A DNA stretch of 64,000 nt from positions 1,550,001-1,614,000 of the forward strand of contig NC_091977.1 of NCBI RefSeq assembly GCF_044704955.1, in the 5' to 3' direction. Made by a program: the position numbers and the translations under genes. How positions within the stretch are numbered: the first letter of the stretch is position 1; each line of letters starts with the position of its first letter. The notes beneath the pieces were generated by a model. That model was not told the DNA's origin and ran no database searches. It worked only from the letters and a program-made list of their open reading frames with translations. This stretch comes from Pristiophorus japonicus. Its lineage: Eukaryota. Positions 1 to 64,000 of this stretch are shown here, in pieces.

Positions 1-243
1 GCTGAGATTGCCTGACAACAGTCTGAGGATCCAATGACCACAAGCTGAGATTACCTGACAACAGTCTGAGGATCCAATGACCACAAGCTGAGATTGCCTG
101 ACAACAGTCTGAGGATCCAATGACCACAAGCTGAGATTGCCTGACAACAGTCTGAGGATCCAATGACCACAAGCTGAGATTGCCTGACAACAGTCTGAGG
201 ATCCAATGACCACAAGCTGAGATTGCCTGACAACAGTCTGAGC
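1..243. repeat. Minisatellite, 43-bp unit, about 5.6 copies, running off the window start
   Basis: The unit gctgagattgcctgacaacagtctgaggatccaatgaccacaa repeats nearly perfectly; ORF 51..257 is its translation. Confidence 0.95.
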
Positions 244-1110
244 TTCCTCTGCAACACTCAGACTTTGGGTGGGTGCTGCTTGTGTTGCAATGGATGCTGG
301 GACATTGGCCATCAGACGCTGCGTCCTGGTTGGTTCCACAGGTGTGCTGCTGGAGGTAGCCACCCGTTCCATGTTGGAAATGATGGGCTCCAAGCTCTGC
401 ACAAAGCCCTGTGCCAAGTTAGTGCCTGAGTTGTCCATGCTCCTTAACATTGAAGATAGGCTTCTGGCAGGCTTTCCGGTGTGTCCACCCAGCAGCCTCT
501 GGTGTAGCCTGGCCCATCGAAGTCATTAGCTGAGTCCTCTGTATCAGAACTAGTGCGTGACCTCAACCTGCGGCGAGCTGCTACCTGAGCTGTCATTTCC
601 CCCTGCCCTGGCTGCAGCGCACTTGTGCCCAGTGTCTCACCGTGTGCAGATCCCACCTCTTTCCTCTCGCAATTACACACAATGTCAGTATGTGAGCTGG
701 TGGCTGCGACTGTGAAACCCAGTGACGGTGTGTCTTCCTGCTCTGCCTCCACTGTCTGGGCAGCTTGTAGTTCCTGGCTATTTCAAATGAAAAGTGACAC
801 GTGAAGGGTTGTGGTGAGGGGCGAAGAGAAAGTAAGAAGTGCTTGTTTACACCATCTGCAGCTCATCAGTCAGAAGAGATTGTGGGATGGGACAGAGGTG
901 GGATGAGAGAAGGAGGATTAGGAATGTGGATGCCCTTATCTTCAATGGTCTCAGCCCCGCTGGTGGCCACGGCCTCAACAATGGCCCTTCCCAAAATGGC
1001 CAGCATCGTATCTCCATAGAGGTTCCAACATGCAGGCACGCCTCACTCTCTCCGGTTAGTCCCTGCTTCATCCGGTTCTGCATTACCTTCTCCACCGAGA
1101 AAGATGGAAG
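244..1110 (-). mobile_element. Degenerate PIF/Harbinger-type Myb/SANT accessory gene fragment (3' exons)
   Basis: The minus strand gives EKVMQNRMKQGLTGE...MLAILGRAIVEAVATSGAETIEDKG. This resembles the RKLAHNKRERTRTGG...LTPLEERLTALMG segment of the element at 3956-4117. It is frameshifted. Confidence 0.5.
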
Positions 1111-2699
1111 TGTGTCAGTGAGTATTGTGCAATCTGTCTGGGTGATGTGACTGACATGGTTGAATAGCTGCCTGTGTGTGCAAGCTGTGAGATGTAGGTT
1201 GGAGGCTTGCAAAAGTGCTAAGTGTGTGAGGGTGAGGTGAAACACATGAATGTTTGGGTTGAGTCCTGATTGATAGAGATGAGAACGCTCTATCACGTTC
1301 TCAGGGGTTATTCAATTTAACCCCTACTGCCTTTCAAGAATTCTGTTTGGAAATATTTAAACGGAAGGATTACTTCCCATTTACAGTTACCTGGGCCTTG
1401 ACAGTTCAGTGAAGGATGTAAATGTGGTTAATGCGAAACAGTGACACTAAGATAACTATCTACTGCTTTGGGTCTCTCACATGACCAAAGTCAGGACCAA
1501 TTAAACAAGCCCACCACCATTTCATTATTGTCCGACATTTCAAAGATTCATAAGAAAACATTTTAGCTCGTGTTTCGGAGTTGGTATTCTACGTTTTATT
1601 TGTAACACTAAATATAAAAATGATTAGTTTCACCTAACTTTCAGACACAAGACTCTGTATATAAGGTGTCAGCCGTGGCTCAGTGGAACACTCTCACAGA
1701 TACGTTTGTGCATCTTTAAGGGAAAATTGGATAAATATTTGAAGCGGGGTAAGATTTAGGGCTGTGAGAGTGAGTGGGGCAGTGGGATTAGTTTTTGGAT
1801 TGTTCGAGCAAAGTGCTGGCACAGACACAACGGGACAACTTCCTCTGATGTAATCTTCAATGTCTCTATAGAAAGGAGTGACACCATTGAAGAATATAGT
1901 GAGCAATTATCTTTGTATCCATCAGAGAGAACCGAATCCTGGAGCGAATCAGTTACTTGTATAGATTCTGCCTGAGATGTAGAGAACAAGAAATGCTGCT
2001 GAGAGAATAAGCACAAAGTGGGAGATCTTGTACAAGGAATGGTGTCTCTTCAGCTTCACTCCAACCCAGTTCCACACACGCACACACGTGTATGTGCATG
2101 CACACACGCATTAGAGAGAAAGAACTGGTACTTATATACTGTGCTTGAAATCAAGACAGCATTTAACCAAGTGAGGCAGTAAGGAGCCCCTGTAAAACTG
2201 GTATCAGTGGGAATGAGCGACGACGATGGTTGTGACAATTTCAAGCCAATCATCTCAACCCTATGACATCGCTGCCCACCATATTGGAAGATTAGGGATC
2301 CAGCTTGTGCCCAAAAAATGGGCGCTGCCCCATTGAGTTTCTTGGCCTATGAGTCTCAGCCTCAAGATAGCTTGCAACTCCAGGCTGCTGATTTGATACA
2401 ATCTCATTTACAAAGAGTTTCATTGGTCACTGCAGAGAGCACCAATCTGAGGGAAGGCTGTCAAATAGATCACACAACTGAGGTGCAAAATGGAGCGGTG
2501 GTCAGGTGTGATGGAACTAAGTTAACTCTGATTTGGCTCAGTGTTAGTGATAGTCACACCAAGACTTTCCTTTTGCTAACTAGTTCTTTTAACCCCAATC
2601 TCGACCAGTAGTTTATGTTTTTACATCAGTTTGTGAGATGGTATCCTGTAATACCTTTTTGCCGGGGTGCATAACGGCCTGGTAAAGGTCTTTCAAATA

Positions 2700-2925
2700 T
2701 ATTTCATTAATAATTCTTCTCGGGATATGGGCGTCGCTGGTAAGGCTGGCATTTTTGCCCATCTCTAGTTGCCCTTGAGAAGCTGGTGATGGGCCGCCTT
2801 CTTGAACCGCTGCAGTCCGTGTGGCAAAGATATTCCTACAATGCCCTTAGGGAGGGAGTTCAAGAATATCGACAGGGTGACATGTGACTTGGAGGGGAAC
2901 TTGGAGGCGATGGTGTTCCCATGCG
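2700..2925 (-). mobile_element. 3' tail fragment of a CR1/L2-group LINE (same family as 6100-8070)
   Basis: Matches the reverse complement of 7800-8060 (cttcttgaaccgctgcagtccgtgtgg...). Confidence 0.8.
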
Positions 2926-3096
2926 TGAGGAAATCATTTGGTAAGCTGTTTTATCTGTTTTATTTTTCTTCACAGTCCGAAGTGTTAAACATATTGAAGA
3001 AATGTGCCTCAGTTTTACGTCTGGTGGTTTTCTGGTACAATATATATCTGTATCTATGTGTGTATTTCTTACAGGGAAAGAGAGTGAATCTGTGAA

Positions 3097-3184
3097 ATGA
3101 GTCAACGATTTGTCTGCAGCAAAATGTCAGCTGGTTTGATGTTCAGTTTCTGTGTGTTTCTCCTTCCGTCTGTTCTCACACACA
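3097..3184 (+). CDS. IgSF receptor exon 1: signal peptide MSQRFVCSKMSAGLMFSFCVFLLPSVLTH
   Basis: Acceptor tttcttacag ends at 3074, ATG is at 3097, and there is a hydrophobic core. A consensus phase-1 donor A|gtaagt is compatible with the D1 exon. Confidence 0.65.
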
Positions 3185-4544
3185 GTAAGTGTCTTATTTC
3201 CACCAATCACAGTTTTACTGTATCACTGTTTAATGAATTCATTCAGCGGGTATTCAGGAAGTACGTAAGGTCTTTCGCCTCAAATTTCCCCAATGCCGTT
3301 TTTTAGCGTATTGCCAGAGTTACGCCTCAACTCCAAAAAAATAAGCAGCAAGTTTCCCCGTTCTATTGTTTGAAATTGGGGCCACGCAGCCTGCCCTGTA
3401 TCTTCAGGGGGTGGAGCCTAATGTCTGCACCGAAAAAACAATGCCCCCCTTCTGCGCATGCGTGAAAAAAATGAACGTTTTTGACGTGATTGCTATGGGC
3501 GCGCATGTACAGGACAGCTCTCGGTCTGCTTTCGGCCATTTGTAAAGGACCAGTTGGGTGTGAGAACTTTAATTCTCATTGGAAAAATCCGAGCTGCAAT
3601 ACAAGATGCAACGCGGCACAAGGACCTAGAATTCCTTACAGGGTGAAGTGGACGCACTAGTTACTGTGATTGAGGCCAGATGGCACGAGCTGGACACCAG
3701 CAGAGGTCACATATAAGTTTCACCAAAAGAAATGAAGAAACGCTGGAACCAACTTGCAGAAGATTACGGTGCAATGCTGACCACCCCGAGGTCTGGAGGT
3801 CGGTGCAGAGAGAAGTGGCAGGACCTTGGTCAAGTAGTCAGTGTAAGGAATATTTTCATTTATTCAATGGAATTTCACTTGTAAATGTGACCAGCTGCAT
3901 GTCCCACCCAGCAGAAAGACACCCTCCCTCAAAAGTTATGTTTTCATCTTTGCAGAGGAAGCTGGCACACAACAAAAGGGAAAGAACTCGAACAGGAGGA
4001 GCCTGGTAAACCTGCACCCACTGACACCCTTGGAAGAGAGGCTCACTGCTTTGATGGGTCCTGCCTGGAGAAAAGCAATCACCACGACACAAGCTGAGCC
4101 CACACTCGAGGGAGAGGGTAAGTCCTGCAAATTCCACAGTCTGCCTTTGCTAAATGTTAAGTACCGCGCGGGCTAGCCACACTTCGGTTCATGGGGATGT
4201 CTCCATCAGCTACACTTCAGTTAATGCAATGTGCTATCATTCATCGTGGTCCTTCAAATCAGCCTGCTGCCTGCACTGTGTGAGCCTACTCCTACCACCC
4301 ACCCTGGCCCCTCCTCTGCTGCTAACCATTTGTGTGTTCTGTTATATTTTGCAGAACTTGAGGCCAACCCTGACGATGCAGAAGATTGAGACGCAGACGA
4401 GACAATCCCACCTTCCAGACCAAGAGCATGAGGGTGAGGGGGAGGGGTTGTACTCACTCTGGAGGAGGTGCAGGTGTCCCCCATTGAGGTGCCAACCCTT
4501 TTCCTGAGTGGTACGAGTGTTGCTGGGACATTCCATGGGTTCCC

Positions 4545-5025
4545 ACAGTCCGAGGCTGCGGGTCCCAGTGGGATGCAGTTAGCCACACCCAGGGCCCCAC
4601 TGTCCGAGGCTGTGGGTCCCAGTGGGATGTAGTGAGCCACACCCAGGGCCCCACTGTCCGAGGCTGCGGGTCCCAGTGGGATGCAGTGAGCCACACCCAG
4701 GGCCCCACTGTCCGAGGCTGTGGGTCCCAGTGGGATGTAGTGAGCCACACCCAGGGCCCCACTGTCCGAGGCTGTGGGTCCCAGTGGGATGTAGTGAGCC
4801 ACACCCAGGGCCCCACTGTCCGAGGCTGCGGGTCCCAGTGGGATGTAGTGAGCCACACCCAGGGCCCCACTGTCCGAGGCTGCGGGTCCCAGTGGGATGT
4901 AGTGAGCCACACCCAGGGCCCCACTGTCCGAGGCTGTGGGTCCCAGTGGGATGTAGTGAGCCACACCCAGGGCCCCACTGTCCGAGGCTGTGGGTCCCAG
5001 TGGGATGTAGTGAGCCACACCCAGG
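4545..5025. repeat. Minisatellite, 54-bp unit, about 9 copies, inside the Myb/SANT pseudogene
   Basis: The ORF track shows 18-aa periodicity in several frames (GPTVRGCGSQWDVVSHTQ). Confidence 0.95.
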
Positions 5026-5224
5026 GTGAGGAGGGGAAGGAGAGCTCGACAGCGCTCTCCTCAGGTGCAGGATCTAACAGATGTGGTTCAGATGATGGCA
5101 ATGAGTGCGGAGAGCATTGACCTTACACGATCACTCCTGGACACCAATAGTGGGGTGGGTGATGAGGTATCAGGACTGTCGGGAGAAGTAACAACACTCT
5201 CAGTGGAAATGGAAACACTGCGGG

Positions 5225-5915
5225 AACATGAGCGAGGGAGTTTCGCAGGTGGCTGATACATTGTCGGTGAACATGAGGGAGGGAATATCACAGGTAGTTG
5301 ACACACTGTTAGTGAACATGAGGGAGGGAATGTCACAGGTAGGTGACACACTCTTAGTGAACATGAGGGAGGGAATGTCACAGGTAGGTGACACACTGTT
5401 AGTGAACATGAGGGAGGAATGTCACAGGTAGGTGACACACTGTTAGTGAACATGAGGGAGGGAATGTCACAGGTAGGTGACACACTGTTAGTGAACATGA
5501 GGGAGGGAATGTCACAGGTAGGTGACACACTATTAGTGAACATGAGGGAGGGAATGTCACAGGTAGGTGACACACTGTTAGTGAACATGAGGGAGGCAAT
5601 GTCACAGGTAGGTGACACACTGTTAGTGAACATGAGGGAGGGAATGTTGCAGGTAGTTGACACACTGTTAGTGAACATGAGGGAGGCAATGTTGCAGGTA
5701 GGTGACACACTGTTAGTGAACATGAGGGAGGCAATGTCACAGGTAGGTGACACACTGTTAGTGAACATGAGGGAGGGAATGTTGCAGGTAGTTGACACAC
5801 TGTTAGTGAACATGAGGGAGGCAATGTTGCAGGTAGGTGACACACTGTTAGTGAACATGAGGGAGGCAATGTCACAGGTAGGTGACACACTGTTAGTGAA
5901 CATGAGGGAGGCAGT
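5225..5915. repeat. Minisatellite, 45-bp unit, about 15 copies
   Basis: Unit gacacactgttagtgaacatgagggagggaatgtcacaggtaggt, translating as DTLLVNMREGMSQVG. Confidence 0.95.
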
Positions 5916-6099
5916 AAGTTTCTGGGGCCGGGACTTTGAGCGCCCGGAATTGCCCCACTCAGGAAGTGGAACACAATCTCACGCGCTGCACTTCCTTTGG
6001 GGGTGGGACCCGGAGCACTATTGGGGAACTGAAGAAGCTCTATGTGGATGCTCCACACAGTGCTGACACACTTCAACGCCTCTCCCCTTGCTCTCTGCA

Positions 6100-8070
6100 A
6101 GGCCTCAGATGTGGTTGACCCTTAACTGCCCTCTGCAATCACATAGCAAGCCACTCAGTTGTAACAAACCGCTACGAAAAACAATAATAAGAATAAAACC
6201 GGACGGACCATCCGACATCGACCTTGACACTGGCTTCGGGCACGATAACGGCCCACCCAGCCCAGCCCACCCGGCAAAGTCCTCCTCACCAATGTCTGGG
6301 GACTTGTGGTAAAATTGTGAGAGCTGTCCCACTGACCAGTCAAGCAACAGCCTCACACAATCATACCTTTCAACCAATGTCCCAGACTCCTCCATCACCA
6401 TCCCAGCGGCAGGACAGACCCACCCGAGGTGCTGGCTCAGTGGTATACAGTGCGGAGGGAGTGGCCCTGGGAGTCCTCAACATTGACTCCGGACCCCATG
6501 AGGTCTCATGGCTTCAGGTCAAACATGGACACAGAAACCTCCTGCTGATTCCCACCTACCGCCCTCCCTCAGCTGATGAATCAGTTCTCCTCCATGTTCA
6601 ACACCACTTGGTAGAAGCACTGAGGGTAGCAAGGGCACAGAATGTACTCTGGGTGGGGGACTTCAATGTCCATCACCAGGAGCGGCTCGGTAGCACCACT
6701 ACTGACCGAACTGGCCGAGTCCTGAAGGACATAGCTCCCAGACTGGGCCTGCGGCAGGTGGTGAGAGAACCAACACGAGAGAGCAACCTACTTGACCTCA
6801 TCCTCACCAATCTACCTGTCACAGATGCATCTGTCCATGACAGCATTGGTAGCAGTAACCACCACACAGTCATTGTGGAGACAAAGTCCCATCTTCACAC
6901 TGAGGACACCCTCCATCGTGTTGTGTGGAACTACCACCGTACTCAACGGGATAGATTCAGAACAGATCTAGAAGATCAAATCTGGTCATCCCTGAGGGGC
7001 TGTGGGCCATCAGCAGCAGCAGAATTGTATTCCACCACAATCTGTAACCTCATGGCCCGACATATCCCTCACTTTACCATTACCATCGAGCCAGGAGACC
7101 AACCCTGGTTCAATGAGGAGTGGAGAAACAGCATGCCAGGAGCAGCACCAGGCGTACTTGAAAATGAGGTGCCAACCTGGAGAATCTGCAACACAAGACT
7201 ACATACATGCTACACAGCAGAAACAGCATGCTATAGACAGAGCTAAGTGATCCCACAATCAACGGATCAGATCAAAGCTCTGCAGTTCTGCCACATCCAG
7301 TCATGAATGTAACAACTGGAGGAGGAGTCTCCATGAATATCCCCATCCTCAACGATGGCGGAACCCAGCACGTGAGTGGAAAAGACAAGGCTGAAGCGTT
7401 TACAACCATCTTCAGCCAGAAGTGCCGAGTGGATGATCCATATTGGCCTCCACCTGAGGTCCCAACAATTACAGAAGCCAGACTTCAGCCAAGTCGATTC
7501 ACTCCACGTGATACCAAGAAAGGGCTGTGCGCACTGGATACAGCAAAGGCTATAGGTCCCGACAGCATCCTGACTGTTGTGCTGAAGACTTGTGCTCCAG
7601 AACTAGCCGCGTCTGTAGCCAAGCTGTTCCAGTACAGCTACCACACTGGCATCGACCTGACAATGTGGGAAACTGCCCAGGTAAGTCCTGTCCACAAATG
7701 GAGGACAAATCCAATCTGGCCAATTACAGCCCGATCAGACTACTCTCAAGGCTTCTTCGGCAGCAACTCGCAAACCCGCGACCTCTACCACCTCGATAGA
7801 CAAGTGCAGGAGGCACATGGGAACACCACCACCTCCACGTTCCCCTCCGAGTCACACACCATCCTGACTTGAAATATATCGGCCGTTCATTCATCGTCGC
7901 TGGATCACAATCCTGGAACTCCCTCCCGAACAGCACTGTGGGAGCACCTTCACCACACGGACTGCAGCGGTTCAAGAAGGCGGCTCACCACCACCTTCTC
8001 AAGGGGCAGTTAGTGATGGACAATAAATGTCGGGCTTGGCAGTGACGATCACATCCCATGAATACATTTT
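6100..8070 (+). mobile_element. CR1/L2-group (Jockey superclade) LINE with AP endonuclease and an internally deleted RT
   Basis: APE motifs YRPP, WVGDFNVHH and LDLILTN. Pre-RT motifs KAIGPDSI and NYSPIRLLS jump directly to the 3' end near 7747. A 3' tail with aataaa follows. Confidence 0.85.
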
Positions 8071-8364
8071 TTTAAAGATATTTGGAGCCTTTATATCCTG
8101 TAACCTGGAATGAACTATTTCCTCTCTTTTTATGTTGATAATTGTCGTAATGCTGTATGTTTTATCACTCTAGTAATGGATACACTGAATGTATAATGGA
8201 ATTGTTCTGTTTTTCTCTGTAATAGTGACTGCAGTGAAGGTAACATGATCAGTTAAATATACAAATATGACTGTAAATAAATGAACTAATAAATAATTAC
8301 TAACATTGGATTAAGGAATTGTGATTTGATATCAAAGTGCTGACATTGTTTCTCTTTCCAACAG

Positions 8365-8706
8365 GAAACACCAATCATATTTATTTTTTAGATGAGAGAG
8401 CTGACATTCGATTAAAAGGACCAGACAATCCTGGGGATGGCCCTGTTGTCTGGGAATGGAAAGCACACTCAGGGCAAGTAATGCAGCAGCTGCTAACTTT
8501 TCACAAGAGGAGTTCGGGCCGGTGGGACGCACAATGGAATGATCAGACTGGAGATCAGGACTTGTACAGGAAAGTACGGCAGGATTCTGGTACCATCAAT
8601 CTGATAATTTACAATCCCACATTTAAACTTGCGGGATCATTCATCTTAACTCAAACACAGCCGAGTAATAAAACCCTGAAACTGTACGAACTATTTGGGA
8701 TCAAAG
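8365..8706 (+). CDS. IgSF receptor exon 2: D1, cysteine-free V-type Ig domain
   Basis: Splice sites tttccaacag|...aaag|gtgagt, phase 1-1, 342 nt open. Contains C-strand VVWEW and E-strand NLIIYNP. LKGP and AGSFILT sit where the B- and F-strand Cys motifs are expected. Confidence 0.85.
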
Positions 8707-8980
8707 GTGAGTGAGACAAAGAGCAGAAAAGGGTCAACAAAACGATTCTCGGTAAATAATTTCACATGTAATGATGAGAGATTGCCAGGACCACGTGAGA
8801 TTGATATCGCCCAGTGCAGAGAGCAGCTCTCATTAAACAGGGGAAAGATTTTGTTCGTTGTTTCTCTTGAAATAGTCAACATGAGTAAAAATGTGTTGAT
8901 AATTTCACCAGAAATAGCAAACCGAGGAATCTAGCCCACAGAGAGTATTATGGTCTGTACACTGACGCACTCTCTGTAAG

Positions 8981-9436
8981 ATAGAAACATAGAAACATGG
9001 AAAATAGGTGCAGGAATAGGCCATTTGACCCTTCGAGCCTGCACCACTATTCAAGATCATGGCTGATCATTCACCTCAGTACCCCTTTCCTGATTTCTCT
9101 CCATATGCCTTGATCCCTTTAGCCGTAAGCGTCATATCTAACTCCCTCTTGAATATATCCAATGAACTGGTATCAACAACTCTCTGCGGCAGGGAATTCC
9201 ACTCACCTAACCTGTCCAAGTCACCCTGCAGCCTCGTAGCGTCCTCCCAGCTACCCAGCTTAGTGTCATCTGCAAACTTGGAGATATTACACTCAATTCT
9301 TTCATCCAATTCATTGATGTATATTGTAAAGAGCTGGGGTCCCAGCACTGAGCCCTGCGGCACTCCACTAGTCACTGCCTGCCATTCTGAAAAAGACCTG
9401 TTTATCCTGACTCTCTGCTTCCTGTCCGCCAACCAA
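8981..9436 (-). mobile_element. CR1 LINE 3' fragment with internal deletions
   Basis: Motifs [10 protein letters not shown] and FADD, plus an (agaaacat)n tail. Confidence 0.9.
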
Positions 9437-9889
9437 TAGGTCACTGTAGTAATAGGCCTCAGCACTGTGGGACAGGTATACGATGGGCCAGTATCACTGC
9501 TCCTGATTGGTGCCCACTGAACCTGTTAGATGTGGCACTTGGTTCAGGTCCCAGAGGATGTGGGGTGTCTGTGGAACTTGTGCTCTGCCAAAGAGTTAAC
9601 GCCTTCAGGAAAGCGGGAAGGAACATGACAGAGAAAAATAGGTATATTGTGTCAATTCAATCATATTTAAAATCTTTAGTGTAAATAAATCAAAATCTTT
9701 AAATGGTGCCAACAAAAGATGTTGCTGAACAGCTTCACATCCTGGTTGATTGATGGGTGGAACATCTAAATGAGGCGAAGGTCACCGTCAAATGAACTTG
9801 ACACAAAATATCATCCTATCCTGAAATATCATCATGGACAAAATATGATCGTGACGGTACTGTCCCTGGACCATTACATAGGAATACAT

Positions 9890-10585
9890 CGGATATCATC
9901 ATCAGAGGCGGTCCTCGAAACGCCAAAAAAAGGACGAGTTCACAAGTGTTTCAATGAAGGACCTAATATTCCCGATCCCGAACTCCATGTTGAAGGGTGG
10001 AAGATGTCTCTGCGTGGATTTTTTAACGTGGGGGGACCGTTGCACACCAGCCACCACACGGACTTGACAGAGCTAGGTCTTGGTCCAGTGGCAAGGATTA
10101 CCCAAGACAACTGGAGACCTGCTCTGCTGCACGGGCCTAGTGCGCACACATATCGCAGTGTGGGCTGGACCATGCTGCCCCTGGGCCCCTGGCCCTGAAC
10201 TCATGCCTCCCCTGGGCCCCGATCACCTCCCTCCACAGTCTCTCACAGCTCCTTCACCCCGACCTCGCTGCTCCTGCTGTATCTGCCCACGCTCCAATCA
10301 CTGACCTGGACCTTGATGACTTCACTCTTGGTTGCCGTCGCCCTCCTGCATCAGCTCGCGCAGTACCTTGCCGTGGTATGCAGCCACGCTGCCCATGGCC
10401 ATCGCTCACTGCTCCTTTTATGGCCCGACCTGCCGCTGATGTTCCCTCGCAGGTCGGGGTCTCCACACTGTCCATGGCCATCGCTCACTGCTACTTTTAT
10501 GGCCCGACCTGCCGCTGATGTTCCCTCGCAGGTCGGGGTCTCCACGCTGCCCATGGCCATCGCTCACTGCTCCTTTTATGGCCCC
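9890..10585 (-). mobile_element. Probable RTE-related non-autonomous retroelement with an internal ~85-bp duplication
   Basis: A (cat)n microsatellite end at ~9895. A similar tiny tail gggactgcctatgatgatg lies at ~24985. The duplication spans 10385-10580. Confidence 0.5.
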
Positions 10586-10719
10586 GAGGGGTCACTAAGG
10601 GGTTTCGGAAACATAGAATGAGCCATTGATCTCCAACCACTAAATTGATTGTTAATATCAAACATCCATCTGCCGCCTGTGGTTGTATGGTGGCTATATA
10701 TCAGTTACAGATAGAGTAT

Positions 10720-11150
10720 CCCTTCCACTTCTGCAACACCGCCCGACTCTTCCCATACTCCAGCCTATCTGCCGCTAAAACTCTCATTCATGTATTTGTC
10801 ACCTCCAGACTTGACTATTGCAATGTTTTCCTGGCCGGCATCACACCCTCTACCCTCTGTAAACTTCAGCTTGTTCAAAACTCTGATGTCCAAATTCTAT
10901 CCAACACCAAGTTCCACTCATCCATCACCCTTGTTCTTGAGGACCTACATTGGTTCTGGATCCCACAATTAATCTAATTGAAGATTATCATCCCTGTGTT
11001 TAAATCCTTTCATGGCTTCACCCTTAGGTCACTGTAACCTCCCCTAACCATGCAACCCATCCCTTCCATGCCCCATAACTGCATTCCTCTAACTCTCGCC
11101 TCTTGTAAATCCCCTCCTTCATCTCACCATTGGTGACCACGCCTTCAGCT
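10720..11150 (+). mobile_element. L2 LINE 3' fragment
   Basis: LIHVFVTSRLDYCN...LQLVQN...LHW is the L2 ORF2 C-terminal signature. Confidence 0.85.
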
Positions 11151-11154
11151 ATCG

Positions 11155-11550
11155 GATATACAGAACATAAACAGGCCATTCGGCCCAACCAGTCCAGTTT
11201 ATGCTCCACTGGATCCTCCTCCTGTCTTACCTCATCTAAATCTATCAGCATAACCCTCCATTCCCTTCTCCCTCATAAGCTTATCCAGCCTCCCCTTAAA
11301 TGCATCGATACTATTCACTTCAACCCCTCCCTGTGGTAGTGAGTTCCACATTCTCACCACTCTCTGGGTAAAGAAGTTTCTTCTGAATTCCCCATTGGAT
11401 TTCTTGGGTGACTATCTTATATTGGTGGCCGCTAGTTCTGCTCTTCCCCACAAGTGGAAACTCTCTCTCTGTATCTACTCGATCAACACCCTTCATCATT
11501 TTAAAGACCATTATCAGGTCACCCCTCAGCCTACTCTATTCAATAGACAA
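11155..11550 (-). mobile_element. CR1 LINE 3' fragment
   Basis: VFKMMKGVDRVD...FPLVGKSRT.GH followed by a CR1 3' UTR. Confidence 0.8.
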
Positions 11551-12419
11551 GAGAAAAGAAAATTGTTCCTGAGGTGTTGGCCCAAACTGCACCAGCACGA
11601 GTTGACCATGATAGAAAGTCCACCCATTTACACGTGTTAGTGGCACTCATGGTACATCGTGCGTGGTACATGGGGAATGCCACATGGGTCGGGCACCAGT
11701 GTGTTGGGTGCCAGCACCTAATGGATGCCACCATTGTATTGGCCTGGCATTGGAAATAAAGTCCCTGTTGAAGATTTGATTTTTACTTGTTATGTTGTCG
11801 GTGGGACTGAACGTGAGGGTGAACATTTTTAGAACAAGTGTCTTCTGAAGTTCCATTCCTCGTGGAGGCTCAATGATTGGAGCTCTGCTCAGGAGCATTC
11901 TGGGAGCACACTCATTTAAATAATGTCTGGGACTGTAATGACCTTTGAGGTGGGTTTTGTGAACAGGCTCCCAGTGCATGTGTTGGCTGGTCTTACTGCA
12001 GTGTGCTCGGCCCATAGAGAACTGAGTAGGACTGGAGCCCTCTCCATGTCTGATAATATGGTGCTACATTTCCAGCACACCCTCCTCTGGTGAGTTTCTT
12101 CACCTGTCCATTGTGGTGTCACCATCCCCAAATACCATCCATACTGTGTAACCTTGACCGGACCCCGGATACTCCAGCAGGGTCAGGGGTAAAGTTCACC
12201 GACCCCACTCTGCCTCACTTACATTGGTGGAGCAGGACCGAGAGATTTCGGGCCCAATATTTTACTGATTAAAATGCACTGTGTGTAACCTGGCCTGACT
12301 CTTTAATGCAGCAAGTTACAAGTATTGATAATGGGCACATTCTACTGTCAGTTAGAACCTAATCATTGGATTGTACATGTCACGACGTACACTAAAACTT
12401 ATTGATCTGTTTTTCACAG

Positions 12420-12689
12420 TTGAGAGAAGTCCACAGAGAGCTGTGGTGGGCAGTGACGTTACACTCAGCTGTACCATCTCCAAACTCTCAGATACAGTCA
12501 GTCTTCAATGGAAACACAGAAACTCATCTCAGCAGGACAGGAGGAACACTGATCAGATCCGACTAAATAACACAGTCTATCTGATAGTCAGACACGTTGC
12601 AATAGAGGATCAGGAGTTGTACACGTGTGAAGTGCAGGAAAATGGATCCAGTATTCTCACAGGAAAAGCACATTTCTCTGTGTACCCCG
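12420..12689 (+). CDS. IgSF receptor exon 3: D2, C2-type Ig domain
   Basis: Splice sites ttttcacag|...cccg|gtaagt, phase 1-1, 270 nt. Reads GSDVTLSC...LQWK...YLIVRHV..EDQELYTCEV. Confidence 0.92.
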
Positions 12690-13114
12690 GTAAGTGCAGT
12701 TACCTCACAGTGGATATTAAAGAGTTACTAATATAAAACTGTTACATATAAAGTGGAACCATACATTACAACCATCAGCACCATGCCCACAGTCAGCATG
12801 TGGGGGCCTGGTGCACATATCAGCATTGAACACAAACTGGCCTCTCTCCCCTCAATGTCACTTCTAACCCAGTTCTGCTGCTATTGGAAGTGATTCCAGG
12901 CGCTGCATACTCTCAGCTTCAAATAAGCATTGAGCCAGGAGCAGGATTAAGGGAAGAGGGAAGGGCAGGGAATCAGTGGCCATGAACGGGAGAGGGAAGG
13001 ATGGAAATGTTGGGAATGTAGAGGAGAGATGGTGGGCAGGGGGAAACGACAAAGGCTGGGAGTGGGGCTTTGGGGGAGGGAGAGAGGAAAAGCTGGGAGT
13101 GGGGCTTTGGAACA

Positions 13115-13255
13115 GAAGATAAGAATGTGTATTTGTGTGAAGTGTAGAAAAAATACTCTTATTAAAATAGCATCAAAACTATTGATGTGGATCTGGGTAA
13201 GCCCAGAACTACCTTACAGTAGATATTAAAGAGTTACTGAAATAACACTGTTCCA
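13115..13255 (+). pseudogene. Relic duplicate of the 3' end of a D2-like exon plus its donor and intron start
   Basis: EDKNVYLCEV* aligns with EDQELYTCEVQ. ctgg|gtaagcccagaactaccttacagtagatattaaagagttact aligns with cccg|gtaagtgcagttacctcacagtggatattaaagagttact (12686-12730). Confidence 0.8.
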
Positions 13256-16200
13256 CACAATGTCCAGGGAGCACAGAGACATCAGATGCTTTTACTACAG
13301 ACTGGGCTGTATTTTCTCTTTGGAACATTGGTGTAAATATAATATTGCAATACACTGGGCAAATATCAACAACCAGGTCTTGATGGATTGGATAATAAAT
13401 AGCTAAAGGGTTAAAGGTGAACAGAAACATTCTCACACAGCTCATCAATGACCATAACACAGAGACAATTATTTTCTAAATATGGTTCACTTTACTCACT
13501 GCACAGGCACAGAATTACAGTCCAGCCCTGACTGACTACTCAGTGCTCTCCCAATACACACACATAGGGGACAATACTGAGTGACTTTGGTTGAACATCA
13601 TTGGTCGTACCAGAAGTGTACAAACAGTTATGGTGCTGTGTGGTCGTTAGCATCTGATATCAATAGATTGGGAGTGGAGGGAGGGTGGGTGGTTATAATG
13701 TGGCCGGTTCTGTACAGGTAACTGAATGGGGAACCACTTCACCAGCTGTTGAGAGGCAAGTGGAGGAGAGTGACAAGGCTGCAGTCAATGTTGGTTTATC
13801 TTGTCTAGAATTGTTAAAGTAAATGAAGCAGTTCAACACTGGAAGGTAGAAAATCTGAATTGCAGCGTTTTTTTAATAAATGGTACCGGAGATAAAACAA
13901 AAACAGAAAATGCTTTCAGTAACAGCACCTTGAAGAAAGAAATAAAACGATGCTTCACTGAGGAAGAATGAAGTGGACATCGGTATTAGTGAGAAAGAGA
14001 GGTGACTGAAAGCTTGGTCAGAGATAGGTTTTCAGTGTGTGTGTAGACAAAGTAGGAGGTTTTAGTGTGGGAGAGAATGTGGATGGGTCATTTTGACTTT
14101 GTGCAATAGTAAGTTATCTTTGTGAGATGTAAAATGTGTTTCCAATTCACTACCAGCTGTTTTACACTATCACATAATAGAGCTCAACCTGGTGGACTAC
14201 TGATCCACCTAGTGGACTACTGTGGTAATGTAACTACTCACGTATATACAATAAAAGCATCATGTGACAAGGTCACCTGACAAGTTCCAGTACAGCCATC
14301 TTGTGTATGTGTGTGTTTGTGATGTTGTAAGGAAGATATCACATTGGCAATGTAGGATGGGATTTCTGGATTCCCTAACTGATTTTTTTTTGGTGGCTGT
14401 TCCAGCCAACCAGCAGAGAGACTTTGAGAGATTCTTTGTTTTGCAACACAACTAAAAATCCAAGGTAAATTTCAAGCACACTGTTGACATTGCCAGAGTC
14501 CAGATGGCCACACCTATGGGAATAATAGGGTGCTTGGGTGAGTTCCAGCCTGACTGAGAGACTTTCGAGCATACATGGAGTGGCTAGAAATGTTTTTCAC
14601 CGCAAATAGTATCATCAAAGTCCCTGATGATGAAAACCGTAACTGGGTGGTGTTAGAAAGAAAACGGGCTATTTTCCTGACTTAATCAGGCCTGGAGGTG
14701 GATGAAACCCTGAAAAATGTGCTTGTTCCTGACAAGACAAAGGGCCCGCCACTGACGGAGATTGTTAGCACGACAGTCCTGAGCCCCTGGAAGTTGCTGA
14801 AAGTTAATGTTTTGGAATATGAAATCAATTCATTGACGAGAGTATCAGTGAGTACATTGTAGCTTTAAAAAAGCTTCCCATTCACTGTCATTTCGTAAAC
14901 TTTCAGGACCAAGCATTGCGTGACCACATTGTCTGTGGGATGAAAAATAAAGCAATCAGAAGAAAGTTGTTGACAACCCCTAACTTGAATTTTTATTTAG
15001 CTTGCAAGACAGCTATGTCGATGGGTATGGCAGACCAATATTCCTGAGAATTTCATGCCATTTCCAGTCTTCAGACAACCAAGGTGAATCGGCTTCAGGC
15101 TAGAAGTAAAAAGCAGTTGGGCCCCAAGGCCTCCGCAACTGACCAAGGTAACAGTGCATTGAAGCCATGCTATCGGTGATTGGGACAACACATCGCTCAA
15201 GATTGTACGTATGTGAAGGCAGAGTGTTTCTTCTGCAAGAAAACTGGATATCTTGCGAAGGCATGCCGACTGAAGGGTAAACTATCAGTAGAAATCACCA
15301 GAGACTATGTAGCATTGAACAGAAGCAACAGGATGAGGAGGTTCTGAAGACACACGTCATCAGGAGCACAACGGTACCTAACAACGATTCATGAAGTATC
15401 GTCATCCAAGTAGACGTTGCAGGGACCAGGATACCCATGGAAATCAACACTGGTGCATCCGTGAGCGTAGTACTGGAATTATTATATCTCGACAAGTTGA
15501 GTGATTTTTCACTGAAAAAGTCAAACATAGAACTGCGAGGCTACTCAGGAGAGCAAATTCCTGTGGTAGGATGTATCACCGTACCGGTAAAATACAAGGA
15601 TCAGTTTCAGAGCTTACCTCTCTTATTCATGGCAGGAGACAAGCCTTAATAGGTAGAAATAGGTGGGGATCATTGAAGTTGGATTGGAGTGAGATTTTTT
15701 GAGTTGAAACGAGATTTGCATCGAAGGATGATGTCATCAAACAGTATCCAAAGGTGTCCGTGAAACAGGCAGTGCAATCCTAGGTTTCAAGGTGAGTGTC
15801 AGGGTACAGGAGAATGCTAGACCAGTTTACTGCAAGCCATATCCCATGCCATATGAACTCAAAGAGAAAGTTGATCAAGTACTCAAAAGACTAGAAACTG
15901 AGAACATTATCTCTAAAGTAGACCTAAGTATTGGGCTATACCCATTGTTGTTGTACCTAAGTCAGATGGTAATGCTGATGCTATGTCCAGGTTGCCATCC
16001 CCATCACAAGTTACACCCAATGAGGAAGAAGTGTTCTATTTTTCATACATTGATCACTTGCCTGTCACAGCTGAAGAACTTGGTAGAGCAACTAAGCATG
16101 TCTCAGTTATGACAAAGGTGTATGATTGTACAGCAAATGGCTGGCCAAACCAGATATCAGAGGAAGATATTCATCCATACTTTGTCCATAGGAATGAATT

Positions 16201-17570
16201 ATCAGTCGATAAAGATTTATCATGTGGGTGCAAGAGTAGTTATCCCAAATAAGTTCAGGTCCAAGGTGTTAGGAGATCTTCATGACCAGCACCTAGGAAT
16301 GTGCCTGACCAAGAGTTTTGCACGCAGTTACTTATGGTGGCCAGGTCTAGGTAAAGATACAGAGTGCATCATCAGTCAGTGTACAATATGTCAATCGGTA
16401 AGCACGATATCACCATCAGTACCATTACAGCCATGGAAATGGCCTCCCAGGGTGTGGCAAAAGTTACATGTAGATTTTGCTGAGCTAGAAGGACAACAAT
16501 TGTTCATTGTGATTGATAATCATTCGAAATGGGTAGAAGTATTTCCGATGCAGAAAATAACAACAAATAAAACAATAGACAATTTGCAAATATTGTTTTC
16601 TTCATATGGTCTCCCAGAAGAAATTGTTTCTGATAATGGGCCGCAATTTTGTTGAGAAGAATTTTCACAGTTCATGAGCAGGAACAGTGTGAAACATACC
16701 AAGGTTCCACCTTACCACCCTGCTTCAAATGGTGCACCGAGTGCACAGTACAAATTGTAAAACCTGCCCTCAACAAGCAAATATTGGATCCAAATCCAAA
16801 GAAATGGCAGTTGTCATTGGATCACAAACTAGCAAATGTTCTGATTATGTATCGTAATACTCCTCATACAACTACTAGTGGAACACCAGCAGAATTGTTT
16901 CTCAAACGACAACCACGAATCAGGTTCTCGTGTTGAAGCCAAACTTGGCACAGTTAGTAGAAGGGAAACAACTAAGACAGAAAGAGAATCATGATAGAGG
17001 TAAAATAAGAGAGAGAAGTGTGAAATTAAATCAGAAGGTGAGAGTGAAGAACCATCACCATAATTGGTTAAAATGGTTACCAGGAAGCCTAGTGCGGATA
17101 TGCGACTCTCGAACATATTTGGACAAGATGTTTGATCATGGAAAGGTTAGGTTTGTTCACATTGATCATATTTTACCTACAGATGTGGAAGGAGTTGAAA
17201 GTTGGAATGATTCGATTATTTCTGATGAGACAGATAGCCTTATTACAAGTAGAGTACCAGTAGCAAATCCTACATCAGATGTACTAGAAACAAGTACAAG
17301 AGAAAGTCAGAATTTAAGTCTGAGTCTGAGTCAGGCAGACAGACAGTCTGAAGTTGTAGAGAGTCAAAATGTAGATCAAGGGTTGCCCTTGAAGAAAAAC
17401 TCTCCTCAGGCTCAGCCTAGAATGAGTTTAAGTTCGACACCAAGTTTGGAAAGATCTGTTCGAGAGTGAAGGTATCCTCTTCGAAACAGAAAACAAGAGG
17501 TAAAGTTTGATTTGTAAAAATGGAAAAATATTTGTTATGTTGAACCATGCAAATTATGTATGGTGATTGT

Positions 17571-18000
17571 TTAGAAACATAGAAAATAGGTGCAGGAGTA
17601 GGCCATTCGGCCCTTCGAGCCTGCACCACCATTCAATATGATCATGGCTGATCATACAACTTCAGTACCCCATCCTGCTTTCTCTCCATACCCCTTGATC
17701 CCTTTAGTCGTAAGGGCCACACCTAACTCCCTTTTGAATATATCTAACGAACTGGCCTCAACAACTCTCTGCGGTAGAGAATTCCACAGGTTCACCACTC
17801 TCTGGGTGAAGAAGTTTCTCCTCATCTCGGTCCTAAATGGTTACCCCTTATCCTTAAACTATATCCCCTAATTCTAAACTTCCCCAACATTGGGAACATT
17901 CTTCCTGCATCTAACCTGTCCAGTCCTGTCAAAATTTTATATGTTTCTATGAGATCCCCCTCATTCTTTTAAATTCCAGTGAATATAAGCCTAGTTGATC
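17571..18000 (-). mobile_element. CR1 3' fragment nested in the Gypsy element
   Basis: An agaaacatagaaaataggtgcagg tail and ORF2 C-terminus. Confidence 0.9.
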
Positions 18001-18119
18001 CGATAAGATTACTGCACAAGAGATTACTCGAGAAGATTAAGGGGCGTGGAATTTGGAGGAGGATAGAAAACTGGATTAAAAGGAAGGTGAATAAAAAAGT
18101 AGGGGTTAAAGGCAGTTTA

Positions 18120-18600
18120 TTTTTATTTGTTCCCAATGATGTGGGCGTCGCTGGCAAGGCCGGCATTTATTGGCCATTCCTAATTGCCCTCAAAGGTGGT
18201 GGTGAGCTGCCTTCTTGAACCGCTGCAGTCCGTGTGGTGAAGGTGTTCCCACAGTGCTGTTGGGGAGGGAATTCCAGGATTTTGACCCAGCAATGATGAA
18301 GGAATGGCCGATATATTCCCATGTCGGGATGGTGTGTGACTGGGAGGGGAACGTGGAAGTGGTAGTGTTCCCATGCGCCTGCTGCCCTTATCCTTCTGGG
18401 AAGTAGAGGTCGCAGGTTTGGGAGGTGATTTTGGAGAAGCCTTGGCGAGTTTCTGCAGTGCATCTTGTAGATGGTACACACTGCAGCCACGGTGCGCCAG
18501 TGGTGGAGGGAGTGAATGTTTAACGTGGTGTATGGGGTGCCAATCAAGTGGGTGCTTTGTCCTGGATGGTGTCGAGCTTCTTGAGTGTTGTTGGAGCTGC
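18120..18600 (-). mobile_element. CR1/L2-group LINE 3' fragment nested in the Gypsy element
   Basis: IHSLHHWRTVAAVCTIYKMHC, with the same 3' tail as 7750-8070. Confidence 0.85.
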
Positions 18601-19129
18601 ATTGTTATGATTACTTCTTCATTAAGAAGGGAGAAGTGTAATAGAGCTCCACTTAGTGGACTACTGTGGTAATGCAACTTCTCATGCAAATTCAATACAA
18701 GCATCATGTGACAAGGTCACATAACAAGTTCCTGTCGAGCCATCTTGTGCATGTGTGTGTCTGTGATGTGGTAAGGCAGATATCACATTCACTATCACCT
18801 CTTTTACACTATCGCACAAGGCCAAATTACCCCCATGTTTTTGAAAGAAAGTATCGTGATTGCCCCTTGGACAATAAGGAAAGGTTTTCCAATTTTTCAA
18901 TCTTGTCAACTGCCAAGTTGTATTGCAAAAGCAATTAAAATGACTCTGGGTTAGTCTTGCTGAGAAAATGTGAAGGCTTTAGTGGAAATAGTGAAAGAAA
19001 TATCAGGAGAAAGAAAGAAAGTAACAAAGAAAGAATAGAAAAGGCACAGGTATAAAGTCTGTGCAGAATGTTCAATACAGAAGGAGACAGATGCTCACTG
19101 TGAATGAACCACTCCACTGAATACAAACT

Positions 19130-19360
19130 GAGTATCGTGAGCAGGTTATTGGTGAGTAAGGGCTGCTTGATAGCTCTGTTGACGACACCTTCCATCACTT
19201 TGCTGAAGATTGAGAGTAGACTGAAGGGGCGGTAATTGGCTGGATTGGATTTGTCCTGCTTTTTGATTGTAGGACATACCTGGGCAGTTTTCCACATTGT
19301 CGGGTAGATCCCAGTGTTGTAGCTGTACTGGGACAGCTTGGCGAGAGGCGTGGCTAGTTA
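19130..19360 (-). mobile_element. LINE RT fragment (same family as 6100-8070)
   Basis: WKTAQVCP..KKQDKSNPANYRPFSLLSIFSKVME. Confidence 0.8.
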
Positions 19361-19477
19361 TGATAATCAAAACACAAAATAGTTTTATATAATTTTTGCC
19401 AATAATTATTCTGGCTTTTCTCTCTACCTTAGAAACTGTAAAATTCTAACACGTTGTTCTCTGTCTCTCTATCACAG

Positions 19478-19819
19478 ATTTATATCAAGAGAGTTACACA
19501 CTTTATCGGTCAGGCACAGATCGCAGTGAACTCGACCTGATTTGCCGTTCTGTTGCCTCTACTTACAATGCTGCTGCATGGACCTGGAGCTCACATCATC
19601 TTCCAAATCAGGAGAAAAAAATAGCAACTGCTTCAAAATCTCAGCCTATCGATGTGAACAGGACCGACTTTGGGAGTCGACTGGTGCCCACAGTGGGACA
19701 TTTTAATGGCAGGACCTTCAGTGTGAGGATTGTCCCTGTACTGTTTGACGATGCAGGAGTTTACACATGTTCTCTGGGATCACGTAAATTTGTGACCATT
19801 AAACTAATCACAGTTAAAG
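19478..19819 (+). CDS. IgSF receptor exon 4: D3, V-type Ig domain
   Basis: Splice sites atcacag|...aaag|gtagga, phase 1-1, 342 nt. Reads ELDLIC...AAWTW...FGSRL...FSVRIVPVLFDDAGVYTC...IKLITVK. Confidence 0.92.
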
Positions 19820-19897
19820 GTAGGACACAGAATGTTGCTGGTGTTTTCAATGATAAAGTCATTGTGTAAAAGCTGAATGATTTTCCTGTTTCCACAG

Positions 19898-20167
19898 TCA
19901 CAGCTGAACCATCTGATGCAGAGACTGAGGGAGACACCGTTACCCCGACCTGCTCTGTGTCTGATGTCACTGAACCAATGAGACTGGTTTGGATCAATAG
20001 TGACGGCAGAACTGTTGGAGAGAAAACATTGAATGGACGGAATGGGGAAGAGAAATCATTGCGACTGATTATTCAGAAAGCTGACAGAGGCAGAGGGAAC
20101 TGGATATGTGCTGTGTTTTATCAAAACCGGCCCCAGGTTTTAGTCCCGTACTATCTGGAGCCCAGTG
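19898..20167 (+). CDS. IgSF receptor exon 5: D4, C2-type Ig domain with WxC F-strand
   Basis: Splice sites tttccacag|...agtg|gtaagt, phase 1-1, 270 nt, with a 78-nt intron upstream. Reads EGDTVTPTC...LVWIN...LRLIIQK...GNWICAV. Confidence 0.92.
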
Positions 20168-20529
20168 GTAAGTGACTCAGGGTTTGCTCTTTAATCTTAT
20201 AATCTCCACAGGAAATTCTTGTCACTTATTGTTCTTGTTGCCTGGAGTAACCCCTCCTTTATATCCTGTGTGTGAAGCTGTACAGTGGTTCAGAGCCTCA
20301 GGAAATCTACCCTGAGATAACTCAGCACAGCCTGGGATCGAGCGAGGAACTTTCCTGGTCTGTGTGCCTCAACTACGCTCTTGGTAAACTCACTGAGACA
20401 GGACAAGCATTTAAGTTTGACAATCCAGTAGTACAGAAGTCATTTCTGTTGGTTTTCTGACACAGAATCAATCAGAATGCTCCGAAAAATCAGAGCAAAT
20501 AATTCCCAGCTGCAAATATTGCAATTGGA

Positions 20530-23500
20530 AGTCTCCCCAAAGCCCATCTTGGAGAGCATGTCCATCAGGTACGTGTGCGATATCCTGTCAAAGGTCTTCT
20601 CCTGGTCCAAGCTGATTAAACAGGTGTCCACCCTCCTGTCCCGCACGTAGGCGATCGTATCCCTGAGTAGCGCGAGGCTATCAGAGATCTTCCTGCCGGG
20701 GACAGTGCAGGTCTGGTCCGGGTGGATCACCAGCTCCAGAGCAGACTTGACCCTGTTTGCGATGACCTTTGACAGGATCTTGTAGTCCACATTGAGCAGC
20801 GAGATGGGCCGCCAGTTTTTGATTTCCTCCCTCTCCTCCTTCTGCTTGTAGATGAGGGTGATGATGCCTTTCCTCATTGATTCTGACATGCTGCCGGCCA
20901 GAAGCATACCCCCGTACACTTCCAGCAGGTCTGGGCCCATCCAGTCCCACAGAGCCCAATACAACTCGACCGGTAAGCCGTCGCTTCCGGGAGTTTTACT
21001 CGTCGCGAGGGACCGGACGGCCTTTGTCAGATCGTCCAGAGTTAGCGGGTGGTCCAGACTCTCCCGCTCGCTGTCATCTAAGATCTCTGAGATAGACGAT
21101 AGGAAGGACGGTAGGCCACACGGTCTGTGGGCTTGACGTCGTACAGCCTGGCATAGAAGGATTTGCTGATCCTCAGCATGTCGGGCTGCGAAGACGTCAC
21201 AGAACCATCTTCTTCCTTCAGGCTGGTGATCACAGAGCTCCCCGTGTGTACCTTTTGGAAGAAGAAACGCGAACACGTCTCATCCTGCTCGACGGAGCGG
21301 ACTCTGGAGCGGAAGATGATTTTGGAGGACTCTGATGCAAAGAGCGAGGCTTGCTGGCCCTTCACCTCTTGGAGTTCCTCCGCGACATCGACCCCCATCG
21401 TCTGCAATAGGAGCAGGTTTTGCATACTCTTCTGGAGTTGGGACAATTCCCTCTGTCTCCCTCTCGCCTCCTGAACATCTTTGAGGATGAAGAACCTCTT
21501 GATGTTTGTCTTGATTGTTTCCCACCAGTGCATCGGGGAATCGCAGAGGGGTTTTACAGTTCTCCAACTTTTGTAATCCCTCTTGAGTTCCTCAATGTTT
21601 TCCGGGGTCAACAGTTTCATGTTGAGCTTCCATATCCCCCTGTCAACTTTCTGGTCTTCCTGTGGGAGACAGTCAGCCAGTAGGAGGCAGTGGTCAGAGA
21701 AGAACACCGGCGTGACGTCGGTGGATCTGACCTTGAGCGTGTGGGACACAAACAGGAAGTCTATTCTGGAATGGACGGACCCGTCTGGTCTCGACCAGGT
21801 GTATCTGCGCGGTGCTCCGTCTGCAGAGTTGCTGAAGACGTCGCACAGCTTGGCATCTTTTACCGCGTCCATCAGGAGTCTGGACGTGGTGTCCAGTTTG
21901 CTGTCGGCTCTGCTGGATCGTCCAGCCACATCGATGGTACAGTTGGAATCACCGCCCAGAACGACCGGTCTGGATGTCGCCAGCAGCAGTGGGAGCTGCT
22001 GGAGGAGGGCCAGTCGCTGGCTTCTGAGAGGTGAGGCATACACGTTAATTAGCCTTAGAGGAACATTTTTATACAATACATCTGCTACGAGGAGGCGGCC
22101 GCCCACCACCTCCTTAACTTCGGTGATGGTGAAGTGACCTCCCCGCAGCAGAATGCCCAGGCCGGAGGCCCGGCAATCGTTGCCTCCTGACCAGACGGAT
22201 GGTCCATTGCGACCACTGCCGGTAACTGCTGAAGTGCGGCAGGCCACACTCCGGCAAGAACAGTAGGTCTGCCTTGACCTTGGCGAGGTACCCCAAGGTG
22301 GAAACACATCGCGTAGATGACTTAATGCTACGCACGTTAATGGATGCTATCTTTAAACCCATTTTTAAATTGGTGATTACAATCCAAACATTACATTTCA
22401 AACACGCAGTCCTTTGGCCCTGTGGCCTGTTCCCGTATACATAGGTTAACTTTAAACTTTTCTACTGCACCTTGGCTGAGATATGGGTTGTCCTCTGCCT
22501 TGGGGATGGGTTGACCAGGGGACACCAGCAGTATGGACGGGGGACCTCCATGTTAACTGGGCTGCCCTTGCCTGGTGTTGGTTGTTCCTTGTGTGCATCC
22601 CCTGTGGTGTCGTCGCTCCCAGAGATCCGGAGCGGGGGGGCATCTGTCACTTCGTCGCTCCCAGAGATCCGGAGCGGGGGTGTATCTGTCTCTTCATCGC
22701 TCCCAGAGATCCGGAGCGGGGGGGCATCTGTCACTTCATCGCTCCCAGAGATCCGGAGCGGGGGGGTATCTGTCACTTCATCGCTCCCAGAGATCCGGAG
22801 CGGGGGGGCATGTGTCACTTCATCGCTCCCAGAGATCCGGAGCGGGGGGGTATCTGTCACTTCGTCGCTCCCAGAGATCCGGAGCGGGGTGCATCTGTCA
22901 CTTCATCGCTCCCAGAGATCCGGAGCGGGGTGCATCTGTCACTTCATCACTCCCAGAGATCCGGAGCGGGGGGCATCTGTCACTTCGTCGCTCCCAGAGA
23001 TCCGGAGCGGGGGGGCATCTGTCACTTCATCGCTCCCAGAGATCCGGAGCGGGGGGCATCTGTCACTTCATCGCTCCCAGAGATCCGGAGCGGGGGGCAT
23101 CTGTCACTTCATCGCTCCCAGAGATCCGGAGCGGGGGGGCATCTGTCACTTCATCGCTCCCAGAGATCCGGAGCGGGGGTGTATCTGTCACTTCATCGCT
23201 CCCAGAGATCCGGAGCGGGGGGGCATGTGTCACTTCATCGCTCCCAGAGATCCGGAGCGGGGGGTATTGGTGACATCACTGCTCCCAGAGATCCGGAGCG
23301 GGGGTGTATCTGTCACTTCGTCGCTCCCAGAGATCCGGAGCGGGGGGGCATCTGTCACTTCGTCGCTCCCAGAGATCCGGAGCGGGGGGCATCTGTCACT
23401 TCATCGCTCCCAGAGATCCGGAGCGGGGGTGCATCTGTCACTTCATCGCTCCCAGAGATCCGGAGCGGGGGGCATTGGTGACATCACTGCTCCCAGAGAT

Positions 23501-24985
23501 CCGGAGCGGGGGGCATTGGTGACATCACTGCTCCCAGGGTCCCGGAGCTGGACTGCGCTGGTCACATTGGTGTTTTGCCCCTTCTGCTGGTGGTAGTGGG
23601 GGCTTTTGCCTCGCCCTTCGTCATCGGGTGAGCTGCAGCCACTGCTGTCCGTCGTGGACAGTAGCTGTCTTTTGCCTCTCGTTTCTGCAGGAGGCATCTT
23701 TTCCCTTGACTTGTGGGCCGCCTTCTTCTTCATCTTGACGAGCTGCCATTCCTGTTTTCCTTCTGCTCCTGCTCCCTCCTCTTCCATGGACTCGGTGTCT
23801 CGGGGGGAGTTTCACTGCTGGGTGTTAGTGTCTGGCGGCTTGCTGTGGCAGACTGCCCTTCCTCCTCTCGGTCAGTGTCGACTAGGGCAGTGGTTTGTTC
23901 GCACGGTGTGTTGGGAGGGAGGGCGGTGTCGGTCTCCTCTGGGGCGTTGTGTTCCTCAGCTTTCTCCTCACATGTCACCATGTTCTTTGCCGCCTGCGCA
24001 GAGCTGACATTGTGCTTGGGGCAGGCCTTGCACAGATCTCCAGCCTGACCACAAAGGTTGCAGCACTTGGTCTCCTTACAGTCCTTTGTCTGGTGGCCTT
24101 GCTTCTTGCAGTTGCAGCAGATGACAGTTGTGCAGCTTGCCACCACGTGGCCTGCCTTCCCGCAGGTCCGGCACACGTTGGGTTGTCCGGCGTACACCAT
24201 GTAGCCCCGACTTCCTCCGATGGTGAAGCTGGAGGGAGGGTGCAGGATGGTTCCGCTGGCGTCCACTTTCATGGTGACCTGGATCTGGCGCTTGCTGGTC
24301 TATATCCCGTGGAGGTCTTTCAGGTCGATGCTGCTTCCTGCCCCATCGACATACCTGGCGAGGAATGTCAGCACATCAATGACCGGGATGTGGGGATTGT
24401 ACATCTGCACTGTGATAGTGCGTCTTCTCTGCGACGGGAGGATGAACAGTGGTTCCCAAGTCAGCATTGACCGCAGTGGTTCACTCACCTCCTTCAATCC
24501 CCTCAGGAACTTCAGGCATTGGGTGACGTTTCTGAAGGACACATCAAAGTAACCTCTCTTCGGGATGTCCTGCAAGGTGAAGATATCCGCGACTTTCATG
24601 CCACAGGTTCCAAGCAGGACTTTCTTCACGAAGAGGTCCCGGTGCATCGTTGTCTGTCCTTCCACTTTCTTCACCCTCACTCGGATGGTGTTTCGGACGC
24701 CCTGGTTCACCGCTCGGTTGGCCACCATCCATTTGCAGATTCCTCCTTTCAGCTTGTGTTTTGGCCGAAGCCTTCAATCTTTCGTGGTGCCAGTCCGGCA
24801 CCTTGGCTGACCGTTGGTCGTTCGACGTGCAGATTTCTACAATTGGTGCTTGTCCCGAGCAAAAAGACCAGACCCAGCCAAACTGGAAAGATGAGTTTCT
24901 GCAATTAGTCAATTAGCACATGAATGGCCAATCCACAGAGAGTGCCACTGAGCAGCAACACTTCAAAGCACTCAGCTCCCAAAAG
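20530..24985 (-). mobile_element. Tx1-clade (L1 group) LINE: 5' UTR, ORF1 with zinc knuckles, ORF2 APE and N-terminal RT; 3'-truncated
   Basis: ORF1 has CCHC knuckles (CRTCGKAGH, CCNCKKQGH, CNLCGQAG). ORF2 reads KIASINVRS, SRIDFLF, FSDH, KTPGSDGLP, NWRPISLLNVDYKI, LDQEKTFDRI and ends at SKMGFGE. Frameshifts are present. Confidence 0.92.
22610..23550. repeat. Minisatellite, ~40-42-bp unit, about 22 copies, in the Tx1 ORF1 C-terminus
   Basis: Unit atctgtcacttcatcgctcccagagatccggagcggggggg(c) with a variable-length G-run. Confidence 0.95.
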
Positions 24986-25010
24986 GGACTGCCTATGATG
25001 ATGATCCCTC

Positions 25011-25960
25011 CTTTTTTTTAAATTTCAAAATGTACTTTATTGATATAAAAAGTGGCACAATACATTAGAGGCAGTTCAGTACATTTGGATGTGGTCAGTA
25101 ATTCCATACAATACATTTGGATGCTGACGGCAGTTCAGTTCAATACATTTGCTTGCTTTACATTTCGAGGTACATTTCAGTACAATCCAGGATACATTGT
25201 AATACAGTCATCAAATTACTTTACTCGTGACACTATACGGTACACGGAATGGGTGAGGGTACAGTTACATTTCTTTGCAACATACATTACTAAACAGAAC
25301 TTGCATTATACATGGCACAACACAGGTGTTTTCAGATCATGGTGCTCTATGTATACAACAAGTTTACAAGTACAGCCCGAGGGGAGTTTTATACTGATTC
25401 CAGCCCCTGGGTTTACCGTGGTGGAAGGACTTTAAACTGTGGCCCTTCCCCACCGTGCCTTTGCGGCGACTGCACCAATTGTTAGTGTGACCCTCAGCAC
25501 GTACTCCTGGATCTTGGATTGTGCCAGTCTGCAACACGCAGACGTGGACATCTCCTTGCTCTGGAAGACCAGCAAGTTTCGGGAAGACCAAAGTGCGTCT
25601 TTCACCGAGTTGATGGCTCTCCAGCAGCTGATGATGTCAGTCTCGGTGTGTGTCCCTGGGAACAGCCCGTAGAGCACAGAGTCCTGTGTTACGGAGCTGC
25701 TTAGATGAACCTCGACAGCAACCACTGCATCTGCATCCAGACCTGCCTTGCAAAGGGGCAATCCCGAAGGAGATGGATGACAGTCTCGTCCGCACCACAG
25801 CCAACTCTGGGGCAGAGGGCCGTGTCTCTGAAACCCCGGCTGAGTATGAAGGATCTGACGGGTAGGGCCCTTCTCACCACCAACCAAGCCACATCTTGGT
25901 GCTTGTGTGAAAGCTCTGGCGATGAGACGTTCTGCCAGACGAGTTCGACAGTCTGCTCGG
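25011..25960 (-). mobile_element. Tx1 LINE 3' end (ORF2 zinc finger, 3' UTR, poly(A))
   Basis: CPRVGCGADETVIHLLRDC; near-identical to the reverse complement of 48977-49919. Poly(T) on the + strand at 25012. Confidence 0.92.
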
Positions 25961-26674
25961 GCTTGTGCATTGTGAGATCAAAAGCAGGAAACTCAAGGCT
26001 GCAAATCCACTGGCCCTCCTTATAATGTATGTAAATGAGCTAATTTGGGAACTCCACAGGCAGATTGTGGGCAGGGACATTCCCGGGGATTAACGTTGGT
26101 CTGAAAATTAAACAACTTCTTCTGCATTTCACTATCAGAAACATTTACACTGGGAGTGTGGAATTGCTGAGTTTACTCTCAGTCAGTGAGCACTGGTTGG
26201 GAGGTCCCCCTCAGGTACAAATCTCTTCACCTGTGCAGCCTTCTGTAAGCAGATAGAGAAGAGACATTTTCTGGTATTGTGAGCAGAGACAGTGCCACCC
26301 TAGACCGAGCCTAACATCCACCGTTTGTGAGTCTGTGAACACGCAGTGTGCAGATATCTTGTGTTGGCAGTGTGCTCGGGTGTCCAGTGTTTCTGTGTAT
26401 TTGCAAAGTGGGTGAACAGTTGTCAGAGAGCTGTACATTTTCCCACCTTGATGCCCCATTAAACTTGCAGTGAAGTGCTGACTGCCTGTGTTGGAAGGTC
26501 AAATTGTAAAAGGATGCAAAGTGTAAGCACAGTTCCCATAGCAACCCTTGGGCGATTAGTGAATGTCTTCCTCCTCGGATCACGAAGCAGTGTGTAAGAT
26601 GGGGGAGAGGAGGGAGCAGAGGAGCCACAGGCTGCCTAGCTTTTGGTCAAAACGTTCCATTAACTCATTGCACA

Positions 26675-27310
26675 ACAACAATAACACAACAACTTGTATT
26701 TATAGAGCGCCTTTAACGTAGTGAAACATCCCAAGGTGCTTCGTAGGAATATTATGAGACAAATATTTGACACCGAGCTGCATAAGTAGAAATCACGGCA
26801 GGTGACCAGAAGCTTGGTCAGAGGTATGTTTTAAGAAGTGTTTTGAAGGAGGAAAGAGAGCTCGAGAGGCGGGGAGGTTTAGGCAGGGAGTTCCAGAGCT
26901 TGGGGTCTAGACAACAGAAGGCATGGCCACCAATGGTGGAGCGATTCTAATCAGGGCTGTTCAAGAGGGCAGAAATAGAGGAGCGCAGACATCTCGGGGG
27001 ATGGGGGGGCGGGGGGTGAGGGGCTGGAGGAGATTACAGAGATAGGGAGGGGCGAGGCCATGGAGGGATTTGAAAACAAGGATGACAATTTTGAAACCGA
27101 GATGTTGCTTAACCGGGAGCCAATGTAGGTCAGCGAGCACAGAGGGTGATGGGTGAGTGGGACTTGGTGCGAGTTAGGACACGGGCAGTCGAGTTTAGGA
27201 TCATCTCTAGTTTACGTAGGGTAGAATGTGAGAGGCCAGCCAAGAGTGCTTTGGAATAGTGAAGTGTCGAGGTAACAAAGGCAAGGATGAGGGTTTCAGC
27301 AGTGGTTATC
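26675..27310 (-). mobile_element. L2 LINE 3' fragment
   Basis: TLILAFVTSTLHYSKALLAGL...NSTARVLTRT, with a (caa)n tail. Confidence 0.8.
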
Positions 27311-30300
27311 ATGGCCAACAGTGGATGCTGTGGGAAGGGAGGTCTGAAGAGGTAGTACAGTATGTGGTGGAGGAGGAGAGTTTGCAGGGGTCCAGCATGA
27401 ACCTGGAGTGTTGGGGATATTTGGTCACAGGGCGATGCCATGAAAAGGTCCAGAATGTGCTGCCCACCCTCTGGAGGGTAAGAAAGCCCACCTAAAGTTC
27501 TGGAGTTTTTCTCTGCCCTGGTACATAGACAGACTAGATACCTGTGGAAAAGCAAAAACATAGATGAGGTTGAAAAAGGCAGCTGGTTGTTTCCAAATAT
27601 AATGTTCCTTCCTTTTCCTAATCTACATGCTGCGTCTCGGTGACATCATGCACGGGGTCACTGCCCATGTGTTGAGGATATTGTGTATGGAGAAAGAGTC
27701 AGACTGAACACTGTGAGCTCAAAGTAAAGTGTGACCTTAGTCTTTTATTGCAGGTTTCCAGAGTGCCTCTCCAACCTGTGAAGCCTCCTTAAATACCTGT
27801 GCTCCCAAGGGATTGTGGGATCACTTAGGACTCCAGAGGATGAGCCCTCTGGTGGCTGTACAGCTTAATTACAAGTCCACATATAGAACAACACCCCCCC
27901 CGCAAAGTCAATAGTGTAACTATTTACAATGTGAGTCGATCTGGGGCCTTTCTTGCCCTGGTTGATCATCTCGGTGTGAAAGCTGGTGTTGCTGAATCAT
28001 TTGTTGGGCCCTCGCTGGGCTGCTGTACAGCTGGCCTTGCTGGGCTGCCTGGTGTGTTGGACCCTGCTGGGCTGCTGTACAGCTGGCCTTGCTGGTCTGC
28101 CTGGTGTGTTGGGCCCTCGCTGGGCTGCTGTGCAGCTGGCCTTGCTGGGCTGCCTGGTGTGTTGGACCCTGCTGGGCTGCTGTGCAGCTGGCCTTGCTGG
28201 GCTGCTGTGGATGATGGGTTCTGCTTCGTGGTCAACCGTGGTGCCGGTTGCCACTGGTGTGTATGTTGGAGGATCAAAAAAGGTAGGGTCCAAGGTGGGT
28301 TGCTCAGGATAGTCTGCGAATCTGAGTTTGATTTGGTCCAAGTGTTTCCGGTGAATGAGTCCATTTGAAAGTTTGACCCGAAACACCCTGATCCCCTCTT
28401 TGGCCACGACAGTGCCAGGAAGCCACTTGGGACTTTGTCCATAATTTAATACAAATACAGCATCATTGATTTCAATCTCGCCTGACACATTTGCACTATC
28501 ATGGTGTGCACTTTGTTGAAGCCGCCTGCTCTCCACCTGTTCATGTAGATCAGGGTGAACTAACGAGAGCCTTGTCTTAGGTGCTCTTTTCATGAGCATT
28601 TCAGCAGGTGGGATCCCAGTGAGTGAGTGGGGTCTCGTGCGGTAGCTAAGCAGGACTCGGGATAGGCGAGTCTGCAGTGAGCCTTCAGTTACCCTCTTCA
28701 AGCCTTGCTTGATGGTTTGCAATGCTCTCTCTGCCTGACCATTGGACGCTGGTTTAAACGGGACAGATGTGACATGTTTGATCCCGTTACAGGTCATGAA
28801 TTCTTTGAACTCAGCACTGGTAAAACATGGCCCGTTGCCACTCACCAGGACATCAGGTAAGCCGTGAGTGGCAAACATGGCCCACAGGGTTTCAGTAGTG
28901 GCAGCGGACGTGCTAGTCAACATTATCTCACATTCAATCCACTTGGAGTACGCGTCAACAACCACAAGAAACATTTTACCCAAGAACGGGCCTGCATAGT
29001 CGACGTGTAGCCTCGACCACGGTTTGGAGGGCCAAGAGTATAAACTGAGCTGCGCCTCTCTGGGTACATTGCTTAACTGCGAGCATGTATTACATCTGTG
29101 AACGCAGGACTCTAAGTCCATATTGATACCGGGCCACCACACATGGGATCTGGCTATCGCTTTCATCATTCTGATGCCTGGGTGGGTACTGTGGAGGTCA
29201 TTGATGAAAGTGTCTCTGCCCTTCTTGGGGACCACAACTCGATTGCCCCACAGAAGGCAGTCTGCCTGTGTAGACATTTCATCTTTGCGCTGCTGGAATG
29301 GCTTTATCTCTTCCTGCATTTCCACTGGGACACTGGACCAGCTCCCGTAAAGCGCACAGCTTTTGACTAGAGATAATAACGGGTCCTGGTTTGAACAGGT
29401 TTTGATCTGTCAGGCAGTGACAGGTGATTGCTCACTCTCAAATGTTTCCATAACCATGGCTAGATCTGTGGGCTGCACCATTTCCACCCCCGTGGTGGGC
29501 AATGGCAGCCTACTGAGAAACATAGAAACATAGAAAATAGGTGCAGGAGTAGGCCATTCGGCCCTTCTAGCCTGCACCGCCATTCAATGAGTTCATGGCT
29601 GAACATGCAACTTCAGTACCCCATTCCTGCTTTCTCGCCATACCCCTTGATCCCCCGAGTAGTAAGGATTTCATCTAACTCCTTTTTGAATATATTTAGT
29701 GAATTGGCCTCAACAACTTTCTGTGGTAGAGAATTCCATAGGTTCTCCACTCTCTGCGTGAAGAAGTTTCTCCTCATCTCAGTCCTAAATGGCTTACCCC
29801 TTATCCTTAGACTGTGTCCCCTGGTTCTGGACTTCCCCAACATTGGGAACATTCTTCCTGCATCTAACCTGTCTAAACCCATCAGAATTTTAAACGTTTC
29901 TATGAGGTCCCCTCTCATTCTTCTGAACTCCAGTGAATATAAGCCCAGTTGATCCAGTCTTTCTTGATAGGTCAGTCCCGCCATCCCGGGAATCAGTCTG
30001 GTGAACCTTCGCTGCACTCCCTCAACAGCAAGAATGTCCTTCCTCTAGTTAGGAGACCAAAACTGTACACAATACTCCAGGTGTGGCCTCACCAAGGCCC
30101 TGTACAACTGTAGCAACACCTCCCTGCCCCTGTACTCAAAGCCCCTCGCTATGAAGGCCAACATGCCATTTGCTTTCTTAACCGCCTGCTGTACCTGCAT
30201 GCCAACCTTCAATGACTGATGTACCATGACACCCAGGTCTAGTTGCACCTCCCCTTTTCCTAATCTGTCACCATTCAGATAATAGTCTGTCTCTCTGTTT

Positions 30301-32587
30301 TTACTATCAAAGTGGATAACCTCACATTTATCCACATTATACTTCATCTGCCATGCATTTGCCCACTCACCTAACCTATCCAAGTCGCTCTGCAGCCTCA
30401 CAGCATCCTCCTCGCAGCTCACACTGCCACCCAACTTAGTGTCATCCGCAAATTTGGAGATACTACATTTAATCCCCTCATCTAAATCATTAATGTACAG
30501 TGTAAACAGCTGGGGCCCCAGCACAGAACCTTGCGGCACCCCACTAGTCACTGCCTGCCATTCTGAAAAGTACCCATTTACTCCTACTCTTTGCTTCCTG
30601 TCTGACAACCAGTTCTCAATCCATGTCAGCACACTACCCCCAATCCCATGTGCTTTAACTTTGCACATTAATCTCTTGTGTGGGACCTTGTCGAAAGCCT
30701 TCTGAAAGTCCAAATATACCACATCAACTGGTTCTCCCTTGTCCACTCTACTGGAAACATCCTCAAAAAATTCCAGAAGATTTGTCAAGCATGATTTCCC
30801 TTTCACAAATCCATGCTGACTTGGACCTATCATGTCACCTCTTTCCAAATGTGCTGCTATGACATCCTTAATAATTGATTCCGTCATTTTACCCATGACT
30901 GAGGTCAGGCTGACCGGTCTATAATTCCCTGCTTTCTCTCTCCCTCCTTTTTTAAAAAGTGGGGTTACATTGGCTACCCTCCACTCTACAGGAACTGATC
31001 CAGAGTCAATGGAATGTTGGAAAATGACTGTCAATGCATCCACTATTTCCAAGGCCACCTCCTTAAGTACTCTGGGATGCAGTCCATCAGGCCCTGGGGA
31101 TTTATCGGCCTTCAATCCCATCAATTTCCCCAACACAATTTCCCGACTAATAAGGATTTCCCTCAGTTCCTCCTCCTTACTAGACCCTCTGACCCCTTTT
31201 ATATCCGGAAGGTTGTTTGTGTCCTCCTTAGTGAATACCGAACCAAAGTACTTGTTCAATTGGTCTGCCATTTCTTTGTTCCCCGTTATGACTTCCCCTG
31301 ATTCTGACTGCAGGGGACCTACGTTTGTCTTTACTAACCTTTTTCTTTTTACATATCTATAGAAACTTTTGCAATCGTTTTAATGTTTCCTGCAAGCTTC
31401 TTCTCGTACTCCATTTTCCCTGCCCTAATCAAACCCTTTGTCCTCCTCTGCTGAGTTCTAAATTTCTCCCAGTCCCCGGGATCGTTGCTATTTCTGCCCA
31501 ATTTGTATGCCACTTCCTTGGCTTTAATACTATCCCTGATTTCCCTTGATAGCCACGGTTGAGCCACCTTCCCTTTTTTATTTTTACGCCAGACAGGAAT
31601 GTAAAATTGTTGTAGTTCATCCATGCAGTCTCTAAATGTCTGCCATTGCCCATCCACAGTCAACCCCTTAAGTATCATTCGCCAATCTATCCTAGCCAAT
31701 TCATGCCTCATACCTTCAAAGTTAGCCTTCTTTAAGTTCTGGACCATAGTCTCTGAATTAACTGTTTCATTCTCCATCCTAATGCAGAATTCCACCATAT
31801 TATGGTCACTCTTCCCCAAAGGGCCTCGCACAATGCGATTGCTAATTAATCCTCTCTCATGACACAACACCCAGTCTAAGATGGCCTCCCCCCTAGTTGG
31901 TTTCTCGACATATTGGTCTAGAAAACCATCCCTTATGCACTCCAGGAAATCCTCCTCCACCGTATTGCTTCCAGTTTGGTTAGCCCAATCTATGTGCATA
32001 TTAAAGTCACCCATTATAACTGCTGCACCTTTATTGCATGCACCCCTAATTTCCTGTTTGATGCCCTCCCCAACATCACTACTACTGTTTGGAGGTCTGT
32101 ACACAACTCCCACTAACGTCTTTTGCCCTTTGGTGTTCTGCAGCTCTACCCATATAGATTCCACATCATCCAAGCTAATGTCCTTCCTAACTATTGCATT
32201 AATCTCCTCTTTAACCAGCAATGCTACTCCACCTCCTTTTCCTTTTATTCTATCTTCCTGAATGTTGAATACCCCTGGATGTTGAGTTCCCAGCCCTGAA
32301 CATCCTGGAGCCACGTCTCTGTAATCCCAATCACATCATATTTGTTAACATCTATTTGCACAGTTAATTCATCCACCTTATTATGGATACTCCTTGCATT
32401 AAGACACAAAGCCTTCAGGCTTGTTTTTTTAACACCCTTTGTCCTTTTAGAATTTTGCTGTACAGTGGCCCTTTTTGCCTTGGGTTTCTCTGCCCTCCAC
32501 TTTTCCTCATCTCCTTTCTGTCTTTTGCTTTTGTCTCCTTTTTGTTTCCCTCTGTCTCCCTGCATTGGTTCCCATCCCCTTGCCATA

Positions 32588-33535
32588 TTAGTTTAACTCC
32601 TCCCCAACAGCACTAGCAAACACTCCCCCTAGGACATTGGTTCCGGTCCTGCCCAGGTGTAGACCGTCCGGTTTGTACTGGTCCCACCTCCCCCAGAACC
32701 GGTTCCAATGCCCCAGGAATTTGAATCCCTCCCTGCTGTACCACTGCTCAAGCCACGTATTCATCTGTGCTATCCTGCGATTCCTACTCTGGCTAGCACG
32801 TGGCACTGGTAGCAATCCTGAGATTACTACTTTTGAGGTTCTACTTTTTAATTTAGCTCCTAGCTCCTTAAATTCGTTTCGTAGGACCTCATCCCTTTTT
32901 TTTCCTATGTCGTTGGTACCAATGTGCACCACGACAACTGGCTGTTCTCCCTCCCTTTTTAGAATGTCCTGCACCCGCTCCGAGACATCCTTGACCCTTG
33001 CACCAGGAAGGCAACATACCATCCTGGAGTCTCGGTTGCGGCCGCAGAAACACCTATCTATTCCCCTTACAATTGAATCCCCTATCACTATTGCTCTCCC
33101 ACTCTTTTTCCTGCCCTCCTGTGCAGCAGAGCCAGCCACGGTGCCATGAACTTGGCTGCTGCTGCCCTCCCCTGATGAGTCATCCCCCTCAACAGTACTC
33201 AAAGCAGTGTATCTGTTTTGCAGGGGGACGACCGCAGGGGACCCCTGCACTACCTTCCTTGCACTACTCTTCCTGCTGGTCTTCCATTCCCTATCTGGCT
33301 GTGGACCCTTCTCCTGCGGTAAGACCAACTCGCTGCACGTGCTACTCACGTCATTCTCAGCATCGTGGATGCTCCAGAGTGAATCCACCCTCAGCTCCAA
33401 TTCCGCAACGCGGTCTGTCAGGAGCTGGAGGCGGATACACTTCCCGCAGATGTAGTCGTCAGGGACACTGGAAATATCCCTGAGTTCCCACATGGTACAG
33501 GAGGAGCATATCACGTGACCGAGCTCTCCTGCCAT
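32588..33535 (-). CDS. CR1 ORF1p: zinc finger/leucine zipper plus SGNH esterase, 315 aa
   Basis: CxxC...CxxC, a coiled coil, then GDS, GTND and DGLH blocks; uninterrupted. Confidence 0.9.
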   Translation of the reverse strand: MAGELGHVICSSCTMWELRDISSVPDDYICGKCIRLQLLTDRVAELELRVDSLWSIHDAENDVSSTCSELVLPQEKGPQPDREWKTSRKSSARKVVQGSPAVVPLQNRYTALSTVEGDDSSGEGSSSQVHGTVAGSAAQEGRKKSGRAIVIGDSIVRGIDRCFCGRNRDSRMVCCLPGARVKDVSERVQDILKREGEQPVVVVHIGTNDIGKKRDEVLRNEFKELGAKLKSRTSKVVISGLLPVPRASQSRNRRIAQMNTWLEQWYSREGFKFLGHWNRFWGRWDQYKPDGLHLGRTGTNVLGGVFASAVGEELN

Positions 33536-33719
33536 GAATTAACCCTTAGATACACTTAAATTGGTGACAACACTGTTACAGGTTACTTCCTGAAATAAAA
33601 AAGAAAAAGAAAAACTACTCACCAATCACCAGCCAATCACTTACCCCTTTGGCTGTGACGTCACCTTTTGATTCCTTTCTACTTCTTTTCTGCTTTTTCT
33701 CCCGGCTGGAGGTGCACAA

Positions 33720-34245
33720 ACCCCGCCTTTATAGGCCTCACCTCGACTCCCACCGACTGCCTGTGGAACACCCGCTGGGCCTTTATAGGCCTCACCTCGA
33801 CTCCCGCCTCTCACCGACTGCCTGTGGAACACCCGCTGGGCCTTTATAGGCCTCACCTCGACTCCCGCCTCTCACCGACTGCCTGTGGAACACCCGCTGG
33901 GCCTTTATAGGCCTCACCTCGACTCCCACCTCTCACCGACTGCCTGTGGAACACCCGCTGGGCCTTTATAGGCCTCACCTCGAGCTCCCGCCTCTCACCG
34001 ACTGCCTGTGGAACACCCGCTGGGCCTTTATAGGCCTCACCTCGACTCCCGCCTCTCACCGACTGCCTGTGGAACACCCGCTGGGCCTTTATAGGCCTCA
34101 CCTCGACTCCCACCGACTGCCTGTGGAACACCCGCTGGGCCTTTATAGGCCTCACCTCGACTCCCGCCTCTCACCGACTGCCTGTGGAACACCCGCTGGG
34201 CCTTTATAGGCCTCACCACGCTGCTCCCGCCTCTCACCGACTGCT
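33720..34245 (-). repeat. CR1 5' UTR tandem monomers, ~61 bp (some shorter), about 9 copies, each with TATAAA on the minus strand
   Basis: Unit ctttataggcctcacctcgactcccgcctctcaccgactgcctgtggaacacccgctgggc. Confidence 0.9.
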
Positions 34246-34364
34246 GCTCGGCGCAGTTTTCTGTGCCTGGCCTGTGGCGGATGGCGTAGTTGTATGCGGA
34301 CAACGCGAGCGCCCATCTCTGGATGCGGGCCGATGCATTGGTATTTATCGCTTTACTCTTGGAA

Positions 34365-35833
34365 AATGGAAAGCAGCGAATGTAACGCCTCTGTTTAAAA
34401 AAGGGGGCAGACAAAAGGCAGGTAACTATAGGCCGGTTAGTTTAACATCTGTAGTGGGGAAAATGCTTGAAGCTATCATTAAGGAAGAAATAGCGGGACA
34501 TCTAGATAGGAATAGTGCAATCAAGCAGATACAACATGCAAAGGGGAAATCATGTTCAACTAATTTACTGGAATTCTTTGAGGATATAACGAGCATGGTG
34601 GATAGAGGTGTACTGATGGATGTGGTGTATTTAGATTTCCAAAAGGCATTCGATAAGGTGCCACACAAAAGGTTACTGCAGAAGATAAAAGTACGCAGAG
34701 TCAGAGGAAATGTATTAGCATGGATAGAGAATTGGCTGGCTGACAGAAAGCAGAGAGTCGGGATAAATGGGTCCTTTTCAGGTTGGAAATCGGTGGTTAG
34801 TGGTGTGCCACAGGGATCGGTGCTGGGACCACAACTGTTTACAATATACATAGATGACCTGGAAGAGGGGACAGAGTGTAGTGTGACAAAATTTGCAGAT
34901 GACACAAAGATTAGTGGGAAAGCGGGTTGTGTAGAGGACACAGAGAGGCTGCAAAGAGATTTAGATAGGTTAAGCGAATGGGCTAAGGTTTGGCAGATGG
35001 AATACAATGTCGGAAAATGTGAGGTCATCCACCTTGGCAAAAAAAACAGGAAAAGGGAATATTATTTGAATGGGGAGAAATTACAACATGCTGCGATGCA
35101 GAGGGACCTGGGGATCCTTGTGCATGAATCCCAAAAAGTTAGTTTGCAGGTGCAGCAGGTAATCAGGAAGGCGAATGGAATGTTGGCCTTCATTGCGAGA
35201 GGGATGGAGTACAAAAGCAGGGAGGTTCTGCTGCAACTGTACAGGGTATTGGTGAGGCCGCACCTGGAGTACTGCGAGCAGTTTTGGTCACCTTACTTAA
35301 GGAAGGATATACTAGCTTTGGAGGGGGTACAGAGACGATTCACGAGGCTGATTCCAGAGATGAGGGGGTTACCTTATGATGATAGATTGAGTAGACTGGG
35401 TCTTTACTTGTTGGAGTTCAGAAGGATGAGGGGTGATCTTTCAGAAACATTTAAAATAATGAAAGGGATCGACAAGATTGAGGCAGAGAGGTTGTTTCCA
35501 CTGGTCGGGGAGACTAGAACTAGGGGGCACAGCCTCAAAATACGGGGGAGCCAATTTAAAACCGAGTTGAGAAGGAATTTCTTCTCCCAGAGGGTTGTGA
35601 ATCTGTGGAATTCTCTGCCCAAGGAGCAGTTGAGCCTAGCTCATTGAATGTATTCAAGTCACAGATAGATAGATTTTTAACCAATAAGGGAATTAAGGGT
35701 TACGGGGAGCGGGCGGGTAAGTGGAGCTGAGTCCACGGCCAGATCAGCCATGATCTTGTTGAATGGTGGAGCAGGCTCGAGGGGCTAGATGGCCTACTCC
35801 TGTTCCTAATTCTTATGTTCTTATGTTCTTATG
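34365..35833 (+). mobile_element. 5'-truncated CR1 LINE (RT and 3' UTR)
   Basis: [23 protein letters not shown] and a (ttcttatg)n tail; near-identical to 59200-60667. Confidence 0.95.
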
Positions 35834-36123
35834 ACAGTGTAGAAGGAGCTTTACTCTGTATCTAACCCGTGTTGTACTTGCCCTTGGAGTGTTTGATGGG
35901 ACAGTGTAGAGGGAGCTTTACTCTGTATCTAACCCGTGCTGTACCTGCCCTGGGAGTGTTTGCTGGGACAGTGTAGAGGGAGCTTTACTCTGTATCTAAC
36001 CCGTGTTGTACTTGCCCTTGGAGTGTTTGATGGGACAGTGTAGAGGGAGCTTTACTCTGTATCTAACCCGTGTTGTACTTGCCCTGGGAGTGTTTGATGG
36101 GACAGTGTCGAGGGAACTTTACT
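35834..36123. repeat. 67-bp satellite, about 4 copies
   Basis: Unit gacagtgtagagggagctttactctgtatctaacccgtgctgtacctgccctgggagtgtttgatgg. Confidence 0.95.
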
Positions 36124-36579
36124 TCCATAGATAAACATTGCAAGAACACACGGAACTTTAAAAACACGCATGATCGGACTGGTAGATATGAACAGTTCCA
36201 ACAAAATTGCACCTTGTTACCGTGGGTGTTTTTTAGTGATGCCAGTTCCAGATCTGGGTCTGTCTGACACCTTGATGGTTAACGTCTACATCCAGTTGAT
36301 GCCCGTTAATTCGCTCCCTTTTCCCTCAGAGCTGCTCACTTTAATTTAAAGCTATTGCACCCACAATAATCTGATGAAAATAGTCAAATCCAGACACATA
36401 AAATGGGACAAAAAGAAGACGTGGACTTGGTCTTGGTGGAAATATTTGGCCCTCTGGCTCCCAGTGTTTAAAGCTGAATGTTTTCACTTTCCACATCTTT
36501 TATAGAATGACTGACAGGAGTATTTAAATATTCAACGAGATGGAGAGTGAAACTGAAACTCTAACTTTGTCCTTCACAG

Positions 36580-36689
36580 TGAGAGTGAGACCACTTCCGA
36601 CCATTTGGATGGTCACAGTTTCGGGCTACTTGTTGGTTAAACTGGGCATTGCTGTCGGACTCATTTCCTGCTTGAAGAGGATGAACAGA
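36580..36689 (+). CDS. IgSF receptor exon 6: transmembrane segment with a central Lys
   Basis: Splice sites ccttcacag|...aga|gtaaga, phase 1-0. Reads VRVRPLPTIWMVTVSGYLLVKLGIAVGLISCLKRMNR: a hydrophobic helix followed by a basic stop-transfer. Confidence 0.82.
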
Positions 36690-37844
36690 GTAAGAATTTC
36701 TTTAAGCTTTCCAGTAAATCAGGAATTAGTGCCGAGCTGTCACTTGACACGGATAAACTGATGTTCTTTGAACAGATATTATGTCACAAACTGTATTTTT
36801 AAATGTTATTTAAATATTGTACATTGTACTGAATTTAAAGAATCATTGATTGGCACATTTAAAGAAAGCAATTGTTCCAAATTCGCTAAATTCTTACAGC
36901 TTTGAATGTTTTTCCTGATTCAAACAGCACTAACTTCCCTGCTGCCACTTTCCACCAGGCTCTGAGGAAGGAATCAGGGAGATCTCGGAGGGCCATAGCT
37001 GGACAATGATTGGACAATGCTCAAACTAGGGGCCCAATCTTTGACTATTTTTCATTTACTGTCACAAGTATTCCTCTTGGAAATTAGTAACTTGAAAGTT
37101 ATCAGGAACCAATAGTTGAACAGTTAAAGCACGACCTGTAAAAATTAAGATGAACTCAAAATACAAATGCTTGTTTGGCAATGAGTTTGATCATTTTAAC
37201 GTTGCTGTTATTCCTGTTGCTGTGGCCTGGTGGCGCCAGAGAGCTGCAGGAGTGTTGGGGCAGAGAAATGAATTTGTCGCTCTGTAAACACTTCCTCTGT
37301 GGTAGGTTTGGTTCACCTGATTTACTCACGGTCAAATCTCAGTCCATTCAAAAGGAAAGTTTCTGTTTGGGAGAGCTCAGTTGGGGTAGTGTTCGAGGAA
37401 GGAGTGTTTCAGGGCTGTGTGCGAGGAATTGTAGAATGGGAACTGTTGGGGTGAGAGGCACAGCAATGTGGTAACTAGTGGAAGGTTTGAACTTACATGA
37501 AGGATGTGAGGTAACCTGTATTGTTCAGGATGTTTACATAGAATTCACAGAGAGAAACAGGCCATTCGGCCCAGCTGGTCCATGTCGGGGTTTATGCTCC
37601 ACACGAGCCACCTCCCACCCAATCGACACCTCCTTCTATTCCTTTCTCCCTCGTGTACTTATCTAGCCTCCCCTAAATTTAATCTATACTATTCACCCCA
37701 ACCTCTGTGTGTGTGTGTGAGCTCCAGCCTGGAATGTCAGAGAGATCTCTGAGAGCCGTACCTGATTATCAGTGAATAAAATTAAAACGGAAAATCAAAG
37801 GAGATTGCTCACATTGAGTCCAATATTCTAGAATTCAAATTATT

Positions 37845-40800
37845 GTCATGGTGCATATAGGTACCAAGAATATAGGTAAAAAACGGGATGAGATCCTACG
37901 AGACGAATTTAGGGAGCTCGGAGCTAAATTAGAAAGTAGGACCTCAAAAGTAGTAATCTCAGGATAACTAATCACGTGCTTGTCAGAGTAGGAATCGCAG
38001 GATAGCTCAGATGAATACGTGGCTTGAGGAGTGGTGCACAAGGGAGGGATTCAAATTCCTGGGACATTGGAACCAGTTCTGGGGGAGGTGGGACCAGTAC
38101 AAACCGGACTGTCTGCACCTGGGCAAGACCGGAACCAATGTCCCAGGGGGAGTGTTTGCTAGTGCTGTTGGGGAGGAGTTAAACTAATATGGCAGGGGGA
38201 TGGGAACCTATGTAGGGAGACAGAGGGAACTAGAATGGGGGCAGAAGCAAAAGATAGAAAGGAGAATTGTAAAAGTGGAGGGCAGGGAAACCTAAGGCAA
38301 AAAGCAAAAAGGGCCACATTACACCAAAATTCTAAAGGGGCAAAGTGTGTTAAAAAGACAAGCCTGAAGGCTCTGTGCCTCAATGCGAGGAGTATTCGGA
38401 ATAAGGTGGACGAATTAACTGCGCAGATAGTAGTTAACGGTAATGATGTCATTGGCATCACGGAGACATGGCTCCAGGGTGACCAAGGCTGGGAACTCAA
38501 CATCCAGGGGTATGCAACATTTAGGAAGGATAGACAGAAAGGAAAAGGAGGCGGGGTGGCAATGCTGGTTAAAGAGGAAATTAATGCAATTGTAAGGAAG
38601 GACATTAGCCTGGATGATGTGGAATCGGTATGGGTGGAGCTACGGAATACCAAAGGTCAGAAAATGCTAGTGGGAGTTGTGTGCAGACCACCAAACAGTA
38701 GTAGTGAGGTTGGGGACAGCATCAAACAAGAAATTAGGGATGTATGCAATAAAGGTACAGCAGTTATCATGGGCGACTTTAATCTACATATTGATTGAGC
38801 TAACCAAACTGGTAGCAATGCGGTGGAGGAGGATTTCCTGGAGTGTATTAGGGATGGTTCTCTAGACCAATATCTCGAGGAACCAACGAGGGAGATGGCC
38901 ATCCCAGACTGGGTGATGTGTAATGAGAAAGGACTAATTAGCAATCTTGTTGTGCGAGGCCCCTTGGGGAAAAGTGACCATAATATGGTAGAATTCTTTA
39001 CTAAGATGGAGAGTGACAAAGTTAATTCAGAAACTAAGGTCCTGAACTTAAGGAAAGGTAACTTCGATGGTTTGAGGCGTGAATTGGCTAGAATAGACTG
39101 GCAAATGATATGGTGGATAGTCAGTGGCAAACATTTAAAGATCACATGGATGAACTCCAGCAATTGTACATCCCTGTCTGGAGTAAAAATAAAAAGAGGA
39201 CGGTTGCTCAACTGTGGCTAACAAGAGAAATTAATGATAATGTTAAATCCAAGGAAGAGGTATATAAATTGGCCAGGAAAAGCAACAAACCTGAGGACTG
39301 GGAGAAATTTAGAATTCAGCAGAGGAGAACAAAGGATTTAATTAGGAGGGGGAAAATAGAATGTGAGAAGAAGCTTGCCGAGAACATAAAAACTGACTGC
39401 AAAAGCTTCTGTAGATATGTGAAGAGAAAAAGATTAGTGAAGACAAATGTAGGTCCCTTGCAGTCATAATCAGGTGAATTTATAATGGAGAACAAAGAAA
39501 TGGCAGACCAAGTCAACAAATCGGTTCTGTCTTCACTAAGGAAGACACAAATAACCTTCCGGAAATACTAGGGGACCGAGGGTCTAGTGAGAAGGAGGAA
39601 CTGAAGGAAATCCTTATTAGGCGGGAAATTGTGTTAGGGAAATTGATGGGATTGAAGGCCGATAAATCCCCAGGGCCTGATAGTCTGCATCCCAGAGTAC
39701 TTAAGGAAGTGGCCCTAGAAATAGTGGATACATTGGAGATCATTTTCCAACAGTCTATCGACTCTGGATCAGTTCCTATGGACTGGAGGGTAACTAATGT
39801 AACACCACTTTTTAAAAAGGGAGGGAGAGAGAAAGCGGGTAATTATAGACCGGTTAGCCTGACATCAGTAGTGGGGAAAATGTTGGAATCAATTATTAAG
39901 GATGAAATAGCAACGCATTTGGAAAGCAGTGACCGGATCCGCCCAAGTCAGCATGGATTTATGAAAGGGAAATCATGCTTGACAAATCTTCTGGAATTTT
40001 TAGAGGATATAACTAGTAGAGTGGACAAGGGAGAACCAGTGGATGTGGTGTATTTGGACTTTCAAAAGGCTTTTGACAAGGTCCCACACAAGAGATTGGT
40101 GTGCAAAATTAAAGCACATGGTATTGTGGGTAATGTACTAACGTGGATAGAGAACTGATTGGCAGGTAGGAAGCAGAGAGTCGGGATAAACGGGTCCTTT
40201 TCAGAATGGCAGACAGTGACTAGTGGAGTGCCGCAGGGCTCAGTGCTGGGACCCCAGCTCTTTCCAATATACATCAATGATTTGGATGAAGGAATTGAGT
40301 GTAATATCTCCAAGTTTGCACATGACACTAAGCTGGGTGGCGGTGTGAGCTGTGAGGAGGACGCTAAGAGGCTGCAGGGTGACTTGGACAGGTCAGGTGA
40401 GTGGGCAAATGCATGGCAGATGCAGTATAATGTGGATAAATGTGAGGTTATCCACTTTGGGGGCAAAAACGCGAAGACAGAATATTATCTGAATGGTGAC
40501 AGACTAGGAAAAGGGGAGGTGCAATGAGACCTGGGTGTCATGGTTCATCAGTCATTGAAAATTGGCATACAGGTACAGCAGGCGGTGAAGAAGGCAAATG
40601 GTATGTTGGCCTTCATAGCTAGGGGATTTGAGTATAGGAGCAGGGAGGTCTTACTGCAGTTGTACAGGGCCTTGGTGAGGCCTCACCTGGAATATTGTGT
40701 TCAGTTTTGGTCTCCTAATCTGAGGAAGGATGTTCTTGCTATTGAGGCAGTGCAGCGAAAGTTCACCAGACTGATTCCTGGGATGGCAGGACTGACAAAT

Positions 40801-41252
40801 GAGGAGAGACTGGATCAACTGGGCCTTTATACATTGGAGTTTAGAAGGATGAGAGGGGATCTCATAGAAACATATAAAATTCTGACAGGACTGGACAGGT
40901 TAGATGCAGGAAGAATGTTTCCGATGTTGGGGAAGTCCAGAACCAGGGGACACCGTCTTAGGATAAGGGGTAGGCCATTTAGGACTGAGATGAGGAGGAA
41001 CTTCTTCACTCAGAGAGTTGTTAACCTGTGGGATTCCCTGCCGCAGAGACTCATTGAGACCAGTTCATTGGATATATTCAAGAGGAAGTTAGATATGGCC
41101 CTTACGGCTAAAGGGATCAAGGGGTATGGAGAGAAAGCAGGAAAGGGGTACTGAGGGAATGATCAGCCATGATCTTATTGAATGGCGGTGCAGGCTCGAA
41201 GGGCTGAATGGCCTACTCCTGCACCTATTTTCTATGTTCATGTTTCTATGTT
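37845..41252 (+). mobile_element. 5'-truncated degenerate CR1 LINE (end of ORF1 plus ORF2)
   Basis: Same family as 29517-34245, with several stops and frameshifts and a ttctatgt tail. Confidence 0.95.
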
Positions 41253-41898
41253 CATTTAATTTACTATCAAACATATTCCTCTTTGATATTGGAAGTTAAT
41301 GACTTCCATGTTGCCAGAAACCAATATTATTTGAAAAGTAAGATTAAAAATGACAATAAATTGAACAGTATGACTGATTTTGTGAAAATGAATGATTCTG
41401 ATAAACGTCACAGCAGATCACAGCTCAGGGAGGTAACAAAAGAGACAGGATCAGTAGCTTCAGGAGGAGACCATTGTTGTGTCAGAAGCAGAGTTATAAG
41501 TTCAACGAGGTAACTTTACTGGTGAGGTCAGTCAACCACAGGGAGAACCTCTTAGAAATGTGGTCACACTATGGCCATGACCTTTAACCTCAAAAGTATA
41601 AACTTATTTTACATTCATATATTCATAGTGGGAAAAATCTTCCACAATATCTTCTCTCAGTAACTGGAGTTAGTTTATCGTTTTAATCAGGTCTACTTCT
41701 TCCAATGACTGAACCTTTAATTGTTGAAATTATCTCAGTAACACTGAGCCAGTGATGTGTGGGCCATGTTCTGTTCTGTTCCCCATTCTGTAAAATTACT
41801 CCTCTATTCAACTTCCTCTTTATCCATCACTTCCAGTCCACTGTTTATTCTTGAAGCATAAACTCTTTATTTAAAGCACATTTCTTGTCTTTTGTCAG

Positions 41899-42012
41899 AT
41901 ATCGCACAGCGGGAGCCCACACAAGGCGACAGGAAATGAAACAGATGATGCACCAGAAGCTATCGCATTACAGACCCTGAACTCTGACCCTGATCTGGAG
42001 ACCATAGAATGA
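41899..42012 (+). CDS. IgSF receptor exon 7: cytoplasmic tail ISHSGSPHKATGNETDDAPEAIALQTLNSDPDLETIE*
   Basis: Strong acceptor tttcttgtcttttgtcag; open in phase 0, matching the TM exon; hydrophilic; TGA at 42010-42012. Confidence 0.65.
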   Translation: MSHSGSPHKATGNETDDAPEAIALQTLNSDPDLETIE

Positions 42013-42042
42013 CTGGTACAGCATAGAAGGAGGCCATTCAGC

Positions 42043-43052
42043 CAGGGCCGGATTAACCCATTGGCTAAGAAGGCCCTCATTTTTTAGGCCCTCGACTTTA
42101 GACCCTCATTTTTATACCATTAACCCTAAATCTTTATCACAAGGTTGGCGAAGCAATATCATATATAACTGCATAATTATATCTTCAGAGGTGCAAAATA
42201 TTGTGTCCTTATGGCTCAAAGTGTGTTTAAAATTCTGTGACAATCTGGAAACATGTTTAAATATCCAAAAATGATTCACCCAGAGAGTTATGTGCACTGT
42301 TCACAGGACCAGTGCTATAATATCAGGTCTGATCATTGTGAATCCTTACAAAAGGATGAAGTATTTTCATTTATCTTTTGAAAGTGGAAATGTAGACGAC
42401 AAAGTCAAATGTGAAAAGTATTTAGTCGAGTAAGTATGTCCTCATAGATACCCCTCGATATCCCCCATAGATACCCCTCGATATCCCCCATAGATACCCC
42501 TAGATATCCCCCATAGATACCCCTAGATATCCCCCATAGATACTCCTAGATATCCCTCATAGATACCCCTAGATATCCCTCATAGATACCCCTAGATATC
42601 CCTCATAGATACCCCTAGATATCCCCCATAGATACCCCTAGATATCCCTCATAGATACCCCTAGATATCCCCCATAGATACCCCTAGATATCCCTCATAG
42701 ATACCCCTAGATATCCCCCATAGATACCCCTAGATATCCCTCATAGATACCCCTAGATATCCCCCATAGATACCCCTAGATATCCCTCATAGATACCCCT
42801 AGATATCCCCCATAGATACTCCCAGATATCCCCCATAGATACCCCTAGATATCCCCTATAGATACCCCTAGATATCCCCCATAGATACCCCTAGATATCC
42901 CCCATAGATACCCCTAGATATCCCCCATAGATACCCCTCGATATCCCCCATAGATACCCCTAGATATCCCCCATAGATACCAATATATAGTACATATATA
43001 GGCCCTTCCCTCCTATTAACCTTAGGCCCCACACAGCCTTAATCCAGCCCTG
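42043..43052. mobile_element. Non-autonomous hAT transposon
   Basis: TIRs cagggccggattaa / ttaatccagccctg (1 mismatch). Perfect 8-bp TSD cattcagc at 42035-42042 and 43053-43060. Confidence 0.92.
42443..42980. repeat. Minisatellite, 23-bp unit, inside the hAT element
   Basis: Unit catagatacccctagatatcccc, about 23 copies. Confidence 0.95.
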
Positions 43053-43493
43053 CATTCAGCCCATGGTGTCTCTGCCCATCGAGTTCTGCAGCCTCAGGAA
43101 CCTACATCGATACATCGTGGAAACTTTAGAAATAGATTTGTGTTTTTATTCTGGATTTATTTTGTGGTAATCTTTTATGTAACTGGATTAGTTTATATCC
43201 CAAAGTTTACAGTTCAATAGTTCCCAGTCAGTCTCAGTATCTGTTATTTTACTTTACAAGTGCTAACTTTCCCGGTCACTGTATGAAATTACAAAGGGTG
43301 GAAATTCATCGGACATTGGGCAGATTTGCTGATCTCCACTCACGGCCGGTGAGGCCCCACACTGGGGCTACAGTTTTCTCTCCCTTAGACAGTCCCTCGG
43401 ACAATCTCAGGGGAAGGATGTCTCCATGCTCTCACCCAGGGAATTGTTTGCAGCAGACTGCGACTGAAAGGTTAACAGAAAAGAACCAGCATG

Positions 43494-43499
43494 AATAAA
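43494..43499 (+). terminator. Candidate polyadenylation signal of the IgSF gene
   Basis: AATAAA lies in apparently unique sequence ~1.5 kb after the stop; not confirmed. Confidence 0.3.
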
Positions 43500-43769
43500 A
43501 GTTGTGGGAAAGTAAATATGCAAATTAAAGTGGGAATTATTCCAGCTCTGGGAATGTTCTATTAATTTATCCTCAACAATCATTTAAAAGCCCTGCTAAT
43601 CAATTGTTTGCTGATTGCACTGATAGATTGTGATGAAGAGATTGGTTGGGAATGGAATGGGAAAGTATTGTCATTGAATCACTCCGACCCTCTCCCGATC
43701 ACACACCTTCCCCTTTGTTCTTTCCACACACACTTTTCTCTGGATCTCGACTTGCTTGAAAACTGTCAA

Positions 43770-43890
43770 ATCTCCAACATCTTCCAGTTCTGTTGAAAGG
43801 TCATCGAGCTGAAACATTAACTCTGTTTCTCGCTCCACAGATGCTGCCTGACCCGCTGAGTATTTCCTGCGTGTTCTGTTCTTATTCCTC
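43770..43890 (+). mobile_element. Penelope-like element terminal fragment with a degenerate minimal hammerhead motif
   Basis: agtt-CTGTTGA-aaggtcatcgagct-GAAAC-att-aact followed by ctccacagatgctgcctgacc. Confidence 0.6.
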
Positions 43891-44029
43891 TTTACCCATG
43901 TTGCAATAATGAGAATACATTTCCCTTTCCTTTGGACTTCATTCTTTTGACCATTTACGGGAATGCATCCAAGGTAATGGATCTGTGTAAATAAAAAACT
44001 ATCACTTCAGCTTATCCCCCTCCTCCGCC

Positions 44030-44638
44030 CTTTCCCCGGAGCCCTGCAAATTGTTTAACATCAGCTACTTATCCAATTCCCTTTTGAAAGCCACGATTGA
44101 ATCTGCCTCCACCACCCTCTCAGGCCGTGCATTCCAGATCTGAACCACTCGCTGCATAAAAACGTTTTTCCTCATCTCGCCTTTGGTTCTCCTGCCAATC
44201 ACCTTAAATCTGTGTCCTCTGGTTCTTGACCCTTCCACCAATGGGAACAGTTTCTCTCGATCTACTCTGTCCAGACCCCTCATGATCAAATCTCCTCTCA
44301 ACCTTCTCTGCTCCAAGGAGAACAACCCCAGCTTCTCCAATCTATCCACGTAACTGAAGCCCCACATCCCTGGAACCATTCTGGTAAATCTCCTCTGCAC
44401 CCTCTCTAAGGCCTTCACATCCCTCCTAAAGTGTGGTGCCCAGAATTGGTCACAATACTGCAGCACAGGCCGAACCGGTGTTTTATACAGGTTCATCATA
44501 GTGTCCTTGCTTTTGCACTCTGCCTCTAATTATAAAGCCCAGGATCTCATAAGCTTTCTTAACCATTTTGTCAACCACCCTGCCACCTCCATATACCCCC
44601 AGGTCTCTCTGTTCATTCACTCCCTTTAGAATTGCACC
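44030..44638 (-). mobile_element. Old CR1 3' fragment, continuing at ~51449-51505 beyond the Gypsy insertion
   Basis: LERVQRRFTRMVPG...TRGH. Confidence 0.85.
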
Positions 44639-47600
44639 TATTGTGTTCCTAACACAGATGAGACTGCACACAGAGAGGTTAAAGTAACAGTGAACTCAGT
44701 CTTTATTAAGACACTCCAGAGTGAGGAACAGGCCTTAGGGGCCGGCTTATCCGGCTTATGCTGGGATCCCTTGGGACTTCAGGGGATGCGCTCCCTGGTG
44801 GTGGAACATGGGAGTGCATGCTTTACAGATACACAACATCACTCCCCGCCCAAAGTCAAAGTGAAAACTATTTACAAGGTGAGGCGGTCGGGAGCCTTTC
44901 CCTGGTGGACCGCCTCGGTACAAATGTCTGTTCTGGTGTGTTGGCTGTGCCCTTGCTGGGCTGGCGTGTTATTGGCCCTGCAGGGCTGCTGGGTGAGCCT
45001 GGCCTTGCTGGGTTCCATTTCCTGGTCTGGGGTGGTGTCGTTGATCCTTTGGGTGTGTGTTGTGGGCTCGAAAAAGGTGGGTTGTTCAGGGCAGTCTGTG
45101 AATCGCAGCCTCGTTTGGTCCAGGTGCTTTCTGCAAATTTGTCCATTGTCTAGTTTGAATACAAACACCCTATCCCCTTCTTTAGCTATCACCGTGCCCA
45201 CGATCCACTTGGGACCATGTCCATAGTTTAGCACATACACAGGATCATTCAGATCAATTTCCCGTGACACAGTGCCGCGACCATCGTTTACATTTTGTTG
45301 CTGCCGCCTGCTCTCTACCTGATCATGCAGGTTGGGGTGAACCAGCGAGAGTCTGGCTTTAAGTGTTCTTTTCATGAGTAGCTCAGCCAGGGGCACCCCT
45401 GTGAGTGAGTGGGGTCTCGTGCGGTAGCTGAACAGTACTCGGGACAGGCGGGTTTGGAGTGAGCCTTCTGTGACTCGTTTGAGGCTCTGTTTGATTGTTT
45501 GTACTGCCCGCTCTGCCTGCCCATTGGAGGCTGGTTTAAACGGGGCCGAGGTGACATGTTTGATCCCATTGTGGGTCATGAATTCTTTAAATTCTGCACT
45601 GGTGAAACATAGCCCGTTGTCACTGACCAGTATGTCAGGCAGGCCGTGGGTGGCAAACATGGCCCTCAGGCTTTCAATGGTGGTGGTGGCGGTGCTTCCC
45701 GACATTATTTCACATTCAATCCATTTTGAAAAAGCATCCACCATCACCAGGAACATTTTACTGAGAAACGGGCCCGCATAATCGACATGGATCCTCGACC
45801 ATGGTCTGGAGGGCCAGGACCACAAACTTAGTGGTGCCTCTCTGGGCACGTTGCTCAACTGAGCACACACATTGCATTGCCGTACACAGGACTCTAAGTC
45901 AGAGTCGATACCGGGCCACCACACGTGGGATCTGGCTATCGCTTTCATCATTACTATACCCAGGTGTGTGCTGTGGAGATCCGAGATGAACATCTCCCTG
46001 CCATTTTTGGGTAACACTGCGCGGTTACCCCACAACAGGCAGTCTGCCTGAATGGACAGATTGTCCTTTCGCCGCTGGAATGGCTTGATTGGCTCTTGCA
46101 TTTCAACGGGGATGCTGGCCCAGCTCCCATGCAGTACACAGCTTTTTACTAGGGACAGCAGAGGATCTTGGATGGTCCAAGTCATAATCTGGCGGGCCGT
46201 GACAGGTGATTTATCATTTTCAAACGCTTCCATGACCATCAACAAGTCTGTGGGCTGTGCCAACATCAACAAGTTTGCAGGCTGCGCCATTTCCACCCCC
46301 GTGGTGGGCAATGGTAGCCGACTGAGAGCATCCGCACAGTTCTCGGTGCCTGGCCTGTGGTGGATGGTATAGTTATACGCTGATAGTGTGAGTGCCCACC
46401 TTTGTATGCGGGCTGAGGCATTTATATTTATCCCCTTGTTTTCAGCGAACAGGGATATGAGGGGCTTGTGATCGGTTTCCAGCTCAAATTTGAGGACAAA
46501 CAGTTACTGATGCATTTTCTTTACCCCGAACACACACGCTAATGCCTCTTTCTCAATCATGCTGTAGGCCCTCTCGGCCTTAGACAAACTCCTGGAAGCA
46601 TAGGCGACAGGTTGCAACTTCCCCACAACATTAGCTTGTTGTAATACAGACCCGACTCCGTACGACGATGCATCACATGCTAGCACAAGTCTTTTACATG
46701 TGTTATACAATACAAGCAGCTTGTTGGAGCATAAACTGTTTCTGGCTTTCTCAAAAGCAACTACTTGGTTTTTTCCCCATACCCACTTCTCACCTTTACG
46801 CAATAACACATGTAGGGGCTCTAAGAGGGTGCTTAATCCCGGTAGGAAGTTACCAAAATAGTTGAGGAGTCCCAGGAACGACCGTAGCCATGACGTTCTG
46901 TGGCCTGGGCACGTTCCTGATAGCCTCTATCTTGGCGTCTGTGGGCCGAATGCCATCCGCCACGATCTTTCTCCCCAAAAACTCCACTTCTGTTGCCATG
47001 AAGACACATTTTGACCGCTTCAGCCGCAGCCCTGCGCGAGGACCTCCTCCAGGTTCTGTAGGTGCTCGACGGTGTCCCGACCCGTGACCAATATATCGCC
47101 CTGAAAAACCACCGTGCGTGGTACCGACTTGAATCGGCTCTCCATGTCTTTCTGGAAGATCGCTGCAGCCGACCGAATTCCAAACGGGCATCTGTTGTAA
47201 ATGAACAGTCCTTTGTGTGTGTTGATGCAGGTGAGGCCCTTATCCAGCTCCTGCGTCATGTAGGCCGAAGTCAGGTCGAGCTTGGTGAACGTCTTGCCTC
47301 CTGCCAGTGTCGCATATAGGTCGTCTGCCTTAGGTAGCGGGTATTGGTCCTATAGCGAGAAACAATTAAGAGTAACTTTATCATCGCAAATCCTGACCGT
47401 GCCATCACTTTTGAGCACTGGAACAATCGGGCTAGCCCACTCACTGAATTCCACTGGGGAGCTGATGCCCTCGCATTGCAGCCTGTCCAGCTCGATTTCC
47501 ACTCTCTCCCTCGCGCCTTGTGGTGAATGGGTCGTGCCTCTGGGACCAAGTGGATCCGCACATTCGCCCTGGAAGAGTTTCCAATGCCTGGCTCAAAAAG

Positions 47601-50600
47601 GGAAGGAAATTTGTTAAGAATCAATGAGGAAAGGCATCATCACCTTCAACTACAAGCAGAAGGGGGAGAGGGAGGGAATCAAAGACTGGCGGCCCATCTT
47701 GCTGCTCAATATGGACTACATGATCCTGTTGAAGGTCATCGCCAACAGGGTCAAGTCTGCTCTGGAGCTGGTGATCCCCAGCAGGAAGATCTCTGATAGC
47801 CTCGCGCAACTCAGGGATACGATCGCCTACGTGCGGGACAGGGGGGTGGACACCTGTTTAATCAGCTTGGACCAGGAGAAGGCCTTTGACAGGATATCGC
47901 ACACGTACCTGATGGACGTGCTCTCCAAGATGGGCTTTGGGGAGGGTATCCACAATTGGATCCAACTGCTCTACACAGACATCAGTAGCACAGTTCTAAT
48001 CAACGGGTGGGAAACTGAAAGCTTTCCGATCAGGTCTGGAGTCAGGCAAGGCTGTCCCCTCTCCTCTGTCTTGTTTATGTGCTGTATCGAGCCCTTTACC
48101 GAGTCCATCAGGAAGGATGCGGGCATTAGAGGGGTGACGATCCCAGGCAGCGGAGGTGCTCAGGTCAAGATCTCCCTGCACATGGACGATGTCACCATCT
48201 TTTGCTCGGATCCGCAGTCGGTCCGCAGATTGCTCACAATCTGCGACCAGTTTGAACTGGCCTCGGGAGTGAAGGTCAATCACAGCAAAAGCGAGGCCAT
48301 GTTCTTTGGCAACTGGGCCGACCGATCCTTTATTCCCTTCACCGTTAAGCCAGATTACCTGAAGGTGTTGGGAATATGGGTCGGAGCGGACGGGGTGTGC
48401 GCCAAAAACTGGGAAGAGCGTATCACCAAAGTGAAACAATAACTGGGATGGTGGAAGCTGCACTCCCTCTCCATCGCAGGAAAGAACCTGGTCATCAGGA
48501 GTGAGGTGCTCTCGGTGTTGTACGTGGTGCAGGTCTGGCCTATCTCACGCTCCTGTGCTGTGGCAGTCACCCGGGCCGTCTTCCACTTTGTCTGGAGATC
48601 CAAAATAGACCGTGTCCGCAGACACACGATGTACAAATCTCTGGACAGTGGAGGAAAGGATGTTCCGAACGTGGCCCTTATCCTGATGGCCACCTTTGTG
48701 TGCGGCTGCATTAAGCTGTGCACAGACTCCCGGTACACAAACACCAAGTGTCACTACGTGCTGAGGGTCTACCTGTCCCCGGTGTTGCGAAGGATGGGTC
48801 TGGCCACGCTGCCGCGAAACGCCCCCACCAGTTGCACCATGCCTGTCCACCTGTCCTTCGTGGGAAAGTTTTTCAGAAAAAACCCCTTTGACCACAAGGC
48901 CATAAAGCAGTGGTGGGCACGCAAGGTCCTGGACACCCTACAGAAGAAGGAGAGGGTGGACCCTGTCGGGTGGTTCCCCGAGCAGACTGTCGAACTCGTC
49001 TGGCAGAACATCTCATCGCCAGAGCTTTCACACAAGCACCAAGGTGTAGCTTGGTTGGTGGTGAGGAGGGCCCTACCCGTCAGATCCTTCATACACAGCC
49101 GGGGTTTCAGAGACACGGCCCTCTGCCCCAGAGTTGGCTGTGGTGCGGACGAGACAGTCATCCATCTCCTTTGGGATTGCCCCTTTGCAAGGCAGGTCTG
49201 GATGGAGATGCAGTGGTTGCTGTCGAGGTTCATCCCAAGCAGCTCCATAACACAGGACTCTGTGCTCTACGGGCTGTTCCCAGGGACACACACCGAGACA
49301 GACATCATCTGCTGCTGGAGGGCCATCAACTCAGTGAAAGACGCACTTTGGTCTTCCCGAAACTTGCTGGTCTTCCAGAGCAAGGAGATGTCCACGTCTG
49401 CGTGTTGCAGACTGGCACAATCCAAGATCCAGGAGTACGTGCTGAGGGTCACACTAACAATTGGTGCAGTCGCCGCAAAGGCACGGTGGGGAAGGGCCAC
49501 AGTTTAAAGTCCTTCCACCACGGTAAACCCAGGGGCTGGAATCAGTATAAAACTCCCCTCGGGCTGTACTTGTAAACTTGTTGTATACATAGAGCACCAT
49601 GATCTGAAAACACCTGTGTAGTGCCATGTATAATGCAATGTTTAGTAATGTATGCTGCAAGGAAATGTAACTGTACCCTCACCCATTCCGTGTACCGTAT
49701 AGTGTCACTCGTAAAGTAATTTGATGACTGTATTACAATGTATCCTGGATTGTACTGAAATATACCTCGAAATGTAAAGCAAGCAAATGTATTGAACGGA
49801 ACTGCCGTCAGCACCCAAATGTATTGTATGGAATTACTGACCACATCCAAATGTACTGAACTGCCTCCAATGTATTGTGCCACTTTTTATATCAATAAAG
49901 TATATTTTGAAATTTAAAAAAATTTGTTAAGAAGTTGGGTACATGACGCCTCATCGACATGCGATAGCGCTCGGATGTTTTCCGAGTTCCAGCGGATTTT
50001 GCCCAGCCAGCTCCTTCCAAGCAGTGCGGGGCCATCGCTCGGGACAATCCAGAATGGCAGTTCGTGCACCGTGCCCTCGTGGGTGACCTTGACCATGGCA
50101 CTGCCCAGGGCAGTGATAAGCTCTTTGGTGTATGTTCTCAGTTTCGTGTGGATGGGGCCCATGGCTGGTCTGAGTCCCTTGTTACACCACAGTCTCTCAA
50201 ACATCTCTTTACTCATGATGGATTGGCTAGCGCCAGTGTCCAGTTCCATGGCTACAGGTAAGCATTCAATTTTACATTTAGCATTATCGGTGGACATTTT
50301 GTCGAAAATGTGTGCACCCCGTGTACTTCAGCATCTGCCTCCTCTCTCTGAGGCTCGAAATTGCTTTGATCCACCATGGACTGATCTTCCTCTGCCACGT
50401 GGTGGTTCTCAGGTTTTGCAGAGCTTGTAGCTCGTCTGTTCCACAGCTCTTGCAAACATACACTTTGAAGCGGCATGAATAGGCTGAATGGAAGCCTCCA
50501 CAATGCCAACAAGGTGTGAATCGCCGTGCATTCATCCTTTGTTGTGGACTCTGAGTCATCCGGATCACCTGAGGCCTGCTGGCAGTTGCAGACTCGTGGG

Positions 50601-51448
50601 TTCTACCCTGTACATTTCTGCTCGCAAACACAGTTCTAGTTAATTTATGAACATTGCTCGCACTTGTGTGCTGAGAGATTTGTTTGGTGTTATCACTGGT
50701 GGACATAAACGCCTGTGCTATCGCAATGGCCTTACTCAGGGTCAGTGTCTCTACAGTCAAACGTTTTCGTAGGATGGTCCCGTGGCCAATGCCCAGTACA
50801 AAAAAAGTCTCTGAGCATCTGCTCCATGTAGCCATCAAACTCACATTGTCCTGCAAGTCACCTTAGCTCGGCGACATAGCTCGCCACTTCCTGACCTTCA
50901 GATCGCTGGCACGTGTAGAACCGATACTTCGCCATCAGCACGCTCTCCCTCGGGTTAAGATGCTCCCGAACCAGTGTACACAGCTCCTCATACGACTTAT
51001 CTGTGGGTTTCACTGGAGCCAGAAGATTCTTTATGAGGCTGTAGGTTGGTGCCCCGCAGACTGTGAGGAGGACCACTCTCCTTTTTGCAGCGCATCCTTC
51101 TCAGTCCAGCTCGTTGGCTACAACGTACTGGTCTAACCATTCGATGTAGGCTTCTCAGTCCTCACCCTCCGAGAACTTCTCCAGGATGCCCACAGTTTGC
51201 TGCATCTTTGCATTGAATTCGTATACTCGTCGCCAGTTGTTGTGTTCCTAACACAGGTGAGACTGCACACAAGAAGGTTAAAGTAACAGTGACCTCAGTC
51301 TTTATTAAGACACTCCAGAGTGAGGAACAGGCCTTAGGGGCCGGCTTATATACAGTGCTCCCAAGGGATGCTGGGATCCCTTGGGACTTCAGGGGATGCG
51401 CTCCCTGGTGGCAGGACATGGGAGTGCATGTTTTACAGATACACAACA
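44639..51448 (-). mobile_element. Full-span degenerate Gypsy LTR retrotransposon
   Basis: LTRs at 44639-44838 and 51238-51448, PBS tggcgacgagt, gag, protease (MELDTGASQS), RT (PFGI..FQGD), RNase H (CDASSYGVG) and integrase ORF 44872-46311. Degenerate 5-bp TSD gcacc/ttacc. Confidence 0.93.
47621..49919 (+). mobile_element. 5'-truncated Tx1 LINE nested in the Gypsy pol region
   Basis: RT motifs GVRQGCPLS and HMDD, a C-terminal zinc finger and an A-tail. 14-bp TSD aaatttgttaagaa at 47607-47620 and 49920-49933. Confidence 0.95.
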
Positions 51449-51879
51449 TTACCCTTTAGTTTATATTGTCTCTCCTCGTTCTTCCGACCAAAATATATCA
51501 CTTCAGTGAAAAGACCTCCATGTGTCACTCACAGGACTTTGAGATAACCAGAAGGGAACATTCACTGAGTTACGGATCCTGCCTCTTTCTATATTGGTCT
51601 TACCATTTTTTACCACTGTTTCATTTTTACATGGACTATTTTAAAATAAAACCTACAAAAATCTGACTACATTGAAAATCATTCATTAGAATTCTATGCG
51701 TGTAATTCCCATCTTTAGGAAGGATTGGGACACAGGAAGAGGCGAAGTGAAGCCTTATCGATTAAAGATACTATTAAAACATTAGCAAAAGCAGAAATAG
51801 ATAAAGGAAATCAATCAACGGTTATTCTGTGGTTAGAATTGATCAACCTGCAATGGGAGTTGTCTACAGGCCTCCTGAT

Positions 51880-52925
51880 CATAGAATCATAGAAATTTAT
51901 AGCACGGAAGGAGAGCATTTCGGCCCATCGTGTCCACGCCGGCCAAACAAGAGCTATCCAGCCTAATCCCACTTTCCAGTTCTCGGTCTATAGCCCTGTA
52001 GGTTACGGCACTTTAGAAACATAGAAACATAAAAAATAGGTGCAGGAATAGGCCATTCGGCCCTTCGAGCCTGCACTGCCATTCAATGAGTTCATGGCTG
52101 AACATGCAACTTCAATGCATTTCCAAGAATTTTCTAAATGTGGTGAGGGTTTCTGCCTCTACCATCCTTTTAGGCAGTGAGTTCCAGACCACCACCACCC
52201 TCAGGGTGAACAAATTTCCCCTCATATCCCCTCTAAACCTCCCTCCAATTACTTTAAACCTATGCCTCCTGGTTGTTGACCCCTCTTCAAAGGGAAACAG
52301 GTCCTTCCTATCCACTCTATCCAGGCTCCTCATAATTTTATACACCTCAATCAGTTCTCCCTTCAGCCTCCTCTGTTCCAAAGAAAACAGACCCAGCATC
52401 TCCAATCTTTCCTCATAGCCAAAATTCTCCAGTCCAGGCAACATTCTTGTAAATCTCCTCTGCAATTACATCTTTCCTGTCATGTGGTGACCAGAACTCC
52501 ACACAGTACTCCAGCTGCGGCCTAACTAGTGTTTTATTCAAGCATAACCCCCCCTGCTCTTATATTCTATACCTCGACTAATAAAGGCAAGTAGTCCGTA
52601 TGCCTTCTTAACCACCTTATCTACCTGGCCTGCTACCTTCAGGGATCTGTGGACCTGCACTCCCTTTGTTCCTCTACACTTTTCAGTGCCATTCCATTTA
52701 ATGTGTATTACCTTGTCTTGTTAGACATCCCCAAATGTATTACCTCAAACTTAGCCAGATTAAATTCCATTTGCCACTGTTCTGCCCACCTGACCAGTAC
52801 ATTGATATCTTCCTGCAATCCGCAGCTTTCTTCTTCATTATCAACCACACAGTCTATATTAGTGTCATCTGTAAACTTCTTAATCATACCCCCAACATTC
52901 AAGTCCGACTCATTGATATATACTG
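51880..52925 (-). mobile_element. Old CR1 fragments with a nested short CR1 tail (~52015-52113)
   Basis: QRRFTRMLPGL..., KFTDDT, and atagaatcatag / agaaacatag tails. Confidence 0.85.
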
Positions 52926-52989
52926 ATAGCAGCAATGAAGTGGCAGAAGGTATTAATTCAGAGATTGGAGAGGCTTGTAGCAAAAGCAG

Positions 52990-54175
52990 AGTTGCTTTAA
53001 GATGCCACATAAAAGGTTAATGCACAAGATAAAAGTTCCCGGGGTTGGGGATAATATATTAGCATGGTGAGAGGATTGGCTAACTAACAGAAAACAGATA
53101 GTCGGGATAAATGGTTCATTCTCAGGTTGGCAATCAGTAACTAGTGGGGTGCCGCAGGGATCAGTGCTGGGACCCCAACTATTTACAATCTATATTAACG
53201 ACTTGGATGAAGGGACCGAGTGTAACGTAGCCAAGTTTGCTGATGATACAAAGATGGGAGGAAAAGCAATGTGTGAGGAGGAAACAAAAAATCTGCAAAA
53301 GGACATCGACAGGCTAAGTGAGTGGGCAAAAATTTGGCAGATGGAGTATAATGTTGGAAAGTGTGAGGTCATGCACTTTGGCAGAAAAAAAATCAAAGAA
53401 CAAGTTATTATTTAAATGGAGAAAGATTGCAAAGTGCTGCAGTACAGCAGGACCTGGGGGCACTTGTGCATGAAACACAAAAGATTAATATGCAGGTACA
53501 GCAAGTGATCAGGAAGGTCAATGGAATTTTGGCCTTTATTGCAAAGGGGTTGGAGTATAAAAGCAGGGAAGTCTTGCTACAGTTATACAAGGTATTAGTG
53601 AGGCCGCACCCGGAATACTGCGTGCTGTTTTGGTTTCCATATTTACGAAAGGATATACTTGCTTTAGAGGCAGCTCAGAGAAGGTTCACTAGGTTGATTC
53701 CGGAGATGAGGGGTTTGACTTATGTGGAAAGGTTGAGGAGGTTGGGCCTCTACTCATTGGAATTCAGAAGAATGAGAGGTGATCTTATCGAAACGTATAA
53801 GATTATGAGGGGGCTTGACAAGGTGGATGCAGAGAGGATGTTTCCACTGATGGGGGAGACGAGAACTAGGGGGCATGGTCTTAGAATAAGGGGCCGCCCA
53901 TTTAAAACTGAGATGAGGAGGAATTTCTTCTCGCAGAGGGTTGTAAATCTGTGGAATTCGCTGCCTCAGAGAGCTGTGGAAGCTGGGACATTGAATAAAT
54001 TTAAAACAGTGATCGACAGTTTCTTAACTGATAAGGAAATATGGGGTTATGGGGAGTGGGAAGGGAAGTGGAGATGAGTCCATGATCGGATCAGCCATGA
54101 TCGTATTGAATGGCGGAGCAGGCTCAAGGGGCTGTCTGGCCTACTCCTGATCCAATCCTTATGTTCTTATGTTCT
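52990..54175 (+). mobile_element. 5'-truncated CR1 LINE
   Basis: PQGSVLGP, FADD and a (ttcttatg)n tail. Confidence 0.9.
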
Positions 54176-54232
54176 TTACCGGGATAAGGCAGTGACTAAA
54201 AACAGCAAACTGGTCAAAATTGTCATTGGGTA

Positions 54233-57200
54233 TGTTATGTTCAGAATAAAGTAATGTGATTGAGTACTGTGGACGTGAGTAAGTGTGAACTTTGTCTCTT
54301 TATTCTAACTCCAGAGTGTTGGCACAGCATGGGAGGCCTGCTTATATACAGTGCTCCCAAGGGATGCTGGGATCCCTTGGCACTCCAACAGATACACGCT
54401 CTGAGAGCGGTAGAATGTTGATTACATCGGGTTACATACATAATATTACTCCCTCCCAAAGTCAATAGTACACTTATTTACAGGGTGAGACGATCTGGGG
54501 CTTTCCGCTTCCTAGTTGATCGTCTCGGTACAAACACAGGTGAGTTGGTTGGGCCTTCGCTGGGCTGCTGCACAGCTGGCCTTGCTGGATGCTGGGGATG
54601 ATGAGTTCAGCTTTGTGGTCAACTGTGATGTGGGTTGCCACTGTGTGTGTGTGTGTGTGTGTGTCGGAGGGTCGAAGTTGGTGGTGTCCTCTTCAGGTTG
54701 CTTGTGGCTGTCTGTGAATCGCAGTTTGGTTTGGTTCAAATGCTTTCTGCAACTTAGTCCATTCGCAAGTTTGATCTGAAACACCCTACTCCCTTCTTTG
54801 GCTATGACAGTGCCAGCAAGCCATTTGTGACCATGTCCATAGTTGAGTACAAATACAGGGTCATTGACTTCAATATCACGTGACAAATTTGCGCGATCAT
54901 GGTACATGCTTTGTTGATGCCGCCTGCCCTCGACGTGATCCTGGAGATCAGGGTGGAAGAGAGAGAGCCTTGTTTTGAGCGCCCTTTTCATGAGCAGCTC
55001 GGCTGGGGGATCCCCAGCGAGTGGGGTCTGGTGCGGTAGCTGAGTAGGACTTGGGACAGGCGAGTCTGTAGGGAGCATTCCCACACGCGTTTCAAGCTTT
55101 GCTTGATAGTTTGGACTGCCCGTTCTGCCTGGCTGTTGGATGCAGGCTTGAATGGGGCAGATGTGACGTGCTTGATCCCATTGCGGGTCATGAATTCCTT
55201 GAATTCAGCGCTGGTGAAGCATGGACCGTTGTCGCTGACAAGGACATCAGGCAGGCCAAGCGTGGCAAACATGGCTCGTAGGTTTTCGATGGTGGCAGTG
55301 GACGTGCTTACAGACATTATTACACACTCAATCCACTTTGAATAAGCATCCACAACAACCAAGATCATTTTGCCTAGAAACGGGCCAGCGAAGTCAATGT
55401 GGATCCTCGACCACGGTTTGGAGGGCCATGACCACAAACTTAGCGCTGCCTCCCTGGGTGCATTGCTCAGTTCAGAGCAAGTGTTGCATTGGCGCACGCA
55501 AGACTCCAAATTTGAGTCGATACCAGGCCACCACACATGGGACCTGGCTATAGCTTTCATCATTACTATGCCTGGGTGGGTACTGTGTAGGTCACATATG
55601 AACGTTTCCCTGCCTTTCTTGAGCAAAACCACACGATTACCCCACAAAAGACAGTCCCCCTATATGGACATTTCATCTTTACGTTGCTGGAACGGCTTGA
55701 TCTCTTCATGCAGCTTCGCTGGGACGCTGGACCAGCTCTCATGGAGGACACAGTTTTTTACAAGGGACAGTAAAGGATCCTGACTGGTCCAGGTCCTCAT
55801 CTGGCGGGCCACAACGAGTGACTTTTCGTTTTCAAATGCATCCATCACCAAGAGCAAGTCTGCAGGCTGTGCCATTTCCACCCCGGTGGTGGGCAATGAT
55901 AGCCGACTGAGAGCATCAGTGCAGTTCTCTGTGCCTGGCCTGTGGCGAATTACATAGTTATATACAGACAGCATGAGCGCCCATCTTTGGATTCGAGCAG
56001 AGGCATTGATATTGATACCTTTGCTCTCTGAGAATAGCGATATGAGCGGCTTATGGTGAGTTTCTAACTCGAACTTAAGCCTAAACAGATACTGATACAT
56101 TTTTTTTACCCCATAAACGCATGCCAGAGCTTTTTCAATCATGCTGTAGGCAATTTCGGCCTTGGACAAGCTCCTGGACGCAAAATCGTCTGGTTGCAAT
56201 GTTCCCGATTCATTTGCTTGTTGTAACACACACCCGACCCCGTACGATGACGCATCACAAGCTGACACTAAACATTTACAAGGATCATACAGGATAAACA
56301 GTTTGTTGGAACAGAACTGATTTTGGGCTCTCAAAAGCTGTCTCTTGTGATTTCCCCCATACCCAGTCATCTGCCTTGCGTAGCAACACATGTCGAGGAT
56401 CTAGTCAGGTGCTTAACCCGGGTAGCAAATTACCCAAATAATTGAGTCCCAGAAACGACCGCAGCTCTGTCATGTTCCGTGGTCTCGGAGCGTTCTTGGT
56501 GGCCTATGTCTTGGTGTCGGTGGGTCTGATGCCGTCTGCCGCGATTCTTCTCCCTAAGAACTCGACCTCTGGCACCAGGAAAACACACTTCGAGTGTTTC
56601 AACCTGAGTCCCACACGATCTAGCCGACTTAGAACCTCTTCCAGGTTCTGCAACTGTTCGATGGTGTCCCGACCTGTGACCAGTTTGTCGTCCTGGAAAA
56701 CCATGGTGCGCGGAAGCGACTTTAGCAGACTCTCCATGGTCCTTTGAAAAATAGCTGCATCCGATCGAATCCCAAACGGGCATCTATTGTAGATGAACAG
56801 ACCTTTGTGCGTGTTGATGCAGGTGAGGTCTTTCGAAGATTCCGCCAGCTCCTGCGTCATGTCGGCTGAGGTCAGGCCCAACTTGGTGAATGTCTTCCCT
56901 CCTGCCAGTGTCGAAAATAGGTCATCTGCCTTGGGTAGTGGGTACTGGTCCTGCAGTGAAAAACGGTTAATCGTTACTTTACAGTCCCCGCAAATTCTGA
57001 CCGTGCCATCGCCCTTGAGAACCGGAACAATCGGACTGGCCCACTCGTTGAACACCACCAGAGCGATGATGCCTTCTCGTTGCAGCCTGTCTACACTTTC
57101 ACTCACATCATATATGGCACCGCCCGTGCCTTGTGGTGGATGGGTCGTGTACCGGGAATCAAGTGGATCTGCACCTTAGCCCCCGAGAAGCTTCCGATGC

Positions 57201-58704
57201 CTGGCTCAAACAACGACAGAAACATGCTCAGAACCTGGGCACATGAGGCATCGTCGATGGACGAGAGCGCTCGGATGTCGTCCCAGTTCCAGCAGATTTT
57301 TCCCAGCCAGCTTCTGCCGAACAGTGTGGGGTCATCACCTGGTACTATCCATAGTGGGAGTTCATGCACCCCTCCATCATAGGAGACTTTTACTGCTGCA
57401 CTGCCAATAACAGGGATCAGCTCTTTAGTGTAAGTTCTCAGCTTGGAGTGAATGGAGCTCAGCTTGGGCCTGTGTGCCTTGTTGCACCACAGCCTGTCGA
57501 AGGCCATTTTGCTCATGATGGACTGACTCTCACACGTGTCCAATTCCATGGATACTGCAATTCCGTCCAGTTCAACTTTTAACATGATCGGTGGACCTAT
57601 CGTGGTGAAGGTGTGTACCCCGTACACTTCTGCCTCCTCAGTTTGAGTCTCTAGTTCAGTTTGATCCACCATGGATCAGTCCTCCTCTGCAACGTGGTGG
57701 TCTGCAGGGTTTGCATCTCGTCTGCACATTCGCTGGAGATGTCCCATTGTTCCACAGGCTTTGCACACATAGTGTTTGAAGCGGCATTAATGGGCTCAAT
57801 GATCACCTCCGCAGCGCCAACAAGGCGTTAACTGCCTCGCATTAACAATTGATGGCGGACTCAGTCATCTGAGGTCATGCAGCTGCAGGCGTGTACGTTC
57901 TGCCATATGCATTCCTGCCTGAAAACGATGTTACTTTGTGTACAGTACTTGCCGAAACATCTTTATGCTGTGAAATTTGTTTGGTGTTATCGCTGGTGGA
58001 CATAAATGCCTGGACCATCGTTATGGCTTTACTCAGGTTCGGTGTTTCAGCAGTCAATACTTTGCGAACGATAACCTCATGGCCAAAGCCAAGCACAAAA
58101 AGGTTTCTTAGCATTTGCTCCAGGAATCCATCAAATTCACAATGTCCTGCAAGGTGATGTAGCTCGCCACTTCCTGGCCTTCAAACCGTTGACATGTGTA
58201 AAATAGATACCTTGCCATCAGAACGCTCTCCTTCGGATTTCGGTGCTCCCGGACCAGCGTACACAGTTCTTCATACGATTTGGTTGTTGCTTTCACCAGA
58301 GCTAGAAGATTCTTCATGAGGCCATAGGCTGTTGCCCCACAGACGGTGAGGAGAATCGCCCTTCGTTTGGCAGCATTCACATTCCCTTCCAGCTCGTTGG
58401 CCACGAGGTATTGGTCGAGTCACTCCATGAAGGCCTCCCAATCATGTCCTTCTGAGAATTTCTCCAGAATACCAACAGTTCTCTGCATTTTCGCGTGATG
58501 GTTCGTTATCTCGTCGCCAGTTGTTATGTCCAGAATAAAGTAACGTGATTGAGTACAGTGGACGTGAGTAAGTGTGACCTTAGTCTCTTTATTCTAACTC
58601 CAGAGTGTTGATACAGCATGGGAGACCTGCTTATATACAGTGCTCCAACAGATACACCCTCTGGTGGCGATAGAATGCTGTTACATCGGGTTGCATACAT
58701 AACA
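54233..58704 (-). mobile_element. Full-length degenerate Gypsy LTR retrotransposon
   Basis: LTRs at 54233-54445 and 58522-58704, perfect 5-bp TSD gggta, PBS tggcgacgag. Domain order gag-PR-RT (FQDD)-RH-IN, with frameshifts. Confidence 0.95.
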
Positions 58705-58799
58705 GGGTAATAATACGGAGGATCAGTGGGAGATGTTCAAAAATCATTTAGCTAAATGCAGAAACGATATATAACCCTTAGGGGTAAGAGCACTACTTA

Positions 58800-60667
58800 C
58801 CAAAACAGATAGTAAAAGCTTTTACAGATATATAAAACGGAAAAGAGTGACTAAAGTAAATGTTGCTCCCTGAGGAGATGAGAAGGGGGATTTAATAATG
58901 GGAAATGTGGAAATGGCTGAGACCTTAAACAATTATTTTGCTTCGGTCTTCACAGTAGAAGACACAAAAACCATGCCAAAAATTGCTGGTCACAGGAATG
59001 TGGGAAGGGAGGACCTTGAGACAATCACTATCACTAGTGGGGTAGTGCTGGACAGGCTAATGGGACTCAAGGTAGACAAGTCCCCTGGTCCTGATGAAAT
59101 GCATCCCAGGGTATTAAAAGAGATGGCGGAAGTTATAGCAGATGCATTCGTTATAATCTACCAAAATTCTCTGGACTCTGGGGAGGTACCAGCGGATTGG
59201 AAAGCAGCTAATGTAACGCCTCTGTTTAAAACAGGATGCAGACAAAAGGCAGGTAACTATAGGCCGGTTAGTTTAACATCTGTAGTGGGGAAAATGTTTG
59301 AAACTATTATTCAGGAAGAAATAGCGGGACAGTTAGATAGAAATCGTGCAATCAAGCAGACGCAGCATGGATTCATGAAGGGGAAATCATGTTTAACTAA
59401 TTTACTGGAATTCTTTGAGGATACAACGAGCATGGTGGATAGAGGTGTCCCGATGGATGTGGTGTATTTAGATTTCCAAAAGGCGTTCGATAAGGTGCCA
59501 CACAAAAGTTTACTGCAGAAGATAAAGGTACGCAGAGTCAGAGGAAATGTATTAGCATGGATAGAGAATTGCCTGGCGAACAGAAAACAGAGAGTCGGGA
59601 TAAATGGGTCCTTTTCGGGTTGGAAATCAGTGGTTAGTGGTGTGCCACAGGGATCGGTGCTGGGACCACAACTGTTTACAAAATACATAAATGACCTGGA
59701 AGAGGGGACAGAGTGTAGTGAAACAAAATTTGCAGATGACACAAAGATTAGTGGGAAAGCGGGTTGTGTAGAGGACACAGAGAGGCTGCAAAGAGATTTG
59801 GATAGGTTAAGCGAATGGGCTAAGGTTTGGCAGATGGAATACAATGTCGGAAAGTGTGAGGTCATCCACCTTGGGAAACAAAACAGTAAAAGGGAATATT
59901 ATTTGAATGGGGAGAAATTACAACATGCTGCGGTGCAGAGGGACCTGGGGATCCTTGTGCATGAATCCCAAAAAGTTAGTTTGCAGGTGCAGCAGGTAAT
60001 CAGGAAGGCGAATGGAATGTTGGCCTTCATTGCGAGAGGGATGGAGTACAAAAGCAGGGAGGTCCTGCTGCAACTGTATAGGGTATTGGTAAGGCCGCAC
60101 CTGGAGTACTGCGTGCAGTTTTGGTCACCTTACTTAAGGAAGGATATACTGGCTTTGGAGGGGGTACAGAGACAATTCACTAGGCTGATTCCAGAGATGA
60201 GGGGGTTACCTTATGATGATAGATTGAGTAGACTAGGTCTTTACTCGTTGGAGTTCAGAAGGATGAGGGGTGATCTTATAGAAACATTTAAAATAATGAA
60301 AGGGATAGACAAGATAGAGGCAGAGAGGTTGTTTCCATTGGTCGAGGAGACTAGAACTAGGGGGCACAGCCTCAAAATACGGGGGAGCCAATTTAAAAAC
60401 GAGTTGAGAAGGAATTTCTTCTCCCAGATGGTTGTGAATCTGTGGAATTCTCTGCCCAAGGAAGCAGTTGAGGCTAGCTCATTGAATGTATTCAAATCAC
60501 AGATAGATAGATTTTTAACCAATAAGGGAATTAAGGGTTACGGGGAGCGGGCGGGTAAGTGGAGCTGAGTCCACGGCCAGATCAGCCATGATCTTATTGA
60601 ATGGCGGAGCAGGCTCGAGGGGCTAGATGGCCTACTCCTGTTCCTAATTCTTATGTTCTTATGTTCT
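58800..60667 (+). mobile_element. 5'-truncated young CR1 LINE with an uninterrupted 556-aa RT ORF (58898-60568)
   Basis: Complete RT motifs through the natural stop, plus a (ttcttatg)n tail. Confidence 0.95.
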
Positions 60668-60767
60668 CACCAAATAAAACAGCCCTAACCGATAAAAGAG
60701 CTGAGACATAACATCAAAGCAAAGAAAAGAGCAGACAGAAGTATAGATCTAGGGGACTGGGAGAGAT

Positions 60768-63700
60768 ATAAACATAGAAATATAGAAACATCGAGCCTGC
60801 ACCACCATTCAATAAGATCATGGCTGATCATTCCCTCAGTACCCCTTTCCTGCTTTCTCTCCATACCCCTTGATCCCTTTAGCCGTAAGGGCCACATCTA
60901 ACTCCCTCTTGAATATATCCAATGAACTGGCATCAACAACTCTCTGCGGCAGGGAATTCAACAGGTTAACAACTCTCTGAATGAAGAGGTTTCTCCTCAT
61001 CCCAATCCAAAATGGTCTGCCCCTTATCCTCAGACTGTGTCCCCTGGTTCTGGACTTCCCCAACATCGGGAACATTCTTCCTGCATCTAACCTGTCCAGT
61101 CCCGTCAGAATTGTATATGTTTCTATGAGATCCCCTCGCATCCTTCTAAACTCCAGTGAATACAGGCCCAGTCGATCCAGTCTCTCCTCATATGTCAGTC
61201 CTGCCATCCCGGGAATCAGTCTGGTGAACCTTCGCTGCACTCCCTCAATAGTAAGAACGTCCTTCCTCAGATTAGGAGACCAAAACTGAACACAATATTC
61301 CAGGTGAGGCCTCACCAAGGCCCTATACAACTGCAGTAAGACCTCCCTGCTCCTATACTCAAATCCTCTCGCTATGACGGCCAACATACCATTTGCCTTC
61401 TTCACTGCCTGCTGTACCTGCATGCCAACTTTCAATGACTGATGTACCATGACACCCAGGTCTCGTTGCACCTCCCCTTTTCCTAATCTGCCGCCATTCA
61501 GATAATATTCAGCCTTCGTGTTTTTGCCACCAAAGTGGATAACCTCACATTTATCCACATTATACTGCATCTGTCATGCATTTGCCCACTCACCTAACCT
61601 GTCCAAGTCACCCTGCAGCCTTTAAGCATCCTCCTCACAGCTCACACTGACACCCAGTTTAGTGTCATCTGCAAACTTAGAGATATTACACTCAATTCCC
61701 TCATCCAAATCATTATTGTATATTGTAAATAGCTGGAGTCCCAGCACTGAGCCCTGTGGCACCCCACTAGTCACTGCCTCCCATTCTGAAAAGGACCCGT
61801 TTATCCCGACTCTCTGCTTCCTGTCTGCCAACCAGTTCTCTATCCACGTCAGTACATTACCCCCAATACCATGTGCTTTAATTTTGCACACCAGTTTCTT
61901 GTGTGGGACCTTGTCAAAAGCCTTTTGAAAGTCCAAATACACCACATCCACTGGTTCTCCCTTGTCCACTCTACCAGTTACATCCTCAAAAAATTCTCGA
62001 AGATTTGTCAAACATGATTTCCCTTTCATATATCCATGATTCCAACATTTCCCCCACTACTGATGTCAGGCTAACCGGTCTATAATTACCCGTTTTCTCT
62101 CTCCCTCCTTTCTTGAAAAATGGTGTTACATTAGCTAGCTTCCAGTCCATATGAACCGATCCAGAGTCGATCGACTGTTGGAAAATGATCACCAATGCAT
62201 ACATGATTTCTCGGGCCACTTCCTTAAGTCCTCTGGGATGCAAACCATCAGGCCCCAGGGATTTATCGGCCTTCAATCCCATTAATTTCCCTAACACAAT
62301 TTCCCACCTAATAAGGATTTCCTTCAGTTCCTCCTTCTCACTAGATCCTCGGTCCCCTAGTATTTCCAGAGGGTTATTTATGTCTTCCTTCGTGATGACA
62401 GAACCAAAGTATTTGTTTAACTGGTCCGCCATTTCTTTGTTCCCCATTATAAATTCACCTGAATCTGACTGCAAGGGACCGACATTTGTCTTCACTAATC
62501 TTATTCTCTTCACATATCTATAGAAGCTTTTGCAGTCAATTTTTAGGTTCCCAGCAAGCTTCCCCTCATACTCTATTTTCCCCCTCCTAATTAAACCCTT
62601 TGTCCTCCTCTGCTGAATTATAAAATTCTCGCAGTCCTCAGGTTTGCTGCTTTTTCTGGCCAATTTATATGCCTCTTCCTTGGATTTAACACTTCTTTAA
62701 TTTCCCTTGTTAACCACGGTTGAGCCACCTTCCCCGTTTTATTTTTACTCCAGACAGGGATGTACAATTGTTGAAGTTCATCCATGTGATCTTTAAATGT
62801 TTGCCACTGCCTATCCACTGTCAACCTTTTAAGTATCACTCGCCAGTATATTCTCGCCAATTCACGCCTCATACCATCAAAGTTACCTTTCCTTAAGTTC
62901 AGGACCCTAGTCTCTGAATTAACTGTGTCACTCTCCATCTTAATAAAGAATTCTACCATATTATGGTCACTCTTCCCCAAGGGGCCTCGCACAACAAGAT
63001 TGCTAATTAGTCCTTTCTCATTACACATCACCCAGTCTAGGATGGCCAGCTCTCTGGTTGGTTCCTCGACATATTGGTCTCGAAAACCATCCCTAATACA
63101 CTCCAGGAAATCCTCCTCCACTGTATTGCTACCAGTTTGGTTAGCCCAATCAATATATAGATTAAAGTTCCCCATTATAACTGCTGTACCTTTATTGCAC
63201 ACATCCCTTATTTCTTGTTTGATGCTGTCCCCAACCTTACTACTACTGTTTGGTGGTCTGTACACAACTCCCACTAGCGTTTTCTGCCCTTTGGTATTCC
63301 GCAGCTCCACCCATACCGATTCCACATCATCCAGGCTAATGTCCTTCCTTACTATTGCATTAATTTCCTCTTTAACCAACAATGCCACCCCACCTCCTTT
63401 TCCTTTCTGTCTAACCTTCCTAAATGTTGAATAGCTTTGGATGTTGAGTTCCCAGCCTTGGTCACCCTGGAGCCATGTCTCCGTGATGCCAATTACATCA
63501 TATCCGTTAACTGCTATCTGCACAGTTAATTCGTCCACCTTATTCCGAATACTCCTCGCATTGAGGCACAGAGCCTTCAGGCTTGTCTTTTTAACACACT
63601 TTGCCCCTTTAGAATTTTGCTGTAATGTGGCCCTTTTTGCTTTTTGCCTTCGGTTTCTCTGCCCTCCACTTTTACTTTTCTTCTTTCTATCTCTTGCTTC

Positions 63701-64000
63701 TGCCCCCATTCTACTTCCCTCTGTCTCCCTGCATAGGTTCCCATCCCCCTGCCATATTAGTTTAACCCCTCCCCAACAGCACGAGCAAACATTCCCCCTC
63801 GGACATTTCTTCTGGTCCTGCCCAGGTGCAGACCGTCTGGTTTGTACTGGTCCCACCTCCCCCAGAACCGGTTCCAATGTCCCAGGAATTTGAATCCCTC
63901 CCTGCTGCACCACTCCTCAAGCCACGTATTCATCTGAGCTATCCTGCGATTCCTACTCTGACTAGCATGTGGCACTGGTAGCAATCCTGAGATTACTACT
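60768..64000 (-). mobile_element. CR1 LINE (end of ORF1 plus ORF2, with small deletions), continuing past the window end
   Basis: Esterase DGLH, APE and RT motifs; lies tail-to-tail with the previous copy. Confidence 0.95.

What the first reader, a model, noticed from the sequence alone, without database searches (positions are those of the whole stretch)
3097..42012. Hidden 511-aa CD4/LAG-3-like four-Ig receptor (V-C2-V-C2) with activating-receptor hallmarks
Seen: seven exons with canonical splice sites and matching phases (1,1,1,1,1,0) join into a stop-free 1536-nt CDS of leader, four Ig domains, TM and tail. It has five extracellular N-glycosylation sequons (NKT, NSS, NNT, NGS, NRT). Known: V-C2-V-C2 order, tight V-to-C2 junctions (FGIK-VERSP, ITVK-VTAEP) and a WxC F-strand mark the CD4/LAG-3 family and the teleost G6F-like relative. 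CD4 signals through Cx(C/H), LAG-3 through (F/Y)xxL and G6F-like through an ITAM; this tail has none of these. Inference: this is not CD4 or LAG-3 itself but a member of a separate, probably uncharacterised chondrichthyan CD4-related receptor family, staying intact among decayed TEs across 39 kb.
Basis: partly seen in the sequence, partly recalled or inferred. Interest (0 to 1): 0.92.

Follow-up and report, generated by a model that had tools for sequence, protein, structure and literature searches.

The report
Activating shark CD4/LAG-3-like paired receptor
This is a real, intact gene of the Japanese sawshark for the activating type of a large, unnamed family of paired (activating or inhibitory) four-Ig-domain immune receptors whose outer part is built like CD4 and LAG-3.

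Summary
The seven-exon, 1536-nt model is confirmed: all introns are GT-AG, the phases are 1,1,1,1,1,0 and there are five sequons.

The window is Pristiophorus japonicus. Exons 1-5 are 100% identical to database proteins P0188 and P0180, which end in a read-through "GK*". The TM and tail exons are not annotated at this locus. They are used in three 511-aa paralogs with an identical TM exon, so the gene is only partly "hidden".

It belongs to a multigene family found in all cartilaginous fish sampled, and also in sturgeons, eels, tarpon and salmonids. All members are labelled "uncharacterized". Members carry either a conserved YL(L/F)VKL lysine TM with a short tyrosine-free tail (27) or ITIM tails (61), never both. 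A sawshark ITIM twin has a 93-99% identical ectodomain.

RNA contigs cover only the exons and show the exon 4-5 junction.

Family-profile and AlphaFold/Foldseek searches both point to LAG-3 and CD4. There are continuous V-to-C2 strands, and WxC occurs in D4 only. It is not CD4, LAG-3 or G6F-like itself.

Adaptor coupling, ligand and synteny are untested. I found no paper describing the family.

The parts
3097..3184 (+). Exon 1: start codon and leader (MSQRFVCSKMSAGLMFSFCVFLLPSVLTH). There is a second in-frame ATG at 3124. Donor is GT, phase 1.
   Evidence: 100% identical to P0188/P0180
8365..8706 (+). Exon 2: D1, a V-set domain with no cysteines (WEW C-strand, AGSFIL in place of YxC). It is the most variable domain among the close paralogs.
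   Evidence: AlphaFold model of D1 alone has pLDDT 90.9 and a V-set fold
12420..12689 (+). Exon 3: D2, a C2-type Ig domain (Cys161/Cys213, F strand YTC, three sequons).
   Evidence: Ig_3 5.6e-9
19478..19819 (+). Exon 4: D3, a V-set domain with a Cys256/Cys331 pair.
   Evidence: RNA contigs start exactly at 19478 and carry paralog E3 ends as loose ends.
19898..20167 (+). Exon 5: D4, a C2-type domain with the WxC motif (NWICAV). The alternative acceptor of the X2 isoforms lies 6 nt downstream, at 19904.
   Evidence: Joint 19819->19898 is seen in three runs. X2 proteins lack VT.
20168..20175 (+). Read-through of the exon 5 donor (G|GT AAG TGA = GK*). This gives the 439/437-aa secreted form that is the only product annotated for this locus.
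   Evidence: There is no RNA depth beyond 20200.
36580..36689 (+). Exon 6: stalk, transmembrane helix IWMVTVSGYLLVKLGIAVGLISCL with a central lysine, and KRMNR stop-transfer. Leaves in phase 0.
   Evidence: 100% identical in paralogs P0179/P0182/P0186. The motif is conserved in sharks and rays. An E5-to-E6-like junction is seen in RNA of a related species.
41899..42012 (+). Exon 7: a 37-aa cytoplasmic tail without Tyr, Cys or Phe, plus the TGA stop.
   Evidence: 100% identical in P0182. The tail is conserved in other sharks.
41998..42006 (+). AGA CCA TAG in the +1 frame reads RP*, the ending of other family tails (..SDTDLRP*). A 1-nt insertion just upstream would explain this copy's ETIE* ending.
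   Evidence: compared with P0097/P0098/P0103. This is an inference, because no paralog DNA was available.
42007..43130 (+). A transposon of a family present in several copies in the window abuts the stop codon. Nested inside it (about 42046-43050) is a second element with a ~23-nt tandem array.

Best explanation
The locus is a functional gene of Pristiophorus japonicus. It encodes the activating form of a paired-receptor family. The protein has a leader, four Ig domains (a cysteine-less V, then C2, V, C2) arranged as two rigid CD4/LAG-3-like V-C2 rods, a transmembrane helix with a central lysine, and a 37-residue tail without tyrosine. Sister genes in the same species have 93-99% identical ectodomains but an ordinary TM and a long tail with two ITIMs (IHYGSI, VIYAQI).

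Inferred mechanism: the variable membrane-distal D1 binds a ligand that is shared with the inhibitory twins. The lysine recruits a dimeric ITAM adaptor of the DAP12 type through a Lys-Asp-Asp contact in the membrane, and this starts Syk-type signalling. The ITIM twins recruit SHP-type phosphatases and oppose that signal.

Shown here: gene structure, family membership, the two mutually exclusive tail types, transcription of the family, and the CD4/LAG-3-like fold. Inferred only: use of E6/E7 by this particular copy, the adaptor, the signalling, the ligand and the cell type.
For: Gene structure.

Identity: E1-E5 are 100% identical to P0188/P0180 of P. japonicus. E6 is 100% identical in P0179/P0182/P0186 and E7 is 100% identical in P0182.

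Family: 86-105 homologs in all chondrichthyan orders sampled, plus bony fish.

Pairing: P0092/P0183 have the same ectodomain with ITIM tails. Of 238 fetched proteins, 27 have the YL[LF]VKL TM, 61 have ITIM tails and none has both. No ITIM exons lie in the window.

Domain variability among six close paralogs: D1 12.4% > D2 8.9% > D3 5.3% > D4 3.3% variable columns.

RNA: depth falls only on the exons. The GT..AG joint 19819->19898 is seen in three runs. Loose ends at the E5 donor lead into inhibitory-TM, activating-TM (in a related species) and D1-like exons.

CD4/LAG-3 likeness: the family profile's best single stretch in the PDB is LAG-3 (i-E 7e-6), with the WxC aligned. The AlphaFold model has pLDDT 85 and pTM 0.82, with continuous strands 132-147 and 336-351. 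Foldseek ranks 1-5 are LAG-3 and CD4. VIA gives CD4 Z 17.8, and D3-D4 fits CD4 D1D2 at rmsd 3.1-3.9 A over about 175 residues. hhalign gives D1~D3 93.6% and D2~D4 94.4%, with weak cross pairs, which fits a V-C2 duplication.

A central TM lysine is the only common feature of DAP12-associated receptors (PMC13107469).
Against: No read evidence is specific to this copy. The RNA contigs are a mixture of near-identical paralogs, and most depth at 19546-7 comes from the inhibitory twin.

The database annotation of this locus stops after E5 (GK*). The E5-E6 intron is 16.4 kb of transposons.

No adaptor sequence from this shark was available, so the lysine-adaptor pairing is untested.

The CD4/LAG-3 kinship rests on modest margins among many Ig hits. 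The next Foldseek hit is only about 5-fold worse in E-value. CEA scores higher by summed domains. D1 alone looks like a generic V-set domain (best matches 2B4 and NITR11). D2 lacks the W of WxC. Pfam's CD4-specific models hardly match (3 of 50 members, E 0.005).
Confidence: 0.7

Rival explanations
1. This copy makes only a secreted four-Ig protein (E1-E5 plus GK*), as the database models P0188/P0180 state. In that case E6 and E7 are unused relics or belong to another transcription unit, and the product would be a soluble decoy rather than an activating receptor.
For: P0188/P0180 are the only annotated products identical to this locus. E6 lies 16.4 kb downstream, across LINE and LTR debris. No copy-specific E5-E6 read was seen.
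Against: E6 and E7 are intact, with good acceptors and donors and correct phases. They are identical to exons used in paralog mRNAs. RNA depth falls to zero within about 33 nt after the E5 donor, and E5-type exons are seen spliced onward. No other family exons are in the window that could own E6/E7.
Confidence: 0.15
2. The resemblance to CD4/LAG-3 is convergent or generic. On this reading the family belongs with another IgSF group that has a disulfide-less N-terminal V domain and ITIM tails, such as fish CEACAM, or with V-C-V-C B7-H3-like molecules.
For: CEA is the top full-sequence hit of the family profile (4.8e-15). Automatic names include 'CEACAM5-like', 'CEACAM1-like' and 'CD276 homolog'. 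D1 lacks cysteines, as the CEACAM N domain does. ITIM pairs such as VIYSTL resemble CEACAM1 tails. CEACAMs are reported in cartilaginous fish (PMC13278318, PMC4079198).
Against: The CEA score is the sum of six weak stretches (best i-E 0.0016), against 7e-6 for one LAG-3 stretch. D3 is a V domain, unlike CEACAM. No CEACAM or CD276 chain is in the top 50 by Foldseek or VIA, while LAG-3 and CD4 fill the top ranks and fit as rigid two-domain rods. D1 alone does not pick out CEACAM N domains.
Confidence: 0.2
3. It is the shark ortholog of a described gene: CD4, LAG-3 or G6F/G6F-like.
For: It has four Ig domains in V-C2-V-C2 order and WxC in D4. LAG-3 and CD4 are the best PDB matches.
Against: The tail has no Cx(C/H), (F/Y)xxL(D/E), YxN or ITAM. 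There are many copies per genome, whereas CD4 and LAG-3 are normally single-copy (PMC10768021). Shark CD4 and LAG-3 are already identified with those motifs. Identity to CD4 and LAG-3 is 12-24%. The bony-fish members of this family carry ITIMs, not the G6F-like ITAM.
Confidence: 0.03

Closest known systems
LAG-3 (CD223)
   Same: V-C2-V-C2 ectodomain. V and C2 are joined by a continuous beta-strand. WxC in D4. It is the best single-stretch profile match and the top Foldseek hit. LAG-3 D3-D4 gives Z 13.2 at 24% identity.
   Different: No (F/Y)xxL(D/E) tail. D1 has no cysteines and no long extra loop. D2 has YxC. The family is multigene, with lysine-TM and ITIM forms. Identity is only 16-24%.
CD4
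   Same: Four-domain rod architecture (VIA Z 17.8). D3-D4 fits CD4 D1D2 at about 3.1-3.9 A rmsd. There is evidence of a V-C2 tandem duplication. No intron inside D1, as in shark CD4.
   Different: No Cx(C/H) Lck motif. The tail is short. The TM holds a lysine. The family is multi-copy. Identity is 12-15%.
DAP12-coupled activating members of paired families (KIR2DS/3DS, SIRP-beta, PILR-beta, TREM, activating LILR)
   Same: Central TM lysine, a short tail without motifs, and a near-identical ectodomain shared with ITIM-bearing twins (PMC13107469).
   Different: The ectodomain is a CD4/LAG-3-type V-C2-V-C2 rod, not C2/I-set or a single V domain. The adaptor is not identified in this shark. The tail is conserved over long times (KATGNETDD..LQTLNSDTD), which is unusual for such receptors.
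Teleost G6F-like (G6fL)
   Same: Four Ig domains. The literature reports similarity to CD4/LAG-3. It is a fish immune or blood-cell receptor (PMC3528668).
   Different: G6fL signals through its own YxN and ITAM tail. This protein has neither, and its bony-fish relatives have ITIMs. No direct sequence comparison was possible.
CEACAM1 and paired CEACAMs
   Same: Disulfide-less N-terminal V domain, ITIM-bearing inhibitory forms with activating counterparts, and rapid multigene evolution.
   Different: CEACAMs are V followed only by C2 domains with ordinary linkers. No CEACAM chain ranks near LAG-3 or CD4 in the fold searches.
Skate MDIR and bony-fish NITR/LITR multigene receptors
   Same: Multigene activating/inhibitory IgSF families of lower vertebrates. 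MDIR1 has a charged TM and MDIR2/3 have ITIMs (from my own knowledge of Cannon et al. 2006; cited in PMC3031540).
   Different: MDIR domains are described as CD300/pIgR/TREM-like. No skate cluster of this family carries an MDIR name. MDIR sequences could not be fetched, so identity with MDIR is not formally excluded.

Membership tests
CD4/LAG-3 family | Four Ig-like domains in V-C2-V-C2 order | tested here: met
   Exon translations and Pfam. The AlphaFold model has four beta-sandwich domains. D1 is a V-set fold.
CD4/LAG-3 family | WxC motif in the F strand of D4 | tested here: met
   NWICAV in E5. The W is nearly invariant in the family. It aligns with WGC and WQC of LAG-3.
CD4/LAG-3 family | WxC motif in the F strand of D2 | tested here: not met
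   D2 has LYTCEV. Y211 and C213 are conserved across the family.
CD4/LAG-3 family | Continuous beta-strand running from strand G of the V domain into strand A of the C2 domain (rigid rods) | tested here: met
   Model strands 132-147 and 336-351 span both junctions. The two-domain fit to CD4 D1D2 has rmsd 3.1-3.9 A. The feature is described in PMC10768021. This comes from a predicted model, not a solved structure.
CD4/LAG-3 family | Closest sequence and fold relatives are CD4 and LAG-3 | tested here: met
   The margins over other Ig proteins are modest, and no tree was built.
CD4/LAG-3 family | Tail motif Cx(C/H) (CD4) or (F/Y)xxL(D/E) (LAG-3) | tested here: not met
   The 37-aa tail has no Cys, Tyr or Phe.
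CD4/LAG-3 family | Location in the CD4-LAG3 region, and usually one gene per haploid genome | not testable with these tools
Copy number is clearly greater than one.
Paired activating/inhibitory Ig receptors | Near-identical ectodomains attached to alternative signalling ends | tested here: met
   The window E1-E5 against the P0183/P0191 ITIM forms are 93-99% identical per exon.
Paired activating/inhibitory Ig receptors | Activating form: basic residue in mid-TM and a short tail without motifs. Inhibitory form: ITIM(s). | tested here: met
   27 proteins with YL[LF]VKL, 61 with ITIMs, 0 with both.
Paired activating/inhibitory Ig receptors | Physical association of the activating form with an ITAM adaptor (DAP12, FcR-gamma or CD3-zeta type) | not testable with these tools
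   No sawshark adaptor sequence was obtainable. The claim is an inference from PMC13107469.
G6F / G6F-like | [quoted passage not shown] | tested here: not met
   There is no tyrosine in the tail. G6fL features come from PMC3528668.
CEACAM | A single N-terminal disulfide-less V domain followed only by C2 (A/B) domains | tested here: not met
   D1 lacks cysteines, but D3 is a V-set domain (V-set 1.3e-4; hhalign D1~D3). No CEACAM chain is among the top fold matches.

The most novel reading that the evidence does not exclude
The family is a third ancient branch of the CD4/LAG-3 lineage, dating to the common ancestor of jawed fishes. Instead of staying single-copy, it expanded into polymorphic paired activating/inhibitory receptors. 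In cartilaginous fish it would then serve as the MHC-sensing or pathogen-sensing NK/myeloid receptor system that plays the role of KIR, LILR or NITR, for which no equivalent has been defined in sharks.
Probability: 0.15. Interest if true: 0.85.

Novelty: new variant of a known kind. Interest (0 to 1): 0.6.

Why it matters
Sharks are the oldest living vertebrates with MHC, T cells, CD4 and LAG-3. Their germline-encoded activating/inhibitory receptor systems are almost unknown.

This family combines a CD4/LAG-3-type ectodomain with the paired-receptor logic of KIR or LILR: lysine-TM forms against ITIM forms. It is conserved from chimaeras to salmonids. That gives a concrete candidate for how early jawed vertebrates balanced activation and inhibition. 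It also offers a way to ask whether the MHC class II-binding CD4/LAG-3 scaffold was first used in a broader innate receptor family.

For annotation, it shows that the product recorded for this locus ('kita-like', secreted) probably misses the TM and tail exons.

Tried and rejected
- Exon-by-exon Pfam and PDB sequence searches gave only generic Ig hits. D1 gave none at all.
- A search for paralogous exons, or for inhibitory TM/ITIM exons, in the window found none.
- CD4-specific Pfam models hardly match (PF05790 in 3 of 50 members, E 0.005; no CD4-extracellular hit).
- D1 alone, modelled and searched, looks like a generic V-set domain. Best matches are 2B4, NITR11 and NTB-A. The result is not informative for CD4 or for CEACAM.
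- MDIR identity: the skate clusters carry no MDIR names and MDIR sequences could not be fetched, so this stays unresolved.
- G6F-like: no named hit in any search, and no sequence was available for a direct comparison.
- The note that a retroposon cut off an ITIM-like motif is rejected. Other family tails end ..SDTDLRP*, and the +1 frame here still reads RP*, so at most the last residues changed.
- No sawshark adaptor (DAP12/FcR-gamma) was found, either in the scan's notes or otherwise.
- Literature searches for a description of the family found nothing.
- Read laying was used once, on 1,051 letters.
Full report
**Observation.** Reading the window confirms seven + strand exons: 3097-3184, 8365-8706, 12420-12689, 19478-19819, 19898-20167, 36580-36689 and 41899-42012. 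Every intron is GT...AG, with pyrimidine-rich acceptors. The phases are 1,1,1,1,1,0. Each exon is open in its frame, the five split codons are not stops, and the total is 1536 nt (511 codons plus TGA). The parts are:
- a leader;
- a 113-residue V-like D1 with no cysteine;
- a C2-type D2 (C161/C213, YTC);
- a V-type D3 (C256/C331);
- a C2-type D4 (C366/C418, WIC);
- a TM segment, IWMVTVSGYLLVKLGIAVGLISCL, with a central lysine;
- a 37-residue tail with no Tyr, Cys or Phe.

One detail needs correcting: WxC occurs only in D4. The window has no N runs. The introns and the 22 kb downstream are LINE endonuclease/RT, LTR-integrase and minisatellite debris. No second gene and no paralogous exon lies in the window. 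I searched the exons by reference and used database proteins for full-length work.

**Identity of the locus.** A search of 1.84 billion representative proteins with exon 4 found 61 hits. Cluster look-ups and local comparison show that exons 1-5 are 100% identical to two Pristiophorus japonicus proteins:
- P0188, 439 aa, automatically named 'mast/stem cell growth factor receptor kita-like isoform X1';
- P0180, 437 aa, isoform X2, which uses an acceptor 6 nt downstream in exon 5.

Both end in 'GK', which is read-through of the exon 5 donor (GGT AAG TGA). So the window is Japanese sawshark, and this locus is annotated only as a secreted four-Ig protein.

Three paralogs (P0179, P0182, P0186; 511 aa, 'uncharacterized protein') have the full seven-exon structure. 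Their exon 6 is identical to the window's, and in P0182 exon 7 is identical too. The gene is therefore only partly 'hidden'.

**The family.** Searches with P0062, with a 20-member profile and with a tarpon member returned about 100 homologs. They come from:
- sharks: Scyliorhinus, Chiloscyllium, Hemiscyllium, Heterodontus, Heptranchias, Cetorhinus, Carcharodon, Rhincodon, Ginglymostoma;
- rays and skates: Pristis, Mobula, Hypanus, Hemitrygon, Narcine, Leucoraja, Amblyraja, Rhinoraja;
- a chimaera: Callorhinchus;
- at 25-30% identity, bony fish: sturgeons, eels, a halosaur, tarpon and salmonids.

Nearly all are called 'uncharacterized'. The few names are generic automatic ones (VCAM1-like, CEACAM-like, CD276 homolog, obscurin-like). 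Consecutive LOC numbers in several species suggest tandem clusters. Some members repeat the module and reach 1710 aa.

Family-wide invariants are the WEW and cysteine-less D1, YxC in D2, C..C in D3 and WxC in D4. Profile-profile comparison of the sliced domains gives D1~D3 (93.6%, E 2e-7) and D2~D4 (94.4%, E 9e-8), with weak cross pairs. This is the pattern expected from a tandem duplication of a V-C2 unit, as is postulated for CD4/LAG-3 (PMC10768021).

**Paired receptors.** Members end in one of two ways.
- Activating type: a TM of the form ..P.IW(I/M)..V.GYL(L/F)VKL..A.GLI.., followed by a short tail. This type is conserved in sharks and rays.
- Inhibitory type: an ordinary TM and a long tail with ITIMs (EDIHY(A/G)S(I/V) and SV(I/V)YAQI).

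Among the 238 proteins fetched, 27 have the lysine motif, 61 have ITIM tails and none has both.

In the sawshark, the ITIM proteins P0092, P0183 and P0191 are 93-99% identical, exon by exon, to the window's ectodomain. P0191 is closer in D1 (97%) than the activating paralogs are (91-95%). Variable columns among six close paralogs fall from D1 to D4: 12.4%, 8.9%, 5.3% and 3.3%. That fits a membrane-distal ligand-binding domain that diversifies. The window holds no ITIM-type exons, so this gene is of the activating type only.

The bony-fish relatives carry two ITIM-like motifs (HYSEF, VIYSTL). That suggests, without proving, that the inhibitory form is the older one.

**Transcription.** Three runs from one study hold 41-70% of the exon 4-5 words. 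Laid on 19300-20350, their contigs show the following.
- They cover only the exons. Depth is zero in the upstream intron and beyond 20200.
- They show the GT..AG joint 19819->19898. A minor form retains the intron.
- They stop at the exon borders, with loose ends that read the exon 3 end of paralogs (..FSVANN).
- After the exon 5 donor, the loose ends read the inhibitory TM exon (DDYTFKH..) or a further D1-like exon (..SRNYIYFF).
- In a run of a related species, the loose end reads an activating TM exon (..RARPLPEIW), close to exon 6.

So the family is transcribed and these splice sites are used. But the contigs mix near-identical paralogs. About 80% of the depth at 19546-7 is the inhibitory twin's CYS variant. 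Nothing is specific to this copy, and the E5-E6-E7 joints of this locus remain inferred from the identical paralog models.

**Relation to CD4/LAG-3.** Single exons give only generic Ig matches, and D1 gives none. The family profile is more telling.
- After CEA, whose score is the sum of six weak stretches (best i-E 0.0016), the next PDB hits are human and mouse LAG-3 (1.4e-12 to 2e-9) and CD4 (about 3.5e-9).
- The LAG-3 alignment is contiguous, from the E-G strands of the V domain through the whole C2 domain. It matches both LAG-3 D1-D2 (i-E 7e-6) and D3-D4, and it aligns the WxC and the 'C.VS.V...(L/F).W' pattern.
- An AlphaFold model of P0188 with 50 family sequences has pLDDT 85 and pTM 0.82. 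It has continuous strands 132-147 and 336-351 across both V-to-C2 junctions. PMC10768021 describes this feature as rare and typical of CD4 and LAG-3.
- Foldseek against 350,542 PDB chains ranks LAG-3 (8e-18, 7.5e-17) and CD4 (1.1e-16 to 4.6e-16) first to fifth.
- VIA-align puts four-domain CD4 on top (Z 17.8-15.9). It fits D3-D4 onto CD4 D1D2 at 3.1-3.9 A over 167-179 residues, and onto LAG-3 D3-D4 at 3.7 A (24% identity). Fabs align only at 12-13 A.

The weaknesses are these. The margins are modest. D1 alone is a generic V-set domain (2B4 1.9e-6; NITR11 Z 13.9). D2 lacks the tryptophan. Pfam's CD4-specific models barely respond. No tree with real CD4, LAG-3, G6F-like, CEACAM or MDIR sequences could be built, because none could be fetched by a tool.

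I conclude that the family works like, and is most likely related to, CD4/LAG-3. It is not CD4, LAG-3 or G6F-like: the tail motifs are absent and the copy number is high. Shark CD4 and LAG-3 are already known with their motifs.

**Mechanism.** DAP12-associated receptors share nothing in their TM segments except hydrophobicity and a central lysine, which binds the adaptor's aspartate pair (PMC13107469). Three features here fit that mode: the conserved central lysine, the mutually exclusive ITIM twins, and the motif-free tail. The adaptor, the ligand and the expressing cells are unknown.

The tail itself (..KATGNETDD..EA(V/I)ALQTLNSDTD..) is conserved between sawshark, sevengill shark and catshark, and I cannot explain why.

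This copy ends ..DLETIE*. Other family tails end ..DLRP*, and the +1 frame here still reads AGA CCA TAG. A 1-nt insertion explains the difference. The transposon that starts at about 42007 at most supplies the new stop. No signalling motif was cut off.

**Novelty.** Seven literature searches and a reading of the shark CD4/LAG-3 paper found no description of this family. [quoted passage not shown] A nurse-shark cDNA of the family sits in UniProt as 'obscurin-like' (V9NJF3). Skate MDIRs (Cannon et al. 2006, cited from my own knowledge) share the activating/inhibitory logic, but they are described as CD300/pIgR-like. Identity with them is unlikely but not formally excluded.

Other notes of this scan report CD4/LAG-3-like V-C2-V-C2 modules on other pieces of this genome. 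That agrees with the many sawshark paralogs seen in the databases.

**Limits.** No adaptor sequence was available for a complex prediction.

**Verdict.** The more interesting result is the paired, CD4/LAG-3-like multigene family to which it belongs. Interest is 0.6.

Noticed in passing
window 20168-20175: The database products for this exact locus (P0188 'mast/stem cell growth factor receptor kita-like', and P0180) end by read-through of the exon 5 donor (GK*). They omit the intact TM and tail exons. The name is a generic Ig misnomer.
   Followed up: yes
window 41998-42012: The tail ending ETIE* differs from the family's usual RP*. The +1 frame still reads AGA CCA TAG, which points to a 1-nt insertion. 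The new TGA sits at the edge of a transposon.
   Followed up: partly
window 42046-43050: An element with inverted ends (cagggccggattaac ... ttaatccagccctg) is nested in the transposon after the stop codon. It carries a ~23-nt tandem array (ccccatagatacccctagatatc) from about 42440 to 42985.
   Followed up: no
window 4254-6100 and 22462-23600: Two long GC-rich minisatellite arrays lie in introns 1 and 5. They give long repetitive ORFs on both strands.
   Followed up: no
window 19819/19898 versus 19904: Exon 5 has two acceptors 6 nt apart (..cacag|TCACAG|CT). The RNA joint seen uses the upstream one (keeps VT). The X2 database isoforms use the downstream one.
   Followed up: partly
loose ends at 20167-20168; P0001, P0098, P0192-P0204: Some family transcripts splice exon 5-type exons to a further D1-like exon. 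This gives (V-C2-V-C2)n proteins of 850-1710 aa. The family is modular.
   Followed up: partly
P0233 (Oncorhynchus mykiss): A trout member ends in a short tail without ITIM and has an arginine at the outer edge of its TM (..VVRGVITMAATVGILG..). It may be an independently evolved activating form in bony fish.
   Followed up: no
tails of P0097, P0098, P0100, P0103 and window 41899-42009: The tyrosine-free activating tail (KATGNETDD..EAxALQTLNSDTD) is conserved between squalomorph and galeomorph sharks. No known motif explains this.
   Followed up: no
window 28000-29325 (-), 44875-46311 (-), 30048-32314 (-), 34184-35644 (+), 58898-60565 (+): There are long open remnants of LTR-retrotransposon integrase (rve, Integrase_H2C2) and of LINE endonuclease and reverse transcriptase. 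Some ORFs exceed 400 aa, so these are fairly young insertions.
   Followed up: partly

What the first reader, a model, noticed from the sequence alone, without database searches (positions are those of the whole stretch)
36580..36689. Lysine in the middle of the TM helix predicts coupling to an ITAM adaptor (DAP12-type)
Seen: the TM reads IWMVTVSGYLLV-K-LGIAVGLISCL, then KRMNR, then a 37-aa tail without tyrosine. Known: a central TM Lys plus a short motif-less tail is the signature of activating receptors that pair with the acidic TM of DAP12/TYROBP (KIR2DS, TREMs, NKp44, SIRP-beta1). Canonical CD4 and LAG-3 TMs are uncharged. Inference: a CD4-like ectodomain is wired to NK/myeloid-style signalling, possibly as the activating arm of a paired-receptor system.
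Basis: partly seen in the sequence, partly recalled or inferred. Interest (0 to 1): 0.85.

Follow-up and report, generated by a model that had tools for sequence, protein, structure and literature searches.

The report
Shark activating receptor with membrane lysine
This exon is the real, expressed membrane anchor of a shark four-Ig receptor. Its buried lysine is invariant across sharks and rays and marks the activating half of a large, unnamed activating/inhibitory receptor family with a CD4/LAG-3-like outer part.

Summary
Window 36580-36689 is a phase-1 exon with AG and GTAAGA splice sites. It encodes a 24-residue hydrophobic helix with Lys at position 13, then KRMNR. RNA contigs join it exactly (36689->41899, GT..AG) to a single tail exon of 37 residues without tyrosine.

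A public model from Pristiophorus japonicus (P0002, "uncharacterized protein") shows the same D4-TM-tail chain. The Lys is invariant in 26 of 26 distinct homologous membrane segments from about 15 shark and ray species, and it sits at the centre of the most conserved helix face.

The same species has a counterpart (P0084) that is 97% identical through all four Ig domains. P0084 instead has an uncharged membrane segment and two ITIMs.

The ectodomain model matches four-domain CD4 and LAG-3 best among solved structures. It lacks the CD4 and LAG-3 tail motifs and the D2 WxC motif, so it is a separate family. Ray-finned fishes have relatives, all unnamed in databases.

Two points remain open. Coupling to a DAP12-type adaptor is inferred, and no shark adaptor could be examined. 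The tail is not motif-less, because a LQTLNSD-type motif is conserved.

The scan had noted similar genes elsewhere in this genome (s1-878153, s1-877216).

The parts
3097..3184 (+). Leader exon (ATG at 3097, signal peptide, ends in phase 1, donor GTAAGT at 3185)
   Evidence: tblastn of P0002 residues 1-36; sequence and translation
8365..8706 (+). D1 exon: V-like domain without cysteines, phase 1-1
   Evidence: Sequence and splice sites; 103-107 of 113 residues identical to P0002/P0062; W59 and W61 conserved in the family
12420..12689 (+). D2 exon: Ig domain with the canonical C..W..YxC pattern (no WxC), phase 1-1
   Evidence: Pfam Ig_3/I-set on the matching part of P0002
19478..19819 (+). D3 exon: V-set domain, phase 1-1
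   Evidence: 113/113 identical to P0062
19898..20167 (+). D4 exon: C2-like domain with the WxC motif (NWIC), ends in phase 1. A second acceptor 6 nt downstream is the one used in model P0002.
   Evidence: aligned to the WxC regions of LAG-3 D2 and D4
36580..36689 (+). Stalk and transmembrane exon (the finding). Hydrophobic helix at 36603-36674, then KRMNR.
   Evidence: RNA joint 36689->41899; helix 443-474 in the model of P0002
36639..36641 (+). AAA codon of the membrane-embedded lysine (K456 of P0002)
   Evidence: invariant in 26/26 distinct homologous TM segments
41899..42012 (+). Single cytoplasmic exon: 37 residues, no Tyr, conserved ...ALQTLNSDPDL..., stop TGA at 42010-12
   Evidence: spliced to the TM exon in RNA contigs
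42013..42430 (+). 3' untranslated region (at least this far)
   Evidence: RNA contigs cover 41924-42180 and 42217-42430, the latter with 0 mismatches (table 8)

Best explanation
The exon anchors a type I, four-Ig-domain receptor that is the activating member of a paired activating/inhibitory family. This is a sawshark-type genome; the closest public proteins are from Pristiophorus japonicus.

Shown: the exon is real, spliced and expressed. The lysine sits in the middle of the membrane helix, on its most conserved face. It has been kept in every activating-type member in sharks and rays. Near-identical ectodomains are also found on inhibitory members with an uncharged membrane segment and two ITIMs.

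Inferred: the buried lysine cannot stay unpaired in the bilayer. It most likely docks onto the acidic residue pair of a disulfide-linked signalling adaptor dimer, most likely DAP12/TYROBP-like because of the mid-membrane Lys. That adaptor would be needed for surface expression and would pass ligand binding on through its ITAM to Syk/ZAP-70-type kinases. The ITIM-bearing twin would recruit phosphatases in opposition. The short tyrosine-free tail carries a conserved LQTLNSD-type motif whose role is unknown.
For: The exon anatomy and phase match with D4 are.

RNA contigs join 36689 to 41899 (GT..AG), and unique intron sequence has depth 0.

Public model P0002 has the same D4-TM-tail chain.

The K-type TM occurs in at least 26 distinct sequences from Pristiophorus, Heptranchias, Scyliorhinus, Heterodontus, Chiloscyllium, Pristis, Hypanus, Mobula, Rhinoraja, Leucoraja, Amblyraja and Hemitrygon. 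All have short tails (3-51 aa) and no ITIM.

K13, Y9, L10, L14 and G19 are invariant, and the conserved helix face is centred on K (permutation p 0.043).

P0084 from the same species is identical at 422 of 435 residues through leader to D4. It then switches to a neutral TM plus IHYGSI and VIYAQI. The window holds no ITIM-type TM or tail exon, so these are separate genes.

In the D3-D4 tree, K and ITIM types pair by species in five lineages. This is expected for paired receptors whose ectodomains are homogenised while the signalling modules stay old.

About 30 neutral-TM members all carry the two ITIMs.

From general knowledge (Lanier; Feng, Call and Wucherpfennig): a central TM Lys plus a short tail is the signature of DAP12-associated receptors. 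FcR-gamma partners usually have an Arg near the outer leaflet.
Against: No adaptor was examined. I could not bring a shark DAP12, DAP10, FcR-gamma or CD3-zeta sequence into the session, and no paper in the library reports DAP12 in cartilaginous fish.

Akula et al. 2014 (PMC4016189) found no FcR-gamma in the shark data of that time, so the adaptor set of sharks is uncertain.

The conserved tail motif is unusual for DAP12-coupled receptors, which suggests the tail may do something itself.

The D4->TM splice was not seen directly in reads.

The cell type that expresses the gene is unknown.
Confidence: 0.65

Rival explanations
1. The same activating logic holds, but the partner is not DAP12-like. 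It could be an FcR-gamma/CD3-zeta-type chain, a DAP10-like YxxM chain, or an adaptor peculiar to cartilaginous fish.
For: The adaptor identity was not tested. CD3-zeta is known in sharks (my recollection of Pettinello et al. 2017, not checked here). Catfish LITRs with a TM Lys use FcR-gamma-type chains (recollection). The bony-fish relatives of this family use a different charged TM, with Arg near the outer leaflet (eels, Conger, salmonids). The family is therefore not tied to one adaptor type.
Against: Receptors that pair with FcR-gamma or CD3-zeta usually carry Arg in the outer third of the helix. Here the residue is a Lys at position 13 of 24. FcR-gamma was not found in sharks in 2014.
Confidence: 0.2
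2. The lysine does not recruit an ITAM adaptor. It may limit surface expression (a decoy or ligand sink for the inhibitory twin), or the conserved tyrosine-free tail motif may signal on its own.
For: The tail stretch TGNE...EAVALQTLNSDxDL is conserved between sharks and skates. This is not expected if the tail were idle.
Against: Five TM positions including the Lys are invariant, with helical periodicity, over roughly the shark-ray divergence. This points to a specific helix-helix partner. In all well-studied paired families, the charged-TM member signals through an adaptor.
Confidence: 0.1
3. The lysine mediates assembly with another receptor chain in the membrane, for example its inhibitory twin or a TCR/CD3-like complex, in a co-receptor role like that of CD4.
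For: The ectodomain has a CD4/LAG-3-like fold.
Against: The inhibitory twin's TM has no acidic residue. There is no LCK-binding Cx(C/H) motif. The multigene, species-paired pattern is that of innate paired receptors, not of a single-copy co-receptor.
Confidence: 0.04
4. The exon is a chance open frame or part of a dead gene.
For: The exon lies 16 kb from D4, in sequence full of LINE and LTR elements.
Against: It has canonical splice sites and an RNA joint to the tail exon. Its product is identical in public protein models. All seven exons are intact.
Confidence: 0.01

Closest known systems
DAP12-associated activating members of paired Ig receptor families (KIR2DS/KIR2DL, SIRP-beta1/SIRP-alpha, PILR-beta/alpha, TREM, NKp44; in fish NITR and LITR)
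   Same: It is a type I Ig receptor with a Lys in the middle of the TM and a short tail without ITIM or ITAM. It has a near-identical inhibitory counterpart with two ITIMs. The family is multigene, with ectodomains that pair by species.
   Different: The ectodomain is a four-domain V-C2-V-C2 rod pair of CD4/LAG-3 type, not KIR/LILR C2 domains or single V domains. The tail carries a conserved Tyr-free motif. Adaptor binding is untested.
CD4 / LAG-3 family (Takizawa et al. 2023, PMC10768021)
   Same: It has four Ig domains V-C2-V-C2, and strands run through both V-to-C2 junctions in the model. Four-domain CD4 and LAG-3 are the best structural matches: Foldseek ranks 1-8, and VIA Z 16-18 for CD4. 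LAG-3 is the best profile hit in the PDB (E 4.6e-12). D4 has the WxC motif. D1 is encoded by one exon, as in shark CD4 and LAG-3. The tail is encoded by one exon, as in LAG-3.
   Different: It has no Cx(C/H) LCK motif and no (F/Y)xxL(D/E) motif. D2 has YxC instead of WxC. The TM is charged. The family is multigene with ITIM-bearing members, and public annotation never names them CD4 or LAG-3. Generic IgSF proteins such as CEA and NCAM score almost as well by sequence.
Teleost G6f-like (G6fL), a four-Ig thrombocyte collagen receptor related to CD4/LAG-3 (Ohashi 2010; Hughes et al. 2012, PMC3528668)
   Same: It has four Ig-like domains and a single TM. YxN motifs are present in the tails of the inhibitory-type shark members and of many ray-finned-fish relatives.
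   Different: G6fL carries its own ITAM and is single-copy. No relative found here is named G6f-like, and none shows the YxN-plus-ITAM layout.

Membership tests
Adaptor-coupled activating receptor of a paired Ig receptor family (DAP12-type) | Basic residue in the central part of a single TM helix | tested here: met
   Lys at position 13 of 24; helix 443-474 with K456 in the model; invariant in 26/26
Adaptor-coupled activating receptor of a paired Ig receptor family (DAP12-type) | Short cytoplasmic tail without ITIM, ITAM or any tyrosine | tested here: met
   The tail is KRMNR plus 37 residues with no Tyr. None of the K-type homologues has an ITIM. The tail does hold a conserved non-Tyr motif.
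Adaptor-coupled activating receptor of a paired Ig receptor family (DAP12-type) | Closely related inhibitory counterpart with a neutral TM and ITIMs | tested here: met
   P0084 is 422/435 identical through D4, then has a neutral TM with IHYGSI and VIYAQI. K and ITIM types pair by species in five lineages.
Adaptor-coupled activating receptor of a paired Ig receptor family (DAP12-type) | Physical, Lys-dependent association with DAP12 (or another acidic-TM adaptor) | not testable with these tools
   No shark adaptor sequence was available. Complex prediction accepts only session sequences or microbial Swiss-Prot references.
Adaptor-coupled activating receptor of a paired Ig receptor family (DAP12-type) | A DAP12/TYROBP ortholog exists and is co-expressed in the species | not tested
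   No paper was found. A scan note (s1-874805) reports a split ITAM elsewhere in this genome; it is unchecked.
CD4/LAG-3 family | Four extracellular Ig domains V-C2-V-C2, with rod-like V-C2 pairs joined by a continuous strand | tested here: met
   Exon structure. Strands 132-147 and 336-350 cross the domain junctions. Model D3D4 fits CD4 D1D2 at rmsd 3.5 A over about 175 residues.
CD4/LAG-3 family | WxC motif in strand F of both D2 and D4 (PMC10768021) | tested here: not met
   D4 has NWIC, but D2 has LYTC.
CD4/LAG-3 family | Tail motif Cx(C/H) (CD4) or (F/Y)xxL(D/E) (LAG-3) | tested here: not met
   Neither motif is in the 42-residue tail. The nearest stretch is ALQTLN.
CD4/LAG-3 family | Location in the conserved LAG-3-CD4 genomic neighbourhood | not testable with these tools
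CD4/LAG-3 family | CD4 or LAG-3 is the top match in similarity searches | tested here: inconclusive
   They are best by structure and by PDB profile (LAG-3 E 4.6e-12). CEA at 1.2e-11 is close behind, and a single-sequence search is weak (E 0.01).

The most novel reading that the evidence does not exclude
This is one gene of an ancient, undescribed family of CD4/LAG-3-fold paired receptors. The inhibitory module, with the same two ITIMs, is shared by sharks and zebrafish. The activating module was invented separately: a mid-membrane Lys in sharks and rays, an outer-leaflet Arg in eels and salmonids. The family could be the long-sought germline NK/myeloid receptor system of cartilaginous fish. 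Given its fold it may sense MHC (class II-like) ligands. It would also date DAP12-type signalling to before the shark-ray split.
Probability: 0.3. Interest if true: 0.85.

Novelty: new variant of a known kind. Interest (0 to 1): 0.66.

Why it matters
Sharks are the oldest living animals with a human-type adaptive immune system, yet their innate activating/inhibitory receptor families are almost unknown. A 2014 survey found no KIR/LILR-like, FcR-like or FcR-gamma genes in them (PMC4016189).

This finding gives a concrete, expressed, conserved candidate system. Twin receptors share a CD4/LAG-3-like ectodomain and carry opposite signalling modules. That makes three questions directly testable:
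- Which adaptor chains exist and work in sharks?
- What do these receptors bind (MHC class II is an obvious guess)?
- Was the CD4/LAG-3 fold first used by innate paired receptors?

About 200 public proteins of this family in cartilaginous and ray-finned fishes are currently labelled only "uncharacterized".

Tried and rejected
- **Pfam.** The TM exon gave nothing, and the whole protein gave only generic Ig families. No CD4-specific family matched.
- **Single-sequence PDB search.** Hits were too weak to classify: NCAM2 at 6e-4, LAG-3 at 0.01.
- **Region-restricted homology search on TM plus tail.** It found only 4 proteins because of the word filter. The K-type members were recovered from the full-length and D3-exon searches instead.
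- **Alternative splicing of one gene as the source of both forms.** Rejected. tblastn finds no ITIM-type TM or tail exon in the window, even at E 50. The two ectodomains also differ at 13 residues.
- **The gene is CD4 or LAG-3 itself.** Rejected on the tail motifs, on D2, and on the multigene nature of the family.
- **The ray-finned-fish relatives are G6f-like.** Not supported. None of the 88 relatives of a cyprinid member carries that name or the YxN-plus-ITAM layout.
- **Literature.** Searches for shark DAP12/TYROBP, for a described elasmobranch paired Ig family, and for the ITIM strings all came back empty.
- **ESM Atlas.** It gave only generic Ig clusters; a LAG3 fragment cluster was at rank 4. 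I treat this as a lead only.
- **The look-up of encoding contigs.** Runs of consecutive LOC numbers in Hypanus, Mobula and Pristis hint at clusters.
- **Complex prediction.** Not used, because no adaptor sequence was available.
- **Joined window model.** I did not send a joined protein model of the window's exons to any tool. Exons were searched by reference, and the public protein P0002 served as proxy for the whole chain.

Full report
**1. The observation**

The sequence at 36570-36700 reads ...tccttcacag | TG AGA GTG ... AAC AGA | gtaaga. The exon is therefore 36580-36689, with an AG acceptor and a near-consensus donor.

Its frame, with codons from 36582, gives three parts:
- a seven-residue stalk, RVRPLPT;
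- a 24-residue hydrophobic run, IWMVTVSGYLLV-K-LGIAVGLISCL;
- the stop-transfer KRMNR.

The Lys codon is AAA at 36639-36641. Twelve hydrophobic residues precede it and eleven follow it.

**2. The gene around it**

Stop-free frames and splice sites on the + strand give a seven-exon gene:

| Exon | Coordinates |
|---|---|
| Leader | 3097-3184 |
| D1 | 8365-8706 |
| D2 | 12420-12689 |
| D3 | 19478-19819 |
| D4 | 19898-20167 |
| TM | 36580-36689 |
| Tail | 41899-42012 |

All Ig exons are phase 1-1. D4 ends with a lone g that completes GTG (Val) with the first two bases of the TM exon.

The 16-kb and 5-kb introns are filled with LINE elements (endonuclease plus reverse transcriptase) and LTR-element integrase ORFs. 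tblastn with family proteins finds no second gene of the family in the window.

**3. Is it expressed and spliced as modelled?**

Three small runs from 2024 of one organism (X12-X14) hold 41-70% of the sampled words of the D3-D4 stretch. Laid on 36480-42430, they behave as RNA:
- Unique intron bins (36878-37474, 41256-41852) have depth 0.
- The TM-exon bin and the tail-exon bin are covered.
- X12 has a contig that joins 36689 to 41899 (skips 5209, GT..AG, depth 162).

A second joint from 36689 carries 18 replaced letters that spell the start of the tail of paralog P0079. At least two K-type genes are therefore transcribed.

Contigs run on to at least 42430, which is 3' UTR.

It rests on four things: the phase match, the public model P0002, the same junction in the homologues of about 15 species, and the absence of any other TM exon in the intron.

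**4. Relatives**

A phmmer search with the D3 exon against 1.84 billion representatives gave 61 hits. The best full-length hit is P0002, 509 aa, from Pristiophorus japonicus, named only "uncharacterized protein". It has the chain leader-D1-D2-D3-D4-TM(K)-tail.

The window's exons are a mosaic of P0002 and its sister P0062:
- D3 and D4 are identical to P0062.
- D1 is nearer to P0002.
- The TM exon is identical to both.

The window is therefore a further allele or copy.

A full-length search gave 78 family members in all elasmobranch orders sampled and in Callorhinchus. Almost all are "uncharacterized".

**5. Two signalling types**

A scan of all fetched proteins sorts the members that have a TM into two classes.

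- **K type.** The consensus is W-I-x-x-x-S-G-Y-L-(L/F)-V-K-L-x-V-A-x-G-L-I. Tails are 3-51 residues long and none has an ITIM. It occurs in Pristiophorus, Heptranchias, Scyliorhinus (two species), Heterodontus, Chiloscyllium, Pristis, Hypanus, Mobula (two species), Rhinoraja, Leucoraja, Amblyraja and Hemitrygon.
- **I type.** The TM is uncharged and very hydrophobic. The tail is 80-155 residues long and always carries IHY(G/A)SI and VIYAQI, which are canonical ITIMs. Often a YSN motif is present as well.

In 26 distinct K-type TM segments, K13, Y9, L10, L14 and G19 never vary. Conservation has helical periodicity (permutation p 0.043). The Lys lies at the centre of the conserved face W2-Y9-K13-A17-L20-L24. 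This is what a specific helix-helix contact would leave behind.

**6. Paired receptors**

P0084 of the same species is identical to P0002 at 422 of 435 residues, from the leader to ...YYLEPS. It then continues with the I-type stalk, TM and ITIM tail. Nine of the 13 differences lie in D1-D2.

A maximum-likelihood tree of D3-D4 was built from 34 rows. Rows left out were fragments and fused multi-gene models. The tree interleaves the two types:
- K and I members pair by species in Pristiophorus, Heptranchias, Rhinoraja, Hypanus and Mobula, several with starred support.
- The label needs about 10 changes on the tree.

The TM and tail modules, by contrast, are each conserved across sharks and rays. 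So the signalling modules are old and the ectodomains are kept alike within a species. This is the pattern of KIR, SIRP, PILR and similar families.

**7. The ectodomain**

Pfam sees only generic Ig families.

A profile of 28 members has LAG-3 as its best PDB hit (E 4.6e-12). The D3-end/D4 part aligns to both the D1-D2 and the D3-D4 parts of LAG-3, including the WxC motif. CEA (1.2e-11) and NCAM are close behind, and CD4 scores 6e-9.

The AlphaFold2 model of P0002 has pLDDT 82 and pTM 0.73. Single strands run through both V-to-C2 junctions (132-147 and 336-350), and there is one TM helix at 443-474.

Structural comparison gave these results:
- Foldseek ranks 1-8 are all four-domain LAG-3 or CD4 (E 8e-17 to 5e-15).
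- VIA-align gives four-domain CD4 Z 16.2-18.2 over 312-329 residues. The next family, JAML, scores 14.1.
- The model's D3D4 fits CD4 D1D2 at 3.5 A over about 175 residues.

The fold and domain plan are therefore CD4/LAG-3-like. Three defining sequence features of that family, as listed by Takizawa et al. 2023, are not met:
- WxC in D2;
- Cx(C/H) in the tail;
- (F/Y)xxL(D/E) in the tail.

Public annotation never calls these proteins CD4 or LAG-3. I file it as a separate family with a CD4/LAG-3-like architecture.

**8. Beyond sharks**

Bichir, sturgeon, tarpon, eel, cyprinid (including zebrafish), catfish, characin, mormyrid, salmonid and Umbra proteins are homologous. All are unnamed.

Most have neutral TMs and the same two ITIMs as the shark I type: IHYASV and VIYSAI in zebrafish P0192. 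The inhibitory module therefore predates the split of cartilaginous and bony fishes.

Eels, Conger and salmonids also have short-tailed members with a different charged TM, carrying Arg near the outer leaflet and, in eels, a second Lys. Activating forms thus seem to have arisen more than once in this family.

A scan note (s1-874789) pointed me to G6F. Teleost G6f-like is a four-Ig, CD4/LAG-3-related thrombocyte receptor with YxN and its own ITAM (PMC3528668). None of the relatives found carries that name or layout, and a direct comparison was not possible.

**9. The tail**

The stretch ...TGNE(T)DD...EAVALQTLNSD(P/T)DL... is shared by Pristiophorus, Heptranchias, Scyliorhinus, Amblyraja and Rhinoraja members.

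The homologues end 2-7 residues after ...DL. Little if anything has therefore been cut off at the stop of the window's gene. This bears on the neighbouring note s1-876577.

VALQTL has the spacing of an ITIM with Leu in place of Tyr. Whether that means anything is unknown.

**10. Mechanism and its limits**

Shown:
- a real, expressed TM exon;
- a mid-membrane Lys that is invariant and sits on a conserved face;
- a short Tyr-free tail;
- ITIM twins.

Inferred from established knowledge of KIR2DS, NKG2C, TREM, SIRP-beta and NKp44: the Lys pairs with the Asp pair of an adaptor dimer. The position and the residue type point to DAP12 rather than to FcR-gamma or CD3-zeta partners, whose receptors usually carry an outer-leaflet Arg.

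Not shown: any adaptor. The library holds no report of DAP12 in cartilaginous fish.

My estimates are about 0.65 that it is an adaptor-coupled activating receptor with a DAP12-like partner, and about 0.2 that the partner is another acidic-TM chain.

**11. Novelty**

A paired activating receptor with a TM Lys is a known kind. A multigene paired family built on the CD4/LAG-3 four-domain plan, present from sharks to teleosts and unnamed in databases, appears undescribed in the papers I could search. Subscription journals are not covered. I therefore rate it a new variant of a known kind.

Noticed in passing
window 41899-42009: The tyrosine-free tail carries a stretch (TGNE..EAVALQTLNSDxDL) conserved between sharks and skates. 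VALQTL has ITIM spacing with Leu in place of Tyr. Homologues end within 2-7 residues of the window's stop, so the stop does not seem to have removed a longer tail.
   Followed up: partly
P0084 versus P0002 (Pristiophorus japonicus proteins; not in the window): The inhibitory twin is 97% identical through the four Ig domains. Nine of the 13 differences lie in D1-D2, the likely ligand-binding end.
   Followed up: partly
P0148, P0195, P0199, P0212, P0220, P0223 (eels, Conger, salmonids): Ray-finned-fish relatives have short-tailed members with a different charged TM (TETVVR..., Arg near the outer leaflet, plus a Lys in eels). Zebrafish and catfish members keep the same two ITIMs as sharks. Activating forms seem to have arisen independently.
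   Followed up: partly
window 19896-19904: Two acceptors lie 6 nt apart at the start of D4. The public model P0002 uses the downstream one and so lacks the 'VT' that most family members have.
   Followed up: no
window 41997 and 42070: About half of the RNA contig depth in X12 lacks one base at 41997, which would shift the last five codons. All contigs at 42070 carry a 13-nt insertion relative to the window. These could be allele or paralog differences.
   Followed up: no
window 8365-20167 versus P0002/P0062: The window's gene is a mosaic. D3 and D4 are identical to P0062, and D1 is closer to P0002. This suggests recombination or conversion among near-identical K-type copies.
   Followed up: partly
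window 42440-42980: A long tandem array with a unit of about 22 nt (CATAGATACCCCTAGATATCCC-like) lies just beyond the covered part of the 3' UTR.
   Followed up: no
window 4488-6063: Intron 1 holds two long tandem arrays that stay open in one frame (units like ...PTVRGCGSQWD... and ...GDTLLVNMREGMSQV...).
   Followed up: no
window 37900-41250, also 27997-35650 and 58874-60565: LINE (endonuclease plus reverse transcriptase) and LTR-integrase copies fill the introns. The LINE in the TM-tail intron has enormous contig depth in the RNA runs, so this element family is abundantly transcribed or multi-copy.
   Followed up: partly
same genome, 761 kb before the window (scan note s1-878153) and another piece (s1-877216): Other first-reader notes describe further CD4/LAG-3-like V-C2-V-C2 genes with activating architecture. 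This fits a dispersed or clustered multigene family in this genome.
   Followed up: no
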